In this document: in pieces, positions 1-64,000 of the stretch
Position numbering within the stretch: position 1 is the stretch's first letter
Layout of the letters: every line of letters starts with the position of its first letter
NCBI GenBank assembly: GCA_050250895.1
Contig: JBFWNU010000001.1
Coordinates: 1,640,008-1,704,007, forward strand
Length of the DNA: 64,000 bases
Direction: 5' to 3'
From: Vulcanimicrobiota bacterium
GTDB taxonomy: Bacteria > Vulcanimicrobiota > Xenobia > Xenobiales > JADMJV01
Notes under the pieces: model-generated
Databases searched by the model: none
Told to the model about the DNA's origin: nothing
What the model saw: the letters and a program-made list of their open reading frames with translations, nothing else
Program-made: the position numbers and the translations under genes

Positions 1-365
1 TCGATGTTGCCGACCACTTCACCGTTGGCATCGACGATGGGGACGTTGCGGATCCGGTTGCCATCCATCACCTCGAGGGCTGCGGCGGCGCCACTATCTC
101 GCGAGACCGTCTTGGGATTGGCCGTCATGATTTCCGAGACGGGTTTTTGCCAGGTGTCGGCTTGACCAAGAACCTTGGTGAAGACGTCATGGTCGGTGAA
201 GATGCCTACCAGTTTCTTTCCGTCTTGGATGAGGGCGCAATTGGTTTTTTCATCGCGCATGCGGCCGACCGTGTCGGCCACCGTGGTGTCCTTCTGGACC
301 CCGATCCATTGTCCGATTTCGAGGGCGGTGACCCGGATCTCTCCGAGTTCGGATTCTAAGCTCAT
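1..365 (-). CDS. CBS-domain protein (3' end runs off window)
   Basis: Not in ORF track; translated by hand from ATG at 365 (GGGAG RBS): MSLESELGEIRVTALEIG...LVGIFTDHDVFTKV...VSEIMTANPKTV...MDGNRIRNVPIVDANGEVVGNI, a typical tandem CBS pair. Confidence 0.85.
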   Translation of the reverse strand, partial: MSLESELGEIRVTALEIGQWIGVQKDTTVADTVGRMRDEKTNCALIQDGKKLVGIFTDHDVFTKVLGQADTWQKPVSEIMTANPKTVSRDSGAAAALEVMDGNRIRNVPIVDANGEVVGNI

Positions 366-518
366 TGGCTGCTCCCAGGCGGATTTGCTCGCGCAAAGTG
401 TCGAAAAATCAGGCCGTTCCTTCGCCAAGCGAGATCGACTTCCTGCGCCAATTTGGGATTCTTCAACGGTTTGGCGACGCTTGACAGCCCGGGGCGGTTG
501 GCCTACCATCCAGGTCGA

Positions 519-1091
519 ATGTCCGCTCCCGTCACCATTTTGGGCACCGACGTCATGGGCACCAGTCTGGGGCTGTTGCTGGCTGGCGTCAATTGGCCCC
601 TGGCCGGGCTCTGGGATCCGGACCACAACCTGGCCCTGACCCGGTCTCTTTTGATCGGGTGCTCGGCCTTTGCCCGACTCGAGGAACCGGTCTCTAAGGC
701 CAGCCTGGTGCTGGCCTGTCTGGAGGATGATGCCTGGGCCACCTGGGCCCCCGTCGCCGAGGCGGCCCTGGGCCCCGACGCCCTGCTGGTGCGAGTGGGA
801 GGCGCCGGGTCGTGCGCCCTTTTGCCCATTGCCCAGATCGAAGCGCTCGAGCAGGCTGGTCGATTGCGACGGGCCTTCTTCGGGCTGGTGGGCAGCGACC
901 CGGATTGCGCTCGGCTGGCGGCTCTGGTCGAGGCCCTGGGGGGGCAGCCGGTGCGTCTGGAAGCCGGTTCTCATCTGGCCATTCACGACTTTCGGCAGGG
1001 AATGAGTTCCCTGGCCCGGGCCGCGCAAGAGCGGCTGGGACGCAGCGACCTGCTGGCTCCCCTGGCTCACGACCTGCTGGTTGGTCAATAG
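519..1091 (+). CDS. Rossmann-like / DUF2520-like oxidoreductase-fold protein
   Basis: N-terminal VTILGTDVMGTSLG is a degenerate dinucleotide-binding motif; the C-terminal ALVEALGGQPVRL segment resembles the DUF2520 family. ATG 519 preferred over TTG 453. Confidence 0.55.
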   Translation: MSAPVTILGTDVMGTSLGLLLAGVNWPLAGLWDPDHNLALTRSLLIGCSAFARLEEPVSKASLVLACLEDDAWATWAPVAEAALGPDALLVRVGGAGSCALLPIAQIEALEQAGRLRRAFFGLVGSDPDCARLAALVEALGGQPVRLEAGSHLAIHDFRQGMSSLARAAQERLGRSDLLAPLAHDLLVGQ

Positions 1092-1146
1092 AAGTTTAAC
1101 AAACGGCAGCGGGAGATCGCCGGCTGCCAGCAAACAGTCACAAACA

Positions 1147-1518
1147 ATGAGCATCCGCCTCGGACGCACTCGGGCACTCGCAGTGCTGGTCCTGACGGCG
1201 TGGCTGGTCGGACAGGCAGCCATGTTTGGCCATCGGCATGGTGAATTCGAAGCCGATGAGGTCGCCTATCAACGACAGCAGGCCTGGTGCAACTCGCATC
1301 ACGCCCAGGCTCCCCACCATGATTTGTCGGCGCCGCTGGACGGACATCACGACTGCCACCTGTGCCGACTTCTATCCCAGCTCAGTTTCGATCTTTCCCC
1401 CGCCCAGCTTTGGGCCGGCGAGATTCGCACTGCCGAGATCGCCCCTGGCCAGGACGGGGTTCTGCCCGGCCAATCGGTTCGGGGACTGCTCAAGACGCGC
1501 GCTCCTCCTTTGAGCTAG
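1147..1518 (+). CDS. DUF2946-like His-rich CxxC leader protein with C-terminal RAPP arrest motif
   Basis: N-terminal hydrophobic segment, His-rich region, HHDCHLC, ends KTRAPPLS*; directly upstream of exbBD-tonB. Confidence 0.75.
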   Translation: MSIRLGRTRALAVLVLTAWLVGQAAMFGHRHGEFEADEVAYQRQQAWCNSHHAQAPHHDLSAPLDGHHDCHLCRLLSQLSFDLSPAQLWAGEIRTAEIAPGQDGVLPGQSVRGLLKTRAPPLS

Positions 1519-1651
1519 TAAGCCACCCCATCGTCTCACTGGTCTGTGACGGCCCTTCGGCTCGATGTTGCCTCTTTGGCTCCGGCCGTGGCTGCATTTT
1601 TGGACCTACTGAGGGTGTCCCTGCGGATACCAATTCATCCTTGGAGTCTTT

Positions 1652-2263
1652 ATGTTGCACTTGATTCAAGAGGGCGGAGTCTTCATGATCCCTCTTCTTC
1701 TGGGCTCGGCTATCACTGTCGGTGTTGCTCTCGAGCGTTTGATCTTCTTTCTCGGTCTCGACGGGGGCGGGACCGCGTTTCGCGAGCAGTTGCGGGGCGG
1801 CATTTCCCGCCCCGAGCAACTGCTGAACGAACTCGAGAATCGGCGAGGAGTGGTGGCGGCCACGGCCAGGGCCGGGCTAGCACACTGGTCCGACGATCCC
1901 GAACAGATGGCCGCTGCCATGGCCGCCTCGGCCCGGAGTGAAAGCAAGCAGCTTCGTCGCTTTCTGCCGTTGCTCGAGACGACCGTCACGGCCTGCCCGC
2001 TGATCGGGCTTTTGGGCACCATCACCGGTATGATGGGCGTTTTCAGGGTGGTGGCCCAGAAGTTGGCCAACGATCCCCACGCCAACACGACCGGCATTAC
2101 GGCTGGTATCGGCGAGGCCCTGATCGCCACGGCCACCGGCATCCTGGTGGCGGTAGTGGCGCTGCTCATCCACAATGCCTTCCAGGCTTGGGGCGAGGCT
2201 CATCTCGATGAGGCCGAGCAGGTGGCCGACCTGCTGCAACTGGCCCGGCGGAGGGCCGCATGA
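1652..2263 (+). CDS. exbB: ExbB/TolQ/MotA proton channel
   Basis: PLIGLLGTITGM and GIGEALIATATG motifs; three TM segments. Confidence 0.93.
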   Translation: MLHLIQEGGVFMIPLLLGSAITVGVALERLIFFLGLDGGGTAFREQLRGGISRPEQLLNELENRRGVVAATARAGLAHWSDDPEQMAAAMAASARSESKQLRRFLPLLETTVTACPLIGLLGTITGMMGVFRVVAQKLANDPHANTTGITAGIGEALIATATGILVAVVALLIHNAFQAWGEAHLDEAEQVADLLQLARRRAA

Positions 2264-2694
2264 CCGAACTCTTTCCCGAGCGGCGCAAGCGCCTCGCCCC
2301 GCGCATCGAGATCATCCCGATGGTGGATGTGATGTTCTTGTTGCTGGTGTTCTATATTCTCTCGACCATCGCCCTGACCACCCAGGCGGGCATCCCTGTG
2401 CAGTTGCCCGAGGCCGCCAATACGGCCCAGAACCCGGTGGAAGAGGTGGTCGTCACCATCGACAAGGAGGGCCAATTCTTTGTCAACAAAGACAAGGTCA
2501 AGCCTGAAGAATTGGCGGGCGCGGTCGAGCAACTAGCCAGCACTCGTGAAGGCGGCCTCGAGCACCTCAAAGAGGGAAACATCGTGCTCAACGCCGATCT
2601 GTCGGTGCAGCATCGATTGGTCATCCAGGCGATGGACCAGTTGCGCTCGCTCGGCATCACCAATTTCGCCATCGCCACCGAGGCCCAGCCTTGA
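2260..2694 (+). CDS. exbD: ExbD/TolR biopolymer transport protein
   Basis: IIPMVDVMFLLLVF motif, VQLPEA and LNAD motifs; ATGA overlap with exbB. Confidence 0.93.
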   Translation: MTELFPERRKRLAPRIEIIPMVDVMFLLLVFYILSTIALTTQAGIPVQLPEAANTAQNPVEEVVVTIDKEGQFFVNKDKVKPEELAGAVEQLASTREGGLEHLKEGNIVLNADLSVQHRLVIQAMDQLRSLGITNFAIATEAQP

Positions 2695-3626
2695 AACGTC
2701 TCTTGGTCTGCGTCCTGATTTCGGTCGGGTTGCACCTGGCGCTCTTTCCGTCATTCTTGCAGGGGCTGTTGGGCTCGGGGCATCATCATGCCCTGGTCGA
2801 GCCGGTGCCGCTCAAAGTTCGGCTGGTCCAACGCCCTCGCCCGAAGCCGACACCTCGGGCGACGCCCAAGCCCGCTCCCAGGCCGACTCCTAAAATCAAG
2901 CCTAAACCTCGACCGGCTCCGCCTCCGATCGCCCATCAGCCACCCCCTCCCAAACCAGCGCCCCGCCCGGCTCCCAGGCCCAGGCCGCGGACTCGCAGCT
3001 ATCCCAAAGCTCATCCCAGTCGCCCCTCTCCACCGCCTCCTCGCTCGCGTCCTAAGGTCCTCACTTCGACTCGCTCTGACCCCGCCTCGAGTTCGCGCCC
3101 ACCGGTGGCTTCCGGAGACGAGCCCGGAGCGGGCCGCGTTCCCGAGAATCCTCAACCCGCGCCGCCCTCACCGGCTCTCCCGAGCCAACCGCAGCCAGCC
3201 GGCCCTGACCCCGGCCCAGTCGAGCCAGCTCCGGTCGAACCTGCCCCGGCCCCGGTGGAACCCGCGCCGCGACCTGCCCCGACCCCCAAACCGTCGCCCT
3301 CGCCGAAGCCTGCCCCGGCCCCGCAACCACCACCTCTTCCGGCAGCGCCGAAAAGTCGTAAGGCCGATTTTATGGCCGTCGACACGATCGTGCTACCGGC
3401 CCGCTTTCGCCGCACCAGGGTCGAGACCGAAATGCAGGTTCGCATCGTGGTCAACCCCGACGAGAGCTTTCAAATTAGTGCTGGCTCCAGTTCCGGCGAC
3501 CCCGCCGTGGACGAATTCATCTTAGAAGAGTTACGCCGGGTCGGTCAGGCCCAGGTGCGCACCGACGACCAGGGCCAGCCCATCCGAGGCATGGTCAGAA
3601 AAACCGTCAGGATCAAGGTCGACTAG
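2691..3626 (+). CDS. TonB-like energy transducer
   Basis: N-terminal TM with SxxxH (SVGLH), long Pro-rich linker, C-terminal SSGDPAVDE motif; follows exbBD. Confidence 0.8.
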   Translation: MKRLLVCVLISVGLHLALFPSFLQGLLGSGHHHALVEPVPLKVRLVQRPRPKPTPRATPKPAPRPTPKIKPKPRPAPPPIAHQPPPPKPAPRPAPRPRPRTRSYPKAHPSRPSPPPPRSRPKVLTSTRSDPASSSRPPVASGDEPGAGRVPENPQPAPPSPALPSQPQPAGPDPGPVEPAPVEPAPAPVEPAPRPAPTPKPSPSPKPAPAPQPPPLPAAPKSRKADFMAVDTIVLPARFRRTRVETEMQVRIVVNPDESFQISAGSSSGDPAVDEFILEELRRVGQAQVRTDDQGQPIRGMVRKTVRIKVD

Positions 3627-3905
3627 GTGGCGCGCCTGGCAAGACAAACGGTGGCCCTGGCTCTGGTTTCGCTATTGCTGACCGGAGCCCACCACCATCG
3701 CGAAGCCCACCATACATCAGGCTTGCATCTGCACGCGGGCACGAGCGAGAGTCCCTGCGCCCTCTGTCTGCTCGGCACCGGACTGCCGCCGGCTCCGCAG
3801 CAACTTTCATCCGCCCCTCGAGCGAGCGTTCTCGTGGTCATGCCGACCCCTCCCAGGCTCTCGCTCGAACGCACCCCAGCCAGCTCTCGCGGCCCCCCGC
3901 TCTAG
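3627..3905 (+). CDS. second DUF2946-like His-rich CxxC leader protein with RGPP arrest motif
   Basis: Hydrophobic N-terminus, AHHHREAHH, PCALC, ends SSRGPPL*; 41 nt upstream of the receptor ATG. Confidence 0.75.
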   Translation: MARLARQTVALALVSLLLTGAHHHREAHHTSGLHLHAGTSESPCALCLLGTGLPPAPQQLSSAPRASVLVVMPTPPRLSLERTPASSRGPPL

Positions 3906-3941
3906 CTCTCCTCCCGAACCGACAAACAATTCCAAGGAGAG
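3906..3941 (+). promoter_or_regulatory. anti-SD/SD pairing element (translational attenuator) for the TonB-dependent receptor
   Basis: CTCTCCT (3906-3912) is the exact reverse complement of AGGAGAG (3935-3941), the SD of ATG 3947. Confidence 0.6.
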
Positions 3942-3946
3942 TATCT

Positions 3947-6298
3947 ATGAAACCGTTTCTTGCAGCGATATGCTGCGTCATGCTGTGCATGGGCTCGGTG
4001 CTGGCCGCCCAGGTCGAAGGAGACCTGCTGATCGAGGTGGTCAAAGAAGCCGACGAAAGCCCCGTCGCCGACGCCGTGGTAACCGTGAAGAATCGTGAGG
4101 GCACGCGCACGATTCAGGAAGTCCGCACCGGCCCCGATGGCAAGGCCAGGGTCAAAAACCTGCCCCTGGGCGACTATCTGGTCGAGGTTACCCATCCCGA
4201 GGTTGGTCGCGACAGCGCGATCGTCAAGATCAACCCCGCTACCGACAACAACTTTACTGCCTATCTGGTGGCCTCTGACGAGCCCGCCGAAGTGCTTGAG
4301 GTGCGCGGTGACCGCCTGCTGGTAAACTCGAAGGACCCCAGCAGCGGAGCCACCACCCGGCGCGACGGCCAGTTCCTCGAGCGCCAACTGACCAACGGCA
4401 ACTCGCTGCAAGCCGTCTTGAGTACGGCCCCCGGCGTGCAGACCAACTCGGTCGGTCAGGTGCATGTTCGCGGTGAGCACAAAGCCCTGACTCTGTCCCT
4501 CGACGGGGTGGACGTGCCGGTGCCCACCGAGAGTTCCATCACGCAGCCTCTGGATCCCGAGTTTCTCGACCAGATCGAGGTGGGAACGGGCAACTACGAC
4601 GCCTCCAAAGGGGGTCAATTGGGAGTGGTGGTCAACGCCACCACCGAGACTCCCGACGAGCCTTTCGTCAAGCTCGAGGCTCGCGCCGGCGACAAGGGTC
4701 AAAGCGAGTTCGTGCTCAAGGCCGGCGGGGCTAACGAGGACAAGACGTTTTCTTACTTCGTGGGAGCCCGCCACCGTCAGAGTGACCTCTATCTCGAGCC
4801 CCCGCATCCCGACCAGCAGACGCTCAACAACCACGGCGAGTTGACCAGCTTGCTCCTGCGGCTCAACTCGAATTCCGAGCACGATAAGTTCGGGCTCACT
4901 CTCTCGCATCAGAATGCCGACCTGGGCATTCCCCAGACTCCGGCCAACTTCACGGCCGGGGTTCGCCAGCAGCAAAGCGACGCGAACACTTTGATCCTGG
5001 GCTCGTGGAAGCACGAGTTTTCGCCCGAGACGGACATGCAACTGGGATTGGCCTTTTTGCGCAGTCGTCAGAAGGTGAACAACAACGGGGTCTTCACCAA
5101 CTTCACGGCCGTCTCGCCGGCTGTCGACGAAGAACTAGCCGAAGAGGGCTTTCCGGCCGATCCGGCCAGTCCTGGCTCGCCCTATCTACCCAGCTCCGAC
5201 CTCGAGGTCAGCCAGTTCCAGCCGAGTCTGGAAGTGACTCACCGGCTGGGTGAGAACGAGCGCCTCAAAGCGGGGCTGACAGCCAACTTCATCAACTCGC
5301 GCCAGAGTCTGGACATCACTGACCCCGGCGGGGGTGGCGGGTTGCCAAATCCGGCCGGCTTGCCGGGAGCGGTCACACGCTTTCGTGCCAACCTTGACCG
5401 TGACGCCTTCATCGGTGGTCTGTTCGTCAGCCATACCCTGCCTTTGAGCGAAACCATCACCCTCAACTACGGGTTGCGGGCTGACACCTTCGACAACGGC
5501 CTGGGTGTGAACACGGGGCAACTCAGCCCCCGGGTCAATCTGATCTGGGGCCCCACCGAGACGCAGGCGGTGCGGCTTTCTTATAACCGTCTCTTCCAAC
5601 CACCGCCGCTCGAACTCGACACCAGCGGCCAGACTCAGGTTTTGCCACAGCGCACCCACGCCTACGAGTTGAGCTACGAGAACCAGTTCGCCAAGAACGT
5701 GGTGGGCAAAATCGCTTTCGTCTATAAGGACTACACCGACCAAATCGATGTGGGCTTGCTGATTCCCAACAGCAACATCCCCGTCTTTGCGCCGATCAAC
5801 TTCGCCCGGGCTCGCTACCAGGGGGTCGAACTCAGCGTCAACACCTTCAATGAACTCGGCTGGAACGGCTTTCTCTCGGCCACCATCGGCGAGGCAAAAC
5901 CCACCGTTCCGGGCGTTTTTACCACTGAGTTTCCCGAATACAACGACCACGACCAGCGCGTCCAGGTGACCGGCGGCACCAGCTACACCTGGGAAAACGG
6001 CCTCTCGGCCGGCGTCGACTTTCTCTACGGCTCGGGCTTTCCCCAAGAGGCCCTGCCGCTCTACAACGCGGCCGGCATCAACCCTTTTGGCCTGACCGGT
6101 GATCGCCTCGACCGCTTCATCACCAACCTCAACATTCAGTATCTACCAGAGAACAAGGCTGGCCCCGACCTGGGCTTCGGGCTACAGGTCTTCAACGTGT
6201 TCGACGACCGCTCGCTGCTGAACTTTCTCAGCGAGTTCTCGGGAACACGCTTCGTCCAGGGTCGCCGCTTTCTGTTCAACGGCCAGGTCAGGTTTTAG
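3947..6298 (+). CDS. TonB-dependent outer-membrane receptor with N-terminal carboxypeptidase-regulatory-like domain
   Basis: Signal peptide, LPLGDYLVEV beta-sandwich, plug (APGV...VHVRG...LDGV), SPRVNL and FNVFD motifs, terminal Phe (GQVRF). Confidence 0.93.
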   Translation: MKPFLAAICCVMLCMGSVLAAQVEGDLLIEVVKEADESPVADAVVTVKNREGTRTIQEVRTGPDGKARVKNLPLGDYLVEVTHPEVGRDSAIVKINPATDNNFTAYLVASDEPAEVLEVRGDRLLVNSKDPSSGATTRRDGQFLERQLTNGNSLQAVLSTAPGVQTNSVGQVHVRGEHKALTLSLDGVDVPVPTESSITQPLDPEFLDQIEVGTGNYDASKGGQLGVVVNATTETPDEPFVKLEARAGDKGQSEFVLKAGGANEDKTFSYFVGARHRQSDLYLEPPHPDQQTLNNHGELTSLLLRLNSNSEHDKFGLTLSHQNADLGIPQTPANFTAGVRQQQSDANTLILGSWKHEFSPETDMQLGLAFLRSRQKVNNNGVFTNFTAVSPAVDEELAEEGFPADPASPGSPYLPSSDLEVSQFQPSLEVTHRLGENERLKAGLTANFINSRQSLDITDPGGGGGLPNPAGLPGAVTRFRANLDRDAFIGGLFVSHTLPLSETITLNYGLRADTFDNGLGVNTGQLSPRVNLIWGPTETQAVRLSYNRLFQPPPLELDTSGQTQVLPQRTHAYELSYENQFAKNVVGKIAFVYKDYTDQIDVGLLIPNSNIPVFAPINFARARYQGVELSVNTFNELGWNGFLSATIGEAKPTVPGVFTTEFPEYNDHDQRVQVTGGTSYTWENGLSAGVDFLYGSGFPQEALPLYNAAGINPFGLTGDRLDRFITNLNIQYLPENKAGPDLGFGLQVFNVFDDRSLLNFLSEFSGTRFVQGRRFLFNGQVRF

Positions 6299-6307
6299 GA
6301 GGCGGTC

Positions 6308-7429
6308 ATGAAACGATGGATAACGATAATCTCTTTGCTGCTCCTCAGCGCTTGCACTACCGGTGGTAGTGGGGTGGTCGAGGCCGACACCCTCGAGACC
6401 AATTTCGTGCAAACCACGATTCGGCTCGAACGCACTTTTCTCTACGCCCTGGCGGGCTCGAATCTGCACGCCTTTCTGGTCAACCCGGGGGAAGAGATTC
6501 TGGCCCACGGCGAAGCCGACGAAGAAGAGGGCCCCGAGGGCGGCACTCTCGAGGGGTTGGACGGCTCGCCGTTCGACCTGGGAGCGGCGGTGGTCGATGC
6601 GGCTGCGGCCCGCGAGGGACGCTTTCTCTACTTTGCCGATCAGGCCGGGCGGCGCATCCTGGCGTTCGAGGTGAACGGGGCCACCGGTCGCCTGGGGGCC
6701 CTGCCCGGGCTGACCCTCACCCAATCGCCGGCGCGTTTGCTGTCGCTCGGCGAACGACTGATTGCCCTGGGCACTCGCATCACTCTGCTCGAGGTCGATC
6801 AGGCCGGAGGCCTCAGTCAGGTCTCGGAGGACAATCAGGCGGCTACAGCCGGCCTGATAGCCGACGACCTGTTGCTGACCGTCGACAACAACTCTGTGAC
6901 CAGTTGGCGGATCGGTGACAACGGTCTGACCATGCTCGGCATGACCCCGCTGGGCGCGGGCGAGCATCCGGCTCTGCTCTTGCTTGACGATCTGCTCCTG
7001 GTGGCCAATCGCACCACCAGTGTCCTTCATCGAGTGCGGGTGGGACCCAACGGGGGCCTGACCGGGCTAGCCGACTTCGCCTTGCCGGCCGACCAGATGG
7101 GTCCGTCTGACCTGATCGCGTTCGAAGACCGGGTGGTGGTGGCCAACCGCGACAGCGACAATCTGTCGCTGCTCGAAGTCGATCCCCTTACCGGGGACAT
7201 CACCGCTGAGCCGGCACTCGAGAGCGGTGGCTCAGGGCCGGTTCGCCTGATCGGGGCGCTGGACTTTGTCTATGTGGCTCACCAGAACGACGGTGCGGTG
7301 AGCCTGCTCGAGTCTGACGAAGGCGAACTGGAGGTGCATGAGGACACCTTCGAAACCGAACCGGGAGTGGGCCCGCTGGTGTCCATCGACCGGGTCGAGT
7401 CGGTGGAGGTTACTACGCCGATTCAGTAG
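6308..7429 (+). CDS. lipoprotein, lactonase/YncE-like beta-propeller
   Basis: Lipobox LSAC; repeated propeller motifs (GRFLYFAD, LLVANR, VVVANRDSDNLSLL, VYVAHQNDGAVSL). Confidence 0.75.
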   Translation: MKRWITIISLLLLSACTTGGSGVVEADTLETNFVQTTIRLERTFLYALAGSNLHAFLVNPGEEILAHGEADEEEGPEGGTLEGLDGSPFDLGAAVVDAAAAREGRFLYFADQAGRRILAFEVNGATGRLGALPGLTLTQSPARLLSLGERLIALGTRITLLEVDQAGGLSQVSEDNQAATAGLIADDLLLTVDNNSVTSWRIGDNGLTMLGMTPLGAGEHPALLLLDDLLLVANRTTSVLHRVRVGPNGGLTGLADFALPADQMGPSDLIAFEDRVVVANRDSDNLSLLEVDPLTGDITAEPALESGGSGPVRLIGALDFVYVAHQNDGAVSLLESDEGELEVHEDTFETEPGVGPLVSIDRVESVEVTTPIQ

Positions 7430-7433
7430 GTCT

Positions 7434-7475
7434 ATTTCGGCTGGTCCGCCTGGAGTTGGCGGGCCAGCTCGAAAT
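7434..7475. terminator. hairpin between convergent genes (possible bidirectional terminator)
   Basis: CTGGTCCGCC-loop-GGCGGGCCAG stem with one G:U pair, flanked by ATTTCG/CGAAAT. Confidence 0.45.
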
Positions 7476-7489
7476 GGGCCTGGGCTGCC

Positions 7490-8944
7490 TCACGCGTTGT
7501 AGGTGCTGGAGGTCACCGCGCCGCCGTGGCCGGTCCAGTCGGTGTGGAAATACTCACCGCGAGCTTTGTCGAGCCGCTCGTAGGTGTGGGCCCCGAAGTA
7601 GTCTCGTTGGGCCTGGAGCAGGTTGGCCGGCAAGCGTTCGCGGCGATAGCCGTCAAAGAAGGCCAGGGCCGAACTCAGCGCTGGCACGCTCACGCCCGCT
7701 TCGACCGCCCGGGCCACCACCCGACGCCAGCTCGCCTGAGCCCCCTCGACCTGTTCTTTGAAATAGGGGTCGAGCAGCAGATTGGTGAGCTTGGGATTCT
7801 GTTCATAGGCGGCCTTGATTTTGCCCAGAAAGGCCGAGCGGATGATGCACCCCTCGCGCCACATCAGGGCGATACCACCATAATTGAGGTTCCAGCCGAA
7901 CTCGGCAGCGGCAGCCCGGAACAGCATGTAACCCTGAGTGTAAGAAATGATCTTGGCCGCATACAGGGCCTGGCTGATATCTTCGAGGAAGGCAGCCCGA
8001 TCGCCAGAGAAACCGGGCTTCGGCCCGCTCAGCAACTTGGCAGCTTGAACCCGCTCGTCTTTTAGGGCCGACAGGCAGCGGCTAAAGACGGCCTCGCCGA
8101 TCAGGGTCAGCGGAATGCCCATATCGAGCGCCGAGACCGCCGTCCATTTGCCGGTGCCCTTCTGGCCCGCGGTGTCGAGGATTTTGTCCACCAGTGGATT
8201 GCCGTCGTCGTCGCGAAAGGCCAGGATCTCGCTGGTGATCTCGACGAGATAAGAGTCGAGCTTGCCCTTGTTCCAGTTGGTGAAAACCTCGCTCATCTCG
8301 GCCGGCGCCATGCCCAGCAGATTGGCCATCAGGTCGTAGGCCTCGCAGATGAGCTGCATATCGCCATACTCGATGCCGTTATGGACCATCTTGACGTAGT
8401 GGCCCGCTCCGCCCTCACCGACCCAGTCGCAACACGGGCTGCCATCGGCAACCTTGGCCGCGATGGCCTGGAAGATCGGCTTGACGTGGGGCCAGGCCTC
8501 GGGCGAGCCACCCGGCATCATGGAAGGGCCGTGTCGGGCACCCTCTTCGCCACCCGAGACGCCGCAGCCGATGTAGAGTAAGCCCTTCTCTTCGAGTTCG
8601 CGATGGCGGCGGATCGAATCTTCGTAGTGCGAATTGCCGCCGTCAATGAGGATGTCGCCGGCTTCGAGTAGAGGCAGAAGCTGGTTGATGACAGCATCGA
8701 CCGGGGCCCCGGCCTTGACCATGATCATCACTCGCCGGGGGCGCTTTAGCTTGGACACTAGCTCTTCAACGGTATGGGCGCCCTGCACCCTGGTGCCTTT
8801 GGCCTCGTTGGCCAGAAATTCGTCGACCTTCGAGGTGGTGCGATTGTAGACGGCCACGGTGTAGCCGTGATCGTCCATGTTGAGCACGAGGTTCTGGCCC
8901 ATTACGGCCAGACCGATAAGACCGATATCCGCTGTTGCTGTCAT
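7490..8944 (-). CDS. gnd: NADP-dependent 6-phosphogluconate dehydrogenase, decarboxylating
   Basis: [57 protein letters not shown]; ATG 8944 with AAAGGA RBS. Confidence 0.98.
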
Positions 8945-8999
8945 AGCCGCTCCTTTGCTCGGGAAGGTCGATTCACCTTTTGGCCAGAAAAACGGCGCC

Positions 9000-9671
9000 G
9001 TGGGAAGCTTGTTCAAGAAAAAACCTGAAGAACCCGAGGCGCCGCCAGAGCCCGAGTACAACGGCAATCCGGTGGCCGACCTCAAAGGTCACGCCATCAA
9101 GGCCTTCAAACTGCAACCGCCTTTCACGGGACGCATCGTGGACACTTGTGCCATCAACAAGTTCCCGATCACCGACGACCACCGGGCCGCGGTCGACCTC
9201 GAGCAGGCCTGCTTGCTCTGGATCGCCCTGATTCAGAGTTCGAACACCCGGCTGATGCCGCGCGAACAACTGTATGGCTCGTTGACCCAGGCGCTCGAAG
9301 AGGCCCTGGCCGCTCTCGGCAAAGAGTTCTGGCTGACCTGGCTGCAGCGGGGGGCCGACTGGATCGCCCGCGAGCGTCAAGAAGACGAACTGGAGGAGCG
9401 TTGGGAAGAGTTAGGCATTCCTTTCGACAAGCCCAAGATCCAGGGCCGCTCACGCCGCTTTCACGTCCAGATTCTTTATCGTATGCACAGCGGCTTCCAA
9501 GGCATTTTCCGGGACGGGTATATGGTGCAAGAGCGTATCGAAGCGGCTAGCCGTCCGGTGATCGACCGCCTGTTCTTGCCTGAGGAGCGGCCCCTCGACC
9601 AGTCCGAGGTGATCGAGAATTTCATCCTGCCGGTCATCCAGCGAACCCTTGACGGCCGCATTCCGGAGTAG
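9000..9671 (+). CDS. hypothetical protein
   Basis: Open frame with coding-like composition, divergent from gnd; GTG 9000 chosen to avoid overlap. Confidence 0.65.
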
Positions 9672-9676
9672 CATTG

Positions 9677-10135
9677 ATGTCCAAGGTCGAGATCCGCAAA
9701 TTCGAACGACAGCCGGTGGTTTCCATTCGGTGCCAAACTACCATGGCCCAGCTATCGGCCAGTTTTGGCGAGATTCTGCCCCGGGTCTTTCAAGAGCTGC
9801 AGGCTCGAGGGGCGGCACCGGCGGGGGCGCCTTTCGGTCGCTACCATGCCTTTTCTCCCGATTCGATCGACCTCGAGGCGGGTTTGCCCGTGACCGAGGC
9901 GCCGACGGTCGACCCCCCGTTACAGGCCAGCGAGCTGCCGGCTTGCGAGGCCGCCGTGCTGGTGCATCTGGGTCCCTACGACAATCTGAAGGCGACCTAT
10001 GACGCGCTGGAAGCGTGGTTCAAAGAGCACGGTCGTAGCCAGGGCGGCGCGCCCTGGGAGGTCTACCTGACCGACCCCGGGTCAGAGCCCGACTCTTCCA
10101 GGTGGAAGACCGAAGTCATCTGGCCGCTCGCCTGA
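9677..10135 (+). CDS. GyrI-like small-molecule-binding domain protein
   Basis: HLGPYDNL...YDALEAW, PWEVYLTDP...WKTEVIWPL motifs. Confidence 0.9.
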   Translation: MSKVEIRKFERQPVVSIRCQTTMAQLSASFGEILPRVFQELQARGAAPAGAPFGRYHAFSPDSIDLEAGLPVTEAPTVDPPLQASELPACEAAVLVHLGPYDNLKATYDALEAWFKEHGRSQGGAPWEVYLTDPGSEPDSSRWKTEVIWPLA

Positions 10136-10144
10136 ACCGAGCTG

Positions 10145-13100
10145 TTACGGCATTTCCAATAGGCCAACTCCCTGCCCGAAGTCGACTACCAATTCTGTCT
10201 TTGACCCGGCCAGCCCGCTGGCCATCAGTCCGGCATCGCGGGCGTCGAGGAGTGTAGCCTCGACTCGTTCACCATCAATCCGAACGATCAGGCCCCAGGG
10301 ATGGGCCAGGAAGTAGGGTCCGTTGGGCTGAGGTTCTAGCCGCTCGACGTGAGCCAGAGCGCGGGGTAAAGGGCGCTCGACCCATTGCTCGTTTTGTCGC
10401 CAAAACACTTTGGTGGGCTTGGGTTCTGGCGCCTCACCGTTGAGAAGGTCCAGGCTGGAGAAGTTCTCGTTCTGGTTGCAGGTCAGTTGGAGAATTCCAT
10501 CAACCACCGAGAGGGTCCCGGTCAGTCCCTCGGGGGTGTCGACTTTTGCGCTTCGACCACTTTTGAGGTCCAGTCGTCGCAATCCGTCGTCGAACCACCA
10601 GGCCTGATTGTCCACCAGGATTGGCTGGGACCAACCTTGATACTCTATTGGTTGAGGTGGAGCAGGTGGCGAGCCCGGCTGCCAAAAGCGAAGATTCGAC
10701 CCGCCGAGCCAGAAGCCCGATTTGTCCGGAAGACACCAGGCCAGTTCTTCGCTGCTTGCTCCCAACTCTTCCCCATGTTGCCAGTCGTCTTGTTCTGGAC
10801 GATAGCGCCAAAGTTGCTGAAACTCCGGTCCGTTGTGCATCACCCAGGCATCCTCTCCCAGGCAAAACCCTCTCGTGTCATCGTCTTCTCCGAGGAGAGG
10901 TAAATGGCGACCTCGGTGCCAGCCTGACTTCCAGAACCAGAAGCCGGTGTCGGTCAGGGCTGCCGGGTGGGGAGAGAAGAGAGTCAAGACGAATTCTCCA
11001 TCCAACGGGGCCAAGTTGGGTCGAGCCACCCGCCAGTGCCAATCCCGACTGCCTTCCAGAGCCTGCTGGCAGAGTTTGACGGCTTGCTTGTCCTGACCCT
11101 TCACCAGCAACTGCCGGATCCGCAAGGCTCGGTGGGATGGGTTGCTGCCGGCCAAACCGTCCGGCTGTTCTGGTTCGGCGAATTGGCTTAGATAGGCTGA
11201 GGTAACCCGAGCCCGGGCCAGCCGAGCCAACCTGTCGGTCTCGTCCGGCAGCGAAAGCAGTGGGCGATCACTTGTTTTGAGGTCTTCTCCCAGGCAGAGC
11301 CAGGCTGCGGCTCGATGGCGAGGGTCGTTTTCCTTAAGCCAGCGTTCAACCACCAGACGGGCCGCCTCAGGACGATGGTGAACGAGCGTCCATAGGGCCA
11401 CCCCAGCCACGGTGGGATGCTGAGCCGAGGTGAGGGACTCGACCGTGTTCAGCAGACCTGGCGACGGACTCCTCAGTCTTCGTAGGGCCAGACAGGCCGC
11501 TACCACCAGCGACGGGTTTTTATCGGTCAACCAGGCGCTCCAGGCCGGGTTGTCTCCCCAGTCGAGTCCTCTGAGCGCCTCGGAAAGATCGCCTGGCTTT
11601 TCGGCCCCGAGTCGTCGAGCCAGCGAGGGAAGATACTCCTCTGGGCCGAGTTCGCTTTCCCGAAAGTGCAGGCGCAGCAGATATTCCAGCTCAAAGGCTG
11701 AAGCTTGATGAACTAACGGCTCGATGGCCTGTCGTGAGGTCCAGGTGGCCAACGCCCCGGCCCGGTCTTGGCCTCGGACGTCGACCTCGACTACGGCGGC
11801 GCCTAGCTCGTCGTTGTCGTCGATGGAGATTGCGAAGACGCTCTCCAGAGCGGCTTCTCGAACGCTCACGTCGGGGTCGGCCAGGCCCGCCAACAGAGCG
11901 CGGTGGGCCGGCTCTTGGGGGCCTTGCCATTGGCTCAGTTGTAGGAAAAATTGGCGGCGAAATTCAGGATCGGGATCTTGCCACAGCGCGGGCAGGCGCG
12001 CTGCCAGACGGTCCCCACCCAGTCGGCAGAAAGCTGCCAGAATGGGGATTCGGTCCTGCTCTGAAGCGAGCGCTTCCTCTACCACCTCGGCTGCCCGGCC
12101 GTAATCGAGCGCCCCGGCCAGCTCGGCGGCCCTGGTCCGGTTCGCTGGCTCGGGGTCCTCTCGCATGACCGTCAGCAGAATTGGAAGCATCTCCAGGCTC
12201 GGTTCTTCCAGTTCGTTGAGCACCATCGTTCTCGCCAGGCAGTGGGGGCCGGCGAGGGTTTCTCTGATGCGCTCACGAGCCTGAGGATCAGGCAGCCGTG
12301 CTAGTGCGCTCAGGACCGCCGCCCGAGCATAGGCGGCGGGGTGGCGGCTGGCGACCAGCAGAGCCTGAAGGTTCTCCGAATCGGCCAAAAAATGGGCCAC
12401 GCTGGCTACCACCTCGGGATCGGGGTCTGCGAGGGAACTCTCTATGGACTCTTCGAGCACTTCTTGCTGGGCCACTCGGGCGGCCCAGGCCCGCAGCTCA
12501 GGGTCGGAGTGCCGTAACAGTTCAGCCGCCTTCTGGCGGGCCTCAGGACGGTCCATCTGAGCAATTTGGCAGGCTGCCAGGTTTCGCAAACTGGCTCGTG
12601 GACTGGCCAACCACATAGACAGACCCTCAACGCCTCCCTGGTTAAGCCTGGCCAGAGCGGTAGCCGCCCGCGAGGCCTGTTTCCCACCTTCGAAACCTCG
12701 CGTCGCCAGCGCCGGGCCGAGGGTCAGGCTGGTTACCTCGCTCCCCGCTCTCCAGGCTTCGGCTCGCACCGAGTAGTCGTCATCCATCGAGAGAGTAGCC
12801 AGAGCCTCCATCGCGGCTGGGGCTGAAAGCGCCCCCAAAGCCCGCGCGGCTGCGACGCGGCTGGTGGTCGAGGTAGAGGCGGCAAGCTCCAACAGCTCTG
12901 AAAGGCTATCCTCAGGAGCCACCCGGGCCAGGGCCCAGGCGAGGGCCGATAGGGTTTTGGGGTCACTCGGCAGCTTCTTCTCCCTTTGAAACCTCCGTCG
13001 TATCGGACCGCTCGCCTCAGCGGCACGTAAAATCCCCAGGGCCTCGATGGCAATCCTCCCGGAATCGGGAGAGTCAATCTGGGCCAGCAAATCTCCCACC

Positions 13101-15049
13101 GCGACCAGTTGCAGCGAGGACAGGGCCGCGTTTGCCTGCTCCTGGGCCTCGGCCAGACTGTTGCCCGGTCCCATGTACATCAACACGAGAGCCTCCTGGT
13201 CCCGCAGCACCAGAGCGGCCACGCCACATACCGGATCCTGATTGACGTGTCCTTCGAAGGTCAACTTCCTGGCCGGTGTGCCGGCCAATTCCAGGTCCTC
13301 AACCTCTACTTGCTTGTAGCCCCGAACGATGTTGGCCAGTTGGACTTCAGAGGCGCGTTGGTAATCATCCAGGCTTACCTTCATCGGCAGACTTTCGGCC
13401 ACGGCCACGGCTGTTCCGTGCGGGCCTATCATCGCGTAGAGGACGACCGGGTTGCGCTCGGCCAGATAGGAAGAGAAGGACCATTGGGCGGAGGGAAGGC
13501 GAGCGATCAACCCACGGCCCGGATCAACAAAGACTCCGCCTTCGACTCGTGGCCGAGCGGGGTCGCGGTGACCGTCCCCCAGTTCTTGCTCGGCTATTCG
13601 GGCCGAGAGCACACGCGCTTGCAAACCCGTAGGAATCGAGACCTGAGCGAGTTCTGACGCGGCTTGAGCCTCGGCCAGCTTGAGGTAGGTCGAAGGCAGG
13701 CCCACCGAGCCCACGGAGGGATCCACTGGCACCCAACCGTCGCCCAGCCAGACTTCACTCCACTGATGCCAGACCAGATGCTCGATGCCGTCGAAAGCCA
13801 GGCCCACACAAATGCGGGTGGGGATGCCACTCGACCTGGCCAGGGCGGCAAAGAGCAGGGAGTGCTCGGTACAGTCTCCTTCTCGACTGCGCAGGGTCTC
13901 CTCAGCCGAAGCGTAATGGACGCGATAGCCTTTTTGCTGAATGTTCTCGAAAACCCAACGGGCCAACTTCTCGCTGGCGGCCCGGGCCGAGGTCTCGGAA
14001 CCCACCACCTCTCTGGCGGTGGCTCCGATTTCGGGGGCCGTGGACTGGATGAAGGTGGTTGGCTCGAGGTAGGGTGATAACTCGGGAGCCAGCGGTTGGT
14101 CCAGGCTCTGGTCGCCCTGGGAATTGTCCGAGCGAGTCAGTCTGACACGCAGAGCGTGACCGGTCTTTTGGAACGACTGGTAGGGGCCATCGGGGAACTC
14201 AGGCAGACCGCCCTCCATCGTCAGGGACAAGGTTAATTCGTCGAGTTCACGAGCCCGTGGAATGCCTCCATCCACCGGGACCGACATCAGCCGAAGGACA
14301 TCCCCCGCCGTATCCATGGTCAGGGCTTGCTCGCGATCGCAACGCTCGAAGCGCATACCAACGTCTTCCATGAGCATTCGGACGAGATGGCCGTCGAGAT
14401 CAAGCCACATTGAGACCGTCCGACTTCCACGCACCAAATCCACCACGGCGACCTCGCGCGACTCGCCCTGAATGCTCGCCAAGCGACGGGCGACCACCTC
14501 GCAATGGCCCGCGCGCTCCAGGCCTTCCTCGTGATCGTATTCTAGATAGTCTTCTCGATCACCGACTCTGTACCCGCGTTCTTCCAGGGCGAGCAGCGCC
14601 AATTCACTGTCGGCATTCGAGTTCTTTCGTTGATAGCTGCGACGCTTGCTGGGGCCGGTTTCTCTGCCCTGACTGTCGACCAGTCGCACGACTTCGTGTA
14701 CGGTGTCTCCCAGGAAGCGTTGCTCGGTAATCAATATCTCTCCGTCGGACTCTTGCTGACGCTCCTCGCGAAACAGCGGAGTGCCGTTCTCGCCGTCTAG
14801 CAGAACCAGGGTGGTCTGCTTGCGTGAGGTTTGGTCGGTGCCTCGTTGTAGCAGCGTCTCTGCCTCACTATAGCGTCGAAACACTTGACGTCCCTCAAAA
14901 CTCGTCTCGCTACGCTCCTCCTGAATTCTGAGGTAGCCTACCTTACGTGAGAAAAGATAGATTTCGAACCAGGTGTCGCTGGGCGGAGCAGCGTTTGCCG
15001 CCGAACACACGATGAGAAGGCAGAGCGCGAGCTGGACAAGGCGAGTCAT
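10145..15049 (-). CDS. secreted transglutaminase-like protein with HEAT repeats and C-terminal beta-rich domain (1634 aa)
   Basis: Signal peptide; GDCTEHSLLFAALARSSGIPTR...HQWSEVW...WVPVDP (Cys-His-Asp triad); many HEAT-like repeats (LADPDPEV, DPDVSVREAA). Confidence 0.8.
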   Translation of the reverse strand: MTRLVQLALCLLIVCSAANAAPPSDTWFEIYLFSRKVGYLRIQEERSETSFEGRQVFRRYSEAETLLQRGTDQTSRKQTTLVLLDGENGTPLFREERQQESDGEILITEQRFLGDTVHEVVRLVDSQGRETGPSKRRSYQRKNSNADSELALLALEERGYRVGDREDYLEYDHEEGLERAGHCEVVARRLASIQGESREVAVVDLVRGSRTVSMWLDLDGHLVRMLMEDVGMRFERCDREQALTMDTAGDVLRLMSVPVDGGIPRARELDELTLSLTMEGGLPEFPDGPYQSFQKTGHALRVRLTRSDNSQGDQSLDQPLAPELSPYLEPTTFIQSTAPEIGATAREVVGSETSARAASEKLARWVFENIQQKGYRVHYASAEETLRSREGDCTEHSLLFAALARSSGIPTRICVGLAFDGIEHLVWHQWSEVWLGDGWVPVDPSVGSVGLPSTYLKLAEAQAASELAQVSIPTGLQARVLSARIAEQELGDGHRDPARPRVEGGVFVDPGRGLIARLPSAQWSFSSYLAERNPVVLYAMIGPHGTAVAVAESLPMKVSLDDYQRASEVQLANIVRGYKQVEVEDLELAGTPARKLTFEGHVNQDPVCGVAALVLRDQEALVLMYMGPGNSLAEAQEQANAALSSLQLVAVGDLLAQIDSPDSGRIAIEALGILRAAEASGPIRRRFQREKKLPSDPKTLSALAWALARVAPEDSLSELLELAASTSTTSRVAAARALGALSAPAAMEALATLSMDDDYSVRAEAWRAGSEVTSLTLGPALATRGFEGGKQASRAATALARLNQGGVEGLSMWLASPRASLRNLAACQIAQMDRPEARQKAAELLRHSDPELRAWAARVAQQEVLEESIESSLADPDPEVVASVAHFLADSENLQALLVASRHPAAYARAAVLSALARLPDPQARERIRETLAGPHCLARTMVLNELEEPSLEMLPILLTVMREDPEPANRTRAAELAGALDYGRAAEVVEEALASEQDRIPILAAFCRLGGDRLAARLPALWQDPDPEFRRQFFLQLSQWQGPQEPAHRALLAGLADPDVSVREAALESVFAISIDDNDELGAAVVEVDVRGQDRAGALATWTSRQAIEPLVHQASAFELEYLLRLHFRESELGPEEYLPSLARRLGAEKPGDLSEALRGLDWGDNPAWSAWLTDKNPSLVVAACLALRRLRSPSPGLLNTVESLTSAQHPTVAGVALWTLVHHRPEAARLVVERWLKENDPRHRAAAWLCLGEDLKTSDRPLLSLPDETDRLARLARARVTSAYLSQFAEPEQPDGLAGSNPSHRALRIRQLLVKGQDKQAVKLCQQALEGSRDWHWRVARPNLAPLDGEFVLTLFSPHPAALTDTGFWFWKSGWHRGRHLPLLGEDDDTRGFCLGEDAWVMHNGPEFQQLWRYRPEQDDWQHGEELGASSEELAWCLPDKSGFWLGGSNLRFWQPGSPPAPPQPIEYQGWSQPILVDNQAWWFDDGLRRLDLKSGRSAKVDTPEGLTGTLSVVDGILQLTCNQNENFSSLDLLNGEAPEPKPTKVFWRQNEQWVERPLPRALAHVERLEPQPNGPYFLAHPWGLIVRIDGERVEATLLDARDAGLMASGLAGSKTELVVDFGQGVGLLEMP

Positions 15050-15164
15050 GGCGATAGTTTCGCATGGGATTTAGAGGTATCCTTTCGTCTTTAGTGCCTG
15101 GCTGAAGGGTAAGTCAGGTTCTTCCTGAGGGAGTCGGTCGTTAAGGCGTAGAATTGCCGCTCCG

Positions 15165-16280
15165 ATGGAGCAGTTGGATGTCAATGCCTACTACGCCCTG
15201 GGCATACCGGCCTATTTTCTGCTGATCGCCTGGGAGGTCTGGGCCACCCGTCGCCAGGGCCTGAAGGTCTACGGTTTTGCCGACACGATCTGCAACATCA
15301 GCGGCGGCATGGGCGAGATTATGATCGGGTTCTTCATCGGCCCCTACCTCTTCTGGCTCTACGCCTGGGCCTATGACCACTTCGCCCTGATCCGTTGGCC
15401 CGACCACTCCTGGGTGCCGTGGGCGCTGGCCCTCTTCGGAGGCGACTTCTGCTATTACCTCTACCATCGCGCCGGCCACGCCGTGGCCTGTCTGTGGGCT
15501 ATCCACGGAGTCCATCATCAGGCCGAAGAGATGAACGTGACGGTGGCCATGCGCCACCCCTGGTTTTCGGACCTCTACTCGGTCTTCTTCTACGCTCCCC
15601 TCCCCTTGCTGGGCATCCCGCCGCTGCACTTTTTCGTCTGCATCGCCATCATCTCGTTCTATGCCCTGTTGGTCCACTCGAGGGTGTTCCATCGCCCCGG
15701 CTTCTATCTGCTGGTGACTCCCGCCACCCATATCGTCCATCACGCCACCAACCCGCGTTATCTCGGCAAGAACCTGGGCGCCATGTTCACCATCTGGGAC
15801 CGACTTTTTGGCACTCACGTCGAACTCGACCCCGACGACCCGCCGGTGCTGGGCACTCGGCGCGGCTACGAGACCCACAGCGGCGCTCGGTCGCAGTGGA
15901 TCTTCTTTCGTGATCTCCTGGCGGCGGCCCGCCAGGCCGACAACTGGAGAGACCGCTTCTGGGTGTTCTTTGGCCATCCAGGCTGGTTGCCCCCCGGGGC
16001 CTCGCTGCCAGCCACCCATCCGCCTCCGGCCGACCGCGAGATAGGCTGGCTGACCAAGAGCTATGTCATGCTGCAGTATGTTCCGATGGCTCTGTTTTCG
16101 TTGATGATCGTGGCTCAGCGCGAGCTGTTTAGCGCCGGTCTGGTAGCGGTCGTGGCCGTCTTCTACTTCTGGGGATTGGCTACTCTGGGTGGCATGCTCG
16201 ACGGCAGTCGCCCGGCCCGGCGCTGGGAGGCGGCCAGGCTGGTCACCGGCGCCCTGGTCGTCTGTTTTTGGATCGCTTGA
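15165..16280 (+). CDS. sterol desaturase / alkylglycerol-monooxygenase-like membrane di-iron enzyme
   Basis: His boxes HRAGH, HGVHH, HIVHH; KNLGAMFTIWDRLFGT. Confidence 0.88.
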   Translation: MEQLDVNAYYALGIPAYFLLIAWEVWATRRQGLKVYGFADTICNISGGMGEIMIGFFIGPYLFWLYAWAYDHFALIRWPDHSWVPWALALFGGDFCYYLYHRAGHAVACLWAIHGVHHQAEEMNVTVAMRHPWFSDLYSVFFYAPLPLLGIPPLHFFVCIAIISFYALLVHSRVFHRPGFYLLVTPATHIVHHATNPRYLGKNLGAMFTIWDRLFGTHVELDPDDPPVLGTRRGYETHSGARSQWIFFRDLLAAARQADNWRDRFWVFFGHPGWLPPGASLPATHPPPADREIGWLTKSYVMLQYVPMALFSLMIVAQRELFSAGLVAVVAVFYFWGLATLGGMLDGSRPARRWEAARLVTGALVVCFWIA

Positions 16281-17005
16281 TGAGCGAGGTGGTGGGGGTC
16301 GAGAATCTCAGCGTCGACTTCGGGCGCGGACCGGTTCTCGATCAGGTCTCGTTTAGCCTCACGGGCCCCGGCTTCGTGGGGATTCTAGGTCCCAACGGGG
16401 CCGGCAAGACCACCCTTTTGAGTGTGCTCGAAGGCCTGCAGCGGCCCTCGGGCGGAGTGGTTCGGCTCTTTGGCCAGAATTTGGCCGGGGTCGCCTATCC
16501 CCGCCATCGCACCGGGGTGGTGCTGCAAAAAGAATGCGCCTTCGAGGGCATTCGTGTCGGTGAGTATGCCGAGCTGTTTGCAGCCCTGTATGGGGTTGAG
16601 CGCGGACAAGAGCGGATCTTGGCCGAGGCCGAACTCGCTCACCGGGACACTTTGCCGCTGGCGCGCCTTTCGGGCGGCGAGGCCCAGCGACTGTTTCTGG
16701 CCGCCGCCACGGTCCACCAACCGGAGCTGGTCTTTCTTGACGAGCCGACCGCTCACCTCGACCCCGATAGCCGGCGCGAGGCGGGTCGTCGGCTGCGAAG
16801 CCTGGCCGAAAGTCGCACGGTGGTGATGACCACTCACGACTTGCGCGAGGCTCAGGAGCTTTTCGACCAGGCGATCTTTCTCGTCGAGGGCAGGGTCCGG
16901 GCTCAGGGCACGGTCGAGAGTCTACGCCATGGCTTTGAAACCCTGGAAGAGGCGTTCATCGCTCGCTGCAGCGTGCGCATCGGCCCTCGAGGCGACCAGC
17001 ATTGA
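16280..17005 (+). CDS. ABC exporter ATP-binding protein
   Basis: Walker A GPNGAGKTT, LSGGE signature, Walker B VFLDEPT, TTH. Confidence 0.93.
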   Translation: MSEVVGVENLSVDFGRGPVLDQVSFSLTGPGFVGILGPNGAGKTTLLSVLEGLQRPSGGVVRLFGQNLAGVAYPRHRTGVVLQKECAFEGIRVGEYAELFAALYGVERGQERILAEAELAHRDTLPLARLSGGEAQRLFLAAATVHQPELVFLDEPTAHLDPDSRREAGRRLRSLAESRTVVMTTHDLREAQELFDQAIFLVEGRVRAQGTVESLRHGFETLEEAFIARCSVRIGPRGDQH

Positions 17006-17988
17006 GAGCCTTCTGGCTATTGACCCGCCTGCGCATGGCCGAGATCGTGCGCGTGCCCAGCACCATGGTTTTCTTTTTCGTGATGCCCGCGGTCATGCTG
17101 CTGGTCACGGCCGCGCTCTTTGCGGGCGGCCAACCCTATTCGCTCTGCCGGGTCGGGTTGGTGGGTGACACCGGCGGCCCCTGGGCTCTGGCCTCAGAGA
17201 TTCGCTGGTCGAACGAGAACCTCGAGCAAGGCCTGGCTCGGCTAAGAACCTCCCAGCTCAATGCCCTGATCACGCGGGACGGCGGCGGTCTGGTGGTGTT
17301 GGTCGGCCCCCGCCAACGCTTGCTGGGCGACGGTTTGGCCGCCGCCCTGCCCAAACCCGCTCGGGTCGAGGTGGTAACCGTGCCAGGGGCCAGTTTCGTC
17401 TACTACCTTTGCCCGGGAATCCTGGCTTTGGCCGTAATTCTCAGCGGGCTCTTCGGGCTCGGCCATAGCCTGGCCCGCTACCGGCAGAGCCACTTCTTGC
17501 GCAAGCTGGCCACCACGCCCCTGTCGAAGTGGACCTTCATCGCCTCGCAGCTCTGTGGGCGCGGCCTGTTGGTGCTGTTGCAAGGCGGGTTGTTGCTGCT
17601 CCTCATGGCACTGCTCGGGCTTCCCCTGAGTCTGGTGCAAGTCGTCGAAGCGATGCTGATTTGCTCGCTAGGCTTGCTGGTCTTCCTGGGGCTGGGGTTC
17701 GTGTTGGCCTGCTTCGTGCGCAATGAAGGGGTGTTGGCTGACGCCATCAACGCGCTGGGTTGGCCTCTGGTGCTGGGGTCCGAGATCTTCTTCCCCAGCG
17801 ATGTGTTGCCGGGTCCTTTGCCGGTCCTGGCCGGCTGGTTGCCGTCCACCGAGCTGGTACGATTGTTGCGGGGTGTACTGCTCGGTGGCCCGGGCGAGCG
17901 GCTGGTAGGGATGGGCGAGTTGGCCCTGTGGGCGGTGCTCGCCTTTGCCCTGGGCGGTCTGCTCTTCGATTGGACTCGGCTGGATTAG
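17002..17988 (+). CDS. ABC-2 type permease
   Basis: Multiple TM helices; LRKLATTPLS and SEIFFP motifs; coupled to the ATPase. Confidence 0.88.
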   Translation: MRAFWLLTRLRMAEIVRVPSTMVFFFVMPAVMLLVTAALFAGGQPYSLCRVGLVGDTGGPWALASEIRWSNENLEQGLARLRTSQLNALITRDGGGLVVLVGPRQRLLGDGLAAALPKPARVEVVTVPGASFVYYLCPGILALAVILSGLFGLGHSLARYRQSHFLRKLATTPLSKWTFIASQLCGRGLLVLLQGGLLLLLMALLGLPLSLVQVVEAMLICSLGLLVFLGLGFVLACFVRNEGVLADAINALGWPLVLGSEIFFPSDVLPGPLPVLAGWLPSTELVRLLRGVLLGGPGERLVGMGELALWAVLAFALGGLLFDWTRLD

Positions 17989-18995
17989 GTGGTTCTCAGC
18001 CGGGTGGCCAGGTCTCGCCAACCGGTTAGACGGCCCCGTTGACCGAGGGCCTGAGCCATGCCTCGGCAGGCGGTCCAACATTGCTGGCAACCCTCGATCG
18101 GTTGGCGGTCGGCGACCATCCGGGCGTGTATCACGCCAAGCGCCTCGTCTTTGACGTTGCCATAGACGGTGTCGATCCGTTCGATGCAGGCGGCCACATT
18201 GCCGACGTGGTCGATGTTGAAGGACTGCACCCCGGCCCGACAGGTTGGCAGCTCGCCGTCCCCGAGAAAGGCGTGCATGTCGCGAAAGTAGTCGCCGAAG
18301 TAGCGCAGGTGAGGGTAGCGGCGCCACCACTTCAAGAGCGCCTCGGCGGCTTCGGGACCGGGCAACTGGTCGAGTTGCGAGCGCCCGCGTCGAAAGCCCC
18401 CGGTCGATAGCAGCGTGAACTGATGGCCCACGCCATGGGCGTGGCTGAGCTCGAGCAAAGCCTCGAGATCGCGCCAATTGTCTTCCATCACCACGCTCAT
18501 CACGGCCACCTGTTTGCCGCCGCGGGGGGCGGCGGCTCGTAGCCGGTCGACGGCTTGCCAGGCCCTTTCGAAGGCCCCGGGCAAGCAGCGTTTGGCGTCG
18601 TGACGCTCCGGGTCGGGATAGTCGATCGAGATGCAGCAGGTACCCAGCCCTGCCTCGAACAGGGCCCTGGCATTTTCGGCCGTAACATACCAGCCGTTGG
18701 TGAAGAGAGTCGGGATGTGCTGGTCCGAGAAGGCGCCGACGATCTCGACTAAGTCCTGGCGTACGAACGGCTCGCCGCCTTCGATCGAGATCAGAAAGTT
18801 GCCCAGTTGACCGAGTTCGCTGGCCAGGCGCCGGTAGTGGTCGAGAGACAACTCGTGGTCGCGGTCGGTGTTGGGCCAGAAATCGCAAAAGCTGCATTTC
18901 ATGTTGCAGCGGTTGGTGACCTGGAGAAGGCAGTTGAAGGGCCGGTTGAAAAGCACCCCCAGGGCAAAGCGCAGATCGCGAAGCCAGTCCTGCAT
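17985..18995 (-). CDS. radical SAM protein with SPASM/Twitch domain
   Basis: CNMKCSFC, GGEP, TNG; C-terminal CRAG...GNVAAC...CQQCWTAC. Confidence 0.92.
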   Translation of the reverse strand: MQDWLRDLRFALGVLFNRPFNCLLQVTNRCNMKCSFCDFWPNTDRDHELSLDHYRRLASELGQLGNFLISIEGGEPFVRQDLVEIVGAFSDQHIPTLFTNGWYVTAENARALFEAGLGTCCISIDYPDPERHDAKRCLPGAFERAWQAVDRLRAAAPRGGKQVAVMSVVMEDNWRDLEALLELSHAHGVGHQFTLLSTGGFRRGRSQLDQLPGPEAAEALLKWWRRYPHLRYFGDYFRDMHAFLGDGELPTCRAGVQSFNIDHVGNVAACIERIDTVYGNVKDEALGVIHARMVADRQPIEGCQQCWTACRGMAQALGQRGRLTGWRDLATRLRTT

Positions 18996-19087
18996 CGGGG
19001 CGTCTTCCTCGGCGGGAGACGAAAGCCATCCTAGATTGATAAAAGACGAGCCAGAGGCCCTTTGCTGGCTAGCAAGAAAGGCAAGGT

Positions 19088-20260
19088 ATGCGCTTGTTTG
19101 TCGCTTGCTGGGCCCTGCTCCTCCTGAGCCTGCCGGCCCTGGGCGAGCCCGGCTTCTGGGACCAGCCGCGCCGCGGTGCCAACGGCTTTCTCACGCATCC
19201 CACCGAAGAGTGGTTTGCCCAGGCCCACCAGGCGGGGCTGGAGTGGGTGCGCTTGAGCCCGGCCAACTGGCCGGCCGCCGAGCGCGACTTTCTGGTGGGC
19301 GATGCCGATCATTATCAAGGCATTCCTAAGGCCGACCTGGCTTTGCTCAAAGAGGTGCTGGGGTGGGCCGAGCAACACCACGTGAAAGTGGTCCTGACCC
19401 AATTGACCCTGCCCGGGGCTCGCTACCGCCAGCACAACGGCAATCGCTATGACGACCGCATTTGGCAAGATGCCGAGTTCCGCCGTCAGGCGGCCGCCTT
19501 CTGGCGCGACCTGGCCCGTGAGCTGCACGGCAATCCGGCCATTGTTGCCTATAACCTGCTCAACGAGCCCGCCCCGGAACTGGGCACCGGACTGCCCGAA
19601 TATGGAACCACTCCCGACGACCAGCGTCACTGGTATGCCCAGCATCGAGGCACGGGGCGTGACCTGCCAGCCTTTTACAACCAGGTCATCGCGGCCATTC
19701 GCGAGGTCGACCCCGACACCCCGATCATGCTCGATGCCGGTTGGTATTCCCAGCCGATGGCGTTCACCGCCTGGCCCTCCTTCGAAGACGACAATCTGCT
19801 CTACGACTTTCATAGCTACGAGCCGTCAGAGTTCGTCAGTCGCCTCAACTTTCGCGAGCATCGAGGCTATGTCTATCCCGGTCGCATTCCCTATGCGGGC
19901 CGTGAGATGCAATGGGACAAGGCCACCCTGCGGGGCCACCTGCAGCCGTTTTTCGACTGGGCCAAACAGCGGTCGATCCCCACGAGCCGCCTGGTGGCCG
20001 GCGAGTTCGGCTGCTTTCGCCGCAATCCAGGCTGTGCTCAGTACCTGGCCGACTCCATCGACATCTTCGAAGAACACGGGATTCACTGGGCCTTCTACGG
20101 TTTTCGCGAAGACGGCTGGGAGGGTATGGACTATGAGGTCGGCCCCGGGCCGCTCGGCCCGGGGTATTGGGAGGCCGTCGAGGCTGGTCAGCGACCGCCG
20201 CTGGAGCGCGGTCCTAATCCGCTCTGGAACGCCATCCAGGCGCGGCTTCCGCGGAGGTAG
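19088..20260 (+). CDS. secreted glycoside hydrolase family 5
   Basis: Signal peptide; YNLLNEP acid/base, FHSYEP, VAGEFG nucleophile, HWAFY. Confidence 0.9.
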   Translation: MRLFVACWALLLLSLPALGEPGFWDQPRRGANGFLTHPTEEWFAQAHQAGLEWVRLSPANWPAAERDFLVGDADHYQGIPKADLALLKEVLGWAEQHHVKVVLTQLTLPGARYRQHNGNRYDDRIWQDAEFRRQAAAFWRDLARELHGNPAIVAYNLLNEPAPELGTGLPEYGTTPDDQRHWYAQHRGTGRDLPAFYNQVIAAIREVDPDTPIMLDAGWYSQPMAFTAWPSFEDDNLLYDFHSYEPSEFVSRLNFREHRGYVYPGRIPYAGREMQWDKATLRGHLQPFFDWAKQRSIPTSRLVAGEFGCFRRNPGCAQYLADSIDIFEEHGIHWAFYGFREDGWEGMDYEVGPGPLGPGYWEAVEAGQRPPLERGPNPLWNAIQARLPRR

Positions 20261-20262
20261 AG

Positions 20263-20722
20263 TTGGGTGCGATTACCTTCGCCTTGGACCTGGATCTTCA
20301 TCGCTTTCAGGCGATAGCCTCGGCCTTTCGTGCTCGCGTGGGGCCGCCTTTCGGGGACTGTCAGTTGCTAGGGATGGACCTGGGCGTGCGCGAGAAGTGG
20401 TTGCTTGAAGTCGTGCCGCGCCTGGATGGCGCCTGCCTCTCGCCAGAGTGCCGGATTCGCTCGCAAGCGGGGAGCGGCTCTCGGCCACGGTGGAGGCGGG
20501 TCGGGCGAGGGATTGCTGGGTTGGCTCGATGGCCAGGAGACGAGCGCCCTGGTGGCTCTTCTTGAGGCCTACCCTCTGGCTGGACCGATTCCACCGACGC
20601 TAGGCGACTTAGACCCCTTTCTTGCCCAGGAATATCTGCCGGACCTTCGGGCCGTGATGGTTCGGTTGCGCGATTTCGCCGCTGCGACCCGGGGTCGGGG
20701 ACTGATCCTCAGGCGTCAGTAG
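20263..20722 (+). pseudogene. hypothetical gene apparently split by a frameshift
   Basis: ORF 20263-20565 looks protein-like only in its 5' part and overlapping ORF 20405-20722 only in its 3' part. Confidence 0.3.
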
Positions 20723-20747
20723 TTCCTCTACGGTTACTTTTTTTGGG

Positions 20748-20776
20748 TTGACATTTTACCGAACGTTCGGTAAAAT
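20748..20776 (+). promoter_or_regulatory. sigma70 promoter overlapped by a perfect 24-bp palindrome (probable TetR operator)
   Basis: TTGACA (20748)-17 nt-TAAAAT (20771); ATTTTACCGAACGTTCGGTAAAAT (20753-20776) is self-complementary. Confidence 0.85.
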
Positions 20777-20804
20777 ACAGAAACCAACAATAAGGAGCCT
20801 TCCA

Positions 20805-21401
20805 ATGAAGCTTTATGGCCACCCTCTATCCGGTCACTCTCACCGAGTGGAGTTGTTCCTCAACCTGCTCGGACTCGACTTTGAAAGTGTCACTGTAGAC
20901 TTGCTGAAGGGCGAGCATCGCCAAGACGATTTTTTGCGCCTCAACCCCTTCGGCCAGGTACCGGTGCTCGAGGATGACGGAATCGTGCTGGCCGACTCCA
21001 ACGCGATTCTAGTCTATCTAGCCCAGCGCTATGGTCCCGAGTGGCTTCCGGCCGACCCGGTTGTCCAGGCTCGCATCCAGCGCTGGCTTTCGGTGGCCGC
21101 CGGTGAGCTCGCTTCGGGTCCGGCCGCGGCCCGCCTGGTTACCGTGTTCGGAGCTGGCTATGACCACCTGGCGGTGAAGGAGAAGGCCCACAAGTTACTT
21201 GGTCTGCTCGAGGCTCACCTGGGGCAAGCATCGTGGATGGCGGGCGAGCGACCTACCATCGCCGACATCTCGCTTTATACCTATGTCGCTCACGCCCCCG
21301 AGGGCCAGGTCGCCCTGGATGCTTATCCGAAGGTGCGAGCCTGGCTGGACCGCATCGAACAGCTGCCCAACTTCGTCGGCATGCAGAAGACGAAGGTGTG
21401 A
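20805..21401 (+). CDS. glutathione S-transferase
   Basis: [39 protein letters not shown]; TAAGGAG RBS. Confidence 0.95.
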
Positions 21402-21402
21402 G

Positions 21403-22329
21403 ATGATAGGCCCTTCCCCGTTTCATCCAGGCGAGCAGCTCGTCCAGGAGAGGGCCGGCGTGCGAACCAAAGCCGAGGCTCTTGGGCAACGCATGATCAA
21501 GACCTCTATGCCCGCTCAGCACCAGGAGTTCTACGCCCAGCTCCCACTGCTGTTTTTCGCCACTCTCGACGGTGAAGGGCGGCCGTGGGCCTCGGTGCTC
21601 TCGGGCCAGCCCGGCTTTGCCCAGGCCCCTGGCCCCGACAGGCTGAGGGTCCAGGCGCGGCCCCCCGCTTTCGACCCCGGTCTCTTTCAAGAAGGCGCTC
21701 TGGTGGGCATGCTGGGACTGGAGTTCGAGACCCGCCGGCGCAATCGACTCAACGGCCGCATCAGGTCGGTTCAGGACCAGGGCTTCAGCCTCGAGGTGCA
21801 CCAGGCGTTCGGAAATTGCCCCAAGTATATTCAGACCCGCAGCCGACGACCACATCGCCTCCGCCCCCGATTGTTGGCTCAAAGCTCGCGTTTCGAGCCG
21901 TCGATGGCCTCTCTCATCGAGCATTCGGACACGTTCATGGTTGCCTCGGTCAACCCCGGCGAGGGTCTGGACCTTTCCCACCGAGGGGGACGGCCCGGGT
22001 TTGTGAAAGTGGTCGACGAGCGCACGCTCTGGTGGCCCGATTTCGTAGGCAACAACCAGTTCAATACGCTGGGCAACCTCGCTGTCGACGGCCGCAGCGG
22101 GTATCTTTTCTTCGATCTCGCCAGGGGAATGTTGCTTTATCTAACGGGCCATACTTCGATTCACTGGGAGCATCCCGAGCTGCAGGCAGTGGAAGGGGCA
22201 AAGCGCATGCTGAGCTTTCGCCTGGAGGAGGCGCGGATGGTGGCCGATAGCTTGCCGTTTCGCTGGCAACTCGAGCAGTCTTCGCCGGGGTTGGTTGGCA
22301 CCGGGACCTTTACTCAGGGCAACCCCTGA
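21403..22329 (+). CDS. pyridoxamine 5'-phosphate oxidase-family FMN-binding protein
   Basis: SPFHPGE, RRRNRLNG, GNCPKYIQ, SHRGGRPGFV, PDFVGN. Confidence 0.88.
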   Translation: MIGPSPFHPGEQLVQERAGVRTKAEALGQRMIKTSMPAQHQEFYAQLPLLFFATLDGEGRPWASVLSGQPGFAQAPGPDRLRVQARPPAFDPGLFQEGALVGMLGLEFETRRRNRLNGRIRSVQDQGFSLEVHQAFGNCPKYIQTRSRRPHRLRPRLLAQSSRFEPSMASLIEHSDTFMVASVNPGEGLDLSHRGGRPGFVKVVDERTLWWPDFVGNNQFNTLGNLAVDGRSGYLFFDLARGMLLYLTGHTSIHWEHPELQAVEGAKRMLSFRLEEARMVADSLPFRWQLEQSSPGLVGTGTFTQGNP

Positions 22330-22375
22330 CAGGCCAGCCATCGTGGGGCGCGAACACCAGGTGAGGAGAACGATC

Positions 22376-22933
22376 GTGCCAGCCCCCATCGTATCGAAAG
22401 AAGAAGTGTTGCAGCGCCTCACCGAGGCCTTTCGCCGGGTGGGCTACGAGGGGGCGTCCATGGCCTTTCTGGCCGAGCAGACCGGGCTCAAGAAGGCCAG
22501 CCTCTACCACTACTTTCCGGGCGGCAAGAAGGAGATGGGTGAGGCTGCCCTGGCTCAGGTCGGCTTGTGGTTACAGGACGAGATCCTGGCCACTCTGCTC
22601 CAAGACAAGCCTCCCCGGGAACGGTTGCAAGCCATGAGCGTCAGGCTCGACGAGTTCTATCAGTCGGGCCAGAAGTGGTGCCTGGTCGACCTCTTCTCGG
22701 TGGGCGAGGCGGGTCAGCACTTTCAGAGCATTCTTAAAGAGGCTCTAACCACCTGGATGAAAGAGTTGGCCCGAGTGGCCGAGCAGGCGGGAGTGGAGAA
22801 GAAGCTGGCTCGCCACCGGGCCGAAGAGGTCTTGATCGCCCTGCAAGGCTCCCTGGTCATGGCTCGCGCTCTGGGCGAACCCGGGCTTTTCTTGCGCACC
22901 CTTCGCGAGCTACCGGCTCGGATGCTCGATTAA
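22376..22933 (+). CDS. TetR/AcrR family regulator (LmrA/YxaF-like)
   Basis: GYEGASMAFLAEQTGLKKASLYHYFPGGKKEM HTH; GAGGAG RBS before GTG 22376. Confidence 0.92.
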   Translation: MPAPIVSKEEVLQRLTEAFRRVGYEGASMAFLAEQTGLKKASLYHYFPGGKKEMGEAALAQVGLWLQDEILATLLQDKPPRERLQAMSVRLDEFYQSGQKWCLVDLFSVGEAGQHFQSILKEALTTWMKELARVAEQAGVEKKLARHRAEEVLIALQGSLVMARALGEPGLFLRTLRELPARMLD

Positions 22934-24276
22934 TCGGGAAATTTCCAGCCGGCCAGGAATTGGCGGCCCAGGCGCTTGCCCACATCTCGCAGTAGCGGAG
23001 CCAATTGGCGATAGGCCGAGAGCACCTCGACCACCTCATCGACCAGCCGCTCGACCTCCTCTGCGCGGATGGTCAGGGGCGGCTCGAGCTTGAGCACGTC
23101 CCAGCGCAGGGCGGCCGGTTGGCAGATGATGCCGCGCTCGAGCAGACGCACGGCCAGCCATTGGCCGAAGACGTTGCGCGAGACGGCTCCCACCACCGAG
23201 CCTTTCAAGCCCCCGGGCTCGACGCCCAGTTCCACGCCGACCAGCAAGCCGCGCCCACGCACTTCGCGGACCAGGGGGTGCCCGTCGAGGGCCGTGCGCA
23301 AGCCCTCGAGCAGTTGCTCGCCTCGTAGGCGCGCGTTTTCGACCAGGCTTTCCTCGCCGAGAATGCGCAAGCTGGCTCTGGCGGCGGCACAGCCGAGAGC
23401 GTAGCCCGAGAAGGTCGAGCCATGCAGGTCGAAGCGCTCCATCGTGCCATAGGCTCGCTGGTGCAAGTCTCGGCTGGTGAGACAGGCCGAGACCGGCAGG
23501 ATGCCGCCTCCCAGTGCCTTACCCAGAATCACCACATCGGGTTCGAGCTGGCCCTGAAAAGCAAACAGTTGCCCGCTGCGTCCCAGGCCGGTCTGGACCT
23601 CGTCGAGCAAGAGCAGCGAGCCGTTGGCCCGACACAAGCGCTGGGCCTGGCTCAGATAATCTGGCCCGGGCAGGCGGACCCCGCCCTCGCCCTGGATGGG
23701 CTCGACCAGAAAGGCGGCCACGCCGGGATGCAGGGCCTTCTCGAGGGCGGCCAGATCACCGAAGGGGACCCGCAGGCAGTCCGTCAGAAGCGGCTCGAAG
23801 GGGGCCCGCATGCGCTCGGCGCCCATCACCGAAAGCGCCCCGAAGCCGGTGCCGTGAAAGCCGTCTTCGCAGTAGACGAAGCCGGCCCGTCCGGTGGCCG
23901 CCCGGGCCAGCTTGAGGGCCGATTCGACCGCCTCGCCACCCGAGGTCGAAAACATGGCCACCTCGAGGGGTGGGCCGGCCAGGGCCGTCAGCTCTTGAGC
24001 CAGTTCGGCCACGGCTGGCGAGGGCCCGATGTGGAGCAGGTCGGGGTGGGGCTTGGCCAGCTCGTCAGACAGCGCCTTGCGTAGGGCCGGGTGGCGATGG
24101 CCGAGGTTGGTGGCTCCGAACCCGGCCAGGGCATCGAGATATTCGCGACCCTCGCTATCCCACAGTCGGGTGCCCTCGGCTCGCACAAAGACCCGGCCAT
24201 AGCCGAGAACGCCCAGCAGTTTGACGAAGGCCGGGTTGACGTGGCGGGCATAGGTCTCGACGATGGGGTGGCTCAG
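22930..24276 (-). CDS. class III PLP aminotransferase (ArgD/PatA-like)
   Basis: GGEAVESALK, FHG, EPIQGEGG, DEVQTGLGRSG, LGKALGGG, HGSTF. The frame extends upstream through YARHVNPAF to CTG 24276. Confidence 0.9.
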   Translation of the reverse strand: MSHPIVETYARHVNPAFVKLLGVLGYGRVFVRAEGTRLWDSEGREYLDALAGFGATNLGHRHPALRKALSDELAKPHPDLLHIGPSPAVAELAQELTALAGPPLEVAMFSTSGGEAVESALKLARAATGRAGFVYCEDGFHGTGFGALSVMGAERMRAPFEPLLTDCLRVPFGDLAALEKALHPGVAAFLVEPIQGEGGVRLPGPDYLSQAQRLCRANGSLLLLDEVQTGLGRSGQLFAFQGQLEPDVVILGKALGGGILPVSACLTSRDLHQRAYGTMERFDLHGSTFSGYALGCAAARASLRILGEESLVENARLRGEQLLEGLRTALDGHPLVREVRGRGLLVGVELGVEPGGLKGSVVGAVSRNVFGQWLAVRLLERGIICQPAALRWDVLKLEPPLTIRAEEVERLVDEVVEVLSAYRQLAPLLRDVGKRLGRQFLAGWKFPD

Positions 24277-25304
24277 GGGGCCTCCAGGCGGTCGCGCAAA
24301 GTGGCCGCAAGGGCCGGGGCGTCTTGAGCCATGCCGCGCAGGAACTGGCTGCTCACGCCGCGGGCGCAGTGGACTCCCATCAGGAACAGGCCAGGCGTAT
24401 TGACGCTCTCGCCCTGGTTGCCCAAGGGGTGGCCGTCGGCCGGCGAGCGAGCCACGCTCTCGGGCAGATAGGCCATGGCGTAGCGGTAGCCGGTGGCGCA
24501 GACCACCAGGTCGAACTCGGCCTGGCTGCCGTCGCTAAAGGTGGCCGTCTTGCCCTCGAAGGTCTTCACCGGGGGGCGCACCTGCAGCCGGCCCTCTTGC
24601 TGAAAACGGCGAAAGTCCTGGTCATAGCCGGTGAAGGTGGGTGACTTGCGGCAATAGCCCCAGGCCAGCCAGCGGGGCAGCCAGGACAGCCGAAAGGCAT
24701 AGTCATGAACATCGCGCCCCAGCAGGCGCTGAGGGCTGAACTTGACCTGGCCGCGGCAGCTGACCGTGGGCTTGAGGCCGGCTCGGCAGCTTTCTTCGGC
24801 GATCTCGACGGCGCTCACTCCACGACCGATGATGAGCAGACGCCGAGCGGCCAGCTGGTCGGGCCCTCGCCACTGGCTCGAGTGCATCCAGTTGGGTCCG
24901 AGGGGAAGGTCGGGCCAGTTCAACCCGTCCATGCCAGTGGCCGTGACCACGGCTTGAAAGTGCTGGCGGTGGTCGCCAAAATCGACCTCGAAACCGCCCT
25001 CGACCACCGTCAGGCTGGTCACTTCGGCCGGCTCGGGCTCGAGTTCGAAATGGCGCGCGTAGTGGTGCAGATAGTCGCGATAGCCGGCCACGGTGACGTA
25101 TTCTCCCGGTGTCTCGATGGCCAGACCCGGCAAGCTGGTCCAGCGGGCTGGCGACGAGAGCGTGATGCGTTCGTGTAGCCAGTTGTAGGCTCCACCCGGG
25201 CGGCCCTGGCGGTCGACGAAGCGGGCCTGGATACCCTGCTGAGCCAGGCTGGCCATGGTGGCAAGCCCCGCCGGTCCTGCTCCGATCACCAGCACCTGAC
25301 TCAT
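24273..25304 (-). CDS. flavin-containing monooxygenase-like NAD(P)/FAD oxidoreductase
   Basis: VIGAGPAG, ATG, MHSSQW, IIGRGVSAVE, CATGY motifs. Confidence 0.88.
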   Translation of the reverse strand: MSQVLVIGAGPAGLATMASLAQQGIQARFVDRQGRPGGAYNWLHERITLSSPARWTSLPGLAIETPGEYVTVAGYRDYLHHYARHFELEPEPAEVTSLTVVEGGFEVDFGDHRQHFQAVVTATGMDGLNWPDLPLGPNWMHSSQWRGPDQLAARRLLIIGRGVSAVEIAEESCRAGLKPTVSCRGQVKFSPQRLLGRDVHDYAFRLSWLPRWLAWGYCRKSPTFTGYDQDFRRFQQEGRLQVRPPVKTFEGKTATFSDGSQAEFDLVVCATGYRYAMAYLPESVARSPADGHPLGNQGESVNTPGLFLMGVHCARGVSSQFLRGMAQDAPALAATLRDRLEAP

Positions 25305-25380
25305 TCCCAGGCTTTCGCGAGGTCGACCGACCATCCCGCCGGGGAAAGAAAAGATGCCGGGGGGGCGAACTCTAGACTCC

Positions 25381-26130
25381 ATGGGACTTCTCTCGCGCGA
25401 TACCTCGCCCGAAGCTGAAAAAGTTCAGTTTGACATCCTCCGACGCCGCGGCATGCAGGGGCGGCTGGTCCTGCTAGAAGAGGCGATGCTGACCGGCTGG
25501 GCTCTGGCTCGCATGGGGGTGGCCCAGCGGCACGGTGAAGGCGTGCCAGATGCCGACCAGGAGAAAGACGCGATGAAGCCACTGGAAACCCCGCTTGAGG
25601 TGACGCGGGTGCTCGACGCTTTGGCTATTCCCTATGTGGTCGGCGGTTCCTACGCCAGCAGCCTCCACGGGGAACCGCGCTCTACTCGCGATTGTGATCT
25701 GGTGGTGGAATTGGTCAAAGGGCATCTCGGTCGCTTTTGCCAGGCCCTCGAGGACAAATTCTACTTGAGTCGAGCAGCCATCGAAGAGGCCTTGGCTCGC
25801 AAGAGCACGTTCAATCTCATTCACTTTCAAACAGGTTTCAAGATCGACATCTTCGTCTCGGCTGGGCGCCCGTTCGACCGAGAGCGCATGGCCCGAGCCC
25901 TGGTTCTCGAGGTTGCCGGCCAACCGGTCAGATTCTCGACGGCCGAGGACACGATCCTGGCCAAATTGGAGTGGCAGGCTCTGTCGAACAGCGAACAGCA
26001 GTGGCGCGATATTCTCGGTATCGTCCTGCTAGCGGAAGACGGCTTGGACCGGGGCTATCTGCGCCATTGGGCAACCGAACTCGGTGTGCTTGAGCAACTC
26101 GAGCAAGCCTTCGCGGCGGTTAGCGAATAA
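25381..26130 (+). CDS. fused antitoxin-like + nucleotidyltransferase (MenAT2/DUF6036-like) protein
   Basis: N-terminal DTSPEAEKVQFDILRR module; GGSYASSLHGEPRSTRDCDLVV NTase motif; EDTILAKLEW, QWRDILG. Confidence 0.75.
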   Translation: MGLLSRDTSPEAEKVQFDILRRRGMQGRLVLLEEAMLTGWALARMGVAQRHGEGVPDADQEKDAMKPLETPLEVTRVLDALAIPYVVGGSYASSLHGEPRSTRDCDLVVELVKGHLGRFCQALEDKFYLSRAAIEEALARKSTFNLIHFQTGFKIDIFVSAGRPFDRERMARALVLEVAGQPVRFSTAEDTILAKLEWQALSNSEQQWRDILGIVLLAEDGLDRGYLRHWATELGVLEQLEQAFAAVSE

Positions 26131-27592
26131 ACGGGCCTTTGCCGAAAGGAGCGCCGCCCGTGCCGGGCCCCTTGGCGGCCCCGCGGTGGAACAGGTTGAA
26201 ACCGCAGGCCGGCATGATGCGGCCGTCGATCTGCGGGTAGTGATGACAGCACTTCATCAGCCGTTCGACATCGAAGTCGTGGCGGTCCATGTAATGGTGG
26301 ATGAAAATGGTCTTGACCTGGCGCTCGGCGATGCGGATCAGTTCCTGGCGGGGTAGATTCTGGTTGGGAAACATCTCGAGCAGGGCCCGGCGCATGGCCT
26401 TGATGATCTTCTGGCTGTCGGGCACTTCTCCCGCGGCGCTCCACAGGTCATCGATGACCTGGCGAATGGAGTCCTCAGTCTGGGCGTTGGGCTCGATGGT
26501 GGCCGTCTGGGCGAATAGATCGAGATGCTTGCGCATGTCGACAAAGCGAGGAAACGGCAAGAAGGTGCCGTCGCCCATATTGAGCAGGTAGGTCAGCGAC
26601 ACGCACAGCGGGTGCGAGCATGGCAGCGGGATGAAGTCTTCGCGGGCCACCGCTCCGTCGGTTTGCTCGTCGATGGCCCGGATGACTCCGGGAATGGTCA
26701 GCCGGTCCATCGGATCGTGCGGAAAGACGCCGCCCCCGTGGCCGGTGGCCGAGAAAGGCTGGATCAAGAGCGAGAGCACATGGTCGCGCTCCATTAGCAG
26801 GCGCACCGCGTCGCCCAGCTGGTGCTCGTTGACCCCCCGGGCCGGCACATAAGCGATCTGGGTCGAGATGCCCAGCTCGGCTAGATTTTCGAGGGCTTTC
26901 CACTTGGTCTCCATCAGCGGCACCCCGCGGATGGTCGTTTGGATCTCGTCGGTAAAGCCGTCGAGCTGCAAGATGACATAGACGTTGCGAGCCTTGAGTT
27001 GCTCGCAAAACTCGCGCGAGTTGGCGATGCGAATGCCGTTGGTCACCACCGACACGCGGCCGATTTCGGGCCGGGTGGCCATGTCCACCAGCTCGAGAAA
27101 ACGGGGATGGGAGGTGGGTTCGCCTCCGCTCAGGGTGATGGTCTCGAGACTGCCCTCGGCTTTGAGCAGCAGGTCGATGATGCCCTGGAAGTCGTCGTTG
27201 GTCATGTGGTTGGAATACTGGTTATTCACGATGCACACCGGGCATTCGAGGTTGCAGTGATCGGTGATCTCGACGATGGGCAGACAGGTGTGCTGCTGGT
27301 GGGCCGGGCACAGACCGCAGTCGGTGGGGCAGCCGGCCTTGACGGCGGTAGAGAAGTGCAAAGGGGTGCTGCCCGGCTTGATGTAGGAAAAGGCCTTCTG
27401 GTAATACTCGGCGTCTTCGCTGACCAGGGCTTCGCTATGGCCATGGTCGGGGCAGAACTTGAGAAAATAGACCTTGCCTTCGCGAAAGACCACCTGCGCC
27501 TGAATGATCTTGAGACACTCGGGGCAGCAGCTCATGGTCATCTTGAAGAAGGTGTAAGGGCGGTCGCCTCGGCAACAGGATGGACTGGTCAT
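26120..27592 (-). CDS. radical SAM protein, tetraether synthase (Tes/GDGT-MAS, MJ0619)-like, copy 1
   Basis: N-terminal CPEC...CPDH, CPTDCGLC auxiliary motif, CNLECPVC, GGEPT, PCSHPLC, C-terminal MDRHDFDVERLMKCCHH...DGRIMPACGFN. Confidence 0.85.
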   Translation of the reverse strand: MTSPSCCRGDRPYTFFKMTMSCCPECLKIIQAQVVFREGKVYFLKFCPDHGHSEALVSEDAEYYQKAFSYIKPGSTPLHFSTAVKAGCPTDCGLCPAHQQHTCLPIVEITDHCNLECPVCIVNNQYSNHMTNDDFQGIIDLLLKAEGSLETITLSGGEPTSHPRFLELVDMATRPEIGRVSVVTNGIRIANSREFCEQLKARNVYVILQLDGFTDEIQTTIRGVPLMETKWKALENLAELGISTQIAYVPARGVNEHQLGDAVRLLMERDHVLSLLIQPFSATGHGGGVFPHDPMDRLTIPGVIRAIDEQTDGAVAREDFIPLPCSHPLCVSLTYLLNMGDGTFLPFPRFVDMRKHLDLFAQTATIEPNAQTEDSIRQVIDDLWSAAGEVPDSQKIIKAMRRALLEMFPNQNLPRQELIRIAERQVKTIFIHHYMDRHDFDVERLMKCCHHYPQIDGRIMPACGFNLFHRGAAKGPGTGGAPFGKGPFIR

Positions 27593-27966
27593 GGGGTTTG
27601 CACTTCCTTCTGTTTCAGCTCGACCACCCGGGCCAGGCTGGCCACCGTGATGTGCGAGAAAAGATCGGCTGGATAGAGCGGTCGGGGAGCCTGACGCAGG
27701 CTGGGCAGCCATTCATACAGGCGCTCGAGGTCGGGTTCGCTCAGGGGACCCTGTTCTTGCTCGCTCAACTCGCCCCGCAATAGCCGGTCGAGCTCAGAGT
27801 TGCGCAACTTGACGCGAAAGCGTTTTTCCAGCGTAAAGAGCAGGTCGAGCAGGTCCAACGAGTCGGCGCCCAGGTCATCGAACAGGCGCGATTCGGACTG
27901 AACGTCGTCGGGGTCGAGGGCGAGCCGCTCGCACAGAACCGTTTGAACCGTTGCCACGACGCTCAC
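27589..27966 (-). CDS. acyl carrier protein with internal insertion
   Basis: DLGADSLD phosphopantetheine site; C-terminal ITVASL; 125 aa; its stop overlaps the radical SAM start (ATGA). Confidence 0.9.
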   Translation of the reverse strand: MSVVATVQTVLCERLALDPDDVQSESRLFDDLGADSLDLLDLLFTLEKRFRVKLRNSELDRLLRGELSEQEQGPLSEPDLERLYEWLPSLRQAPRPLYPADLFSHITVASLARVVELKQKEVQTP

Positions 27967-28255
27967 CCGGGCCTCACCTCGTCGCCATGGGTTGTTGAAA
28001 ACCGCCGAGACGCGGAGACGCTGAGGTTTTGACTCATCGTACGATGATGCGGAGCGGTGCGAGACCTGAGGTGGGCGGCAATGAATTGGTAGACATCCAC
28101 AGTGCCTGACGCTTCGCGGTGGGCTACTTCTTTACCCCCGCGGCCACTCCAGCCGGGAGGGTTGTTCGAGTCCCGGTTGGTTAATCAACCGGTCGAGCCG
28201 ACCCGCCCCGCTGGCACCGCCCCCTCGGCGCCAAGAGCTTGCGTAATGGCTGGGG

Positions 28256-28462
28256 CTAGCCGAAGACCGAGGCCCACTCGAGCCAATCGTCGCCGGTGGC
28301 TTCCCGGGCTGGACCGCGTGGGTCTTCCTTCTTGGGCTGGTCGGGGGTTTGGCTCATGGTCCCGATCAACGAGTAGCCTACGCCCAGCGAGAGGCAACTG
28401 TTGAAGTTTCCATCCAGGTTTGGCGTGGCGCCGTCAAAGTCGGCGTTTCCGGAGTTTGGCAT
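28256..28462 (-). CDS. small hypothetical protein (68 aa)
   Basis: GAGGA RBS 5 nt before ATG 28462; ends DDWLEWASVFG. No recognisable family. Confidence 0.35.
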   Translation of the reverse strand: MPNSGNADFDGATPNLDGNFNSCLSLGVGYSLIGTMSQTPDQPKKEDPRGPAREATGDDWLEWASVFG

Positions 28463-28642
28463 GGTTGTCCTCACTTCGCGCCGAGATCTGCTTCGAGCCC
28501 ACCGAGTAACGGTGCTCTTTTAAGCTACCGTCAGGATGACCATCGGACCACATCCAGCGGAGCTCGGAGTGTCAAGTGCGCTACTTCGATTGTCACGCAA
28601 CTGGTCGCGGATGTCTAGTTTCTTGGAACTGGCGCCGCAGAT

Positions 28643-28677
28643 TTAACCCTTTGGTCACAACTTGTTCACAAGGTTAA
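28643..28677. promoter_or_regulatory. candidate regulator binding site upstream of the ubiquitin-like operon
   Basis: TTGGTCACAA-C-TTGTTCACAA direct repeat (11-bp period) flanked by TTAACC...GGTTAA, in an AT-rich intergenic region. Confidence 0.4.
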
Positions 28678-28796
28678 CTTCGCATTCAATGGCCAGAGGT
28701 TCTCTTTGGGCTGGTTTTCCAGGAACTCGTCTTGCGTATAGGGAATTGGTCGGCTATACTTGAATTCCATGTCGGTAGGGGTGAGGGTGAAGTTTC

Positions 28797-29192
28797 TTGC
28801 AGTGTAGTTCCCATCCAGAAGTCGAGGCCACTACGCGTTGCGAAGGATGTGGCGAGCTGTTTTGCCACCAGTGCACCACCGAGGTGCGAGGCGAGAAATA
28901 CTGCCGGGCCTGCAAGCACATCCCCATCCTGGGCAATCCTATCGGCGCTCTCTCTGACCAGAGCCCTGGCGAAACCTGTCAACCGGCGGCCGAGGCCCTC
29001 AAGTTCGCCGTCATCGGAATGCTCTGCTGCGGAGCGATCATGGGCCCGCTGGCCGTCATCAAGGCGCTCGAAGCCAAGAAGCTCATCGAGAACGAGCCTC
29101 ACTATACCGGGGTCGGAATGGCCAATGCCGCGCTTTTGGTGGGCGGCATGGAGACTTTGATCTGGCTGGTTGGCCTGTTGGGGAACGGCTGA
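28797..29192 (+). CDS. B-box zinc finger + DUF4190-like membrane protein
   Basis: CSSHPEVEATTRCEGCGELFCHQC...YCRAC; two TM with GPLAVIKALEA...GVGMANAALLVG. Confidence 0.8.
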   Translation: MQCSSHPEVEATTRCEGCGELFCHQCTTEVRGEKYCRACKHIPILGNPIGALSDQSPGETCQPAAEALKFAVIGMLCCGAIMGPLAVIKALEAKKLIENEPHYTGVGMANAALLVGGMETLIWLVGLLGNG

Positions 29193-29824
29193 TGAGAGAG
29201 TTGATCTGCCCCGAGTGCCAGGCCGAGATCGTGGTGCTCGATGACAAGACCGCCTATTGCCCGCGCCACGGTGGCAAGTTCAAACTGTTGCATCTGGCTC
29301 CGGCCTCTCGGGTCGAACTGGCCCGTGAACTCGAGACGACGACGCCGGGGCCGGGAGTGGGCAACCAGAAGTGCCACTATCATCAGGAGGTCGACGCCAG
29401 GTTCTTGTGTCGTGGCTGCGGCAAGCCGTGTTGCCGACTGTGCACGTTTGCCATTGGAATGATGAAGCTGTGCGCCGATTGTGCCACCACCGGGCCCGAG
29501 CCGCTCATTCCCAAGCGTAAGAAACTCGTGGATAACGCCCTGCGGCTGGCCGGATTGGCCACCTTCTTCTTCGTGGGCATCATCGTCTTGTTGGTTTCGG
29601 GTAGCGATCTCTTAGCGATTCTGGGAGTGCTGGGGATCTTCTTGATTCCGTTCTTCGTCATGATCCCGTCGACGGTGGGCTTTTTCATGGCGCTAGAGGC
29701 GGTCGACCGACATCTCGAGAATCCTGTGGTGTTATGGGGGGCTCTCATCTGGAATGGTCTCATCTTTAGCATCTTTGCCTATCTGGGGCTGCGTTTCCTG
29801 GTGGCCCTGTTCCTGGGGGTATGA
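29192..29824 (+). CDS. zinc ribbon + B-box zinc finger membrane protein
   Basis: CPEC...CPRH; CHYHQEVDARFLCRGCGKPCCRLC...LCADC; three C-terminal TM helices. Confidence 0.8.
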   Translation: MRELICPECQAEIVVLDDKTAYCPRHGGKFKLLHLAPASRVELARELETTTPGPGVGNQKCHYHQEVDARFLCRGCGKPCCRLCTFAIGMMKLCADCATTGPEPLIPKRKKLVDNALRLAGLATFFFVGIIVLLVSGSDLLAILGVLGIFLIPFFVMIPSTVGFFMALEAVDRHLENPVVLWGALIWNGLIFSIFAYLGLRFLVALFLGV

Positions 29825-30492
29825 TCGTGCAATATGAGATTCACGCCGATACGACCTTTGCGGTGCGACGCCTGGCCATCACTCCCCAAGGGGTCGTCTA
29901 CACCCGCTCGATCGGGCAACCCCTGCACGTTCTCTACCCAGACATCACGGCTGTCCTGGTTTCGAGTACCGACATGCTGACCATTCACGCCAAAGGCGAG
30001 ATCATGCGTCTGGGGCTCAAGCCCGAGCACCAGCCGGCCCTGCAGGCGATGCTGGGTTATCTCAAAGCGGCCGTGCCCGAGGCCGAGGACGCCCTCGAGG
30101 CCACCTTTAGCGAGCACCCGCCCGAGCTACCGCCGGAAGAGCCGGTGCGCCAACCGGGTGGCCTCAAAGAAGTGAAGTTCGCTCCTATGTCGGCCCAAGA
30201 ATTGGCCGCGAGGCGACAGCCTCCGCCCGGAGCCCAGAACATTCCCGAGCCTAGCAAATTGGGACAGGTGAGTCCTCGAATCGGTTCCAAGCCGGTCTCG
30301 CTCGGTGTCGAAGGCTCGCCCCAGCCTAAGGCCCAGCCGGATCATGAGGCGATGTTGATGGAGCGCCGGGCCCGCCAATACGACCTGCCTCCCAGCGCGC
30401 CCCCCATTCCCAAGCCGGCTGCCGATAGCCCCAGCGGACCCATCAGCGCAGCCGAGATCATCAAGCGCAGGCAAGCGCGAGAGGAGAGCTAG
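29821..30492 (+). CDS. hypothetical protein (beta-rich, possibly PH-like N-terminal domain, Pro-rich tail)
   Basis: ATGA overlap with the preceding gene; stop abuts the Ubl start. Confidence 0.65.
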   Translation: MIVQYEIHADTTFAVRRLAITPQGVVYTRSIGQPLHVLYPDITAVLVSSTDMLTIHAKGEIMRLGLKPEHQPALQAMLGYLKAAVPEAEDALEATFSEHPPELPPEEPVRQPGGLKEVKFAPMSAQELAARRQPPPGAQNIPEPSKLGQVSPRIGSKPVSLGVEGSPQPKAQPDHEAMLMERRARQYDLPPSAPPIPKPAADSPSGPISAAEIIKRRQAREES

Positions 30493-30762
30493 ATGTCAGA
30501 GGTTCGCGTCAAGATTCTGGACGTTTCCGGCAGCCGCAGTCGTGAAGCCGAACTGCCGGCTGACGTGCCGGTCGAGCGCTTGCTCATTCTGCTGGTCGAA
30601 CGACTCGAACTGCCGCTCAACAGCCCCGACGGGCAGCTGATGGTCTACAAGCTTCACCATCGCGCCAGCGGGCGCCAGTTGCTCGATCACGAGACCCTGG
30701 GCCAGGCCCAGGTCAAGCACGGCGAAGAGTTGCGTCTGCAGCCGGAGATCATCGCTGGATGA
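30493..30762 (+). CDS. ubiquitin-like beta-grasp protein (EsaB/YukD-like)
   Basis: 89 aa; beta-beta-alpha pattern; LLDHETLGQAQVKHGEELRL parallels ubiquitin [20 protein letters not shown]; ends IIAG. Confidence 0.85.
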   Translation: MSEVRVKILDVSGSRSREAELPADVPVERLLILLVERLELPLNSPDGQLMVYKLHHRASGRQLLDHETLGQAQVKHGEELRLQPEIIAG

Positions 30763-31928
30763 CGATGACCCTGGCAGAGGGCCGCTTTGCTCGCTTCTCG
30801 CAGATCGGGTGGTGGAATCAAGAGCTGCTCGCTCGGGCTCGCGTACTGGTGATCGGAGCCGGCGCGCTCGGCAACGAAGTGGTCAAGAACCTGGCTTTGC
30901 TCGGGGTCGGCAATCTGGTCATCGCCGATATGGACACCATCGAGCTCTCGAATCTAAGCCGAAGTGTCCTCTTTCGGGCTGAAGACGAAGGCAAGGCCAA
31001 AGCCGAGGTGGCGGCCGCCGCCGCGCGCTCCCTCTATCCCGACATGAAGATTCAGGCGGTGGTGGTGAACGTGCTGGCAGGTTTGGGCCTGGGCTACTTC
31101 CGCTGGGCCCACGTCGTGGTGGGGGCCCTCGACAATCGCGAGGCGCGGGTCTTTGTCAACAGTCGCTGCGCTCAACTGGGCAAGGCCTGGTTCGATGGAG
31201 GCATCGAGGCGCTCAACGGGGTGGTGCGCGGCTTTTCGGCCCCCGACACGGCTTGCTATGAGTGCACCATGTCCAAGCAAGACTGGGAGCAGATCGAGAA
31301 ACGGCGCTCCTGCTCTTTGTTGGCCCGCCAAGCCCTGGCTCAGGGGACCATGCCGACGACGCCGACTACCGCCTCGGTGATCGGCGGGATGCAGGCTCAA
31401 GAGTTGGTGAAGTTCTTGCACCACGGTCACGACGAGTCGGCCTTGCTGGGCAAGGGCTTCTTTTTCGAAGGGCTGCGGCATTCGTCCTATCCCATCAGCT
31501 ATCGAATCAACCCCGAATGTCCCTGGCACGAGCCCGCCTGCTCCGTCGAGAGTTGCCCGCAGTTTTCGAGCCAGACCGTGATCGACGAGCTCTGGTCTTT
31601 CGCCGAGGAGCGCCTGGGTGGCCTGGACGGGCTGGATTTTTCGCGCGAGATGGTCGAGCGCCTCACTTGCCCGAGCTGTGGCGACGAGCGCCAACTCTAC
31701 AAAGCCCTGGACCACCTCAGCGAGGCTGACGCCCCCTGTCCCGAGTGTGGGCAAGAGTGCTTTCCGGCCCTTTTTCACGGGGTCCACGCCAGCAGCGCCG
31801 CCCGAGCTCAGACGCCGGCCCAGCTGGGTCTGCCGCGCTGGGACATCATCTGGGCTCGCCGTGGTGAGGAGTATCTCGGCCTCGAACTCAGCGGCGACCG
31901 GCCTGAAGAACTCGGGGTGCCGGCATGA
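30759..31928 (+). CDS. E1-like Ubl-activating enzyme (ThiF/MoeB/UBA family)
   Basis: GAGALG, DMDTIELSNLSRS, ALDNREAR, CYEC, candidate catalytic RRSC, CPWH; extra C-terminal CPSC/CPEC domain; no rhodanese domain. Confidence 0.92.
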   Translation: MTMTLAEGRFARFSQIGWWNQELLARARVLVIGAGALGNEVVKNLALLGVGNLVIADMDTIELSNLSRSVLFRAEDEGKAKAEVAAAAARSLYPDMKIQAVVVNVLAGLGLGYFRWAHVVVGALDNREARVFVNSRCAQLGKAWFDGGIEALNGVVRGFSAPDTACYECTMSKQDWEQIEKRRSCSLLARQALAQGTMPTTPTTASVIGGMQAQELVKFLHHGHDESALLGKGFFFEGLRHSSYPISYRINPECPWHEPACSVESCPQFSSQTVIDELWSFAEERLGGLDGLDFSREMVERLTCPSCGDERQLYKALDHLSEADAPCPECGQECFPALFHGVHASSAARAQTPAQLGLPRWDIIWARRGEEYLGLELSGDRPEELGVPA

Positions 31929-32974
31929 AAGTGGGCGAGTGGAACGAAGAAACCGAGTGGGCTCGCAAGGACTTTCCCGGCCCGGCCGGTGTCGACGAGA
32001 TTCTGCGCGTCACCTATGAGCGCGAGGCTCTGGCTGATGTGCACGGCCACGCCCGCGAGTTTCTCGAGAACGAAATCTGTGGGGTGCTGGTGGGTGAGGT
32101 CTGCCAGGACGGTCAAGGTCCTTTCGTCTGGGTGAAAGCGGCGATTCGCGGGGCCCACGCCAAGGAAAAGCGCACCGAGGTCGCTTTCACACAAGAGACC
32201 TGGGAGACCATCCACAAGACCAAGGACGAGCGCTATCCCAAGCTGCAGATTGTCGGTTGGTATCACTCTCACCCCGGCTTTGGCGTCGAATTCTCCGAGA
32301 TGGATATCTTCGTCCAGCAGAACTTCTTTCCGGCTCCTACTCAGATCGCGCTGGTGACCGACCCCCTGAGCGGCCAGCTGGCTATGCTGGTCTGCCGTGA
32401 CAAGAAGCCTGTCTATCTCGAGCGTTTCTGGGTCGACGGCCGGGAGCACCAGGCCCAAACGCCCAGAGTGGCGTCAGCCTCCGGGGGTGGCGCCCCCGAC
32501 CCGGCCACCGCCGAGAAGCTCAAGGCGGTCGAGACCCGCCTCAACCAGGTCATCGCCGCCGTGGATCGGCAGAGCACTTCACTGTATCGGTTCCAGGCGG
32601 TTGCTCTGGGCATGCTGTTTGCGGCGCTGGCGTCCGGCCTGGCCTACAACGTTTGGAACGCTAGCAGCAAGACCTACAAGCCGCCCACCCTCAACAGCTA
32701 CGCGCGGATTCCCGTCCAGGTTGGGGATCGCACCGTCTGGCTGGGCGTCCAGGTGGTCGACTGGGATGTGCCGCCTGAGCTCAACGCCGCTTACATCAAA
32801 GCGGTGGAACGAAGACTGCAACTCGATTTTCCGCCTCCGCAGCAAGCGGTCCAGCCGTCGAGCGATTCGACGCCAACCGCATCCGAGACCCCGACCGAGA
32901 CTTCCACCCCGGCCGAGCCAACGCCGGCCGAGACTTCGACCCCTGTTGACACAGCCACCCCTGAGGACCACTGA
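31925..32974 (+). CDS. JAB/MPN+ (Rpn11/CSN5-like) metalloisopeptidase with TM anchor
   Basis: NEICGVLVG and VGWYHSHPGFGVEFSEMD (E...HxH...S..D); coiled segment, TM, Thr/Pro-rich tail. Confidence 0.9.
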   Translation: MKVGEWNEETEWARKDFPGPAGVDEILRVTYEREALADVHGHAREFLENEICGVLVGEVCQDGQGPFVWVKAAIRGAHAKEKRTEVAFTQETWETIHKTKDERYPKLQIVGWYHSHPGFGVEFSEMDIFVQQNFFPAPTQIALVTDPLSGQLAMLVCRDKKPVYLERFWVDGREHQAQTPRVASASGGGAPDPATAEKLKAVETRLNQVIAAVDRQSTSLYRFQAVALGMLFAALASGLAYNVWNASSKTYKPPTLNSYARIPVQVGDRTVWLGVQVVDWDVPPELNAAYIKAVERRLQLDFPPPQQAVQPSSDSTPTASETPTETSTPAEPTPAETSTPVDTATPEDH

Positions 32975-32985
32975 AAGGACCCGCC

Positions 32986-34317
32986 ATGCCCGAGAGAGAG
33001 TTTGCCTTGAAGATCACCCGCGAAGAGGCGATGGGAGAGCACGTCGATGACCTGTTGAAGCGCCAGAAGAGCCTTCGAGGCGAGTCGGCCGGTATCGACC
33101 GAGGCGGCAAGAAGGTCTGGTTTTACCAGAACTGGTTCGTCTTCATGATTGCCGGTTTGCTAGGAGCCTTGCTGGCCTGGGGTCTGCTCGAGCCCGCTTT
33201 TCAGGACCGGATCGAATGGCGCGGCACCCTCGAGACCCTCGACCTGCAGTCGGTTGCACCAGAGGGGCTCGAGGGCCAGGTTCAGGGCAAGTGCAAGGTG
33301 CGTGGCCAGGTCATCTACTTCTATCGCGACATGAAGCTGGCGGGATCGGGTGCGCCCTTCGACGCCAGCCAATTATCCATCGGCCAGGAGGTGGCATTCT
33401 ATATCGAGGGTGACGCAGTAGCCACCTATGTCGATCCAAATCCCCACGGGTCGTATTCTACCAGCAAGAGCCTGAGCGAACTCAGCAGTGCCTCGACCAT
33501 GGCGGCCATGGTGCTCTTTCCGCTGGTCGCCGGTATGGTGGGTCTTTTCATCGGAGCCGCCGACGGACTGGTCAGCCGGCTCATGGGTCGGGCCCTGGTC
33601 TGTGGTGGAGTGGGCCTGGTGGTGGGACTGATCGGCGGAGTCTTCTCTACCATCCTGGCCACCCTGGTCTACAATCTGCTGTCGGGGTGGGCCACCGATC
33701 ACACGGGCACGGCCGTGGCCGGCCTGAGCCTGTTCGGCTTCATGATGCAGGTGATCGCTCGCGCGCTGGGCTGGGCCCTGGCCGGACTGACCATGGGGCT
33801 GGGCCAGGGGATCGCCCTGCGTTCGTCGCGACTGGCCACTTACGGTCTGTTGGGCGGCGTCATCGGAGGTTTGCTGGGCGGGTTGTGCTTTGACCCCATC
33901 GACCTGCTGTTGCTGGGTGGCGACGGCCAGGTGAGCGCCCACCTGAGCCGCGGCGTCGGCATCGGCGTGATCGGCGCCGTGGTCGGCTTCACCATCGGCA
34001 TCGTCGAGCTGCTGGCTCGCGACAGCTGGCTGCAGATGCTCAAGGGGCCCCTTACCGGCAAGGAATTTCTGCTCTACAAAGACACGATGGTGCTGGGCGC
34101 CTCTCCCAAGTGCGACATCTATCTTTTTAGCGACGACCAGGTGCTGCCGATGCACGGCCAGATGCGCAGCGTGGGCGAAGAGACCGAGATCGAATCGCTG
34201 GACAGCGAAAATCCGGTTCTGGTCAACGGCCGGCCGGTGACCAGGTGTCGCCTCAACGGAGGCGATCAGATCACCATCGGCAAGACGGTCTTCTCCTACC
34301 GAAAGAAAAATCGATGA
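32986..34317 (+). CDS. multi-pass Gly-rich membrane protein with C-terminal FHA domain
   Basis: About 7 Gly-rich TM helices; GPLTGKEF...LGASPKCDIYL...H...VNG...LNGGDQITIG. Confidence 0.85.
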   Translation: MPEREFALKITREEAMGEHVDDLLKRQKSLRGESAGIDRGGKKVWFYQNWFVFMIAGLLGALLAWGLLEPAFQDRIEWRGTLETLDLQSVAPEGLEGQVQGKCKVRGQVIYFYRDMKLAGSGAPFDASQLSIGQEVAFYIEGDAVATYVDPNPHGSYSTSKSLSELSSASTMAAMVLFPLVAGMVGLFIGAADGLVSRLMGRALVCGGVGLVVGLIGGVFSTILATLVYNLLSGWATDHTGTAVAGLSLFGFMMQVIARALGWALAGLTMGLGQGIALRSSRLATYGLLGGVIGGLLGGLCFDPIDLLLLGGDGQVSAHLSRGVGIGVIGAVVGFTIGIVELLARDSWLQMLKGPLTGKEFLLYKDTMVLGASPKCDIYLFSDDQVLPMHGQMRSVGEETEIESLDSENPVLVNGRPVTRCRLNGGDQITIGKTVFSYRKKNR

Positions 34318-34874
34318 TCTGCCAGATCTGCCAGTGCCCGCTCGCAGAGGGCGAGCCGCGCCACACCTGTGGCGAGTGCAAGACGCCCTATCACCAGGAG
34401 TGCTACGAAGACAACCAGGGCTGCGCGGTCTATGGCTGCGCCAACGTGCCCAACACTGAGCAACTCGAGTCGTTCGAGGTGCCTACCGGCTACTGGGGGC
34501 AAGAAGATTGGCCCTGTCCCAACTGCGGCAAGCTGATCAAGGCGGTGGCCAAGCGCTGTAAGCACTGCGCCACCGTGTTCAATTCGGACCGGCCTCAAGA
34601 GCGCACGGAGTATCAGCAGGGCCGGCAGCTGCAGGTCGCCCGCAGCAGCACTCAGACCGGGGTGCTGGCCATCCTGGGTCTGTCGTTGCTGCCTTTCACC
34701 GCCCCGGTGGCGGCCGTGGCTGGCCCGCTGTGGTGGGCCAGCCGTCGTGACCACGTGAACAGCCTCGACGCTCTCCACGCCGGCTTACTGCGGGTGGGAG
34801 TGGGTGTGGCCTGGCTCGAGACCTTCTTGATGGGCTCTTTTGCCCTGGCCTATCTGATGAAAGGAGGGACTTGA
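34314..34874 (+). CDS. prokaryotic RING finger (E3-like) + zinc ribbon + TM helices
   Basis: CQIC...CGECKTPYHQEC...GCAVYGC (Prok-RING pattern); CPNC...CKHC; C-terminal TM helices; ATGA overlap. Confidence 0.85.
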   Translation: MICQICQCPLAEGEPRHTCGECKTPYHQECYEDNQGCAVYGCANVPNTEQLESFEVPTGYWGQEDWPCPNCGKLIKAVAKRCKHCATVFNSDRPQERTEYQQGRQLQVARSSTQTGVLAILGLSLLPFTAPVAAVAGPLWWASRRDHVNSLDALHAGLLRVGVGVAWLETFLMGSFALAYLMKGGT

Positions 34875-35353
34875 TGCGACACCGCTTGCGCCGCTTGACG
34901 GCCGACTATTCGATGGTCTATCACGCCTTCTCGAGCCATCCTCACATCAAACTGCTATCGGCCGAGGGTGAGCCGCCCGAGAAGTATGTCTTCGAGTTCT
35001 CGCTACCCTCGCTGGTGCCGGGCCAGAAAGAGTCGCCTCCGGTGCCCGGCAACGTGCACCGGGCCGAGGTTTATCTGCCGGCCGACTATCCTCGCCGGCC
35101 GCCTTTTGCCCGTATGATCACCCCGGTCTACCATCCCAACATCGACCCCCAGAAAATCTGCATCGGCGACCACTGGAGCGCCGCTCAGACCCTGCAGCAG
35201 CTGGTGGTACAGATCGCCGAGATGCTCTGCTTTCAGGCCTATAACGTCAAGAGTCCGCTCAACGCCGAGGCGGCCGTCTGGGTGGGCCAGAACCTGGGCC
35301 GTCTGCCGCTGCTCAAGGCCGATCTGGGAGCCGGCTCACCACAGCCCTCCTAG
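34874..35353 (+). CDS. E2 ubiquitin-conjugating (UBC) enzyme
   Basis: LRRLTADY, LPADYPRRPP, TPVYHPNID followed by catalytic Cys (KICIG), WSAAQTL, SPLNAEAA; AAGGAGG RBS. Confidence 0.92.
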   Translation: MRHRLRRLTADYSMVYHAFSSHPHIKLLSAEGEPPEKYVFEFSLPSLVPGQKESPPVPGNVHRAEVYLPADYPRRPPFARMITPVYHPNIDPQKICIGDHWSAAQTLQQLVVQIAEMLCFQAYNVKSPLNAEAAVWVGQNLGRLPLLKADLGAGSPQPS

Positions 35354-35710
35354 CCGCAAGAACCACAAGCCCAGGATGGTCAGCGCCACTCCGATGAAGG
35401 CCCTCTGGCTCAGGCCCGGCACCGGCAGGTCATAGCCGGCCGCCCGAGCGGTGTAAACGATGGCCCCAACCCAAAAAAGTGGATAGAGCACCAGGCTGAG
35501 GATGTTCTCGTGGGCGGCTTCGCCCCAGCGACCGGCCGACAGAGCCACGAAAGCGTGACTCATGCCGCAACCCGGGCACTTCAATCCGGTGGTAGCGCGC
35601 AGTACACACACGGTGGCGTCGCCGGGGGCGGGGGTGAGGAAAAACGAGACCACCAGGCAGGCCCATAAAAAGATGGCCGTGGCCGCGGCCTTGTGGCGCG
35701 GGTCGGTCAA
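35336..35710 (-). CDS. DUF2752 family membrane protein
   Basis: CVLRATTGLKCPGCGMSHAFVAL...GRWGEAAHEN motif; TTG 35710 overlaps the Uma2 stop. Confidence 0.85.
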   Translation of the reverse strand: MTDPRHKAAATAIFLWACLVVSFFLTPAPGDATVCVLRATTGLKCPGCGMSHAFVALSAGRWGEAAHENILSLVLYPLFWVGAIVYTARAAGYDLPVPGLSQRAFIGVALTILGLWFLRLGGLW

Positions 35711-36297
35711 TCCTGGTCCGGCACAGGAGCCATCAGGTGGCCCACCACCAGCGCGGGCCCGGGCACTTGAGCCGGGGTGATCTCGTCGTCGGGTTGCCAC
35801 ACCCGACGCAGGCTGTAAGAGGCGCCGAACGGGGCGGTGGTGTCTTTTTGCGGCTGCAGGTGTTGCTCGAGACAACGATCGACCAGGTTGACGATCCAAT
35901 ATTCCGGCACCCCGGCACTGGCGTAGAGGCTGGTCTTCTTGAGGCGATCGTAGGCCAGTGAAGTGAAGGACACCTCGATGACCAGATCGGCGCAGGTCGG
36001 ATGGCGGCGGGCCGCCCCTTGCTGTTCGGGGCGAACGAGGGCGAAGTCTGGCTCGGGCTCGGAGTATTCGCCCACCTGGATGGGTAAGCCGACTCGGACC
36101 AGATGGGTCTGTCCGTAGGCCCGCACCAGCAAGTTATTGGCCAGGGCCACCGAATCACTATGCATTTTATCGTGAGCGCTCAAGGGCAGAACCTCTCCAT
36201 CGATCAACTCCACCCGCTCATGGGGCCCGATCACCCCGACCTCGGCCATCTTGTTGTATTCGTCCACCGTCCAGCGACGCGGTGAGAGTTCTAGCAT
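35707..36297 (-). CDS. Uma2/DUF820 family PD-(D/E)xK endonuclease
   Basis: WTVDEY, RVELIDGE, EPEPD, LVIEVS, LYASAGVPEYWIVNL. Confidence 0.93.
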   Translation of the reverse strand: MLELSPRRWTVDEYNKMAEVGVIGPHERVELIDGEVLPLSAHDKMHSDSVALANNLLVRAYGQTHLVRVGLPIQVGEYSEPEPDFALVRPEQQGAARRHPTCADLVIEVSFTSLAYDRLKKTSLYASAGVPEYWIVNLVDRCLEQHLQPQKDTTAPFGASYSLRRVWQPDDEITPAQVPGPALVVGHLMAPVPDQD

Positions 36298-36369
36298 AGC
36301 CACTACTTCTGCGAGCCTGGCGGCCATCCCTCGGGCGGGGCTTTGAGGCCGGGTTGCGAACGAGTGGGG

Positions 36370-37683
36370 GTGGAGAAGTTTGCCTTTCTTCGTCTGGACC
36401 GGCTGCCGTCGCCGGACCGTGACGATCTTTTGTTGCAGTTGCCAGGACGGATGCGCGAGATCGGCTATGACCAACAGCTGGCCAGCTCGGCGGCGGCGCT
36501 CAACCAGGGGCCGGTGGCCCTGGCCGCTCTGTTACGGCGCACTGCCGATGGCCAGCCGGCTCAGCTGGCCTATCGCCTCTGGCTGCTGGCTCAGTGGCTC
36601 TCGTCGGAGCAGGCCGCCCAGGTCTTCGGCCCGGATTTGCTCGAGCGGTTACTGGAATGGGGTCTGCTGGCCGAGGTGGAGGGCCGGGTAGGAGCGACCG
36701 TCGATCTCTATCCGGTGGGCGGCGACTATCTGGCCACCGACCGCCAGATCGGCCTGGGTAGACGCCTGGAGGCTGTCTACCCCCCCGGCATCGATAGCTA
36801 CTCTTTACGTCGGATGTTGCCTTCCTTTAAGGTTGAGCGGGCTCTCGACCTTTGTACCGGCTCGGGTATTCAAGCTCTGGGTCTTAAGGCGGATCACACC
36901 GAGGCCGTCGACCTGTCTCCAAGAGCGGCCGAGTTTGCCGACTTCAATTTCGCCCTCAACCAGCCGAGCCGCAGCCGGGCCATCCATCAGGGAGCGCTTT
37001 TCGAGCCGCTGGCTGACCGGCCCTATGACCTGATTGTGAGCAACCCGCCCTGGGTGCCGACCCCTGACGGCGAGGTCGAACTCTTCCGAGGCGGCGGCCT
37101 CGATGGCGAGTTCATCACCCGTCAGATCTTCGAAGGGGCGGCCCAATGGCTGGCTCCCGAGGGCCGTTTGGTGGTCTATGTCGAGTACCCTCATCTGAAG
37201 GGTCAGTCCTATCCCGAACGAGTTCGCGGGTGGCTGGGCCAGGGCGATTGGGGGATCGCCCTGGTCAACATGCTCCACCTGTCCACCGAAGAATACGTGG
37301 CCGGCCAGGTGGCCAGCCACACCGGCCAGGATATCGACCGCGAGTTCGAACGCTGGATGCTGGGATATGAGCGGGCCGGCATCGAGGCCATGAGTCGGGC
37401 GGTGGTCTATGTGGTGCCAGGTGGCCCGTTCGAGGTGTGCCTCGAGGCCAGCCACCCGACCGAAAGCCAGGACTGGGTCGGGTCCTGGCTCGAGAATCTC
37501 GGTCGGTCGGGCACTCGGCTGCATTCGAAAGCGCAGCTCTGGACCAGCGGCGAGCGGGCTCGGGTAGAATGGCCCGGTAGCTGTCTTCATCCGGTGGAAC
37601 TCGACCCGACCGAGCAGGCCGCGCTGACGGGTCAGGCGGGCCAATTCGCAGTCGCGCTTCGGGCCCGGATGATCTTGGAGTAG
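36370..37683 (+). CDS. class I SAM-dependent methyltransferase (HemK/N5-Gln-like)
   Basis: LDLCTGSGIQAL and DLIVSNPPW motifs. Start approximate. Confidence 0.85.
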   Translation: MEKFAFLRLDRLPSPDRDDLLLQLPGRMREIGYDQQLASSAAALNQGPVALAALLRRTADGQPAQLAYRLWLLAQWLSSEQAAQVFGPDLLERLLEWGLLAEVEGRVGATVDLYPVGGDYLATDRQIGLGRRLEAVYPPGIDSYSLRRMLPSFKVERALDLCTGSGIQALGLKADHTEAVDLSPRAAEFADFNFALNQPSRSRAIHQGALFEPLADRPYDLIVSNPPWVPTPDGEVELFRGGGLDGEFITRQIFEGAAQWLAPEGRLVVYVEYPHLKGQSYPERVRGWLGQGDWGIALVNMLHLSTEEYVAGQVASHTGQDIDREFERWMLGYERAGIEAMSRAVVYVVPGGPFEVCLEASHPTESQDWVGSWLENLGRSGTRLHSKAQLWTSGERARVEWPGSCLHPVELDPTEQAALTGQAGQFAVALRARMILE

Positions 37684-37718
37684 GGGCTACTTCTGGCGTT
37701 GCCAGGTCGCCTTGAACC

Positions 37719-39050
37719 TCATCCTCCGTCGCTGGAAGTGTTGCCGGGCCAGAAGTGGCGCAGCACCGCGTCGCCAAATCGCCGCATCGGCCAGGGGCGT
37801 GTCTGCTTGAGAAAGCGGGCCCAGTTGGGGGGCGCGCCCAGAGCCATGTGGTTGTCGGCGCAATAGCCGGGTTCGGCCAGGTGGATCGAGATACCGCTGG
37901 CAAAGCCGCGATGTTGGTGGTCGGTGCGCTGGGCCACCACGGTTTGCTCGAGCACCTGGCGGGTGGCCTCGACCGCCTGTTTGACCGCCGGGTCGGTGCA
38001 GTGCCAGTCGAGCTGCTGGAGCACTTCGCCGAGGTCACGAAGCTTGACCAGCGGGTTGAAGACGGCCCCCAGGGGACCGGGCGCCTGGGCCAGCGGGGTG
38101 GTGGCGGCCAGGGCGTCGAGGATCTGGCTGCGATGGCCGTTCTCGAGGGCCTGCCCGAGCGCCTCGCCGAGATTGTCGACTCGACCGGCCAGCAGGGGGA
38201 TGTGGTGGGTGTCGATGGCCGACAGCGGGCCGGAACGACCGCCGGCCAGCTGGACCAGCTTCTGGGCCGACTGGCGCGGGTCATCGCCCAGGGCTTTGGC
38301 CAGGCTGCCCGAGGGTAGCCCCGTGACGTTCATCAGGTCTTCTGAGGCGACGATGAATCGAGCCGTGGGAGCCAGATGCTGGAGCACTTCCAGGCTGGCC
38401 CCGCGACACTGCTCGAGCAACAGCAACTCGACCTTCTTACCGCGCTGGTCGCGCAGGGCCAGCAGCCCTTCGGTGACCGTATTCTTGGCCACGCCGCCAT
38501 AGTGGGTCGGGCCGCCGTGGCCAGCCAGATTCACGGCCAGAAACCGCGAGGGAAACTGGCGCGCCTTGTCGGTCAGGTTCTCGACCAACTGGGCAGTGCT
38601 CGGCTGCCGGGTCTGGTCGCTCGCTTCGAGCAGTTGCCCGTCGCCGAGATTGTAGGTTCGGGTGCCGCGCCAGTCGGGTTGCTGACCCACGTCGCGATGA
38701 AGATTGGCCCGGCCCAACTCGTTGAGCCCGCTCAAGGCCAACACCGGCGAGAAGAGGGCACCGAGCAATAGCGGGGGCCAGAGCAGGGCAGCCGCCGGAA
38801 TGGCCACCGCCCCCGCCAGTTGAGCCGCCCCCAGGGCTCGGGTCAACCACTTGTTGCTCGGTTTGCGACGCACCTGGGCCACCAGGTGGTGGTCGGCGGC
38901 ACCTGCCTCGAACGAATCGCCAAGCTTGCGCATAGCCCACGGTTCGGTATCGACGTGGGTGGCGTCGACCTGACTTAGGACCGTCCATGGCTTGGTTTGG
39001 GCCACCTTGCCCGGGGTTACCTGCCCGGGCAAAATACGACCAGGATTCAT
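37719..39050 (-). CDS. membrane-anchored clostripain-related (C11) cysteine peptidase
   Basis: LAGHGG and LLLEQCRGASLEV...FIVASED His/Cys dyad motifs; SGISIHL; N-terminal hydrophobic hairpin. Confidence 0.7.
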   Translation of the reverse strand: MNPGRILPGQVTPGKVAQTKPWTVLSQVDATHVDTEPWAMRKLGDSFEAGAADHHLVAQVRRKPSNKWLTRALGAAQLAGAVAIPAAALLWPPLLLGALFSPVLALSGLNELGRANLHRDVGQQPDWRGTRTYNLGDGQLLEASDQTRQPSTAQLVENLTDKARQFPSRFLAVNLAGHGGPTHYGGVAKNTVTEGLLALRDQRGKKVELLLLEQCRGASLEVLQHLAPTARFIVASEDLMNVTGLPSGSLAKALGDDPRQSAQKLVQLAGGRSGPLSAIDTHHIPLLAGRVDNLGEALGQALENGHRSQILDALAATTPLAQAPGPLGAVFNPLVKLRDLGEVLQQLDWHCTDPAVKQAVEATRQVLEQTVVAQRTDHQHRGFASGISIHLAEPGYCADNHMALGAPPNWARFLKQTRPWPMRRFGDAVLRHFWPGNTSSDGG

Positions 39051-39091
39051 CCCTGACTAATTGGCTACCGAGGTTCTGGAATCATTCTGCC

Positions 39092-40513
39092 TCAGGCTCG
39101 AAGCGCACAGTTCTTGACCGCCTCCATCAGGCTCGAAGGCGAGTCTGGGTGGGCATCAAACCAGGCCAGGAAGGCTTGCTCGAACATCTCGGCGGCCGTT
39201 TCTCCGGGCAGGGCCTCCAACTGAGCGATCAGTTCTTGTTGGCTCCTTACGCCCCGCGAGTCGTTTTGCGCGGCCAGGTCACCGCGAGCCACGGTTAGAA
39301 TCGCTTCGCGAGGGATGGACGCCCCTTTGCCGACCCCCTGGGCCGGCTTGTTAAAGGCCTCGATGATGGTACTTTCGTTAAGAGTAATCGAGTTCGGAAT
39401 CCAGCTTCTGTTGCTCTGAGCCTCGCGAAGAGTGTCGTCCAGCCTCTGGCTGCCCAAACAGGCCGCCCCCAGGCCGGCCATCGCTCCCAAGATTCCAACG
39501 AGCATGGCCCCCTCGGGCGGCACCACCAGGCAGATTCCTAGGGTTGCCCCTGCGGTCGCGGCCATCCCCAGACAGGTTGCGACGGTATTGCCCGCTCTGA
39601 CGCTTCGGGCCCAGCGCTGCTCGCTCTGGTTGAGGGGAGTAAAGCCGAAGTCAGAATAGGCGTCCCGGCATCGCCGAGTCACCTCCAGCAAGGTATCGCC
39701 TTCTACGTGCGTCACCGCCTGAGAGAGTTTTCGGTAGAATTTCGCTCGCTCGTGATCGAGGTTTTCCACCGCCAGAGCAGAGTGGGCCTGGAGGTGCTTC
39801 ACCACCTCCATCCGAGGCGCGGTAAGAGCGGTCAAGGCCGGCGTCATCGGCTTGCCGGCCATCTCCAGGGTCGCCTGGATGCGTTGCTTGTCGTCGGCAG
39901 CCAGCGAGAACGACGAGGCCTGTTGGGTCAGTCGCTCGCCAATCGAAGGCGGAAGACGGCGAAAGTCGGGGTCCAGGCGAAGAAGACTGGCCATGAAGAC
40001 AGGGTCGTCGCAAGAGGTCAACTCGGGCATCGTCACCTTCAGGTCGACCGAGCCGTCGGCATAGGCCCGGGAATAGAGCGTGTCGAGCCCAGACTCGAGA
40101 TAGACCTTGCGGGTGGCCTCGGGTTCGTCTTGCGAGCCCAATACCAGATCGTAGGCGGCTTTGCCTAGTGCGCCGAGAGTCACCTCGGGTTGGGCCATGT
40201 GCTTGAGGGCCACCAAACCACCTCGGAGCGCCGCCGACTGTCGCGTCGACGAGCCGATCTCGGCTGCCTTGCGCTGCAGGCTTCGCAAGGCTCGTCTCTG
40301 TCCGCGCGTCAGGTCGAGGTTGCGGCTGGCGTTCTCGAGAGCGAGCACAGCGCTGGCTGGCTTCTTTAGGGCCAGTTCGATCCAGCCTTCCAGTTGTCGG
40401 TCGAGCGGGGAGAACTGGATGTCGACCACATCCTGGACGGTAGCCGTCTGGCTGCTCGAGGCCCGAGACGCGGTCGTTCGAATTGGGGGCGAGGCTTGAT
40501 TGGAAATGAGCAT
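39092..40513 (-). CDS. hypothetical protein with C-terminal TM hairpin
   Basis: ATG 40513 with AAAGGAG RBS; low-complexity N-terminus; two TM. Confidence 0.7.
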   Translation of the reverse strand: MLISNQASPPIRTTASRASSSQTATVQDVVDIQFSPLDRQLEGWIELALKKPASAVLALENASRNLDLTRGQRRALRSLQRKAAEIGSSTRQSAALRGGLVALKHMAQPEVTLGALGKAAYDLVLGSQDEPEATRKVYLESGLDTLYSRAYADGSVDLKVTMPELTSCDDPVFMASLLRLDPDFRRLPPSIGERLTQQASSFSLAADDKQRIQATLEMAGKPMTPALTALTAPRMEVVKHLQAHSALAVENLDHERAKFYRKLSQAVTHVEGDTLLEVTRRCRDAYSDFGFTPLNQSEQRWARSVRAGNTVATCLGMAATAGATLGICLVVPPEGAMLVGILGAMAGLGAACLGSQRLDDTLREAQSNRSWIPNSITLNESTIIEAFNKPAQGVGKGASIPREAILTVARGDLAAQNDSRGVRSQQELIAQLEALPGETAAEMFEQAFLAWFDAHPDSPSSLMEAVKNCALRA

Positions 40514-40709
40514 GAGGATTCTCCTTTGTTGCCAGGCTACCGGGTAGCGGAAAACCAGGAGCAAAATCGAGGGGCCAGCCATGTAAAAAGGATGTTACCG
40601 AACCATCGAGATGACTCGCACAACCCCGGTGAGCCGGTCCCGAAGCTTCCTTGTCTTTCGCTTTGACCGTGCCTTCCTGTTCACCATCGAGGCCGAATCC
40701 GAAGGTCGG

Positions 40710-41321
40710 CTAGACCCAGCGCAAGACCGTCTCGAGGCTCTTGCGTGAGGTCGGTCGGGGCTCTTCGGCCGCATATCCCAGGGCCACCAACAGGGCCATC
40801 TGCCAGCCGTTCGGTATGCCCAGCCTGGCCTCGATGCGGTCGGCCGCCAGTAACGGGCCCGTCATACAGGTGGCTCCAAGGCCTCGGGCATGGGCGGCCA
40901 GCAACAAGTTCTGCACGGCCAGAGAAGTGCTGGCCAACCCGGAGTACAGTTCGAGACGCTCGATGGTCTGGCTGGGCTCGATCATTTGCGATAACAGCGT
41001 CAGAGGGCGAAAGGCCGGCACGATGACCACCGGAGCCTCGCGAAAGCGTACGAAATAGTCACCGTAGCGGGTGAAGGCAGGTAGTTCCTCAGGCGGCAAA
41101 ACCGCCTGCACCTCGGCCACCGCCTCCTGGACTGCCTGGGCCAGCTCGTCGATGAGCTCGGGTCGGTCGGTGACGAAGAAACGCCACGGCTGATTGTTGC
41201 TGGCCGAGGGAGCAGTGATGGCAAGCTCGAGCAGCTCTTCGACCAAAGACCGTTCGGGCCGGCGCTGGCTAAATCGCCTGACCGTGCGGCGGGTCCGCAT
41301 CACCATTTCCCAGTCGCTCAC
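40710..41321 (-). CDS. nitroreductase family flavoprotein
   Basis: RRTVRRF, APSASNNQPWRF, QNLLLAAHARGLG. Confidence 0.93.
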   Translation of the reverse strand: MSDWEMVMRTRRTVRRFSQRRPERSLVEELLELAITAPSASNNQPWRFFVTDRPELIDELAQAVQEAVAEVQAVLPPEELPAFTRYGDYFVRFREAPVVIVPAFRPLTLLSQMIEPSQTIERLELYSGLASTSLAVQNLLLAAHARGLGATCMTGPLLAADRIEARLGIPNGWQMALLVALGYAAEEPRPTSRKSLETVLRWV

Positions 41322-41469
41322 GGCCAGCGGTTCGCGACTGGGCGCTTTCAGTCTTTCTTAAGCCTGGCGGGCTAGATTCAGGACAAGACCATGGGACCGT
41401 TGCCGGAAGTTCCACGCCATCTTCCTCCGGCACGCGCAGGGGGTCGACCCCAGACGAAAGGCGTGGAAA

Positions 41470-42438
41470 GTGAAAGTCCAACCCCTCACCAAACAACAGG
41501 CCGTCGGCCGATTGCAATCCGAAGAAGCCCAATTCTTGCGGGATAATCGCATGGACCGGGCCACCGCCATGATCGAGGCCCGGGAGACCCTGGAGCGGGG
41601 AAAAGGCGATGACCTGTGGGAGATCTACACTCAGGCCCGCCAGGACGAAGCCCGTTGGGAACGCGTGGTAGGGATGATTGTGCCCAAAGAGCGCACCGAC
41701 GGTGAAAAGGCGAAGACCTTTATCGGCCTGAGTGCTGGCGGCGTCGCCGTCGGGGTGGCCGGCCATTATCTGCGCACGGGCGACCTGGGTCAAGCTCTGG
41801 CCCTGGGTGGGGCTGCCTCGTTCCTCTGTCTGACGGATGCGCTTTTTCTGGCCATCGGGGCCGACACCGGCGTGGACTTGACCCGGACCCTCGGGGCGAT
41901 CAATGCCACCGCAGTGATTGCGGGCATGACCGCCAATCATTGGCTGCCCGCCTTGCTCGCCGGGGGAGCCACCCTGACGCTGGCAACCACCGTCGGGTCG
42001 GTGGCCGCTCATCAGGCCGGCAAGAATCGACAGATCCAGCAAGTCATCACCGACAATCGGCAACTCTTCGAAGCCCCCTCGAGCCCCTCGACTCAACTGG
42101 GCTCGGCCATCACCAAGAGGCACATCCTGGAGACGCTGGCCAAGCTCAGCACCAAATCCAGGGAAGAGGGAGACTATCAGGGGGCGATGGATGCTCGTGA
42201 GGACATGCAGCGTCTCGCCAACTTGAAGGGTGACACCTATCACGACATGTTTCTGGGCACCCGCGGCGACGAGCGCGGACGGAAGCTGCTCACTCGCTAC
42301 GCCGATGCGATCCTGGATGACGCTCGCAACCGCGAAGAGATCCAGGCGCTTCTTCAGGGGGATCAGGCGGGCACGCAGCTGCTGATCGAAGAGGATGCGA
42401 TCGAGGTGGGGGACCAGCATCTGCCGGTCTCGTCTTGA
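41470..42438 (+). CDS. hypothetical membrane protein
   Basis: Central Gly/Ala-rich TM block; coding-like frame. Confidence 0.7.
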   Translation: MKVQPLTKQQAVGRLQSEEAQFLRDNRMDRATAMIEARETLERGKGDDLWEIYTQARQDEARWERVVGMIVPKERTDGEKAKTFIGLSAGGVAVGVAGHYLRTGDLGQALALGGAASFLCLTDALFLAIGADTGVDLTRTLGAINATAVIAGMTANHWLPALLAGGATLTLATTVGSVAAHQAGKNRQIQQVITDNRQLFEAPSSPSTQLGSAITKRHILETLAKLSTKSREEGDYQGAMDAREDMQRLANLKGDTYHDMFLGTRGDERGRKLLTRYADAILDDARNREEIQALLQGDQAGTQLLIEEDAIEVGDQHLPVSS

Positions 42439-42484
42439 TGGAGCCCCGGGAAGACATGAACTCCTGGCGGCGAAGTGTAGCTTT

Positions 42485-44560
42485 ATGCGACGAGGCCTGA
42501 GCCTGCTAGAGATCGTGGTCGCCACCGCCCTGCTGCTGGTGGCGGCCGGTCTATTCTTGCTGAACACCCGGCCGGCTACCTCGAAAGCAGGCGCGCGGTC
42601 CCTGGCTCAGTTGGTGGCCGAAGAGCTGCGTCGGGCCCGCCAACTGGCCATTAGCCAGGGCCAACCCGTGGCCGTTTGCTTTCCCAGCGATGAAGACCGG
42701 TTTAGCCATTGCCACAGTCTCTACGTGTTGCGCGGTTGGGACCAGCCTCGGATCGAACGGCGGCGCGACTTCTCGCAAGAGTTCAAGGGGGTGGCCCTGT
42801 TCAACGGCCGCTGGCCCTCCACCCCGCCGATGACGGTAGCGGCACCGGCCACGGAGAAGTTTCCTGGCTTTGATGTCGCGGTCTGGTTGGGTGGGTCAGC
42901 CAGCGACTTCTGCTATGTCTTTTTGCCCGACGGCAGCGTGACCAGTAACGGCCTGCCCTCGTTTGACCAGGCCTTCCACCTGGTGTCGGCCCACGGCCTG
43001 CGTTATGCCGGGGCAACTGGTTCGTCGCCCATTGTGCGCCAACTGGAAGGAACCGGTGAGGCCTACACGGTGTCGGTCAGCTTTTCAGGAGCCGTCGAGA
43101 TGAACACCGGAGTGACCGGCTCGGCTCTGACCGCCACGGTCGAGTTGAATGGCGAGCCAGGCGCCGCCTTGATAGACGAGGACGGCCCCTTTACGGGTAA
43201 TGTCACCATCCGCGAGGTCACGGTGTTGTCGGCCTCGCGAGTCGAGACCTTGCCCTCGGGCGTCTCTGCCACGTTAGGTCCCAACGAGTATCTCGAACTC
43301 GGGGTGTTGGCCTCGGCCGACCAGGGCGGCGAACTGTATTGCGAGTGGACCAGCCGCGGGGGCGGCACCTTCAGCTATCCCGGTCGCACCCGCATGCGTT
43401 GGGACGCCGAGGCGGGTGGTTGGCGTTCTGATTGGGTCTGGCGCCCGTCGCTGGATTCGGCCGACGGCCAGGTCTTCGAGTTGACCTGCGAGGTCGAGGA
43501 GGCTACCAGTGGCGTCACGGTCCAGACGCGCGACGCCGACTTTCCCAACGGTAGCAATCAGGTTCAGGTCGTGCGCCAGGGTCAGGTTCTATTCGAGAAG
43601 GACTTGGCCGGTCGGCGCCAGATCTTTCTGCGTAACCTCGACGGCAACTACGAGCAACACCTGATCACCAGCCAGGCTAATGACCGCCAACCCCAGGCCT
43701 CGGCCGATGGCTCGCGCATCGCTTTTCGTTCCGACCGAGCCGGCACCTACGACATCTATGGGACCAGTTTCGAAGCGGCCGGATTGGCGGGGGATACCCA
43801 GCGGCCCCAGGCCGAACGGGTGGGTCGTCTGGTGCGCATCTCGAATAGCCCCGGCATCGAGACCGTCCCCACCATCTCGCCAGCCGGCGACCGGGTGGCC
43901 TGGAAATGGGTGGACGCGGTAGGCGGGCTGAATCTTTGTCTGCGCCGCTGGGACGGGGGACCTCCCAGCGGGAACTACGTGGTCACCGCCCTGGGGCGTC
44001 CCTCGGTGCTCGAAGACAGATTGTGTTGGACCGCCGACGGGCGCAATCTACTGTTTGACGGACGACCGCCGGGTAGCACCGACGCGGTGCCCCTGCGAGC
44101 AGTCATTCGCAAACTGGCCAACGTGCCCTCGGGTCCGGTGGTCCAGAACCTGGCAGCCAACGGCGATCCCACTCGTGACGTCAACGACCCCGGTAGCAAC
44201 AACCAGAGTCCTCACCTGACCCGGGACGGCAACTGGTTGTTTTTTGCCTCCGATCGGGGGCGGCCCGAGAACGACCTGCGAATCTATCGGGTGCGCTGGA
44301 ATCCGGCCACCAACGATGTGGCCCAACAGGGCGTCGACGCTCTGGGCAACCCCGTCTTCCACGCTCCCCAGGTGATCACGTTTTCGGGACCGAGCGGCGC
44401 GCTGAGCTTGCCGACCACGAATACCGATGGATCGTTGTTGTTCGTGACCGAGATCGCGGGTAGTGAGCACCGCCTCTGGCGGGTGGAGTTGGCCTCGGGT
44501 CAGGCCGTCTCCTTGACCGACTCGGGCGAGTTGGAGGCCAACCCCAGTTGGACGCCTTGA
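42485..44560 (+). CDS. large FimT/GspH-like pseudopilin with TolB/PD40 beta-propeller
   Basis: MRRG^LSLLEIVV prepilin motif; FLPDGSV; SADGSRIAFRSDRAG, DGNWLFFASDR, NPSWTP repeats. Confidence 0.8.
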   Translation: MRRGLSLLEIVVATALLLVAAGLFLLNTRPATSKAGARSLAQLVAEELRRARQLAISQGQPVAVCFPSDEDRFSHCHSLYVLRGWDQPRIERRRDFSQEFKGVALFNGRWPSTPPMTVAAPATEKFPGFDVAVWLGGSASDFCYVFLPDGSVTSNGLPSFDQAFHLVSAHGLRYAGATGSSPIVRQLEGTGEAYTVSVSFSGAVEMNTGVTGSALTATVELNGEPGAALIDEDGPFTGNVTIREVTVLSASRVETLPSGVSATLGPNEYLELGVLASADQGGELYCEWTSRGGGTFSYPGRTRMRWDAEAGGWRSDWVWRPSLDSADGQVFELTCEVEEATSGVTVQTRDADFPNGSNQVQVVRQGQVLFEKDLAGRRQIFLRNLDGNYEQHLITSQANDRQPQASADGSRIAFRSDRAGTYDIYGTSFEAAGLAGDTQRPQAERVGRLVRISNSPGIETVPTISPAGDRVAWKWVDAVGGLNLCLRRWDGGPPSGNYVVTALGRPSVLEDRLCWTADGRNLLFDGRPPGSTDAVPLRAVIRKLANVPSGPVVQNLAANGDPTRDVNDPGSNNQSPHLTRDGNWLFFASDRGRPENDLRIYRVRWNPATNDVAQQGVDALGNPVFHAPQVITFSGPSGALSLPTTNTDGSLLFVTEIAGSEHRLWRVELASGQAVSLTDSGELEANPSWTP

Positions 44561-45327
44561 AGCGAGGCTATTCGCTGGCCGAGTCGGTCATCGGGATGTT
44601 GATTTTGCTGGCCGGCTTTGTGGTCATGGTGCGGCTCTACGACGCCGCTTTGCGCCAGGCCGCCGCCACCGAACGCCAGGCCCTGGCCACCGTCATCGCC
44701 GAGCGGGAACTCGAACGGATCAAGACCTGGTCCCAGGACGAGCACGCCGGGGGACGCGCTTTTTCAGACTGGAGCGGGGTAACCGGCACGCACCAGGCCG
44801 ATGGGTACTCGGACTTCGAGGTCGAAGTGCAGGTCTTTCCCGTCGAACTGGCCGTGCCTTCGAGCCAACTCGAGTCGGGGCTTGGGCCACTGCAAAAGAG
44901 GCTCGACGCTTCGGTGGCTCGAGTCGAGGTCGAGGTGCGCCACCGTGAGGGCTCCTTGCGGCTGGCCGGGCTCCTGACCGAGCCCCGGCGAACCAATCCG
45001 GTGGTCACGGTCACCCCGGTAGGAGGCGGCTCGCTGCCGCTGGCCCGCGACGGCGCGCTCGAATTCGAAGCCAGCGCGTTCGCCGACGGGGGACCGCTCG
45101 AGGATGTGGCTTTCGGTTGGAAGGTGACCGGGGTCGGCAACGGCACCCTCGAACTGCTGGACCGGTCTGGCCGACGAGTGCGCTTTCGCAACCGCATCGA
45201 GATTCCGGGCCAGGGGGTCACCTATTCGACCCAGACCAGCCCCGGCGCGACCTGCCGCGTGGAAGCTCGCGTCGTCTATTACGGAGAGGAGGTCTCGGGC
45301 CAATCCGACGCCTTCGAACTACAGTAG
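44557..45327 (+). CDS. PilV/GspI-like minor pseudopilin
   Basis: MKRG^YSLAESVIG prepilin motif; TTGA overlap with the previous stop. Confidence 0.75.
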   Translation: MKRGYSLAESVIGMLILLAGFVVMVRLYDAALRQAAATERQALATVIAERELERIKTWSQDEHAGGRAFSDWSGVTGTHQADGYSDFEVEVQVFPVELAVPSSQLESGLGPLQKRLDASVARVEVEVRHREGSLRLAGLLTEPRRTNPVVTVTPVGGGSLPLARDGALEFEASAFADGGPLEDVAFGWKVTGVGNGTLELLDRSGRRVRFRNRIEIPGQGVTYSTQTSPGATCRVEARVVYYGEEVSGQSDAFELQ

Positions 45328-45815
45328 GCGCGAGCCTGGCCGAGGCCGTCATCACCCTGTTCCTGGTAGCGGTGGTGCTGGGGGCGGTAGCTCGCTTGCT
45401 GACGCTCTCGCACGAGGCGGTCGAGCATCTGGCCAAGAAGGATCGCACCACGGTGGCGGCCCAACAGGCTCTGAGCGGTCTTCTAGGCGAAGCGCGAGAA
45501 GGGTTGAGCTGGGTCCCCCATCCCGAGGATGCTCGGGGACTGGCCTTCGAGAAGGTCGACCCCGCGGCCGACCTGTTTGATCCGACCGGCTCGCTGCCCT
45601 GGCCGCCGGCCAGCGCCAGGCTGGTGGTTGGCTATCATCTCGAGTCGGGCCGCCTGATTCGCACCGCCGGGGCCACTCGCCAGACGCTAGCCACGGGTCT
45701 GGCTGGGTTCGAGTGGTCGCATGACCGAGCTCAGGTGCTCAGGGTCCGCCTGAGTGTGGAAGAGTCCAAGAAGGTCATGGTGCTCGAGTCGGAGGTTCGA
45801 TGCCCCCTTCAGTGA
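45303..45815 (+). CDS. PilW/GspJ-like minor pseudopilin (start uncertain)
   Basis: VG^ASLAEAVITLFLV prepilin motif; no ATG/GTG/TTG near it, ATC 45303 suggested. Confidence 0.65.
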   Translation: MRRLRTTVGASLAEAVITLFLVAVVLGAVARLLTLSHEAVEHLAKKDRTTVAAQQALSGLLGEAREGLSWVPHPEDARGLAFEKVDPAADLFDPTGSLPWPPASARLVVGYHLESGRLIRTAGATRQTLATGLAGFEWSHDRAQVLRVRLSVEESKKVMVLESEVRCPLQ

Positions 45816-46306
45816 CAAAGCGCGGAGTGGTCATCGTGCTGGTTCTGTTCACGCTGGCGGTGTTGCTACTGTCCGGCTTGGGCCTGCTCGGCAGCCGAGC
45901 TTTGCGCCAGGCTGCTACCCGCCAACAGCAAGAGGCGGTGCAGGCCGCCTGGCTGGCCCAGGCCGGTCTCGAGGATGCCCGGGTCAAATTGGCTAAGCGC
46001 CTGGATTTTCCGCCGCCGGGCGCCATGGACCAGACATTCTATAGCTATTCCGAGCGACTGGTGGATTCGCGGGGAGCCGAGGTCGGGCACTACCTGGTGA
46101 CCCTCGATTCTACTCAGTTGCACGAGCCGTTCTATCTCTTGCGGCTCACCAGTGAAGGCATGGTAGGGCCACGGCAGAGCCCGCGGGCCAGCCGAGTCAT
46201 CACGGCCACGCTCGACCTGCGCGGCGACGACCGTTTCGGTGACGGCCTACCGACTTCGCCCCGCCTGTTCCAATGGGTTGATTGGAACGACGGCGGGATT
46301 CTCTAG
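45800..46306 (+). CDS. PilX/GspK-like minor pseudopilin
   Basis: KRG^VVIVLVL (no Glu5), AAWLAQAGLEDA, LTSEG motif. Confidence 0.75.
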   Translation: MPPSVTKRGVVIVLVLFTLAVLLLSGLGLLGSRALRQAATRQQQEAVQAAWLAQAGLEDARVKLAKRLDFPPPGAMDQTFYSYSERLVDSRGAEVGHYLVTLDSTQLHEPFYLLRLTSEGMVGPRQSPRASRVITATLDLRGDDRFGDGLPTSPRLFQWVDWNDGGIL

Positions 46307-47907
46307 ACAAAGCTAGCGAGCATTCCATAAAGCGGCAAGAAGATGGACAGCACCACGGTAGCCACGGCGCCGGCCACCAGGGTCACCAGCAGTGGTTCGA
46401 GAGCCGCCGTCAGCGCCTCGAGGCGGCCCTCTAACTCTTGCTCGAGCAGGCGCTCGAAGTGGCCCACCATCTGGCCCAGGTGCCCCGATTCTTCACCCAC
46501 GCGAACCAGCCCCACCAGGATGGAAGGATAGCAGTCGGGCCGCGCGGCCATGTGCGCGCTGAGCGGCTCACCCTGAGTCAGGTCCTCGACCAGGGGGGCC
46601 GCGTCTTCTTCGATCAAAGGGTTGGCCGAGGCCTGAGCCGCTAGCGGCATCACTTGCAGCAAATTGAGACCGGCCCCGTTCAGCATGGCGATGGCCGAGC
46701 AATAGCGACTCAGACCCGTCAAGTGCAAGATGGGGCCCACCAGGGGGATCCGCAAGGCGAGCGAGTAGAGGCGGATTCGCCCCTCTTCGGTGCGACCATA
46801 ATCGCGCAGCCCGGCCACCACTAGCCCCAGCAAGCCGACGACGGCCAGATGCACGCCCGGGTTCTGGGCCGCGGCCGTGAGCCAGAGCACGGCTCGCGTG
46901 ATCAGCGGCAACTCGAGATTGCGGCCCTCGAAAACCTCGAACAAGCCGGGCATGACCGTCACGAACAGGCCGATGGTGATGAGGGCTGCACTGAGCAGCA
47001 CAAAAGCGGGGTACAGCAGCGATGAAACGACTCGCCGCCGAGTCTGGCCATCGCGCTCGAGCCAGTCGGCCGTGCGGTCGAGGGCTGGAGATAGGCCCCC
47101 GGTGTCCTCTCCCACCCGCACCATGGCCAGAAAAACCCGGTCGAAGAGCTGAGGAAACCGGCTCATCGCCTGCGAGAGGGTGATTCCCTTTTCGACCTGG
47201 GCGGCCAGGTCCAGCACGGCCTCGCCGAAGTTCGCGTCTTCTTGATGGGAAAGGGCATCCAGGCTAGGCACGATGCCGACTCCCGAGCGAAAGAGCAGGG
47301 CCAGCTGGCGGCAGAAGATGGCTATCGTCTCGGGCCGGCAGCGGGCCCGCTCGCGCCAGTCGGTCTGGGTTGAACTGGTCGTGCTCGGTGGGATCTGGCT
47401 GGCGAGTTGGGCGCGAGGGGCAGCCGGAGGGCGGGCCGGGGGCAAAATATGGTAGTCGGGAGTCGTCGCCAGCAAGCCTTGCGGCTGACCCGACTTGAGG
47501 CTCTGCTCGACGGCGCGACAGGTAGTTTGCACCAGACTCAGATCGGCGCGGGTGAAATGAGGCGTTCCCTGTTTGCCATCGGCGTAGATGACGCCCCCAA
47601 CCCGATCGCTGTCGAGCCAGAGGGGCGCGCAGACGATCGACTTCACATCGGCCAACAGCGACGAGAATTCGCGCTCGGGCAACTCGTGGGCGGTGTTGGT
47701 CAGAATCGGCAAGCCTTCACGCAGACAGTTGCGGATGACCGACAGACTGACGTCCGAGGCCGTCCAGACCTGGGCGCCCTCGACCCCATGACAGGCCCGC
47801 ACGGACGGCTCGGGTTGGGGTGGATCGGCGTGGAGGATCACGATGCGCTCGGCCTGCAAATCCTCCACCAGGTGAGTCAGGGCGGCGGAAAAAATGGCCT
47901 CAGCCAA
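46303..47907 (-). CDS. GAF domain fused to PilC/GspF inner-membrane platform protein
   Basis: N-terminal SIVCAPL...GVIYAD...FTRADL (GAF); FCRQLALLFRSGV, MVRVGEDTG, LLYPAF, VGEESG, LEPLL (GspF). Confidence 0.85.
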   Translation of the reverse strand: MAEAIFSAALTHLVEDLQAERIVILHADPPQPEPSVRACHGVEGAQVWTASDVSLSVIRNCLREGLPILTNTAHELPEREFSSLLADVKSIVCAPLWLDSDRVGGVIYADGKQGTPHFTRADLSLVQTTCRAVEQSLKSGQPQGLLATTPDYHILPPARPPAAPRAQLASQIPPSTTSSTQTDWRERARCRPETIAIFCRQLALLFRSGVGIVPSLDALSHQEDANFGEAVLDLAAQVEKGITLSQAMSRFPQLFDRVFLAMVRVGEDTGGLSPALDRTADWLERDGQTRRRVVSSLLYPAFVLLSAALITIGLFVTVMPGLFEVFEGRNLELPLITRAVLWLTAAAQNPGVHLAVVGLLGLVVAGLRDYGRTEEGRIRLYSLALRIPLVGPILHLTGLSRYCSAIAMLNGAGLNLLQVMPLAAQASANPLIEEDAAPLVEDLTQGEPLSAHMAARPDCYPSILVGLVRVGEESGHLGQMVGHFERLLEQELEGRLEALTAALEPLLVTLVAGAVATVVLSIFLPLYGMLASFV

Positions 47908-49768
47908 GGCCAGGCTCCAGGGGCAGGCTCAGGCAGAAGCAAGCACCTCCCAATTGGCTCGGTTCGAGGCTCAGCTCGCCGCCTGCGGCGCGCAGATTTT
48001 GGCGGCTGATAGCCAGGCCCAGGCCATTGCCCTGACCGATCTTCTTAGTGGAGAAGAACGGCTCGAAAACCTTCTCGGCCTGCTCGGGGGCAACCCCGGG
48101 CCCGTTGTCGTCTACCCGCACTGCGAGCCGGCCGTCCTGGGGGGTGGCCGTGAGTCGAATCAAGCGGCGGGGCTGGTCGTCGGCGAGGGCGTCGATGGCG
48201 TTCTTGATGACGTTGGTCAGGGCCCAATAGCAATCCTGGGTACCGCCCTGGACGATGAAGTCCTCGTCGATCTGGTTTTCTAGCTCGACTCTCTTTTGAC
48301 GCAGATAGGGTTGGAGCGAGCTGAGGCTATCACTGAGCACCGAGGTGATCGAGAAGCTCTCGGCGGGTCGCGCCTCGGCCGGCCGGCTATAAAGCAGCAG
48401 GCGGTCGGTCACCCGCTGACACCGCTCGACGGATTTGAGGATCAAGCCCAGACTGTCGGTGGCCGGCGGCGGGCCGGTGAGAAAGGCGAGAGCAGTCTCG
48501 GCCGAGAGCTTGATGGCTCCTAAAGGGGTGTTCAGCTCGTGGGCGGCGTTGGCGGCCAGGCGGCCGGCCGCCGCCCACTGGCTCGACTCGACGAGCTGGT
48601 CCTGGCTGGCCCGCAGGTCGGCGTGCGACTGGCGCACTTGCTCGAGCCGCTCGAGAGCCAACAAGGCCGCCCCCGCCTGACGGCCGATGACGGCGAAGAA
48701 CTCTTCTAAAAAGTCGGGGTAGGGTTCGGGCCCTATCCGCCCCAGATGCATGACCCCCATCCCCCCCAGAGGGACCATGATATGCGAACCCAGCTCACGC
48801 CAACCCGGGTCGGAAAAGAGTTGACCGTTGGCCCGGGCCACCCGGTCGATCGATTCAGGCAAGCGAGGGGCGGGCGTCTCGCCACCGTTCAGCAGGCTTG
48901 CCGCCGCCTGAGCGTTGCACCAGACGAAGCCTCCGTCGGCGGCCACGATTTCGAGACTCTTCTCGAGCAAGAGGCGGCACAGGGCGCGAGTCTGATCGAT
49001 TTCGCTAAGGCCTTGACTCAAGGTGTCGAGCAGTTCTAGTTGGCGGTCCTTTCGCGACAAGAGTTGACCGCGCACCGCCGTTTCTCGCTTGAGTTCCCGG
49101 GCCTGCTCGCGGACATGGGCCAGACCGCGGCGTGTTCGCCGCAAGCTGTCGCGAAGAGCCCAAAGTTGCTTGACTAGCTGGCCCCGCAGAGCGGTCAGGG
49201 CAAATAATAAAGGCAGGTAGAGAACGGCCAGGCCCGGTTGGACGGCGGCGGCCAGATTCATGGCCAGCGCCACGGTCGGCAAGACCACCACCAGCAGAAT
49301 GTCCTGGTGGAAGGCCCGACTGCGGCAAGCCAGCAAAAGCCCCACCAGGAGATAGGCCTCGAGCACCTGCAATTGGCCCGAGAGAGTGTCCACGCCTCGC
49401 CACAGCGCCACCGCCCCGGCGGCTACCAGTGGCAACAGGGCGCGGCCCGAATCGGCGAGGTGTTCGGGGCGGGGCGAGCGCAGCAACAGCGTCAGGGCCA
49501 CTCCCAGCAGACCGCACAGCATGCCTGCCGCCAGTGGCAAGTGCGACCCTGCCATGGCAAAAAGGGCCAGGGCTGTCGAGGTGCGCTGCAGTTCGAGTTC
49601 GGCGGCCAGGCCGGCCACCAGTTCCAAAGCGACGGTAGAGCATAGCACCAGCCCGAGCAACAGAGCCGACCATTGGGCCGGTCCTGGAGCCGGATAGAAC
49701 AACAAAGCCAGGGCAGGCAGCCAGCCGCCCAGACACCAGAGCGTGGTGGTGAGGTCCGGATTTTTCAC
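47900..49768 (-). CDS. membrane sensor histidine kinase (NtrB-like)
   Basis: Multiple TM, GAF-like segment, AHELNTPLG H-box, NVIKNA, DNGPG, PFFSTK, GNGLGL. Confidence 0.92.
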   Translation of the reverse strand: MKNPDLTTTLWCLGGWLPALALLFYPAPGPAQWSALLLGLVLCSTVALELVAGLAAELELQRTSTALALFAMAGSHLPLAAGMLCGLLGVALTLLLRSPRPEHLADSGRALLPLVAAGAVALWRGVDTLSGQLQVLEAYLLVGLLLACRSRAFHQDILLVVVLPTVALAMNLAAAVQPGLAVLYLPLLFALTALRGQLVKQLWALRDSLRRTRRGLAHVREQARELKRETAVRGQLLSRKDRQLELLDTLSQGLSEIDQTRALCRLLLEKSLEIVAADGGFVWCNAQAAASLLNGGETPAPRLPESIDRVARANGQLFSDPGWRELGSHIMVPLGGMGVMHLGRIGPEPYPDFLEEFFAVIGRQAGAALLALERLEQVRQSHADLRASQDQLVESSQWAAAGRLAANAAHELNTPLGAIKLSAETALAFLTGPPPATDSLGLILKSVERCQRVTDRLLLYSRPAEARPAESFSITSVLSDSLSSLQPYLRQKRVELENQIDEDFIVQGGTQDCYWALTNVIKNAIDALADDQPRRLIRLTATPQDGRLAVRVDDNGPGVAPEQAEKVFEPFFSTKKIGQGNGLGLAISRQNLRAAGGELSLEPSQLGGACFCLSLPLEPGLG

Positions 49769-52131
49769 CCGATCAAGCCGGGCGATTCATCGGGCAGTGC
49801 CAGGCGAGCCCGATGGTAGTATTCCATGACGGTGGTGCTGGGCTCGCTATCATAGAGCGAGCGCAGGGCTTTCTCGCATTCATGATACTGCTCGATGGCC
49901 GCCTCTGGACGACCGCCGTCGATGAGACACCGCATGATCAGCAAGTGGGCTTCCTGGTTGGCCGGCTCCAGCGTGAGGGCGCGGCGGGCGGCCGCTACCG
50001 CCTCACGGGGCTCGTGGCGTTCGAGGTTGAGCTCGGCCAATCGCATAGCTGCGCCCGAGACTTCGCGTTCCCAATGATCGCGTCGCTGGGTAGCCCAGTC
50101 ATAGTAGCATCCCTCCAGGTAAGGCCCGCGATAGAGTTCGAGCGCCGCTTGCAGCTCCCGGGCCTCCTGGTCCGGGGAACAACCCTCTTGCTTGGCGGCC
50201 TTGAGGTGACGGGCCAGCTCGGTGACATCGTGCCAGGCGGCGATCTCGGGATTGGTGCGCAGGGTCTCGTACTGACGCTCGACCGGGTCGCGGCGAAACC
50301 CGGCCGCCTGGAACAGCTTGCGAATCACCGAAGTACACCAGTAGAGGCCCTTCTTGTCGCTGCTGCGAGCCTCTTCCCAGACCGCTTCTAGCGCGAGCTC
50401 GTCGTGCACCGGGCGCCCCCACTCGTAGGCCAGATAGGCGAAAAGATAACGGGTGCGCTGGGTTCGCCAGGCCCGGTCGGGCAGGGTTTCGCCGGCCAAG
50501 GACAATTGGAACGGCCCAAAGGAGTGAATGCGGATCATTCCGGGCCCCTCCAGGTCCTCCATGCGAACCACCAGCTTCTCGGCCAATTTGCGCACCTCGG
50601 GCACGGGCGAAACGCGCAACTCTCGCCACAAGGGCTCGGGCACCTGATGGCCCTCATCGACCAGGGTCTGCAGCCAGAACAGAAGCTGGTCGGGGCTGAA
50701 AGTCTCGGCCTGGAGATGAGTGATGAGCAGGCGAGGAAACAGGTTGCAGAAACGACCCAGAAAGCCGGTCATGGGGTAGCGCTTCAGGTTTTCGAGCAAA
50801 TCGGGCAAAAGCCACTGACCGTGCACCTCGAGTTCTCGCGTCAGCGAGGGCATCAACAACTGGCGACACACCTGGGTAAAGCGCTGGCTGTCGATGTTCT
50901 CTCCGGCCGCGACCAGGGCGACCGCGGCCAGGGCCACGGCGTCACTATGGCCGAAGCGCATCAGCGGCGGCACGGCCCGGCGCAACAGGGTCAGGGCTTC
51001 GGGCCGGCGGTGCCGGCGCAGCAGCAGGCCGCCGTGAAAATCGGCCAGACAGGCGCGATAGGTGCCGATGCGAGCGGCTAGCGAGCAGGCGATTCCTAGC
51101 TGTTGCAGACACTCTTCGGGAGCTTGGGCCAGGCGGGCCAGGCCTAAACGGGCCTCCACTTCTCCGTCGAGGTCTGGCTGGTGGGCCAGATACTCGCGAA
51201 AGCTGGCCCGTGCCCCCGCCAGGTCGCCGGCACGTTCGAGGGCCTGTCCGATGGCCAACAGTCCGGTCGAGGCGTTGCCCGACTTGCGGGCCGAAGGGAC
51301 CGGTGCGTTTTGGCGTAAGACCCTGACCACCTGGGGGTCCAGCCCCTCGGTGTCCAACCCCTGGCCCTGGTTTTCTATCTCGCGGCGGGCCTCGGCCACG
51401 ACTGCCTCGACCACCCTGGCCTCGAGCGGTGGCTCGTGGTCGCCTTGACGATGGGCCAGCACTTCGGACAGCGAAGGTAGCAGCAGTGGGGCATCCAGCA
51501 AGGCCTGCCGGGCGGGGCCCACCACCGCCTCGGGCAAAAGTTCGAGCACGGCCGCCTGGGTGACTTGCTGTAACACCGGCCCTTCCAACTCGAGGGCCGC
51601 GCCGGCCCGGGCGGCCAACTCGCGAACCCTTTGCACCAGCTGGGGGTCGGGCAGGCCAGCCGGGTCCTGCAGGCACAGGACCAGGGTCTGCAGCACTTGA
51701 GAGACGACCTCGGCCTGCGCGCTGGCCGGCTGGAGAGGGCCGAGCTGCCGGGTCTGTTGTAACTGCTGGCGCACCAGTTCGAGAAAGCGCGAGGTCTCGA
51801 AGGGCTTCTTGAGAAAGCCCCCCACGCCGAGCTTGTGGGCCCGGCTGGTCTCTTCGAGCGAAGCATAACCCGACACCACCAGCGATCCGATCCCGGCTTG
51901 CGACTTCTGGGCCTGCTCGATCACCTCGATGCCGTCGGGCCCCTCGACGCGTACGTCGGCCACCACCAGGTCAAAGCTCTGCTCGCGGGCGGCCGCGATG
52001 GCCTCGTGGCCGGTCTCGACGGCCACCACCTCATAGTCGCTATAGCTCAAGATTTGGGTCAAGATGGCCCGCATCTCGTGATCGTCTTCGAGCAAGAGAA
52101 TACGGGGCTTCTTGTCGGTGGTCACACTCAT
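49765..52131 (-). CDS. response regulator: REC + degenerate HD-GYP-like + TPR + wHTH/BTAD
   Basis: LLLEDD, VVADV, LKKPF; C-terminal LYRGPYLEG...W...R and EPANQEAHLLIMR (BTAD). Confidence 0.85.
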   Translation of the reverse strand: MSVTTDKKPRILLLEDDHEMRAILTQILSYSDYEVVAVETGHEAIAAAREQSFDLVVADVRVEGPDGIEVIEQAQKSQAGIGSLVVSGYASLEETSRAHKLGVGGFLKKPFETSRFLELVRQQLQQTRQLGPLQPASAQAEVVSQVLQTLVLCLQDPAGLPDPQLVQRVRELAARAGAALELEGPVLQQVTQAAVLELLPEAVVGPARQALLDAPLLLPSLSEVLAHRQGDHEPPLEARVVEAVVAEARREIENQGQGLDTEGLDPQVVRVLRQNAPVPSARKSGNASTGLLAIGQALERAGDLAGARASFREYLAHQPDLDGEVEARLGLARLAQAPEECLQQLGIACSLAARIGTYRACLADFHGGLLLRRHRRPEALTLLRRAVPPLMRFGHSDAVALAAVALVAAGENIDSQRFTQVCRQLLMPSLTRELEVHGQWLLPDLLENLKRYPMTGFLGRFCNLFPRLLITHLQAETFSPDQLLFWLQTLVDEGHQVPEPLWRELRVSPVPEVRKLAEKLVVRMEDLEGPGMIRIHSFGPFQLSLAGETLPDRAWRTQRTRYLFAYLAYEWGRPVHDELALEAVWEEARSSDKKGLYWCTSVIRKLFQAAGFRRDPVERQYETLRTNPEIAAWHDVTELARHLKAAKQEGCSPDQEARELQAALELYRGPYLEGCYYDWATQRRDHWEREVSGAAMRLAELNLERHEPREAVAAARRALTLEPANQEAHLLIMRCLIDGGRPEAAIEQYHECEKALRSLYDSEPSTTVMEYYHRARLALPDESPGLIG

Positions 52132-52171
52132 CGAGTCATCAAACTTGGCTGTCGGTAGCGCGATTCCTGGC

Positions 52172-53044
52172 TTAGATCGGCGTCGCGCCGGGCAGGCTAG
52201 GAGTTACGTTAGCCGTAGGGATCACCAATTCTTGACCCACCTGGATGTGACCGACATCCTCGAGTTCATTGACCTGGGCGATCTGCTCGAGCAGGTTCAG
52301 ATCGCGAATCTGCTCGGGTGTGTAGCCCTGACCGCGCAGGATCGAGAGCACATTTCCATTGGGCGTTCCGAAGGGGGTGACCGTGACCAGGGTAGCGGCC
52401 TGACCCGGGAACGGGTTGTCCTGATCATCGGCGGGCAGCACGAACGGCTCGCTCTGCTCGGGCGCTCCCACCGTCTGGGCTAGCGGAGAACCCGGTTGAG
52501 GAGGATAACGGTCGGCGAAGCTCTCGAGCTGTTCGAGGGAGAGGATGGGGCTGGCCCCGGCGGGCACGTCGCTCGGGATCAGCAGGATGTTGCCCGGCTC
52601 GAGACTTTGATCGGGTTCGAGTCGGTTGACAGCCCGGGCCTGGTCAAGCAGAGTCTGGCCATGCTCGTTGGGAGTGTTGATCTCGTCAGGGGTGAACCCC
52701 TCGGCCTGCAGAATGGCTTCGAGGTCGTTAAAAGGCTCTTGAGTGCCGGTGCGCACGAAGCCGGCACCGTGGCCTGAATAGGGATTTCTCTCGTCATGGC
52801 TGGCCAGGTCGTCGTCGTGGAGGCGCTCGCCGGCCTGCGAGGGAGCTGGAACTTCGCCAGTCAGAGCCAGCCGTCGAACCGCCCGCAGACGAGAGCTGAA
52901 CTCGAAGTCGTTAGCGTTGGAAGGAGCGAAGTCCGCGTCGGTTTCTTCGCTTTGGTAGGCCACGGGCACTTCTTGAGACCGGCTCAGCGGAGCGCCTCTC
53001 AGGATCGGGGTGGGGTTGCTGACATTGTTCTGAGTGTTGACCAT
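52172..53044 (-). CDS. protein with two extended LysM-like repeats
   Basis: ...AVNRLEPDQSLEPGNILLIP and ...QVNELEDVGHIQVGQELVIP; GGAGG RBS. Confidence 0.7.
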   Translation of the reverse strand: MVNTQNNVSNPTPILRGAPLSRSQEVPVAYQSEETDADFAPSNANDFEFSSRLRAVRRLALTGEVPAPSQAGERLHDDDLASHDERNPYSGHGAGFVRTGTQEPFNDLEAILQAEGFTPDEINTPNEHGQTLLDQARAVNRLEPDQSLEPGNILLIPSDVPAGASPILSLEQLESFADRYPPQPGSPLAQTVGAPEQSEPFVLPADDQDNPFPGQAATLVTVTPFGTPNGNVLSILRGQGYTPEQIRDLNLLEQIAQVNELEDVGHIQVGQELVIPTANVTPSLPGATPI

Positions 53045-53074
53045 CGTTGTGTCCTCCGTTTCGTTGAGTTGACT

Positions 53075-53479
53075 TTAGATGGACCAGCCGGAACTCAGGA
53101 AAGAAGACCCCGGCAAATGTTGCCGGGTTGTAAACGTTTGGGCGATGTCTTTGGGCCGAATTCTCAAGAGGGCCGCGGCCGCCTCGGTCTCGGGAACGAT
53201 CAGGCTCAGAATAGGGCTGGATTCAGACCCGCCGCTCGCCGAAGAGGCCAGACCGGCATAGCCCCGGGACAGTCCTAGAGTTTCGGCCGTGGCTGAATGG
53301 ATTTTGGGGGCACATCGAGCCACTTCGAGGAGCCGACTAAGGTCATCATCGGGCCGACGAGGCGAAGGGATGTAGGCGTCACCTGGGTCCTCTCCGGAGT
53401 GGGATGGCTCCTTGGGAGTGAGTCTCTCGCGCGAGGCTGTCTGGTGAGCGGCGGGGAGCGGTGGGTTCGGGTTGAGCAT
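53075..53479 (-). CDS. hypothetical protein
   Basis: GGAG RBS; lies between co-oriented genes; no family recognised. Confidence 0.45.
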   Translation of the reverse strand: MLNPNPPLPAAHQTASRERLTPKEPSHSGEDPGDAYIPSPRRPDDDLSRLLEVARCAPKIHSATAETLGLSRGYAGLASSASGGSESSPILSLIVPETEAAAALLRIRPKDIAQTFTTRQHLPGSSFLSSGWSI

Positions 53480-53510
53480 CTATCGTTTCTCCGATCGTTA
53501 GGGTTGAGAT

Positions 53511-56126
53511 TCAGGCTGCCTCGTCGGAGGCGGCGAATTGGGCAAAGATAGAGCCGGCCAGGGCACGAAAGCCCAGTACCGAAGGCGAAGCGATCTCGGC
53601 GGCCTGGGCCGGCAGGCGGGGCCGCTCGACGAAAAAGTCGGGAAAGTTCTGGGCGAAGGTGTCAAAGTCAGTGACGAAGGCCTCAAGATCTGGAGAGATG
53701 CCGGGCCGGAAGATGGGCGCCTCGATTCCGCGCGCGTCGAAGAGGGAGCGGACCACCGCGTTCTGGGCCGAGGCGCTGCCGCGGTGATAGGGGGTGGCCT
53801 GGGCCAGCAGCCAGTTGACCCGGGCAACCGCGTCCACCGTCTCGTCCAGGGGCAGATTGGGGTCGAGCGCCCGGCGGTAGAAGTCATCGGCCAGATCGAG
53901 CAACCGCCGGCCGGTGGCCGGCGAGGTGTGGACCCAGGCGAACGGCACGCCCTCCGAGTTGCGCAGTACCGGCGTCAACTCCAGGAGCTCGTCTCCGATT
54001 TGTAGCGAGCTGGCGGCGCCGACTCTATCGCGAATGGTCACGGCCCCACCGGCGTCTCCGTAGCGTCCGGTGATCGGAGTACGGGTCAAGATGGTCGGGT
54101 CATCCGCCCGCTCGACCAGAAAGCTGTCGTCGAAATGCTCGCGACCAAAGGCTCCCAGCGGACCTTCGGCCAGCTGGTCGAGGGCCTCTCGGAGAGTGGC
54201 CGGAGGGTTCTCGGCCAGGGCCCGAGTGGCTTCTTGAATCGTCTCGAGATAGGCGGGGTCAGTGGAATATCCCTGACTGAAGATCTGAAAGCGGGCTTGG
54301 TCGTCGAAGGGGTTGCCGGTGAAGATGGGGTTGCCGTACTCATCGAGGTGGCTGAGATCGATGACGCCGTCGACGCGGCCCGCCTCGACGATCTCGTCGG
54401 CGACGGTGGCGGCTTCGGCCACCTCGTCAGCGAAGGTGGCGGCCTCGGCCACCTCGTCGACCAGACCGGCCCCGTGAGCGCCAGCAAGCCCGCCTCCGGT
54501 GGCGACCTCGGTCAGAACTTCAAAGGCAACCGCTCCGGCGATGCCCGCCACGCCGTGCTCTTCAAGAATCGGCCGGAAGGATTCGAGCAGAAGCTCGGGT
54601 TGGGTGGCCACGTAGCCCAGCCCGGTGATGACCTGGCCCGGCTGGGTGACGATGGTGCCCAGTCCCTCAACGGTGCCGGCGGCGGCTTCTCCGAAACCAC
54701 CGAAGAAGTTGTCGACCTGATGGGTGACCAGCGCGCTCGCCTGGTCTGAAGCCAGGTCGATCTGGTCCCCGGCGGTCCGGACCTGAGCGGCCAGTCCCTC
54801 GGCGCCAACCGCGTCCAGAGCCCTACCGGCCAGTCCTGACAGCCCCTGGGCGCCGGCCCCCACGGCCGTATCGAGCAACTCGAGTGGAAGGCTGAACTGG
54901 TCGGCCACTCCCTGAGAGATGTCCCGCACTGCCTGCCCGACCAGCCCCGTGACCGCCTCGACCCCGGTCGAGACGGCCAGGTCGAGACCGTCGAGCGCCT
55001 GGTTGGTCACCCGGTCAAGATTGTCGGCCAGGCCATCGGCGCCCAGCAGACGCGCGCCGCCTTCGACGACTTCTTCGAAAGCCTCGATCGGGGCGGTGAA
55101 TACGCTGGTGACGAGGTTGTGGTCGAACTGTTCACCCACCCAGCCAAAAGCCCGGCGCACGCCATTGCTCACGTCCTCGCTCAGGTCGTCGAAGAACTCG
55201 TCGGCCTGGTCACCGGTCTGGCGAACCTGGTCGGCCAGACCGTCAGCCCCGACCAGGTCCAGAGTCGCCCCACTCAGGCCGGTCACGGCGTCGTTGACCA
55301 GACTGGCCAGGGCGATCCCACCGGTGGCGGGGTTGACCAGGTCGGTGATGGTGTGACCGAGGTCCGAAAACGCGTTGCCGACACGCTGCCAGGCGCTATC
55401 GTCGGCGCGCCGGATCGAGGTGATCGCCTCGTCGAGTTCGCCCAGCGCCGAATTGGCGCTCTGCTCGAGGTGAGGAGCTAGAGCAGGATGCCTTTCCAGC
55501 AGTTCGGGTAGCTGCTCGCCGAAGGTGGCCAGGGCCTGATCGGCCTCTTCATCTCCTTCGGCCCCGTCGAGCAGGTCTTCCAGGCGGGTTTCAAGATGCT
55601 GGCTGAGCAGGGTGCCGACCCGCTGCTGAGTGTCTTCATTCTGGTTGTTGTAGAGCAACCGTTGAAAGCCAAGAGCGGTGGGAATCTGCTCGAACTCTTC
55701 AAAGCTCTCGACGGTCTGGTCGAGGGCCGACTGGGCCGCCTGGCCCACCTCTTCGTCTTCTTCGGCCAACTGGGCCAGAGCCAGGTACTCGTCGTCACTC
55801 AGCCCATCCAGGGTCTCTGAATCGCGCAGGTCGTCGGCGAGCTGGGCGGGGTCAGCGGCCCAGTCATCGTAGATCTCCTGCGCGGGAGTCGGGTTGCGGC
55901 TGTCTTCGCGCAGCTCCTCCGTCTGGGGGGTCAGTTCTCTTCGAACCGGAGCGGCCTTCGAACTCGTTTCGCCCGCTTCACGCCGGCCTTTGGCGGCGGG
56001 GGCCGCTTTGCTCTTGGCTTGAGCGGAGGCCTGGCCGTTGCCACTGGCCTTCGAGGTCGCTTTGGAGGCGGCGCGGGCCTTGGCCCGTGACGGGCCGGTG
56101 GATTGAGAAGTGCCTTTGACTAGCAT
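53511..56126 (-). CDS. large effector/polymorphic-toxin-like protein with C-terminal AvrB-like Fido domain
   Basis: Low-complexity N-terminus, internal helical repeats, hydrophobic pre-toxin-like segment; C-terminal WLLAQATPYHRGSAS...RGIEAPIFRPGISPDLEAF. Confidence 0.7.
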   Translation of the reverse strand: MLVKGTSQSTGPSRAKARAASKATSKASGNGQASAQAKSKAAPAAKGRREAGETSSKAAPVRRELTPQTEELREDSRNPTPAQEIYDDWAADPAQLADDLRDSETLDGLSDDEYLALAQLAEEDEEVGQAAQSALDQTVESFEEFEQIPTALGFQRLLYNNQNEDTQQRVGTLLSQHLETRLEDLLDGAEGDEEADQALATFGEQLPELLERHPALAPHLEQSANSALGELDEAITSIRRADDSAWQRVGNAFSDLGHTITDLVNPATGGIALASLVNDAVTGLSGATLDLVGADGLADQVRQTGDQADEFFDDLSEDVSNGVRRAFGWVGEQFDHNLVTSVFTAPIEAFEEVVEGGARLLGADGLADNLDRVTNQALDGLDLAVSTGVEAVTGLVGQAVRDISQGVADQFSLPLELLDTAVGAGAQGLSGLAGRALDAVGAEGLAAQVRTAGDQIDLASDQASALVTHQVDNFFGGFGEAAAGTVEGLGTIVTQPGQVITGLGYVATQPELLLESFRPILEEHGVAGIAGAVAFEVLTEVATGGGLAGAHGAGLVDEVAEAATFADEVAEAATVADEIVEAGRVDGVIDLSHLDEYGNPIFTGNPFDDQARFQIFSQGYSTDPAYLETIQEATRALAENPPATLREALDQLAEGPLGAFGREHFDDSFLVERADDPTILTRTPITGRYGDAGGAVTIRDRVGAASSLQIGDELLELTPVLRNSEGVPFAWVHTSPATGRRLLDLADDFYRRALDPNLPLDETVDAVARVNWLLAQATPYHRGSASAQNAVVRSLFDARGIEAPIFRPGISPDLEAFVTDFDTFAQNFPDFFVERPRLPAQAAEIASPSVLGFRALAGSIFAQFAASDEAA
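54391..54459. repeat. 30-bp in-frame tandem repeat (about 2.3 copies)
   Basis: ATCTCGTCGGCGACGGTGGCGGCTTCGGCC / ACCTCGTCAGCGAAGGTGGCGGCCTCGGCC / ACCTCGTCG; encodes DEVAEAAT(F/V)A. Confidence 0.85.
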
Positions 56127-56166
56127 TAGTACCTCCTGGTCGTCTCAAAGTGAGAGGGTGGGAAGA

Positions 56167-58017
56167 TCAGGCCGCGTCGAGGTTGGCCAACGCATCGAAG
56201 TCAGCCACGGCTGCGGCCAGGTCAAGCTGGGTCAGCGGGCGTCCGAGCTGGGCTTCCACCTCCTGGTGAAGGAGAAAGTCGGCGGCCTCGGCCATTTGAA
56301 GGATCGCCTCGGTGGGCTCCACGCCGACCGGGAGATTGGCGACGACGCCGGTGGCGATCGCGCTCAACCGGTCGTCGGCCAGGATATCCTCGAGCGAACG
56401 CCCGGTCACCAGCGCATCGCCCAGTTCGAGCACCGCTTCCAGGTCCGAATCGAAGACCGGATGCGGATTGTCGACATTGCTATCGGACTGGTTGGGAGTG
56501 GCTGCCTGGAAGGCCGGTCGAAAGTCGACGATGGTTTGATAGTGTTGCTGAGCCTCATCACCGAGCGCGGCTCTAGCCACGTTGAGGTCTTCTCGGCCGA
56601 AGAAGCTGTCTTCTCCGCCCTCATACGCGCCGCCGTCGATGACGCTGACCAGGGTGGGATTGTCGAGCAAGGTGGCCGCCGCCCCGGCCAACTCGTCGGC
56701 GCGCTCGGTTGCCTCCTCCTGGCTCAGGCCCGAGGCGGTGAGACTGGCGATGTAGTCGGGACGCCAGTCGTCCTGGTCGGCCAGAGTGACCAGGTCGTCA
56801 AGGCTGACGCGAGCGTCGTGGACATCGTCGGCGTTGATGGGATTGGCCAGATAGTCGAGGTTCTGGTCGATGGTATCCAGGGCCGCGGTCAAATCCTGGC
56901 GGCGCTGTTGGTCAGGCGGCAACTCAGGCTCGGATGCAGGCTCGGGCTCGGCTTGAGCGGCGTCGACATCCACGTAGCTTCCGTCCTCGCCCAGGAGGAA
57001 GCTCTGCACCTCGCCGTTCTGGCCGTTGAGGTTCAGCTCCTCGACCCCGTCGAGATTGACGACGGTCCCGTCCTCGAACTCGACCCGATTGACGCCGTCT
57101 TCAAAGACTACGTTCCCCTGCCCGTCGCCCGAGAGGTTGAGCACGTCATAGCCTTCGCCACCCTCGATATAGGCTTCGTCGGGACCAGCTTCCGAGGCGC
57201 CGTCTTGCAGGCGCACCTGGAAGAAGTCATGGCCCTCGCCACCGTCGAGTTCGATGAAGTCCTGATCAGCGCCGGCTTCGATGAGCAGCCGGTCGTTACC
57301 GCCACTGCTCGCGGCCGCCAGATAGTCCGAGCCCTGGGCGCCGCTGAGTACGATGGAGTCGTCTTGCTCGGAACCTTCGGCCAGGAGGTCGTCATCGCCC
57401 GAGGTCCCATCACTCTCGACCCGATCACCATTGGCCAGTAGTTGTTCGGTGTTGATACTGGGTGCCTGGGTGGTCGGCACATGGAGCACCTGACCGGCTT
57501 CGACCAGGTTCGGGTCTGGCAGGGAGTTGGCCTGGGCGACCTCATCGATGAGGGTCGAGCCGTCCGGGTTGGCCGCGTAGATCTCGTCGAGAGTGAAGCC
57601 TTGCCCCAGCAACACGCCTTCGAGGTGATCGTTCTGAGAGCCGTCGGAGCCATCCCATTCGGTGACCTCGACCGAGGTGGCGTTGTACTCTCCCTGATAG
57701 GCATTCTCTTCATCCTCGAGATCAAGAACCTCGGGCTCCCCAGCGGCGGCTGAAAAGTCCACATCCTCCAGCGCATACTCATCGCCCAGTTCGGCTGTCG
57801 AACTCGAAGAGCCATTGCCCGACTCGACTCTGGTGCTCGATGTCGGCGCGGCCGCTGAACTCGCGCTAGCCGAAGAGCTTGCCGGCCGGGGCGCGGGGCT
57901 GGTCGCACTGCTCGAGCCGGAACCGCTCGGGGTGGACGCGCCGCCGTCGCGGGGGGCCTGACGGCGCTCGCGGAACGCTTGACGACTGGTTGCCTTGTCG
58001 GTTTCAAGAATGGCCAT
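56167..58017 (-). CDS. acidic protein with extended LysM-like domain and RTX-like Ca-binding repeats
   Basis: ANSLPDPNLVEAGQVLHVP; GTSGDDDL, GAQGSDYL, AGADQDFI, GGEGHDFF, GGEGYDVL nonapeptides. Confidence 0.75.
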   Translation of the reverse strand: MAILETDKATSRQAFRERRQAPRDGGASTPSGSGSSSATSPAPRPASSSASASSAAAPTSSTRVESGNGSSSSTAELGDEYALEDVDFSAAAGEPEVLDLEDEENAYQGEYNATSVEVTEWDGSDGSQNDHLEGVLLGQGFTLDEIYAANPDGSTLIDEVAQANSLPDPNLVEAGQVLHVPTTQAPSINTEQLLANGDRVESDGTSGDDDLLAEGSEQDDSIVLSGAQGSDYLAAASSGGNDRLLIEAGADQDFIELDGGEGHDFFQVRLQDGASEAGPDEAYIEGGEGYDVLNLSGDGQGNVVFEDGVNRVEFEDGTVVNLDGVEELNLNGQNGEVQSFLLGEDGSYVDVDAAQAEPEPASEPELPPDQQRRQDLTAALDTIDQNLDYLANPINADDVHDARVSLDDLVTLADQDDWRPDYIASLTASGLSQEEATERADELAGAAATLLDNPTLVSVIDGGAYEGGEDSFFGREDLNVARAALGDEAQQHYQTIVDFRPAFQAATPNQSDSNVDNPHPVFDSDLEAVLELGDALVTGRSLEDILADDRLSAIATGVVANLPVGVEPTEAILQMAEAADFLLHQEVEAQLGRPLTQLDLAAAVADFDALANLDAA

Positions 58018-58059
58018 TTCGAGATCTCCTTCGGTTCTAAGACGGTGAGTGTTAGGCTG

Positions 58060-58758
58060 CTAGCGCAGAACCCGCTGCCGTTGTTGCTCGACATAGCGTC
58101 GGAACGCCTCGTCGGGGCTGGTGCCGCTACCATAGGCAACGTGCCGGTCGCGCAGCACCTGGTGCTGCAACTGCTGACTGATCGAATCCACGGTCTGGCC
58201 GGCCTCGAGTCGATGCTCGAGGCCTTGCAGGTCCTGCTGGCTGAGTCCGAACCAGGCCGCGTCACCGGACTGGATGCTCAGAAACATCAGCTCGGGGTTG
58301 TGTTGATCGAGTTGGGTGAGGGTCTCGTAGAGGTCTCGCTCATTGGCCTGAATTCCATCGCGGGAGAGCTGTTGGGCCCGCAACCCGACTTCGTTGGAAC
58401 TCAAGAATCCGTCGTCGTTGAGATCGATCTGGTCGAAGTTCTGGCTGATCTGTCCGACCGCCTGGGCGGTCACCTGGGCCCGCGGCTCCGGCTGGGGGGC
58501 CTGGGGATACCCAACCTGGGGATTGCCGTAGCCGGGCTGAGGGTTGCCATTGCCGAAGCCCGGGGTGGGCGCGCCACCGCCGAAACCCGAGAAGCCTGTG
58601 AAAATCAGGTTGAAGACATCGAGCACCTCTTTGAGGAGGGCCAGGTTGGTAGGGGCAAAGTTGGCGGCGCCAGGATAGATGCTCCCCTGGTTCCCAAATC
58701 CTATGGGGTAGGGCTGAAACTGGGTTTGGCCGGGATAGATGTTGGCTGCGGTGATCAT
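58060..58758 (-). CDS. EF-hand-containing hypothetical protein
   Basis: DLNDDGFLSSNE EF-hand loop; Gly/Pro/Gln-rich N-terminus; GGAGG RBS. Confidence 0.65.
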   Translation of the reverse strand: MITAANIYPGQTQFQPYPIGFGNQGSIYPGAANFAPTNLALLKEVLDVFNLIFTGFSGFGGGAPTPGFGNGNPQPGYGNPQVGYPQAPQPEPRAQVTAQAVGQISQNFDQIDLNDDGFLSSNEVGLRAQQLSRDGIQANERDLYETLTQLDQHNPELMFLSIQSGDAAWFGLSQQDLQGLEHRLEAGQTVDSISQQLQHQVLRDRHVAYGSGTSPDEAFRRYVEQQRQRVLR

Positions 58759-59030
58759 TTGCTGTTACCTCCGTCGTTTTTCTGGACTTGCTTGACGCCC
58801 TCGGAACGCCACGCCATGTAGGAGCGGATCGTGAGTTTTCGGTCCTCTCGCCCAGCCGGGTCAGGCTGGGGCCTTGGAGCCGGCCGCACTCGAATGACTG
58901 GCGGTCTCGCTATCGCGCTCAGCCGCGTGGCTTCTCGATACACGAGCACATAGTCGCTGAGCGGCCTGATGATGGGGGCCGAGCGTAACTCATAGAGGCG
59001 GGCCTGGTATCGAGTCAGCATCGCGGGCAT
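58755..59030 (-). CDS. small hypothetical protein
   Basis: AAAGG upstream; stop overlaps the next ATG (ATGA). Confidence 0.4.
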   Translation of the reverse strand: MPAMLTRYQARLYELRSAPIIRPLSDYVLVYREATRLSAIARPPVIRVRPAPRPQPDPAGREDRKLTIRSYMAWRSEGVKQVQKNDGGNSK

Positions 59031-59140
59031 CCTTTCGTCGAGTGGTGTGCACTGAAGATAGGACGCTCAACCGGGTGACAGGTTGAAAGGGGCGGCTAAG
59101 TGTTAACAGGTTGTAAACGTTAGGACACGAGCAGAAGCGC

Positions 59141-59869
59141 TCAGGAGCCGGCCGTGAACCCGCCGTCAACACCGAAGGTGGCTCCGGTCACGAACGAAGC
59201 CCGCTCGCTAAGCAGAAAGACGACCATCTCGGCCACCTCTTCAGGTCTGCCGAGGCGGCCCATGGGAATCTTGGCGAGAATCTTCTGGCCGGCTGCCTGG
59301 AAGGCTTTGGCCAGCATGGGCGTGTCGGTGGGGCCGGGCTCGACACAGTTCACCCGGATGCCAAAGCGCGCATACTCGCTGGCCAGAGCCCGGGTCAGGG
59401 CCGCCAGCCCCCCTTTGCTGGCCGCGTAGACAGCCTGGCCGGCATGGGCGCGCTGCTGGCTGACCGAGCCGAGATTGACGATCGAGCCGCCGCGCTTTTG
59501 CATCATACCGGGTAGGATCGCTCGGCAACAGTGGATGGGACCCAGCAGGTTGGTGTCGAGTTGGGCCCGGATCTGGTCCAGGCTGAGGGTGGGCAAGAGG
59601 CCGGCGTGATGGATGGCCGCGTTGTTGACCCAGCCGTCGAACTCTTCAAGCCAGTCGCCGCAGGCAGCCTCGATCGAGTCGGGATCGGTCACGTCGAGGT
59701 GGGCGGCTCGGGCTCGCAGTTCGGTGGCCAGTTGGCTGGCAGCTTCGGGGTGGCGGTGATAGCCCAGCAGCAGCCGAGCTCCGGCCCGGGCGCAGGCGCG
59801 GGCAATGGCTTGACCGATAGCCCCGGTGGCGCCGGTGATGGCGATGGTCTTGCCGGCCAGCTCAGCCAA
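59141..59869 (-). CDS. fabG: 3-oxoacyl-ACP reductase (FabG-like SDR)
   Basis: [31 protein letters not shown]; TTG 59869 lies just after the trpS stop. Confidence 0.85.
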
Positions 59870-59871
59870 GC

Positions 59872-60948
59872 TCAGAAGTTCATGTTCATCGCGGTGCGCA
59901 CTTCGTCGAGGGTGGCCTGAGCCACCGCCCGGGCTTCTTCGACGCCCCGGCGCAGCACTCGAGAGACCAGCTCGGAGTCCTTTGCCAGCTCGGCACGCCG
60001 TTCGCGCAGGGGCTTTAGGTATTCGTTGAGGGCTTCGGTCATGGTGGTCTTGAGCTTGCCGGCCCCGCCGTCGCCGATGTCGCCCGCGATGTCCTGGGGA
60101 GAGCGACCGGTGCATAGACTGGTCACCAGCAGCAGATTGGCCACCTCGGGTCGGTTGTCGGGGTCGTAGGTAATGACTCGCTCGGAATCGGTCTTGGCCT
60201 TCTTGATGAGCTTGGCCGTCTCGTCGGCACTGGCGCCCAGCATGATGGCATTATTGCGGCTCTTGCTCATCTTCTGGCCGCCGTCGAGCCCGAGGATCAT
60301 GGGGGCCTCGCTCAGCAATGGGTGGGGCTCGGGAAAGACTCTCTTCTTCTTGGCGAAGCGCTGGTTGAAGCGACGAGCGATCAGCCGGCTCATCTCGAGG
60401 TGAGGGATCTGGTCTTTGCCCACCGGCACCAGGTTGGCTTTGCAGAACAGGATGTCGGCTGCCTGATGGACCGGATAGGTGTACATGCCAGCGTTGATAT
60501 TCTTGAGGCCGGCGGCCTGGATCTCGTCTTTTACGGTGGGATTGCGATCGAGTTCGGCCATGCTCACCAGGGTGAGAAAGGGCAGCAACAGCTGGTTGAG
60601 CTCGGGGATGTGGCTGTGGGGAAAGATGACGCACTGCTCGGGGTCGATGCCGGCGGCCAGATAGTCGAGGGTGAGCTCGCGCACGTTGTTGGCGATCTCG
60701 GCGAAGCTATCGCGATCGGTGAGCACCTGATAGTCTGCGATCACGATGAAGATGGGCACACCCAGGCCCTGCAGGCGCACCCGATTGTTGAGCGAGCCGA
60801 AAAGGTGCCCGATGTGGAGCGCCCCGGTGGGGCGGTCGCCGGTGAGCACGCGGAACTTCTTGGGATTGACCTTGAGTTCTTCTTCGATCTCCTGGCTACG
60901 GGCCAGGGTCGCGGCATAGGTGTCGGAAATGGTGGCCGGGCTTGTCAT
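59872..60948 (-). CDS. trpS: tryptophanyl-tRNA synthetase (TrpRS II type)
   Basis: [35 protein letters not shown]. Confidence 0.96.
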
Positions 60949-60975
60949 ACTGCGGCCGTTCGCTTGCGGGCCGGG

Positions 60976-62172
60976 TTACCCCTGTCCGAGCACCAGGCAC
61001 GCGTTCTGGCCGCCAAAGGCAAAGGAGTTCTTGAGCATCAGGCCGGCGGCCGGCAGCGGCCGGGGACCTTCGGGGATATAGTCGAGGTCGCAGGCCGGGT
61101 CGGGTTGCTCGAGATTGATGGTGGGATGCACCAGGCCTCGTCGGGCGCAGGCCAGGGTGGCTGCCACCTCTACCGCTCCCGAGGCCGAGATGAGGTGGCC
61201 CAGCATCGACTTGGTCGAACTCACCCACAGACGCTCGGCGTGGGCCCCGAAGACGGCGCGCAGGGCCAAGGTTTCGATGGGATCGTTCTTGGGGGTCGAG
61301 GTGCCGTGGGCGTTGACGTAGGCGATCTGCTCGGGTCTCACGGCGGCGTTGGCCAGGGCCCGCCGCATGGCCAGCACAGCCCCCAGCCCCCGGGGGTGAG
61401 GCTCGCTGATGCCGTGAGCGTCAAACGAGTTGCCGAAGCCCAGCACCTCGCCGTAGCAGGTGGCCCCGCGGGCCTGGGCCGAGGCTTGCTCTTCTAGCAA
61501 CAACACGGCCGCGCCCTCGCCCAGCAAAAAGCCGTCGCGGCCTCGATCAAACGGTCGCGAGGCTTGCTCGGGTCGTTCATTGCGGGTGGTAGTGGCTCGA
61601 ATCTTGCAAAAGCCGGCCACTCCCATGGGGTTGATCATCGAGTCGCTACCGCCGGCCAGCATCCACCGGCGCTGACCTCGGCGGATGGTCCAAAAGGCGG
61701 TGCCGATGGCATCGGTCGAGGCGGCACAGGCCGAGATGTGGGTCTGAGGTGGATAGCTCAGGTTGAAGCGCCGGGAGATGGCTTCGATGCAAAGCTCGGA
61801 GGGGGTCTGGAGAAAGGTCTGGGGGTCGGCCCCAGGGGGCAGGCCATGATGATGCAGGTATTGGACCAGGTCAGGCATCGAGAAGAGATCGAGGCCGATG
61901 CCCAGGCTCAGGCCGCCAAGGCTGGGGTCGAGGGTCTGGCCGGCCATGGCTTGCTCGCTGGCGGCCAGAGCGAAGCTCCATTTGCGGTCGGGATGCTCTG
62001 GCAGGCCGGCGGTGTCGACCTGGGCGGCGATGCGCGTGGCCAGTCGAGCGGGCTCGAAGAGAGTGATGGGGCCGGCGCCCGAGCGTCCCGCCAGCAGGCC
62101 GTCGGCCAGAGCATCCAGAGAGTTGCCCAAAGGGGTGACCACCCCGATGCCGGTCACCATGACCCGCTTCAT
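60976..62172 (-). CDS. fabF: beta-ketoacyl-ACP synthase II-like (KS)
   Basis: SACAAS (Cys), NAHGTST and KSMLGH (His-His), RPFDRGRDGFLLGEG, NSFAFGGQN. Confidence 0.9.
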   Translation of the reverse strand: MKRVMVTGIGVVTPLGNSLDALADGLLAGRSGAGPITLFEPARLATRIAAQVDTAGLPEHPDRKWSFALAASEQAMAGQTLDPSLGGLSLGIGLDLFSMPDLVQYLHHHGLPPGADPQTFLQTPSELCIEAISRRFNLSYPPQTHISACAASTDAIGTAFWTIRRGQRRWMLAGGSDSMINPMGVAGFCKIRATTTRNERPEQASRPFDRGRDGFLLGEGAAVLLLEEQASAQARGATCYGEVLGFGNSFDAHGISEPHPRGLGAVLAMRRALANAAVRPEQIAYVNAHGTSTPKNDPIETLALRAVFGAHAERLWVSSTKSMLGHLISASGAVEVAATLACARRGLVHPTINLEQPDPACDLDYIPEGPRPLPAAGLMLKNSFAFGGQNACLVLGQG

Positions 62173-62945
62173 GGCTGCCACCGGCAGGCCACCGTCAGGC
62201 CGTCGGGAGTGTGGGCCCGGTGGGACCATTGCTGCTGACTGAGCTGATGGATCAACTCGGCCGGGCCCCAGGGCGAAGGCGAGGCAACCTGCCCGTCATA
62301 GGCGATGGAAAACTCGTGCAGGCGGGCCAGGCCCGGGCCTTTGCGCAGGCAGAGAAAGCCGGCCACGTCCTGGCCAGGGGGGTGACTGCGGCGTTGGCGG
62401 TGGTAGTCGACCAGAAAGTTGTTCTGGTCGGCCACCGCTCCCACTATAGCAAGCTCGATTTGGCCTTCTTGCAGGGCCCAAAGAGCCTGCTCGAGCACCT
62501 GGTAGAACTGGCCCAGGCCGGGAAAGCTGGTCATCGAAGGCCCCCGGATGCCCAGGTTGAGCGAGACGTGAAAGATCGGCATGTTGGGCAGACAGCGAAA
62601 GGTCAACAGCGGATTGACCTGATCCAGCCCGTCGCTCGAGAAGCGTTCCATCGAGAAGACTCCCTGTTCGGTCGAGTGCTCGGCCAAAGGCAGCATGTCG
62701 TCTTTTTCAAACGGGATGTGGCCGCTCACCAGATAGAGGCCGGCCTGCTCGAGAGCCCCGGGGTCGAGGTCGGCCTGGGCGGCTGCCTGGCAGGCGGCAG
62801 CCACGGCCAATCGGTCTTGTTTGCCCATGAACTTGAGCATCTTGCGCGACCTGAGCCAGGGGATGCAGTCGACGGGGTCCTGGCACAAAGCCAGTCCGGC
62901 CAGGCTTATCGAATCGCAAAGTCGAGCTTGAGGTGGCGTGTCCAC
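62169..62945 (-). CDS. truncated ketosynthase-like / chain-length-factor-like protein
   Basis: KFMGKQDRLAVAAA, NPLLTFRCLPNMPIFHVSLNLGIRGP; KS N-domain only, no catalytic Cys motif seen. Confidence 0.75.
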   Translation of the reverse strand: MDTPPQARLCDSISLAGLALCQDPVDCIPWLRSRKMLKFMGKQDRLAVAAACQAAAQADLDPGALEQAGLYLVSGHIPFEKDDMLPLAEHSTEQGVFSMERFSSDGLDQVNPLLTFRCLPNMPIFHVSLNLGIRGPSMTSFPGLGQFYQVLEQALWALQEGQIELAIVGAVADQNNFLVDYHRQRRSHPPGQDVAGFLCLRKGPGLARLHEFSIAYDGQVASPSPWGPAELIHQLSQQQWSHRAHTPDGLTVACRWQP

Positions 62946-63376
62946 AGGCTGTAGAGCTCCCGTCGTTGCTCGTGCACCCGAGGCGAGTCGACGGCCCGCA
63001 GCACGAAGGTCAAAAGGGCCCTGGCCACCTGTTGCTCGCCCAACTGGATGCGGCCCTCGACCTGGGCCGCGCCACCCAGGCTAGAAGACAGCTCGCAAGA
63101 TAGGCTGAGCACATCGCCGGGCCGGGCTGGATGGGTAAAGCGGGCCTGATCGATCTGGGCTAAAATGGCGCGTTGCTGGGGGTCTTCGCAATGCGAGATG
63201 TCCACCAGAAAGCCTCCCAACTGAGCCAACGCCTCCACCATCAGCGTGCCCGGAAAGAGCGGGTGACCGGGAAAATGGTCGTGCAGATAGTCTTCGCTCA
63301 GGCTGACGGCCTTGACGCCCCGGATGCTTTGACCGGGGATCAACTCGTCCACCCGGTCGACCAGAAAGAATCGCAC
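62906..63376 (-). CDS. fabZ: 3-hydroxyacyl-ACP dehydratase (FabZ-like)
   Basis: FFLVDRV, HFPGHPLFPGTLMVEALAQ, PARPGD. Confidence 0.9.
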   Translation of the reverse strand: MRFFLVDRVDELIPGQSIRGVKAVSLSEDYLHDHFPGHPLFPGTLMVEALAQLGGFLVDISHCEDPQQRAILAQIDQARFTHPARPGDVLSLSCELSSSLGGAAQVEGRIQLGEQQVARALLTFVLRAVDSPRVHEQRRELYSLWTRHLKLDFAIR

Positions 63377-64000
63377 CTACCACCTCCGACCGGCGCCCAG
63401 TAGCTCCAGCGGTGGGCTGGGCCGGTGGGCAAAGCGCGGGTCGCGGGCCCGATAGAGGATGTTGTAAGAGCAGGTGGGCACGTTGCCGCCATCGGCCGAG
63501 GGCACGCCCACGCAGCACTGGCGAATGCGGTCGGTATCGAAATTCTCTTCGTCCATGTGCGAGTGGATGTAGATGGTCTTGGCCGAACGTTCGGCGATCA
63601 GCTGTTGCTCGGCATACTCCAGGGGACGGTTTGGAAAGATGCGACAGATGAGGTCTTTGAGGGCTTTGAGCACGCGCTCGCCGGTGTCGTCGGGAAGTTC
63701 GCGGCTCCACAGATCGGCGATGACGCCTTGCATGGCCTCTTCCATCCTGGCTCCGGGTTCCATGTAGAGATTGTCGGTGAGCAGGTGGCGGATGACGGGT
63801 TTATCCATGAAGCGCGCGAAAGGCAAAAAATCGCCCTGCCCCAGGTTGAGTAGGTAACAGGTCTGGTAGCACATCGGGTGGGCGCACGGCGAGGGCACGA
63901 AGTCGGCTTTGGCGATGCGGCCGCCGCTGGCTTTCTCGATGGAAGCCAGCACATCCGGCACGGTGATGCGGCTGTTGGGGTCAAAGTCGGTGCCCCCCTG
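63377..64000 (-). CDS. radical SAM protein, Tes/GDGT-MAS-like, copy 2 (5' part outside window)
   Basis: Frame open to the window edge; DPNSRITVP, PCAHPMC, KTIYIHSHMDEENFDTDRIRQCC...DGGNVPTCSYN aligns with the C-terminal half of 26120-27592. Confidence 0.85.
   Translation of the reverse strand, partial: QGGTDFDPNSRITVPDVLASIEKASGGRIAKADFVPSPCAHPMCYQTCYLLNLGQGDFLPFARFMDKPVIRHLLTDNLYMEPGARMEEAMQGVIADLWSRELPDDTGERVLKALKDLICRIFPNRPLEYAEQQLIAERSAKTIYIHSHMDEENFDTDRIRQCCVGVPSADGGNVPTCSYNILYRARDPRFAHRPSPPLELLGAGRRW

Follow-up and report, generated by a model that had tools for sequence, protein, structure and literature searches.

Two tetraether synthase-like radical SAM enzymes belong to a probable biosynthetic gene cluster recurrent in several bacterial phyla

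Two tetraether synthase (Tes)-like radical SAM enzymes, encoded in the 64,000-nucleotide stretch analyzed here (the window; genome G000), are members of a gene cluster shared by genomes from several bacterial phyla. The window and the adjoining DNA probably carry a fragmented copy of this conserved, horizontally spread biosynthetic cluster of approx. 13 to 16 genes, which would make a nitrogen-containing lipid-like product.

Results

Tes1 and Tes2 share the domain plan and metal sites of GDGT-MAS

The first Tes-like enzyme (Tes1) is encoded on the minus strand at 26120-27592. Its open reading frame spans 26120-27712, and the likely start codon is Met41 at 27592, the ATG of which overlaps the upstream TGA as ATGA, resulting in a protein of 490 aa with the Pfam domains Zn_ribbon_HMPTM and Radical_SAM. 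By sequence, Tes1 matched PDB 7tol with E 3e-71. The AF2 model of Tes1 (pLDDT 80) matched 7TOL over the full length with a TM score of 0.76 and 30% identity, while the next listed structure entries reached TM values of 0.39 or less. Orthologues of Tes1 at loci L024-L033 displayed 52-83% identity. Only the C-terminal part of the second enzyme (Tes2) lies in the window (63377-64000, minus strand; 208 codons), and the gene extends to the window-equivalent position 64831. The complete open reading frame (L001:1377-2831, minus strand) encodes 484 aa with the same two Pfam domains, showing 37% identity to Tes1 and 49-69% to Tes2 orthologues.

The ligand columns of all four metal-site motifs (CxxC...CxxH, CxxxCxxC plus His, the radical SAM CxxxCxxC and the C-terminal cysteines) were invariant in 8/8 Tes1 and 7/7 Tes2 orthologues, which confirms the four motifs read from copy 1 in the first-pass annotation. 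Tes1 and Tes2 hence share the domain plan of GDGT-MAS/Tes (MJ0619; PDB 7TOL and 7TOM), consisting of a rubredoxin-like zinc ribbon, an N-terminal auxiliary cluster, a radical SAM core and a C-terminal auxiliary cluster (PMC9433317).

A distinct carrier protein and a putative dedicated synthase accompany the Tes-like genes

Directly before Tes1 lies the gene of a cluster-specific acyl carrier protein (ACP) with a helical insert (27589-27966, minus strand; PP-binding E 6e-11; DSLD serine at residue 36). The same arrangement was found in genome G018. The ACP stop codon overlaps the Tes1 start codon as ATGA in G000, in line with the translational coupling proposed earlier, and as TGATG in G018. 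In six of the seven other clusters compared (G401, G403, G404, L027, G402 and G405) the ACP gene follows FabG or the nitroreductase gene. Outside G000 and G018, the ACP gene closes the Tes2-FAS operon. The ACP would thus form a bridge between the Tes1 half and the Tes2-FAS half, which we count as support for a single unit. It represents a distinct long type: all 24 homologues comprise 122-170 aa, with an invariant DLGxDSLD motif and a conserved C-terminal extension. The structure model displays an ACP fold with inserted helices at 77-105.

At the opposite end of the window, Tes2 heads a minus-strand run of fab-like genes, as had been described, except that Tes2 itself exceeds the window. A FabZ-like hot-dog dehydratase (62906-63376; Pfam FabA E 3e-19; fabZ models 102-103 bits, under cut-off) starts directly after the Tes2 stop codon. 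It is followed by a truncated ketosynthase-like protein resembling a chain length factor (CLF; 62169-62945), which has a weak N-terminal ketoacyl-synt match (E 3e-6), no cysteine at the ketosynthase active-site position as read from the sequence, and a similarity to PDB entries no better than E 5.5e-5. Its gene is located beside the ketosynthase gene in all seven other clusters. The start codon of the FabF-like ketosynthase (60976-62172) overlaps the CLF stop codon (ATGA). This protein contains both ketoacyl-synt domains and the Cys-His-His residues, scores 388 bits with the fabF model (cut-off 494), matches Thermus FabF best in the PDB (342 bits) and is 41% identical to the other FabF of the genome (contig C6). 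Divergence from that FabF, the Cys-His-His residues and the Cys-less partner suggest that the pair acts as a dedicated synthase. The FabG-like 3-oxoacyl-ACP reductase (59141-59869, minus strand; adh_short_C2 E 1e-63; FabG models 191-196 bits, under cut-off), a short-chain dehydrogenase/reductase (SDR), begins with TTG 2 nt past the stop codon of trpS (59872-60948, minus strand; tryptophan-tRNA ligase; TIGR00233 254 bits, above the 177 cut-off). The latter is the sole trpS copy found in the genome and was present in 0/7 other clusters. It is a housekeeping gene embedded in the operon, incidental and no pathway member. Of the genes grouped together in the first pass, the fab-like ones therefore belong to the cluster and trpS does not.

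Both halves occur together in seven other genomes

Searches with the proteins of the window (tblastn) revealed homologues of both halves together in one cluster of 12-22 kb in seven other genomes (G018, G403, G404, L027, G401, G402 and G405). Tes1, the aminotransferase, at least two SDRs, FabZ, the CLF-like protein, FabF and the long ACP were found together in 7/7. Six of the seven also contain Tes2 (4/5 of the whole genomes searched), and homologues of a radical SAM/SPASM enzyme and of a small membrane protein were each kept in six. The compact form, in G404, comprises 13 genes on a single strand within 12.8 kb. Five different phylum-level labels occur among these genomes. The loci are labeled Vulcanimicrobiota, Burkholderiales, Pyrinomonadaceae (twice), Betaproteobacteria, Turneriella and Acidimicrobiaceae; some of the labels belong to metagenome bins and may be misassigned, the firm cases being a complete Betaproteobacteria genome and a 4.8 Mb Turneriella contig. 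The Turneriella cluster (G402) lacks Tes2, so the Tes1/Tes2 pair is not obligatory. The neighborhood comparison thus bears out the earlier link between the two halves and gives strong support, from gene content and order, to a single functional unit made up of Tes1, Tes2, the ACP and the FAS-like genes.

G000 carries the cluster as five minus-strand pieces spread over approx. 50 kb (17985 to 68079). Between them lie stretches of 4-18 kb with unrelated genes (a ThiF/JAB system, secretion, two-component, glycoside hydrolase and others), as would be expected if two radical SAM genes, an ACP gene and fab-like genes were mere neighbors in a large genome. Such a coincidence is extremely improbable, given that seven other genomes from several phyla carry this gene set as one contiguous block and that G000 possesses just one ACP of the long type and, at E 1e-10, a single copy of the nitroreductase gene.

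Further conserved members lie inside and outside the window

The system was initially taken to span 26120-64000. The genes observed there are real, but this extent includes approx. 30 kb of unrelated genes and misses members on both sides. Overlooked conserved members are a third radical SAM enzyme, one or two aminotransferases, extra SDRs, a flavin-containing monooxygenase (FMO), a nitroreductase and the membrane protein. PigE-like aminotransferase(s) and extra SDRs are also carried by the cluster, and FMO and nitroreductase are often present.

The third radical SAM enzyme (17985-18995, minus strand), of the radical SAM/SPASM type, is 58% identical to L028:12949-13983, which has a Pfam Radical_SAM and a weak SPASM match; its best NCBIfam matches are SPASM-type maturases, all under cut-off. 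The class III (omega-type) aminotransferase (22930-24186, minus strand; Pfam Aminotran_3 E 2e-86) matched the aminotransferase part of PigE best in NCBIfam (380 bits versus a cut-off of 850), and each of the seven other clusters contains one or two homologues. Next to it, an FMO-like oxidoreductase is encoded (24273-25382, minus strand; Pfam Pyr_redox_3 and FMO-like), with homologues of 44-49% identity in 3/7 other clusters (G018, G403 and G401) and a 30% match in the partial locus L029. The nitroreductase-family flavoenzyme (40710-41321, minus strand) is a displaced member, 44-58% identical to the product of a gene beside FabG/FabF and ACP in 5/7 other clusters; its L031 homologue matches Pfam Nitroreductase with E 2e-32. 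Beyond the window end, the minus strand encodes the membrane protein (66069-66578) and two SDRs (66575-67282 and 67279-68079). None of the cluster genes was recognized as encoding an enoyl reductase, an acyltransferase, a thioesterase or a thioester reductase, and our proposal consequently does not explain how the chain is released and where it is aminated.

Fragmentation raises the question whether the G000 cluster is a decaying remnant whose product is no longer made. Besides the separation into five pieces, other open reading frames lie within it: 25354-26130 on the plus strand between Tes1 and FMO, an AAA_14/DUF4143 gene (64934-66091, plus strand) between Tes2 and the membrane protein gene, and trpS between FabF and FabG. 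Decay appears unlikely, however, because all 15 member open reading frames are intact and of full length compared with their orthologues, the stop/start overlaps at ACP/Tes1 and CLF/FabF are preserved and every piece has remained on the same strand. Moreover, the FabF-FabG stretch must presumably be transcribed, since the essential single-copy trpS sits inside it. Split by insertions, the G000 cluster may nevertheless be poorly expressed or not expressed as a unit.

Tes1 and Tes2 are not Tes orthologues in the strict sense

With the NCBIfam model for Tes (NF045702; cut-off 450) Tes1 and Tes2 reached 277 and 255 bits, and with the TrsS model (NF045646; cut-off 490) 282 and 257 bits, so that this radical SAM (seleno)protein family scores equally well. 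In the tree, both enzymes fall into a separate supported clade apart from the representatives passing the Tes cut-off, and the TrsS-passing representative P0252 groups with Tes, in a clade other than theirs. The site of Met439, a labile cluster ligand in GDGT-MAS, is occupied by His in 8/8 Tes1 and 7/7 Tes2 sequences, whereas the TrsS-type representatives keep Met (4/4). At the Tyr459 site, Tes2 differs from GDGT-MAS and agrees with TrsS in having Val. Score, tree and these two signature residues rule out Tes orthologues in the strict sense. The family assignment made in the first-pass annotation therefore holds for the GDGT-MAS fold and the metal sites, but not for membership in Tes proper. 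Being below the Tes cut-off and in another clade, the enzymes may catalyze a reaction other than C-C coupling, such as sulfur insertion or desaturation.

The cluster is rare and patchily distributed

Of 401 genomes in the phylum, only two, G000 and G018, have an orthologue. None of 15 genomes of the same family had a match above 31% identity, and in the family of G404 just one of 81 genomes had a match above 47%. Despite this patchy distribution, identity across phyla amounts to 73-83%.

These data bear on the possibility that Tes1 and Tes2 are true bacterial synthases of tetraether or membrane-spanning lipids, joining the tails of ordinary or FAS-cluster-derived membrane lipids into products of the iso-diabolic acid or brGDGT type. 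This would agree with the GDGT-MAS architecture and metal sites and with the conserved membrane protein. Bacterial Tes homologues have been linked to brGDGTs in published hypotheses (PMC8941075, PMC10087280), and two cluster-bearing bins are labeled Pyrinomonadaceae, cultured members of which are reported to make iso-diabolic acid (PMC13159169). We nevertheless regard it as rather improbable, as both proteins are below the Tes cut-off and outside the supported clade of passing representatives, an orthologue is carried by so few genomes (1/81 and 2/401), and such a pathway has no use for aminotransferases, FMO, nitroreductase or the third radical SAM enzyme. The carriers also include taxa that are not known for membrane-spanning lipids. 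Rarity and patchiness would be less expected of a cluster for a core membrane-spanning lipid than of one for a specialized lipid or polyketide that contains nitrogen. Together with the previously missed members, the distribution thus points to a nitrogen-containing specialized product, and the membrane-spanning lipid first suggested is not favored.

Discussion

We propose that a chain is built on the special ACP by a dedicated type II fatty acid- or polyketide-like machine, composed of the putatively active FabF-like ketosynthase, its truncated Cys-less partner, the FabZ-like dehydratase, the FabG-like reductase and the helical-insert ACP. Nitrogen and oxygen functions would be added and processed by the PigE-like omega-aminotransferase(s) and two further FabG-like SDRs, in many clusters also by FMO and the nitroreductase-type flavoenzyme. 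The three radical SAM enzymes, two paralogues of GDGT-MAS architecture and one of SPASM type, would then modify unactivated carbons of the chain. As suggested in the first-pass annotation, the chain may be bound to the ACP at this stage, and Tes1 and Tes2 might form a heterodimer. By analogy to GDGT-MAS, we consider C(sp3)-C(sp3) bond formation, either ring closure or tail-to-tail joining, via a cluster-bound carbon-sulfur intermediate the most probable reaction. The product might be a rare, specialized nitrogen-containing lipid or lipid-like alkaloid. Since the conserved members include a small polytopic membrane protein, its probable place of action would be in or at the membrane.

The Tes-like enzymes could also form no C-C bonds, and instead insert sulfur from the C-terminal cluster, as LipA and BioB do, or perform another radical reaction such as desaturation, epimerization or methylthiolation on an ACP-bound chain. 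LipA and BioB substrates ride on carrier domains, and the coupling to an ACP is reminiscent of this. Since His replaces the labile Met439 ligand in both enzymes, the environment of the C-terminal cluster differs, and TrsS scores are as good as Tes scores. GDGT-MAS itself forms a carbon-sulfur bond to its own C-terminal cluster as an intermediate (PMC9433317). On the other hand, we saw no genes for sulfur handling or cluster repair among the cluster genes, and two paralogues plus a SPASM enzyme are no better explained. We consider such chemistry possible but doubtful and favor C-C bond formation.

Several known systems resemble the cluster in part. In anammox bacteria, putative ladderane cluster I (KustE3603-3608) is described as having the same design: besides its own dedicated ACP and a FabZ homologue, it combines an active FabF with a second FabF that is catalytically dead and serves as chain length factor, and its radical SAM enzymes are presumed to remodel the chain (preprint 10.64898/2026.05.19.726425; review PMC13459092). 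The likeness is one of description: a B12-dependent radical SAM enzyme is named there (PMC13459092), aminotransferases are not among the reported members, both subunits have the FabF-monomer fold (preprint 10.64898/2026.05.19.726425) whereas the present CLF-like partner is a truncated protein of 258-324 aa, and the host range is quite unlike that of the present cluster.

The koreenceine (kec) cluster of Pseudomonas koreensis, which converts a fatty or polyketide chain into a nitrogen heterocycle, likewise has a non-canonical type II system: it contains an ACP, reductases and an aminotransferase as well as ketosynthases that pair with partial ones (CLF) (PMC6498172). Again likened by description, it differs in that its account does not mention radical SAM enzymes and in that KecF has its own reductase domain, while the present cluster encodes a simple Aminotran_3 protein of 418 aa as its aminotransferase.

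Mss, the membrane-spanning lipid synthase of Thermotoga and Thermoanaerobacter, belongs to the radical SAM enzymes and is described as joining fatty acyl tails; it reportedly retains the Tes catalytic architecture and, in contrast to the enzymes here, acts without a dedicated FAS/aminotransferase cluster (PMC13274423, PMC13459092). GDGT-MAS acts on archaeal diether lipids, whereas Tes1 and Tes2 are bacterial enzymes encoded with an ACP in a type II FAS-like/aminotransferase cluster.

Two Tes-like proteins with complete metal sites

The first Tes-like protein, Tes1, is encoded on the minus strand by an ORF at 26120–27712, whose product matched the Pfam families Zn_ribbon_HMPTM and Radical_SAM, with the zinc ribbon starting at residue 56. 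An ATG at 27592 shares the sequence ATGA with the TGA of the upstream ACP ORF. Judged from this overlap, a 490-aa Tes1 (26120–27592) translationally coupled to the ACP ORF is the likely form. When Tes1 was used as tblastn query, a paralogue was found at the window edge (63449–64000). In the full genome, where the window corresponds to positions 1,640,008–1,704,007 of contig C1, this paralogue, Tes2, is a 484-aa ORF on the minus strand (63377 to window-equivalent 64831) with 37% identity to Tes1. Both proteins contain the same domains, a rubredoxin-like zinc ribbon (PF23545) and a radical SAM core (PF04055).

The first-pass annotation had described two Tes-like copies with an ACP and FAS-like neighbours, and Pfam searches, tblastn and ORF reading bear this out. 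It had drawn them as one region from 26120 to 64000. The genes are real, but the window ends inside copy 2, and the stretch between 28 and 59 kb is occupied by genes unrelated to them, namely a B-box/ThiF/JAB/FHA/RING set, a methyltransferase, a T2SS-F protein, two-component proteins and an AvrB_AvrC-domain protein. The first of these, at 29192–34874 (+), comprises a B-box zinc finger protein, an E1-like ThiF protein, a JAB/MPN peptidase, an FHA-domain protein and a prokaryotic RING finger protein, and resembles a bacterial system for ubiquitin-like conjugation or deconjugation. The AvrB_AvrC match (E 2e-19) covers residues 727–832 of an 871-aa protein (53511–56126, minus strand), the remainder of which is without family match. 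Elsewhere in the window, a 1634-aa protein (10145–15049, minus strand) shows transglutaminase-core, DcrB and HEAT-repeat matches.

Four metal-site motifs had also been read in copy 1. We compared them with the motifs of the archaeal tetraether synthase GDGT-MAS as given in the available text of PMC9433317: CX2C...CX2H, CX3CX2C plus His, the radical SAM motif CX3CX2C and the C-terminal Cys ligands. All ligand columns were invariant in the eight Tes1 orthologues, confirming the reading, as well as in the seven Tes2 orthologues, and they are common to the clade containing proteins that pass the Tes model. Tes1 matched the GDGT-MAS structure 7tol with an E-value of 3e-71. Its AF2 model (pLDDT 80, pTM 0.85) superimposed on 7tol and 7tom with a TM-score of 0.76 over the full length, while the next entries among those listed reached at most 0.39. 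Complex prediction of Tes1 with the ACP, run without controls, scored 0.00 in both runs, a value that speaks neither for nor against an interaction.

Tes1 and Tes2 are superfamily members but not Tes orthologues

Both proteins scored below the cut-offs of the relevant NCBIfam models. Tes1 and Tes2 reached 277 and 255 bits with the Tes equivalog NF045702 (cut-off 450), and 282 and 257 bits with the TrsS model NF045646 (cut-off 490). A search of the whole genome revealed no protein above the NF045702 cut-off.

The superfamily is large, with 506 representatives reaching an E-value of at most 1e-30. A FastTree phylogeny, midpoint rooted and thus in effect unrooted, was calculated from 117 sequences: 94 of the 150 representatives among the matches listed (430–620 aa), 21 proteins from the loci described below, Tes1 and Tes2. 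Three partial or duplicate rows were removed beforehand. The clades were labeled by the NCBIfam scores of 20 representatives in place of named archaeal Tes or Mss sequences. The eight Tes1 orthologues and the seven Tes2 orthologues were each monophyletic. Together they fell into a 42-tip clade (support 0.985) nested in a 54-tip clade (1.0). The only passers among the 20 scored representatives, P0243 (556 bits) and P0263 (593 bits) for Tes and P0252 for TrsS, all lie outside the 54-tip clade, in a separate 29-tip clade (0.993). Membership of the two copies in the Tes family in the strict sense is therefore not upheld by the phylogeny.

Two signature positions were mapped via an inferred 20-residue numbering offset of the 7tol chain. 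At Met439, the labile ligand of the C-terminal cluster, all Tes1 (8/8) and Tes2 (7/7) orthologues carry His. Tyr459 is kept in all eight Tes1 orthologues and replaced by Val in all seven Tes2 orthologues. According to the available text of PMC9433317, both residues are conserved across 1,000 archaeal homologues and dispensable in vitro. The shared domain plan and metal sites, set against the model cut-offs, the clade position and the signature residues, identify Tes1 and Tes2 as members of the Tes superfamily that are not Tes orthologues. They probably work in a way related to Tes. It is against these same features that the alternative of a true membrane-spanning-lipid synthase has to be weighed.

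Five genomes of another family of the phylum (locus L052 on G044:C78; also G049, G053, G056 and G038) encode a Tes-superfamily protein. Because the protein groups inside the Tes-passing clade, some members of the phylum may have a genuine Tes-type enzyme.

The Tes-like, ACP and FAS-like genes form a conserved cluster

A relative from the same order (G018) harbors orthologues of Tes1 (82–83% identity) and Tes2 (68–70%) on a single contig, separated by about 19 kb. When species-representative genomes were scanned, 10 loci with Tes1 relatives emerged, with 73–83% identity in eight and 52% in one. Their record titles, some of which are taxon labels of metagenome bins, name Acidobacteriota, Burkholderiales, Vulcanimicrobiota, Pyrinomonadaceae (two), Bdellovibrionales, a complete Betaproteobacteria genome, Turneriella and Acidimicrobiaceae. 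Mapping of the window proteins by tblastn revealed a compact cluster in all seven loci long enough to judge. The typical order is SDR, Tes1, aminotransferase, a third radical SAM enzyme (rSAM/SPASM), an optional flavin-containing monooxygenase-like gene (FMO), SDR, an optional second aminotransferase, a further SDR, a small membrane protein, Tes2, FabZ, a truncated Cys-less KS partner (CLF-like), FabF, FabG, an optional nitroreductase and the ACP. In genome G404, 13 genes occupy 12.8 kb on a single strand. The linkage of Tes-like, ACP and FAS-like genes suggested at first pass thus recurs in 7/7 other loci, and this synteny rules out a chance adjacency. These data define a clade of bacterial Tes-like proteins, supported in the tree, that has its own carrier protein and its own chain-building and amine-forming enzymes.

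The small membrane protein had no Pfam or NCBIfam match, and all clusters retrieved for it from a protein atlas, belonging to Myxococcota and Acidobacteriota, were either unnamed or named 'transmembrane'. In three loci (L027, L028:14783-15916 and L033) it adjoins a polytopic membrane protein of 377 aa, which has His-rich motifs but no Pfam or NCBIfam family, and for which no homologue was found in the genome studied here. The Turneriella cluster, which is devoid of Tes2, encodes a 559-aa protein (L031:18172-19851, plus strand) in which a HalD/WelO5-like 2OG-Fe(II) halogenase/oxygenase-like region, detected by weak matches, is fused to an SDR.

The cluster is split into five pieces

All cluster members of the genome are located on the minus strand, distributed over five pieces. 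In addition to the Tes, ACP and FAS-like genes, homology identified the rSAM/SPASM gene (17985–18995), an aminotransferase (22930–24186), the FMO (24273–25382) and a nitroreductase (40710–41321) as members, as well as the membrane protein (66069–66578) and two SDRs (66575–68079) past the window end. The pieces are interrupted by a plus-strand ORF, an AAA_14/DUF4143 gene, trpS and blocks of 4, 13 and 18 kb. The ORF (25354–26130, 258 aa, without Pfam or NCBIfam match) takes up the 740 bp that separate Tes1 from FMO, two genes that abut in the same-order relative. A query for sequencing runs for 22930–27966 listed none. The AAA_14/DUF4143 ATPase gene (L001:2934-4091, plus strand, window-equivalent 64934–66091) is located between the membrane protein and Tes2 and is missing from the other clusters. 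In the same-order relative, an insertion of about 8 kb between FabZ and the CLF-like gene contains an opposite-strand ORF of 1780 aa (L022:5028-10370, minus strand). Clusters are thus disrupted in both genomes of this order, and a decayed cluster is one alternative to a working pathway. The rSAM/SPASM gene is met by convergent plus-strand genes (15165–17988) for a membrane protein of the fatty-acid-hydroxylase family, an ABC ATPase and an ABC-2 permease. In this particular cluster they might serve as an addition for export or tailoring; homologues were not seen in the other loci.

Downstream of Tes2 the order without gap is FabZ-like, short Cys-less KS-like, FabF-like KS, trpS and FabG-like SDR. 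The CLF-like and FabF genes overlap in an ATGA. An active KS, with the Cys-His-His motifs read from the translation, is adjacent to a Cys-less KS-like partner in 8/8 clusters. The trpS gene (59872–60948, minus strand) starts 27 nt after FabF and its stop codon is 2 nt from the FabG start. As it is the sole copy in a 99.6% complete genome and absent from all seven other clusters, trpS is a housekeeping gene embedded in the operon, and a role as self-resistance copy was ruled out on the same grounds. Hence, an essential gene depends on transcription through a biosynthetic operon.

The ACP (27589–27966, minus strand) belongs to PF00550 and carries the serine in a DSLD motif. D35-S36-L37 was invariant in 20/20 sequences. 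All 24 relatives detected are 122–170 aa long, with an invariant DLGxDSLD and a conserved extension. The model (pLDDT 80) displayed a four-helix ACP matching FAS-type ACPs with extra helices at about residues 77–105. An insert of some 45 residues is additional to the usual fold. In 6/7 other clusters the ACP gene lies at the end of the Tes2-FAS operon, and in the two genomes of this order it stands directly before Tes1, its stop codon overlapping the Tes1 start. A single ACP gene therefore links the Tes1 half and the Tes2-FAS half.

The cluster is rare within lineages

Among 15 genomes of the same family no match exceeded 31% identity. Of 401 genomes of the phylum, 58 (including the unpublished G359) gave a Tes-superfamily match, and an orthologue was present only in the genome studied here and its same-order relative. 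In public data, more than 120 clusters of proteins share at least 55% identity with Tes1. A Tes2 orthologue was found in four of five cluster-bearing genomes searched whole, the exception being Turneriella. High identity across phyla together with rarity within lineages indicates that the cluster is an accessory trait which spreads horizontally and moves between phyla.

Rarity also bears on the idea that Tes-like enzymes of this kind are a general iso-diabolic acid synthase. In the family of G404, matches with an E-value of at most 1e-40 occurred in three of 81 genomes, and identity rose above 47% in G404 alone. This scarcity and the extra enzymes held by the cluster disfavor such a general function.

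Proposed pathway and product

Gene content, its conservation, the intact catalytic motifs and the fold are observed; from them a route can be outlined. The KS/CLF-like pair, FabG, FabZ and the ACP would build a chain, which may remain partly unsaturated or hydroxylated, since none of the cluster genes was recognised as an enoyl reductase. One or more PigE-like aminotransferases and the SDRs would put amine groups at carbonyls, the FMO and nitroreductase-type enzymes would oxidise, and the three radical SAM enzymes would attack unactivated carbons. Going by the precedent of GDGT-MAS, they would most likely form a C-C bond via a cluster-bound C-S intermediate; sulfur insertion or other radical chemistry is the competing possibility at this step.

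We tentatively propose, as a reading we hold less probable than its alternatives combined, that a branch of the tetraether-synthase superfamily was recruited to bacterial secondary metabolism. Tes1 and Tes2, possibly paired and aided by the SPASM enzyme, would bond unactivated sp3 carbons of a chain made on the dedicated long ACP. The product would be an amino lipid that is carbocyclic or dimerised tail to tail, a bolaamphiphile or lipid alkaloid of an undescribed class. The cluster likely points to a new family of nitrogen-containing lipids made by soil bacteria. The Tes-type reaction is among the hardest in lipid biochemistry, and the cluster offers a concrete, testable 13-gene unit in which to look for new radical reactions, C-C or C-S, that act on fatty or polyketide chains. 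Hitherto, Tes-type enzymes have been tied to archaeal tetraethers, and to bacterial brGDGTs, which serve as palaeoclimate proxies, by hypothesis only. If the proposal is true, the 'bacterial Tes homologues' surveyed as brGDGT markers include a clade with a different job.

Comparison with known systems

A literature search in one library gave no account of a Tes-like enzyme in a KS/ACP/aminotransferase cluster. The available portions of PMC8941075, PMC10087280, PMC13159169, PMC13274423, PMC11868695 and PMC13459092 discuss bacterial Tes homologues solely as candidate enzymes for brGDGTs or membrane-spanning lipids and do not mention an ACP, KS or aminotransferase context. The clade placement of the Solibacter, Koribacter and Edaphobacter homologues is possibly shown in Supplementary Fig. 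4 of PMC8941075 and Fig. S10 of PMC10087280. Two known systems resemble the cluster in part, as far as their available descriptions go. The putative ladderane cluster contains a dedicated ACP, FabZ, FabF with a dead FabF and radical SAM enzymes, gene types also present here, but its radical SAM class seems different. The koreenceine cluster, with an ACP, a KS and a partial KS, reductases and an aminotransferase, is a partial analogue of the logic found here.

Follow-up and report, generated by a model that had tools for sequence, protein, structure and literature searches.

A run of nine adjacent genes in a Vulcanimicrobiota bacterium raises the question of whether a bacterium can carry a complete Ubl conjugation system anchored at its membrane. 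The window analyzed here, a stretch of 64,000 nt from contig JBFWNU010000001.1 (positions 1,640,008–1,704,007), holds these ORFs (g1–g9) at positions 28797–35353, all on the + strand and each overlapping its neighbor or lying at most 11 nt from it (Table 1), which is the co-oriented arrangement described in the original prediction. A Kyte–Doolittle scan finds hydrophobic 19-mers in g1, g2, g6, g7, and g8, in agreement with the five genes of nine that had been assigned TM helices. The frame of g8 is also open from an alternative GTG start at 34245. Judged from sequence, g1–g9 form one operon and encode a predicted complete, membrane-tethered set of ubiquitin-style tagging proteins, and the reading preferred here, with a probability of about 70%, is that the nine genes specify a self-contained Ubl conjugation machine that operates on the cytoplasmic side of the inner membrane.

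Table 1. Positions and encoded products of the nine cassette genes and the adjoining DUF2752 gene (window coordinates).
Gene	Position	Strand	Length (aa)	Junction or start	Encoded product
g1	28797..29192	+	131		B-box-like binuclear Zn finger and DUF4190 two-TM hairpin
g2	29192..29824	+	210	1-nt overlap with g1	Zn ribbon, B-box-like finger, TM helices
g3	29821..30492	+	223	4-nt overlap with g2	Small PH-like domain and Pro-rich tail
g4	30493..30762	+	89	Zero gap after g3	YukD-like Ubl
g5	30759..31928	+	389	4-nt overlap with g4	E1-like adenylating enzyme
g6	31925..32974	+	349	4-nt overlap with g5	JAMM/JAB metallopeptidase and TM helix
g7	32986..34317	+	443	11-nt gap after g6	Polytopic membrane protein, C-terminal FHA fold
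g8	34314..34874	+	186	ATG 34314; 4-nt overlap with g7	RING, zinc ribbon, two TM
g9	34871..35353	+	160	TTG start (or ATG 34874)	UBC-fold E2
DUF2752 gene	35336..35899	-		Convergent with g9, 18-nt overlap	CPGCG motif; PF10825 3e-14

The Ubl encoded by g4 matches a single Pfam family, YukD (PF08817, 3.1e-12), and weakly matches the NCBIfam model of the EccD Ubl domain (TIGR03920, 1.1e-3). The predicted Gly end is present, as g4 terminates in PEIIAG with Gly89 the last residue of the window copy. The motif (P/A)EI(T/I/V)AG occurs in 47/47 Ubl copies from related loci; 11 of these, including the window's, stop at the motif Gly, and the other 36 run past it into a non-conserved tail, which measures 1–53 aa in 35 copies and consists of an in-frame E1 in the remaining one (locus L029, a Ubl-E1 fusion). 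Because a tail follows the Gly in 36/47 copies, most of them appear to be precursors requiring cleavage, and the tailed genes would need an endopeptidase for the Gly to be exposed. The YukD affinity invites another explanation, in which the Ubl is never conjugated and instead helps non-covalently, in a YukD/type VII-like manner, to assemble a membrane complex of the FHA, B-box, and RING proteins, the enzymes being vestigial or self-regulatory. The YukD protein of B. subtilis, on which the Pfam family was founded, is reported to be unconjugated and probably to assist assembly (PMC1779556), a 2025 paper describes control of T7SSb assembly by a Ubl (PMC12637312), and the FHA domain of g7 is of a phospho-independent scaffold type. 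A purely structural role is nevertheless quite improbable, since the terminal motif is universal and the tails beyond it look disposable, and since the E1 Cys, E2 HPN-Cys, and JAMM residues are invariant across phyla, a conservation that would be hard to explain without chemistry at the Gly.

The E1-like protein g5 contains a ThiF domain (residues 12–242; Pfam, 1.9e-53) with C185 as the candidate catalytic Cys and a Zn site at C166/C169/C254/H257, all five residues being invariant in 32/32 E1 sequences. The adenylation and Zn motifs of the original prediction are found here together with its extra C-terminal domain of ∼130 aa, which carries a C304/C307/C327/C330 ribbon. The best solved relatives of g5 are UBA7, UBA1, SAE2, and UBA3 (1e-29 to 1e-20), and solved ThiF (6e-18) and MoeB (7e-14) both rank behind these eukaryotic E1s. 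Similarly, g9 is the canonical UBC protein that had been foreseen, matching the eukaryote-type Pfam model UQ_con (1.2e-14), with an HPN motif (residues 88–90) and a catalytic C97 that are invariant in 22/22 aligned homologues and with eukaryotic E2s as its nearest solved relatives (2e-11 and weaker). An E1 of the ThiF superfamily could instead activate a sulfur carrier, the Ubl forming a ThiS/MoaD-like thiocarboxylate from which a cofactor or metabolite is made and the remaining genes being unrelated neighbors; the matches of g5 to the ThiF, MoeB, and SAMP-E1 models of NCBIfam (1e-36 to 1e-30, all far below their cut-offs) and the upstream position, on the opposite strand, of one radical-SAM and one acyl-carrier gene would fit this. 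However, those upstream genes adjoin the cassette in 0/61 loci, a domain scan detects no rhodanese domain in g5, the scanned flanks contain no sulfurtransferase, and E2, RING, and JAB are co-inherited with Ubl and E1 in 36/42 loci, so that sulfur transfer is barely credible as the function of the locus. Conjugation is favored over it because the E1 lies nearer to the eukaryotic E1s, the E2 fits UQ_con, and the Ubl motif is kept in all copies and often followed by tails.

The two longest membrane proteins of the cassette are encoded by g6 and g7. The JAB domain of g6 spans residues ∼29–133 (Pfam: JAB 9.8e-11, Prok-JAB 1.7e-10) and is followed by one TM helix (∼223–243) and a poorly conserved C-terminal tail; the JAMM signature HSHPG...S..D is conserved across 39 g6 sequences, in keeping with the predicted isopeptidase. 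In g7, about six TM helices precede an FHA fold at residues 351–439 (Pfam: Yop-YscD_cpl 3.7e-14, FHA 4e-8), and no named relatives were found for the membrane part. The description of g7 as an FHA membrane protein holds for its helices and fold, and its FHA domain keeps G371, H390, and N414, but the canonical phospho-Thr-binding serine is missing, its position being occupied by Ala in 35/45 copies and by Leu in the window, and a link to a kinase is therefore doubtful.

The candidate ligase g8 consists of a C4HC3 RING (residues 1–44), a four-Cys zinc ribbon (C68, C71, C82, and C85), and two TM helices. Pfam returns a zinc ribbon match and Prok-RING_1 at 1.5e-6 (28.5 bits, below the cut-off of 29.1), and complete or nearly complete conservation of the RING ligands and of W31 is seen in 37 g8 sequences. 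In the AF2 model (pLDDT 89.5), residues 1–44 superpose on the RING of RNF165 (Z 5.8, rmsd 1.3 Å over 42 residues) and on the further E2-binding RING-H2 domains of EL5 (Z 4.8), RNF38 (Z 4.6), and APC11 (Z 4.5), which agrees with the RING protein of the original prediction. Against this, the RING profile matches the PHD finger 1wev in the PDB (4.9e-4) as well as it matches RING-H2 EL5 (1.4e-3); the whole-g8 model has no Foldseek match at E ≤ 0.001. Co-folding of E2 with the RING, as the original prediction had suggested, gives a score of 0.56 with g8 residues 1–100 and 0.02 for the best of three controls (contact agreement between runs at least 49%, partner pLDDT at least 65). The mark is reached by 58/80 solved complexes and 2/110 mismatched pairs, and the passes scoring ≤0.60 comprise 7 of the 80 solved complexes and both passing mismatches; the pairing is thus weakly supported, and the pass may reflect mere likeness because RING-E2 complexes have already been solved.

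The two B-box proteins that had been predicted are recovered through their ligands, the Pfam matches lying below the gathering score. The g1 protein matches zf-B_box (8.5e-4) and ANCHR-like_BBOX (3.4e-4), both sub-threshold, and DUF4190 (1.3e-6), and among 39 family members ANCHR-like_BBOX is matched by 32, zf-B_box by 17, and DUF4190 by 35; the eight ligands of its finger at residues 3–39 (C3, H6, C15, C18, C23, C26, C36, and C39) are invariant in 39/39 homologues. The g2 protein (zf-B_box 2.4e-4) has an N-terminal Zn ribbon, a B-box-like finger at residues 61–97, and C-terminal TM helices, and its ligands C61, H64, C73, C76, C81, C84, C94, and C97, spaced as in g1, are invariant in 36/36. 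The g3 protein has no Pfam or NCBIfam match, and iterated HMM searches place homologues of ∼100 aa immediately ahead of the Ubl gene at 24/61 loci. Its PH-like domain covers residues 1–∼90, the Pro-rich tail being seen only in the window copy, and its AF2 model (pLDDT 81.6) has seven strands and a C-terminal helix; among the Foldseek matches listed against the PDB, most are PH-like folds and weak (E 4e-3 and worse, TM ∼0.6).

The eight detectable genes occur in identical order in 36 of the 42 species-level genomes that have at least 6.6 kb of DNA upstream of the E2 gene, a conservation far above chance. The E2 family comprises 799 clusters at E ≤ 1e-3 and 61 species-level loci, so that the system is not rare and exceeds the "few bacteria" of the original prediction, and the operon type is conserved across many phyla. 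DUF2752 homologues are found at 18/60 related loci, 13 of them directly adjoining the E2 gene at its 3′ end and in the same orientation, and one (78 bits) lies inside an expanded Bacillota-labelled variant (L052); this recurrent neighbor, a membrane protein, is probably an optional tenth component. The genes flanking the cassette differ between related loci. In the window, a Pfam scan of 16 flanking ORFs finds metabolic or housekeeping genes, except for a Uma2 family protein (a putative restriction endonuclease in Pfam), and no sulfurtransferase, CD-NTase, or proteasome genes, as the original prediction had noted of the adjacent genes.

A self-contained cassette with changing flanks and a patchy spread, its E2 occurring in no genome but the window's own in a set of 41 that spans the genus to class levels and in 4/301 genomes sampled from the phylum (E ≤ 1e-10), is also what might be expected of an anti-phage or conflict system working like Bil, in which Ubl conjugation at the membrane marks or disables phage proteins or, by way of the small TM proteins, brings about membrane damage or abortive infection. 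Defence systems are known among other bacterial Ubl operons (PMC10557695, PMC10097602), and the E1 and JAB proteins are akin to CBASS/Bil components at the superfamily level. This remains unlikely, however: PADLOC models match none of the Ubl, E2, RING, FHA, B-box, g3, and DUF2752 proteins, no integrase or transposase occurs among the 16 flanking ORFs, and the 64,000-nt window contains no tRNA. In addition, phylum labels cluster on the E1 tree (13 changes vs. a mean of 20.9 after shuffling, with 0/200 shuffles reaching so low a count) and the window E1 forms a long branch, sharing no more than 62% identity with any other row, a pattern closer to that of long residence and loss than to that of rapid exchange.

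For the conjugation machine preferred here, we infer the chemistry, topology, and targets as follows. The YukD-like Ubl would expose Gly89, directly in the window genome and after trimming of the tail by the JAB protein in most relatives; the E1 would adenylate Gly89 and then carry the Ubl as a thioester on C185, from which the UBC-type E2, a soluble protein, would receive it on C97. Membrane-anchored g8 would dock E2~Ubl at the membrane and promote transfer to lysines of nearby targets, and membrane-anchored g6 would reverse the mark. The remaining proteins (g1, g2, g3, g7, and, where present, DUF2752) are fixed partners that most likely serve as a scaffold, as additional ligase or adaptor subunits, or as the first substrates. 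The Ubl-E1-E2-RING cascade with JAB at the inner membrane, as originally proposed, is supported by the invariant catalytic residues, the E1 relatives, the RING model, the precursor Ubls, and the TM segments. The roles proposed with it, whether defence, signalling at the envelope, or an ERAD-like quality control, are not supported, as the evidence favors none of them over the others. The operon in the window genome contains no AAA+ unfoldase or protease, and a degradative outcome therefore has no visible executor; control of membrane-protein turnover or assembly may be offered as a tentative guess that is likelier to be wrong than right.

The literature yielded no published experimental test of this operon type in a bacterium, and its computational prediction, which the original prediction rightly mentioned, dates from 2011: a 2014 review (PMC4197634), with reference to Burroughs et al. 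2011, places "uncharacterized ubiquitylation operons" in Actinobacteria, Planctomycetes, and Acidobacteria. No PADLOC E2 model of Bil or CBASS matches g9, and the likeness of the E1 and JAB proteins to components of those systems is limited to generic catalytic cores. The operon is distinct from Bil and CBASS and agrees with the Ubl/E1/E2/RING/JAB operon type that Burroughs, Iyer and Aravind predicted in 2011.

Nine co-directional open reading frames, joined by 1- or 4-nt overlaps, one abutment and one 11-nt gap, make up the cassette (listed below with its Pfam matches, surroundings and variants), with TM-like segments in g1, g2, g6, g7 and g8 in a Kyte-Doolittle scan and without a Pfam match for g3. 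The original prediction had described here a complete, eukaryote-like and membrane-anchored ubiquitination operon encoding a ubiquitin-like protein (Ubl) ending in Gly, an E1, an E2, a RING protein, a JAMM isopeptidase, an FHA membrane protein and two B-box proteins, and each of these elements was found by ORF, Pfam and Kyte-Doolittle analysis; because the Ubl end, the domains and the TM segments were all seen, that description is present in full. On this basis, the cassette is read from sequence, with a probability of about 0.7, as a membrane-tethered Ubl conjugation cascade. In such a cascade, the JAB peptidase would mature the Ubl, the E1 would adenylate it and then carry it as a thioester, the Ubl would pass to an E2 thioester, the RING protein would assist transfer from the E2, and the JAB would also reverse the conjugation. 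All of these domains are predicted to be cytoplasmic, which fits the order of the parts: zinc fingers and catalytic domains come before the TM segments, and an even number of helices comes before the FHA fold. A role in membrane-protein turnover or assembly control is a guess, and more probably wrong than right.

Features of the cassette, its surroundings and variant loci. Positions are those of the window unless a locus (L) number is given; L numbers denote related loci found with the E2, one genome per species.
Feature	Position	Strand	Description and Pfam match
Operon g1-g9	28797-35353	+	Nine ORFs
g1		+	B-box/TM protein; sub-threshold B-box (zf-B_box 8.5e-4, ANCHR-like_BBOX 3.4e-4) and DUF4190
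g2		+	B-box/TM protein; sub-threshold B-box 2.4e-4
g3		+	PH-like protein
g4		+	Ubl; YukD 3.1e-12
g5		+	E1; ThiF 1.9e-53
g6		+	JAB/JAMM peptidase; JAB 9.8e-11 and Prok-JAB, both about 1e-10
g7		+	Six-TM FHA-fold protein; Yop-YscD_cpl 3.7e-14 and FHA 4e-8
g8		+	RING/two-TM protein; Prok-RING_1 1.5e-6 (28.5 bits, cut-off 29.1) and zinc ribbon
g9		+	UBC E2; UQ_con 1.2e-14
DUF2752 gene	35336-35899	-	PF10825, 3e-14; convergent to the E2 gene
Low G+C bin	28000-30000		Operon 5' end and 830-nt spacer; G+C 0.592 (other 2-kb bins 0.60-0.67)
Radical-SAM gene and carrier-protein gene (next row)	26120-27966	-	530-aa radical-SAM protein with HMPTM-type N-terminal zinc ribbon; upstream of the operon and divergent from it
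Carrier-protein gene			Small phosphopantetheine-binding carrier protein, same strand and span as above; ORF overlaps the radical-SAM ORF
Downstream genes	35707-39050		Uma2-family gene (putative restriction endonuclease-like); 446-aa MTS-type methyltransferase with DUF7059; 443-aa protein with weak clostripain (Peptidase_C11) match, 2e-3
Ubl-E1 frame	L029:641-2143		...PEITAG runs into the E1 without a stop; the 411-residue continuation starts with the conserved N-terminal motif of the E1
JAB-FHA frame	L015:6811-9228		JAB runs on into the FHA membrane protein; one 805-aa ORF
Expanded variant	L052:51-11880		MAG labelled Bacillota; co-directional E1, E2, Ubl, DUF2752, three Prok-RING_1 proteins, two JABs, two FHA proteins, Zn-ribbon/TM2 protein and trypsin-like peptidase, then a PGA_cap gene
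Inserted gene	L032:3337-4221		DUF2007 + DUF4190, between the E1 and JAB genes

The Ubl of the window ends in ...PEIIAG, and the motif (P/A)EI(T/I/V)AG is found in 47 of 47 copies. Eleven copies, the window's among them, stop at the motif Gly, and the remaining 36 extend past it. In 35 of these the extension is a non-conserved tail of 1-53 residues; in the other (L029) the frame enters the E1, either as a natural fusion of Ubl and E1 or through an assembly error. Judged by these reading frames, the majority of the Ubl genes encode precursors, which require an endopeptidase, the obvious candidate being the JAB of the operon, and the conserved ...AG end with tails following the Gly argues for chemistry at that residue. 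The HSHPG...S..D motif of the JAB is kept in 39 sequences. The joined frame of L015 may represent a JAB-TM-FHA fusion or else a sequencing artefact. Membership of the YukD family allows the Ubl to be regarded instead as an assembly factor that, like YukD, acts non-covalently; YukD of B. subtilis is reported not to be conjugated (PMC1779556), and the cassette, like the T7SS with its YukD/EccD and FHA-bearing EssC proteins, places a YukD-family beta-grasp protein beside polytopic membrane proteins and an FHA-fold scaffold. Unlike the T7SS and T3SS, however, the cassette has no secretion ATPase or substrate genes, its Ubl has an invariant, activatable Gly, and it has an E1 and an E2 of its own; T7SS YukD was rejected as an identity on the same Gly and enzymes and on the lack of secretion genes in the operon and flanks, and the assembly-factor reading is very unlikely.

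The enzymes expected of a conjugation cascade are strongly conserved. The HPN motif and C97 of the E2 are invariant in 22 of 22 homologues, and its nearest solved structures are eukaryotic UBCs (2e-11 and weaker), so that none has been solved from this bacterial E2 family. All 32 E1 sequences compared share the Zn site (C166/C169 and C254/H257) and C185, and the C-terminal domain (~130 aa) is conserved and carries a four-Cys ribbon. C185 lies 16 residues past the first CxxC, the site of the cysteine in ThiF-like enzymes, and it is the candidate catalytic cysteine. Sequence comparison puts the E1 closer to UBA7, UBA1, SAE2 and UBA3, with E values of 1e-29 to 1e-20, and further from ThiF and MoeB (6e-18 and 7e-14, respectively); it also lies below every NCBIfam ThiF/MoeB cut-off (ThiF, best 123 vs 275 bits; MoeB, 117 vs 449). 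The sulfur-transfer reading is highly improbable, and a ThiS/MoaD-ThiF/MoeB sulfur-carrier pair was rejected on these equivalog scores and on the lack of partner genes in the flanks; the observation in the original prediction that neither sulfur-transfer nor CD-NTase genes lie nearby agrees with our scan of the operon and 16 flanking ORFs, in which none was found.

The g8 protein presents the eight-ligand, cross-brace binuclear Zn site of a C4HC3 finger (C3-x2-C6-x12-C19-x2-C22-x4-H27-x2-C30-x6-C37-x4-C42). All 37 sequences retain six of the ligands, and the first pair is missing only where the start call is short; a Trp past the sixth ligand is nearly invariant, and after the finger g8 has an invariant four-Cys ribbon and then two TM helices. 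Bacterial versions of Prok-RING_1 (PF14446) carry TM helices, and two RING proteins of the distant variant L052 exceed the cut-off of that model (35.0 and 34.1 bits). Sequence profiles by themselves do not distinguish RING from PHD for g8. The whole-chain AF2 model (pLDDT 89.5) gave nothing at E <= 0.001 in Foldseek, and modelled residues 1-44 superpose, in a VIA comparison, on the RING-H2 of RNF165 (Z 5.8, rmsd 1.3 A, 42 residues) and also on EL5 (Z 4.8), RNF38 (Z 4.6) and APC11 (Z 4.5), which suggests a RING-like fold. Co-folding of the E2 with the RING, proposed in the original prediction as a check, was performed with g8 residues 1-100 and scored 0.56, where the highest of three controls reached 0.02, with contact agreement of at least 49% and partner pLDDT of at least 65. 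The mark is reached by 58 of 80 solved complexes and by 2 of 110 mismatched pairs, and passes at <= 0.60 comprise just 7 of the 80 solved complexes plus both passing mismatches; the predicted pairing passes as weak support, and the pass may reflect memory of solved RING-E2 pairs.

The small proteins g1 and g2 have a common ligand spacing (C-x2-H-x8-C-x2-C-x4-C-x2-C-x9-C-x2-C), in which all eight ligands are invariant in 39 sequences of g1 and 36 of g2, and both are fixed in the cassette in 36 of 42 loci. Their zf-B_box scores are 19.9 and 21.6 bits against a cut-off of 24.1, and among the 39 g1 homologues 32 match ANCHR-like_BBOX and 17 zf-B_box (E <= 0.01), with DUF4190 in 35; the profile of the finger has weak and mixed matches in the PDB, to a RING (BMI1, 7.8e-5) and to a B-box (MID1, 0.42). 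The g3 gene was not picked up in related loci by tblastn, and three HMM rounds recovered ~100-aa homologues, corresponding to its first ~95 residues, immediately before the Ubl gene at 24 of the 61 loci, with a Pro-rich tail seen in the window's copy only. Seven strands followed by a C-terminal helix make up its AF2 model (pLDDT 81.6), which had no Foldseek match at E <= 0.001; it is called PH-like because such folds (SSRP1, FERM F3, Rtt106, Vps36 GLUE) predominate among the matches listed, all of them weak (E >= 4e-3, TM about 0.6), and in the Atlas it falls in unnamed clusters, with bPH_2 as a weak lead (rank 16, 28% of members).

The canonical FHA domain binds pThr through Gly-Arg, Ser-x-x-His and Asn residues. 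In g7 the FHA fold is matched at the Pfam level, whereas this residue set is not retained in full: in place of the canonical Ser, 35 of 45 copies have Ala and the window's copy has Leu, and Gly-Arg is replaced by G-[AS]-S-P-[RK], with the R/K four residues past the Gly. These changes fit the best Pfam model, that of the phospho-independent cytoplasmic FHA-like domain of YscD from type III secretion, and g7 is probably a phospho-independent, scaffold-like protein rather than a canonical pThr reader. The membrane part of g7 finds only its own family in the Atlas (scores 0.76). DUF2752 homologues are found in 18 of 60 related loci, where 13 adjoin the 3' end of the E2 gene on the same strand, three lie just upstream of g1 and one sits inside the expanded variant L052. 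The contents of L052 and L032 indicate that small proteins consisting of a zinc finger plus a two-TM hairpin recur and that a protease can be recruited. Taking the conjugation cascade further, the cassette could form a fixed membrane-embedded multi-finger ligase complex of a RING and two B-box fingers on two-TM hairpins, a PH-like adaptor, the six-TM FHA-fold scaffold and often DUF2752, with a Ubl that in most members would be a tailed precursor matured by the JAB of the operon; this extension is tentative and rather doubtful. If it is true, prokaryotes would possess a counterpart of the eukaryotic membrane RING/TRIM-type ligases, and both the cooperation of RING and B-box and the processing of pro-ubiquitin would predate eukaryotes.

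In a collection of 5.8 billion proteins, 799 relatives of the E2 reach E <= 1e-3, with identities among the best 120 of the 799 given as 56-72% across phyla and also as 62-72%, the window's own cluster (98%) apart. A scan with the E2, taking one genome per species, gave 61 genomic loci with E2 identities of 40-69%, distant variants included, labelled mainly as Planctomycetota, Verrucomicrobiota and relatives, and Acidobacteriota, with single loci labelled Gemmatimonadota, Thermodesulfobacteriota, Deltaproteobacteria, Fibrobacter, Bacillota and Actinomycetes. By tblastn, g1, g2 and g4-g9 occur in identical order in 36 of the 42 loci with at least 6.6 kb upstream of the E2, and together with the g3 homologues this defines the cassette as a conserved nine-gene unit. 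The exceptions consist of an E2 only, with or without a RING (L034, L057), loci in which g2 was undetected by tblastn (L038, L041) and variant architectures (L054, L058). Three loci with Actinomycetes/Iamiaceae labels (L058, L059, L060; E2 identity 40-43%) have the order E2, FHA protein, Ubl, E1, JAB; a RING was undetected by tblastn in L058 and L059, and in L060 a RING gene lies just upstream of the E2.

Within the window's own lineage the cassette is sporadic, the E2 being found in 1 of 41 genomes from the genus up to the class (that one being the window's own) and, at E <= 1e-10, in 4 of the 301 genomes that represent the phylum in the sample, counts that apply to the genomes searched, some of which are incomplete. 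An E1 tree was built from 41 rows, restricted to E1s of 380-415 aa with a 150-165-aa E2 at the same locus, all other rows being excluded. Phylum labels cluster on this tree (13 changes against a shuffled mean of 20.9, a value as low in 0 of 200 shuffles), and the window E1 lies on a long branch, with a best identity of 62% to any sampled relative and a weak pairing with a Kiritimatiellae row (SH-aLRT 81). This pattern speaks for a long-standing presence marked by much loss and by some transfer, and against recent mobility; recent horizontal acquisition was rejected on the clustering of labels and the <= 62% identity. Whole or partial cassettes are also carried by MAGs labelled Bifidobacteriaceae, Clostridia, Rickettsiales and Bathyarchaeota (L018, L008, L031 and L034, respectively), which, where placed on the E1 tree, are nested in Verrucomicrobiota or Acidobacteriota clades; these odd labels may represent mis-binned contigs.

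The surroundings of the operon bear on the reading of the cassette as a conflict or defence system, for which Bil, an anti-phage system with a Ubl, E1, E2 and JAB-type peptidase, offers a precedent. The flanking genes are ordinary (radical SAM, ACP, aminotransferase, GH5, flavin monooxygenase, Uma2, methyltransferase and a T2SS F-like protein), no integrase is present among them and no tRNA in the window, and a defence-island reading of the window was rejected; defence as the role of the cassette is unlikely. Among the five flanking genes of the window, DUF2752 alone is conserved beside the cassette (tblastn, 61 loci), and the radical-SAM/carrier-protein pair is not kept there in other loci. 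The 830-nt intergenic region upstream of the operon gave one chance-level match in Rfam (E 0.45), and a consensus scan found one promoter-like site, with 1.1 expected, and terminator-like sites mainly within genes.

A full-text literature search, outside which most subscription journals lie, found no experimental study of this type of bacterial operon, and within the literature searched, the one prokaryotic E1/E2/RING system to have been reconstituted comes from an archaeon (PMC5654768). A true three-enzyme, RING-dependent Ubl cascade in bacteria is still a prediction of 2011. The cassette is a complete, well-conserved example of the kind of operon then predicted, and further detail is described here: Ubls made as precursors, B-box and PH-like proteins as fixed partners, DUF2752 as a neighbour and an FHA that is degenerate. 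The Ubl tails, g3 and DUF2752 may already have been noted in 2011. It is compact (6.6 kb) and strongly conserved, all parts needed for reconstitution are present, and experimental handles are provided by the ...AG end and disposable tails of the Ubl, E1 C185, the B-box and PH-like partners, DUF2752 and the FHA. Its details bear on the assembly of the eukaryotic ubiquitin toolkit, namely RING, B-box, precursor processing and membrane ligases.

Burroughs, Iyer and Aravind (Mol Biosyst, 2011) reportedly predicted prokaryotic Ubl/E1/E2/RING/JAB operons with YukD-like Ubls and a PF14446 RING, and are said to have proposed that these Ubls are conjugated, that the E1 contains a UFD and that RING E3s exist in prokaryotes. 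Prokaryotic B-box domains were reportedly considered unrelated to the Ub system in that paper, whereas B-box/TM proteins are fixed in the cassette. Common to the cassette and the 2011 operons are a YukD-like Ubl, a ThiF-type E1 with a C-terminal extension, a classical UBC E2 and a JAB, and the Ubl, E1-like protein, E2 and JAB that define such an operon are encoded together here; the 2011 operons have a Prok-RING_1 finger with TM helices, and g8 has a similar finger just under the cut-off and two TM helices. The operons are taken up, in the portions consulted, by three citing papers (PMC4197634, PMC5654768, PMC7159879), and excerpts of a 2014 review describe them as uncharacterised and sporadic in Actinobacteria, Planctomycetes and Acidobacteria and as 'often missing in close relatives' (PMC4197634). 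The phyla of the cassette relatives match those in the excerpts, and the sporadic spread of the E2 is likewise as described there (PMC4197634). The cassette fits, by its predicted domains, the operons of 2011.

The proteins of the Caldiarchaeum system are soluble, and its Ubl, closely homologous to ubiquitin, ends in GG. In the sections of the report consulted, the Ub-E1-E2-small RING-Rpn11 operon of Caldiarchaeum subterraneum (Aigarchaeota) was reconstituted in vitro, and 'some examples of complete operons' are said to exist in bacteria (Hennell James et al., 2017, PMC5654768). As far as those sections describe it, that operon resembles the cassette in being compact and in having a single Ubl, E1, classical E2, RING and JAMM peptidase. 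In contrast, the Ubl of the cassette is YukD-like with an AG end, five of the nine proteins are membrane-anchored, and B-box, PH-like and FHA-fold proteins are added.

Bil (BilABCD) and type II CBASS Cap2/Cap3, in the descriptions consulted, resemble the cassette in combining a Ubl, E1/E2 enzymes and a JAB-type peptidase. To our knowledge, Bil and CBASS have neither membrane anchoring nor FHA or B-box partners, and we know of no RING E3 in the bacterial systems studied (Bil, CBASS Cap2/Cap3 and Bub). The PADLOC models for Bil and CBASS match the cassette only at the adenylation core of the E1 (residues ~18-171) and at the core of the JAB, the sole BilD match being a 63-residue stretch of the E1 core (7.3e-7), and no PADLOC model matches the E2 or the Ubl (E <= 0.01). 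Because these matches are limited to generic cores, the cassette is neither Bil nor type II CBASS: Bil was rejected on the lack of a PADLOC match for a BilA-type Ubl or a BilB-type E2, and type II CBASS on the separate E1 and E2 genes, the confinement of the E1-E2 matches to the adenylation core, and the lack of a CD-NTase in the operon and 16 flanking ORFs.

In eukaryotes, membrane RING ligases are represented by Hrd1/Doa10 of ERAD and by the MARCH proteins with a C4HC3 RINGv, and TRIM proteins are RING-B-box ligases. The cassette may be likened in design to Hrd1/Doa10 and MARCH, with a predicted cytoplasmic RING on a TM anchor, a soluble UBC E2 and C4HC3 ligands; the likeness is at the domain level. 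The neighbourhood of the cassette encodes neither a retrotranslocation ATPase nor a proteasome. Similarly, TRIM ligases and the cassette both bring RING and B-box fingers into one system, the cassette carrying them on separate small proteins.
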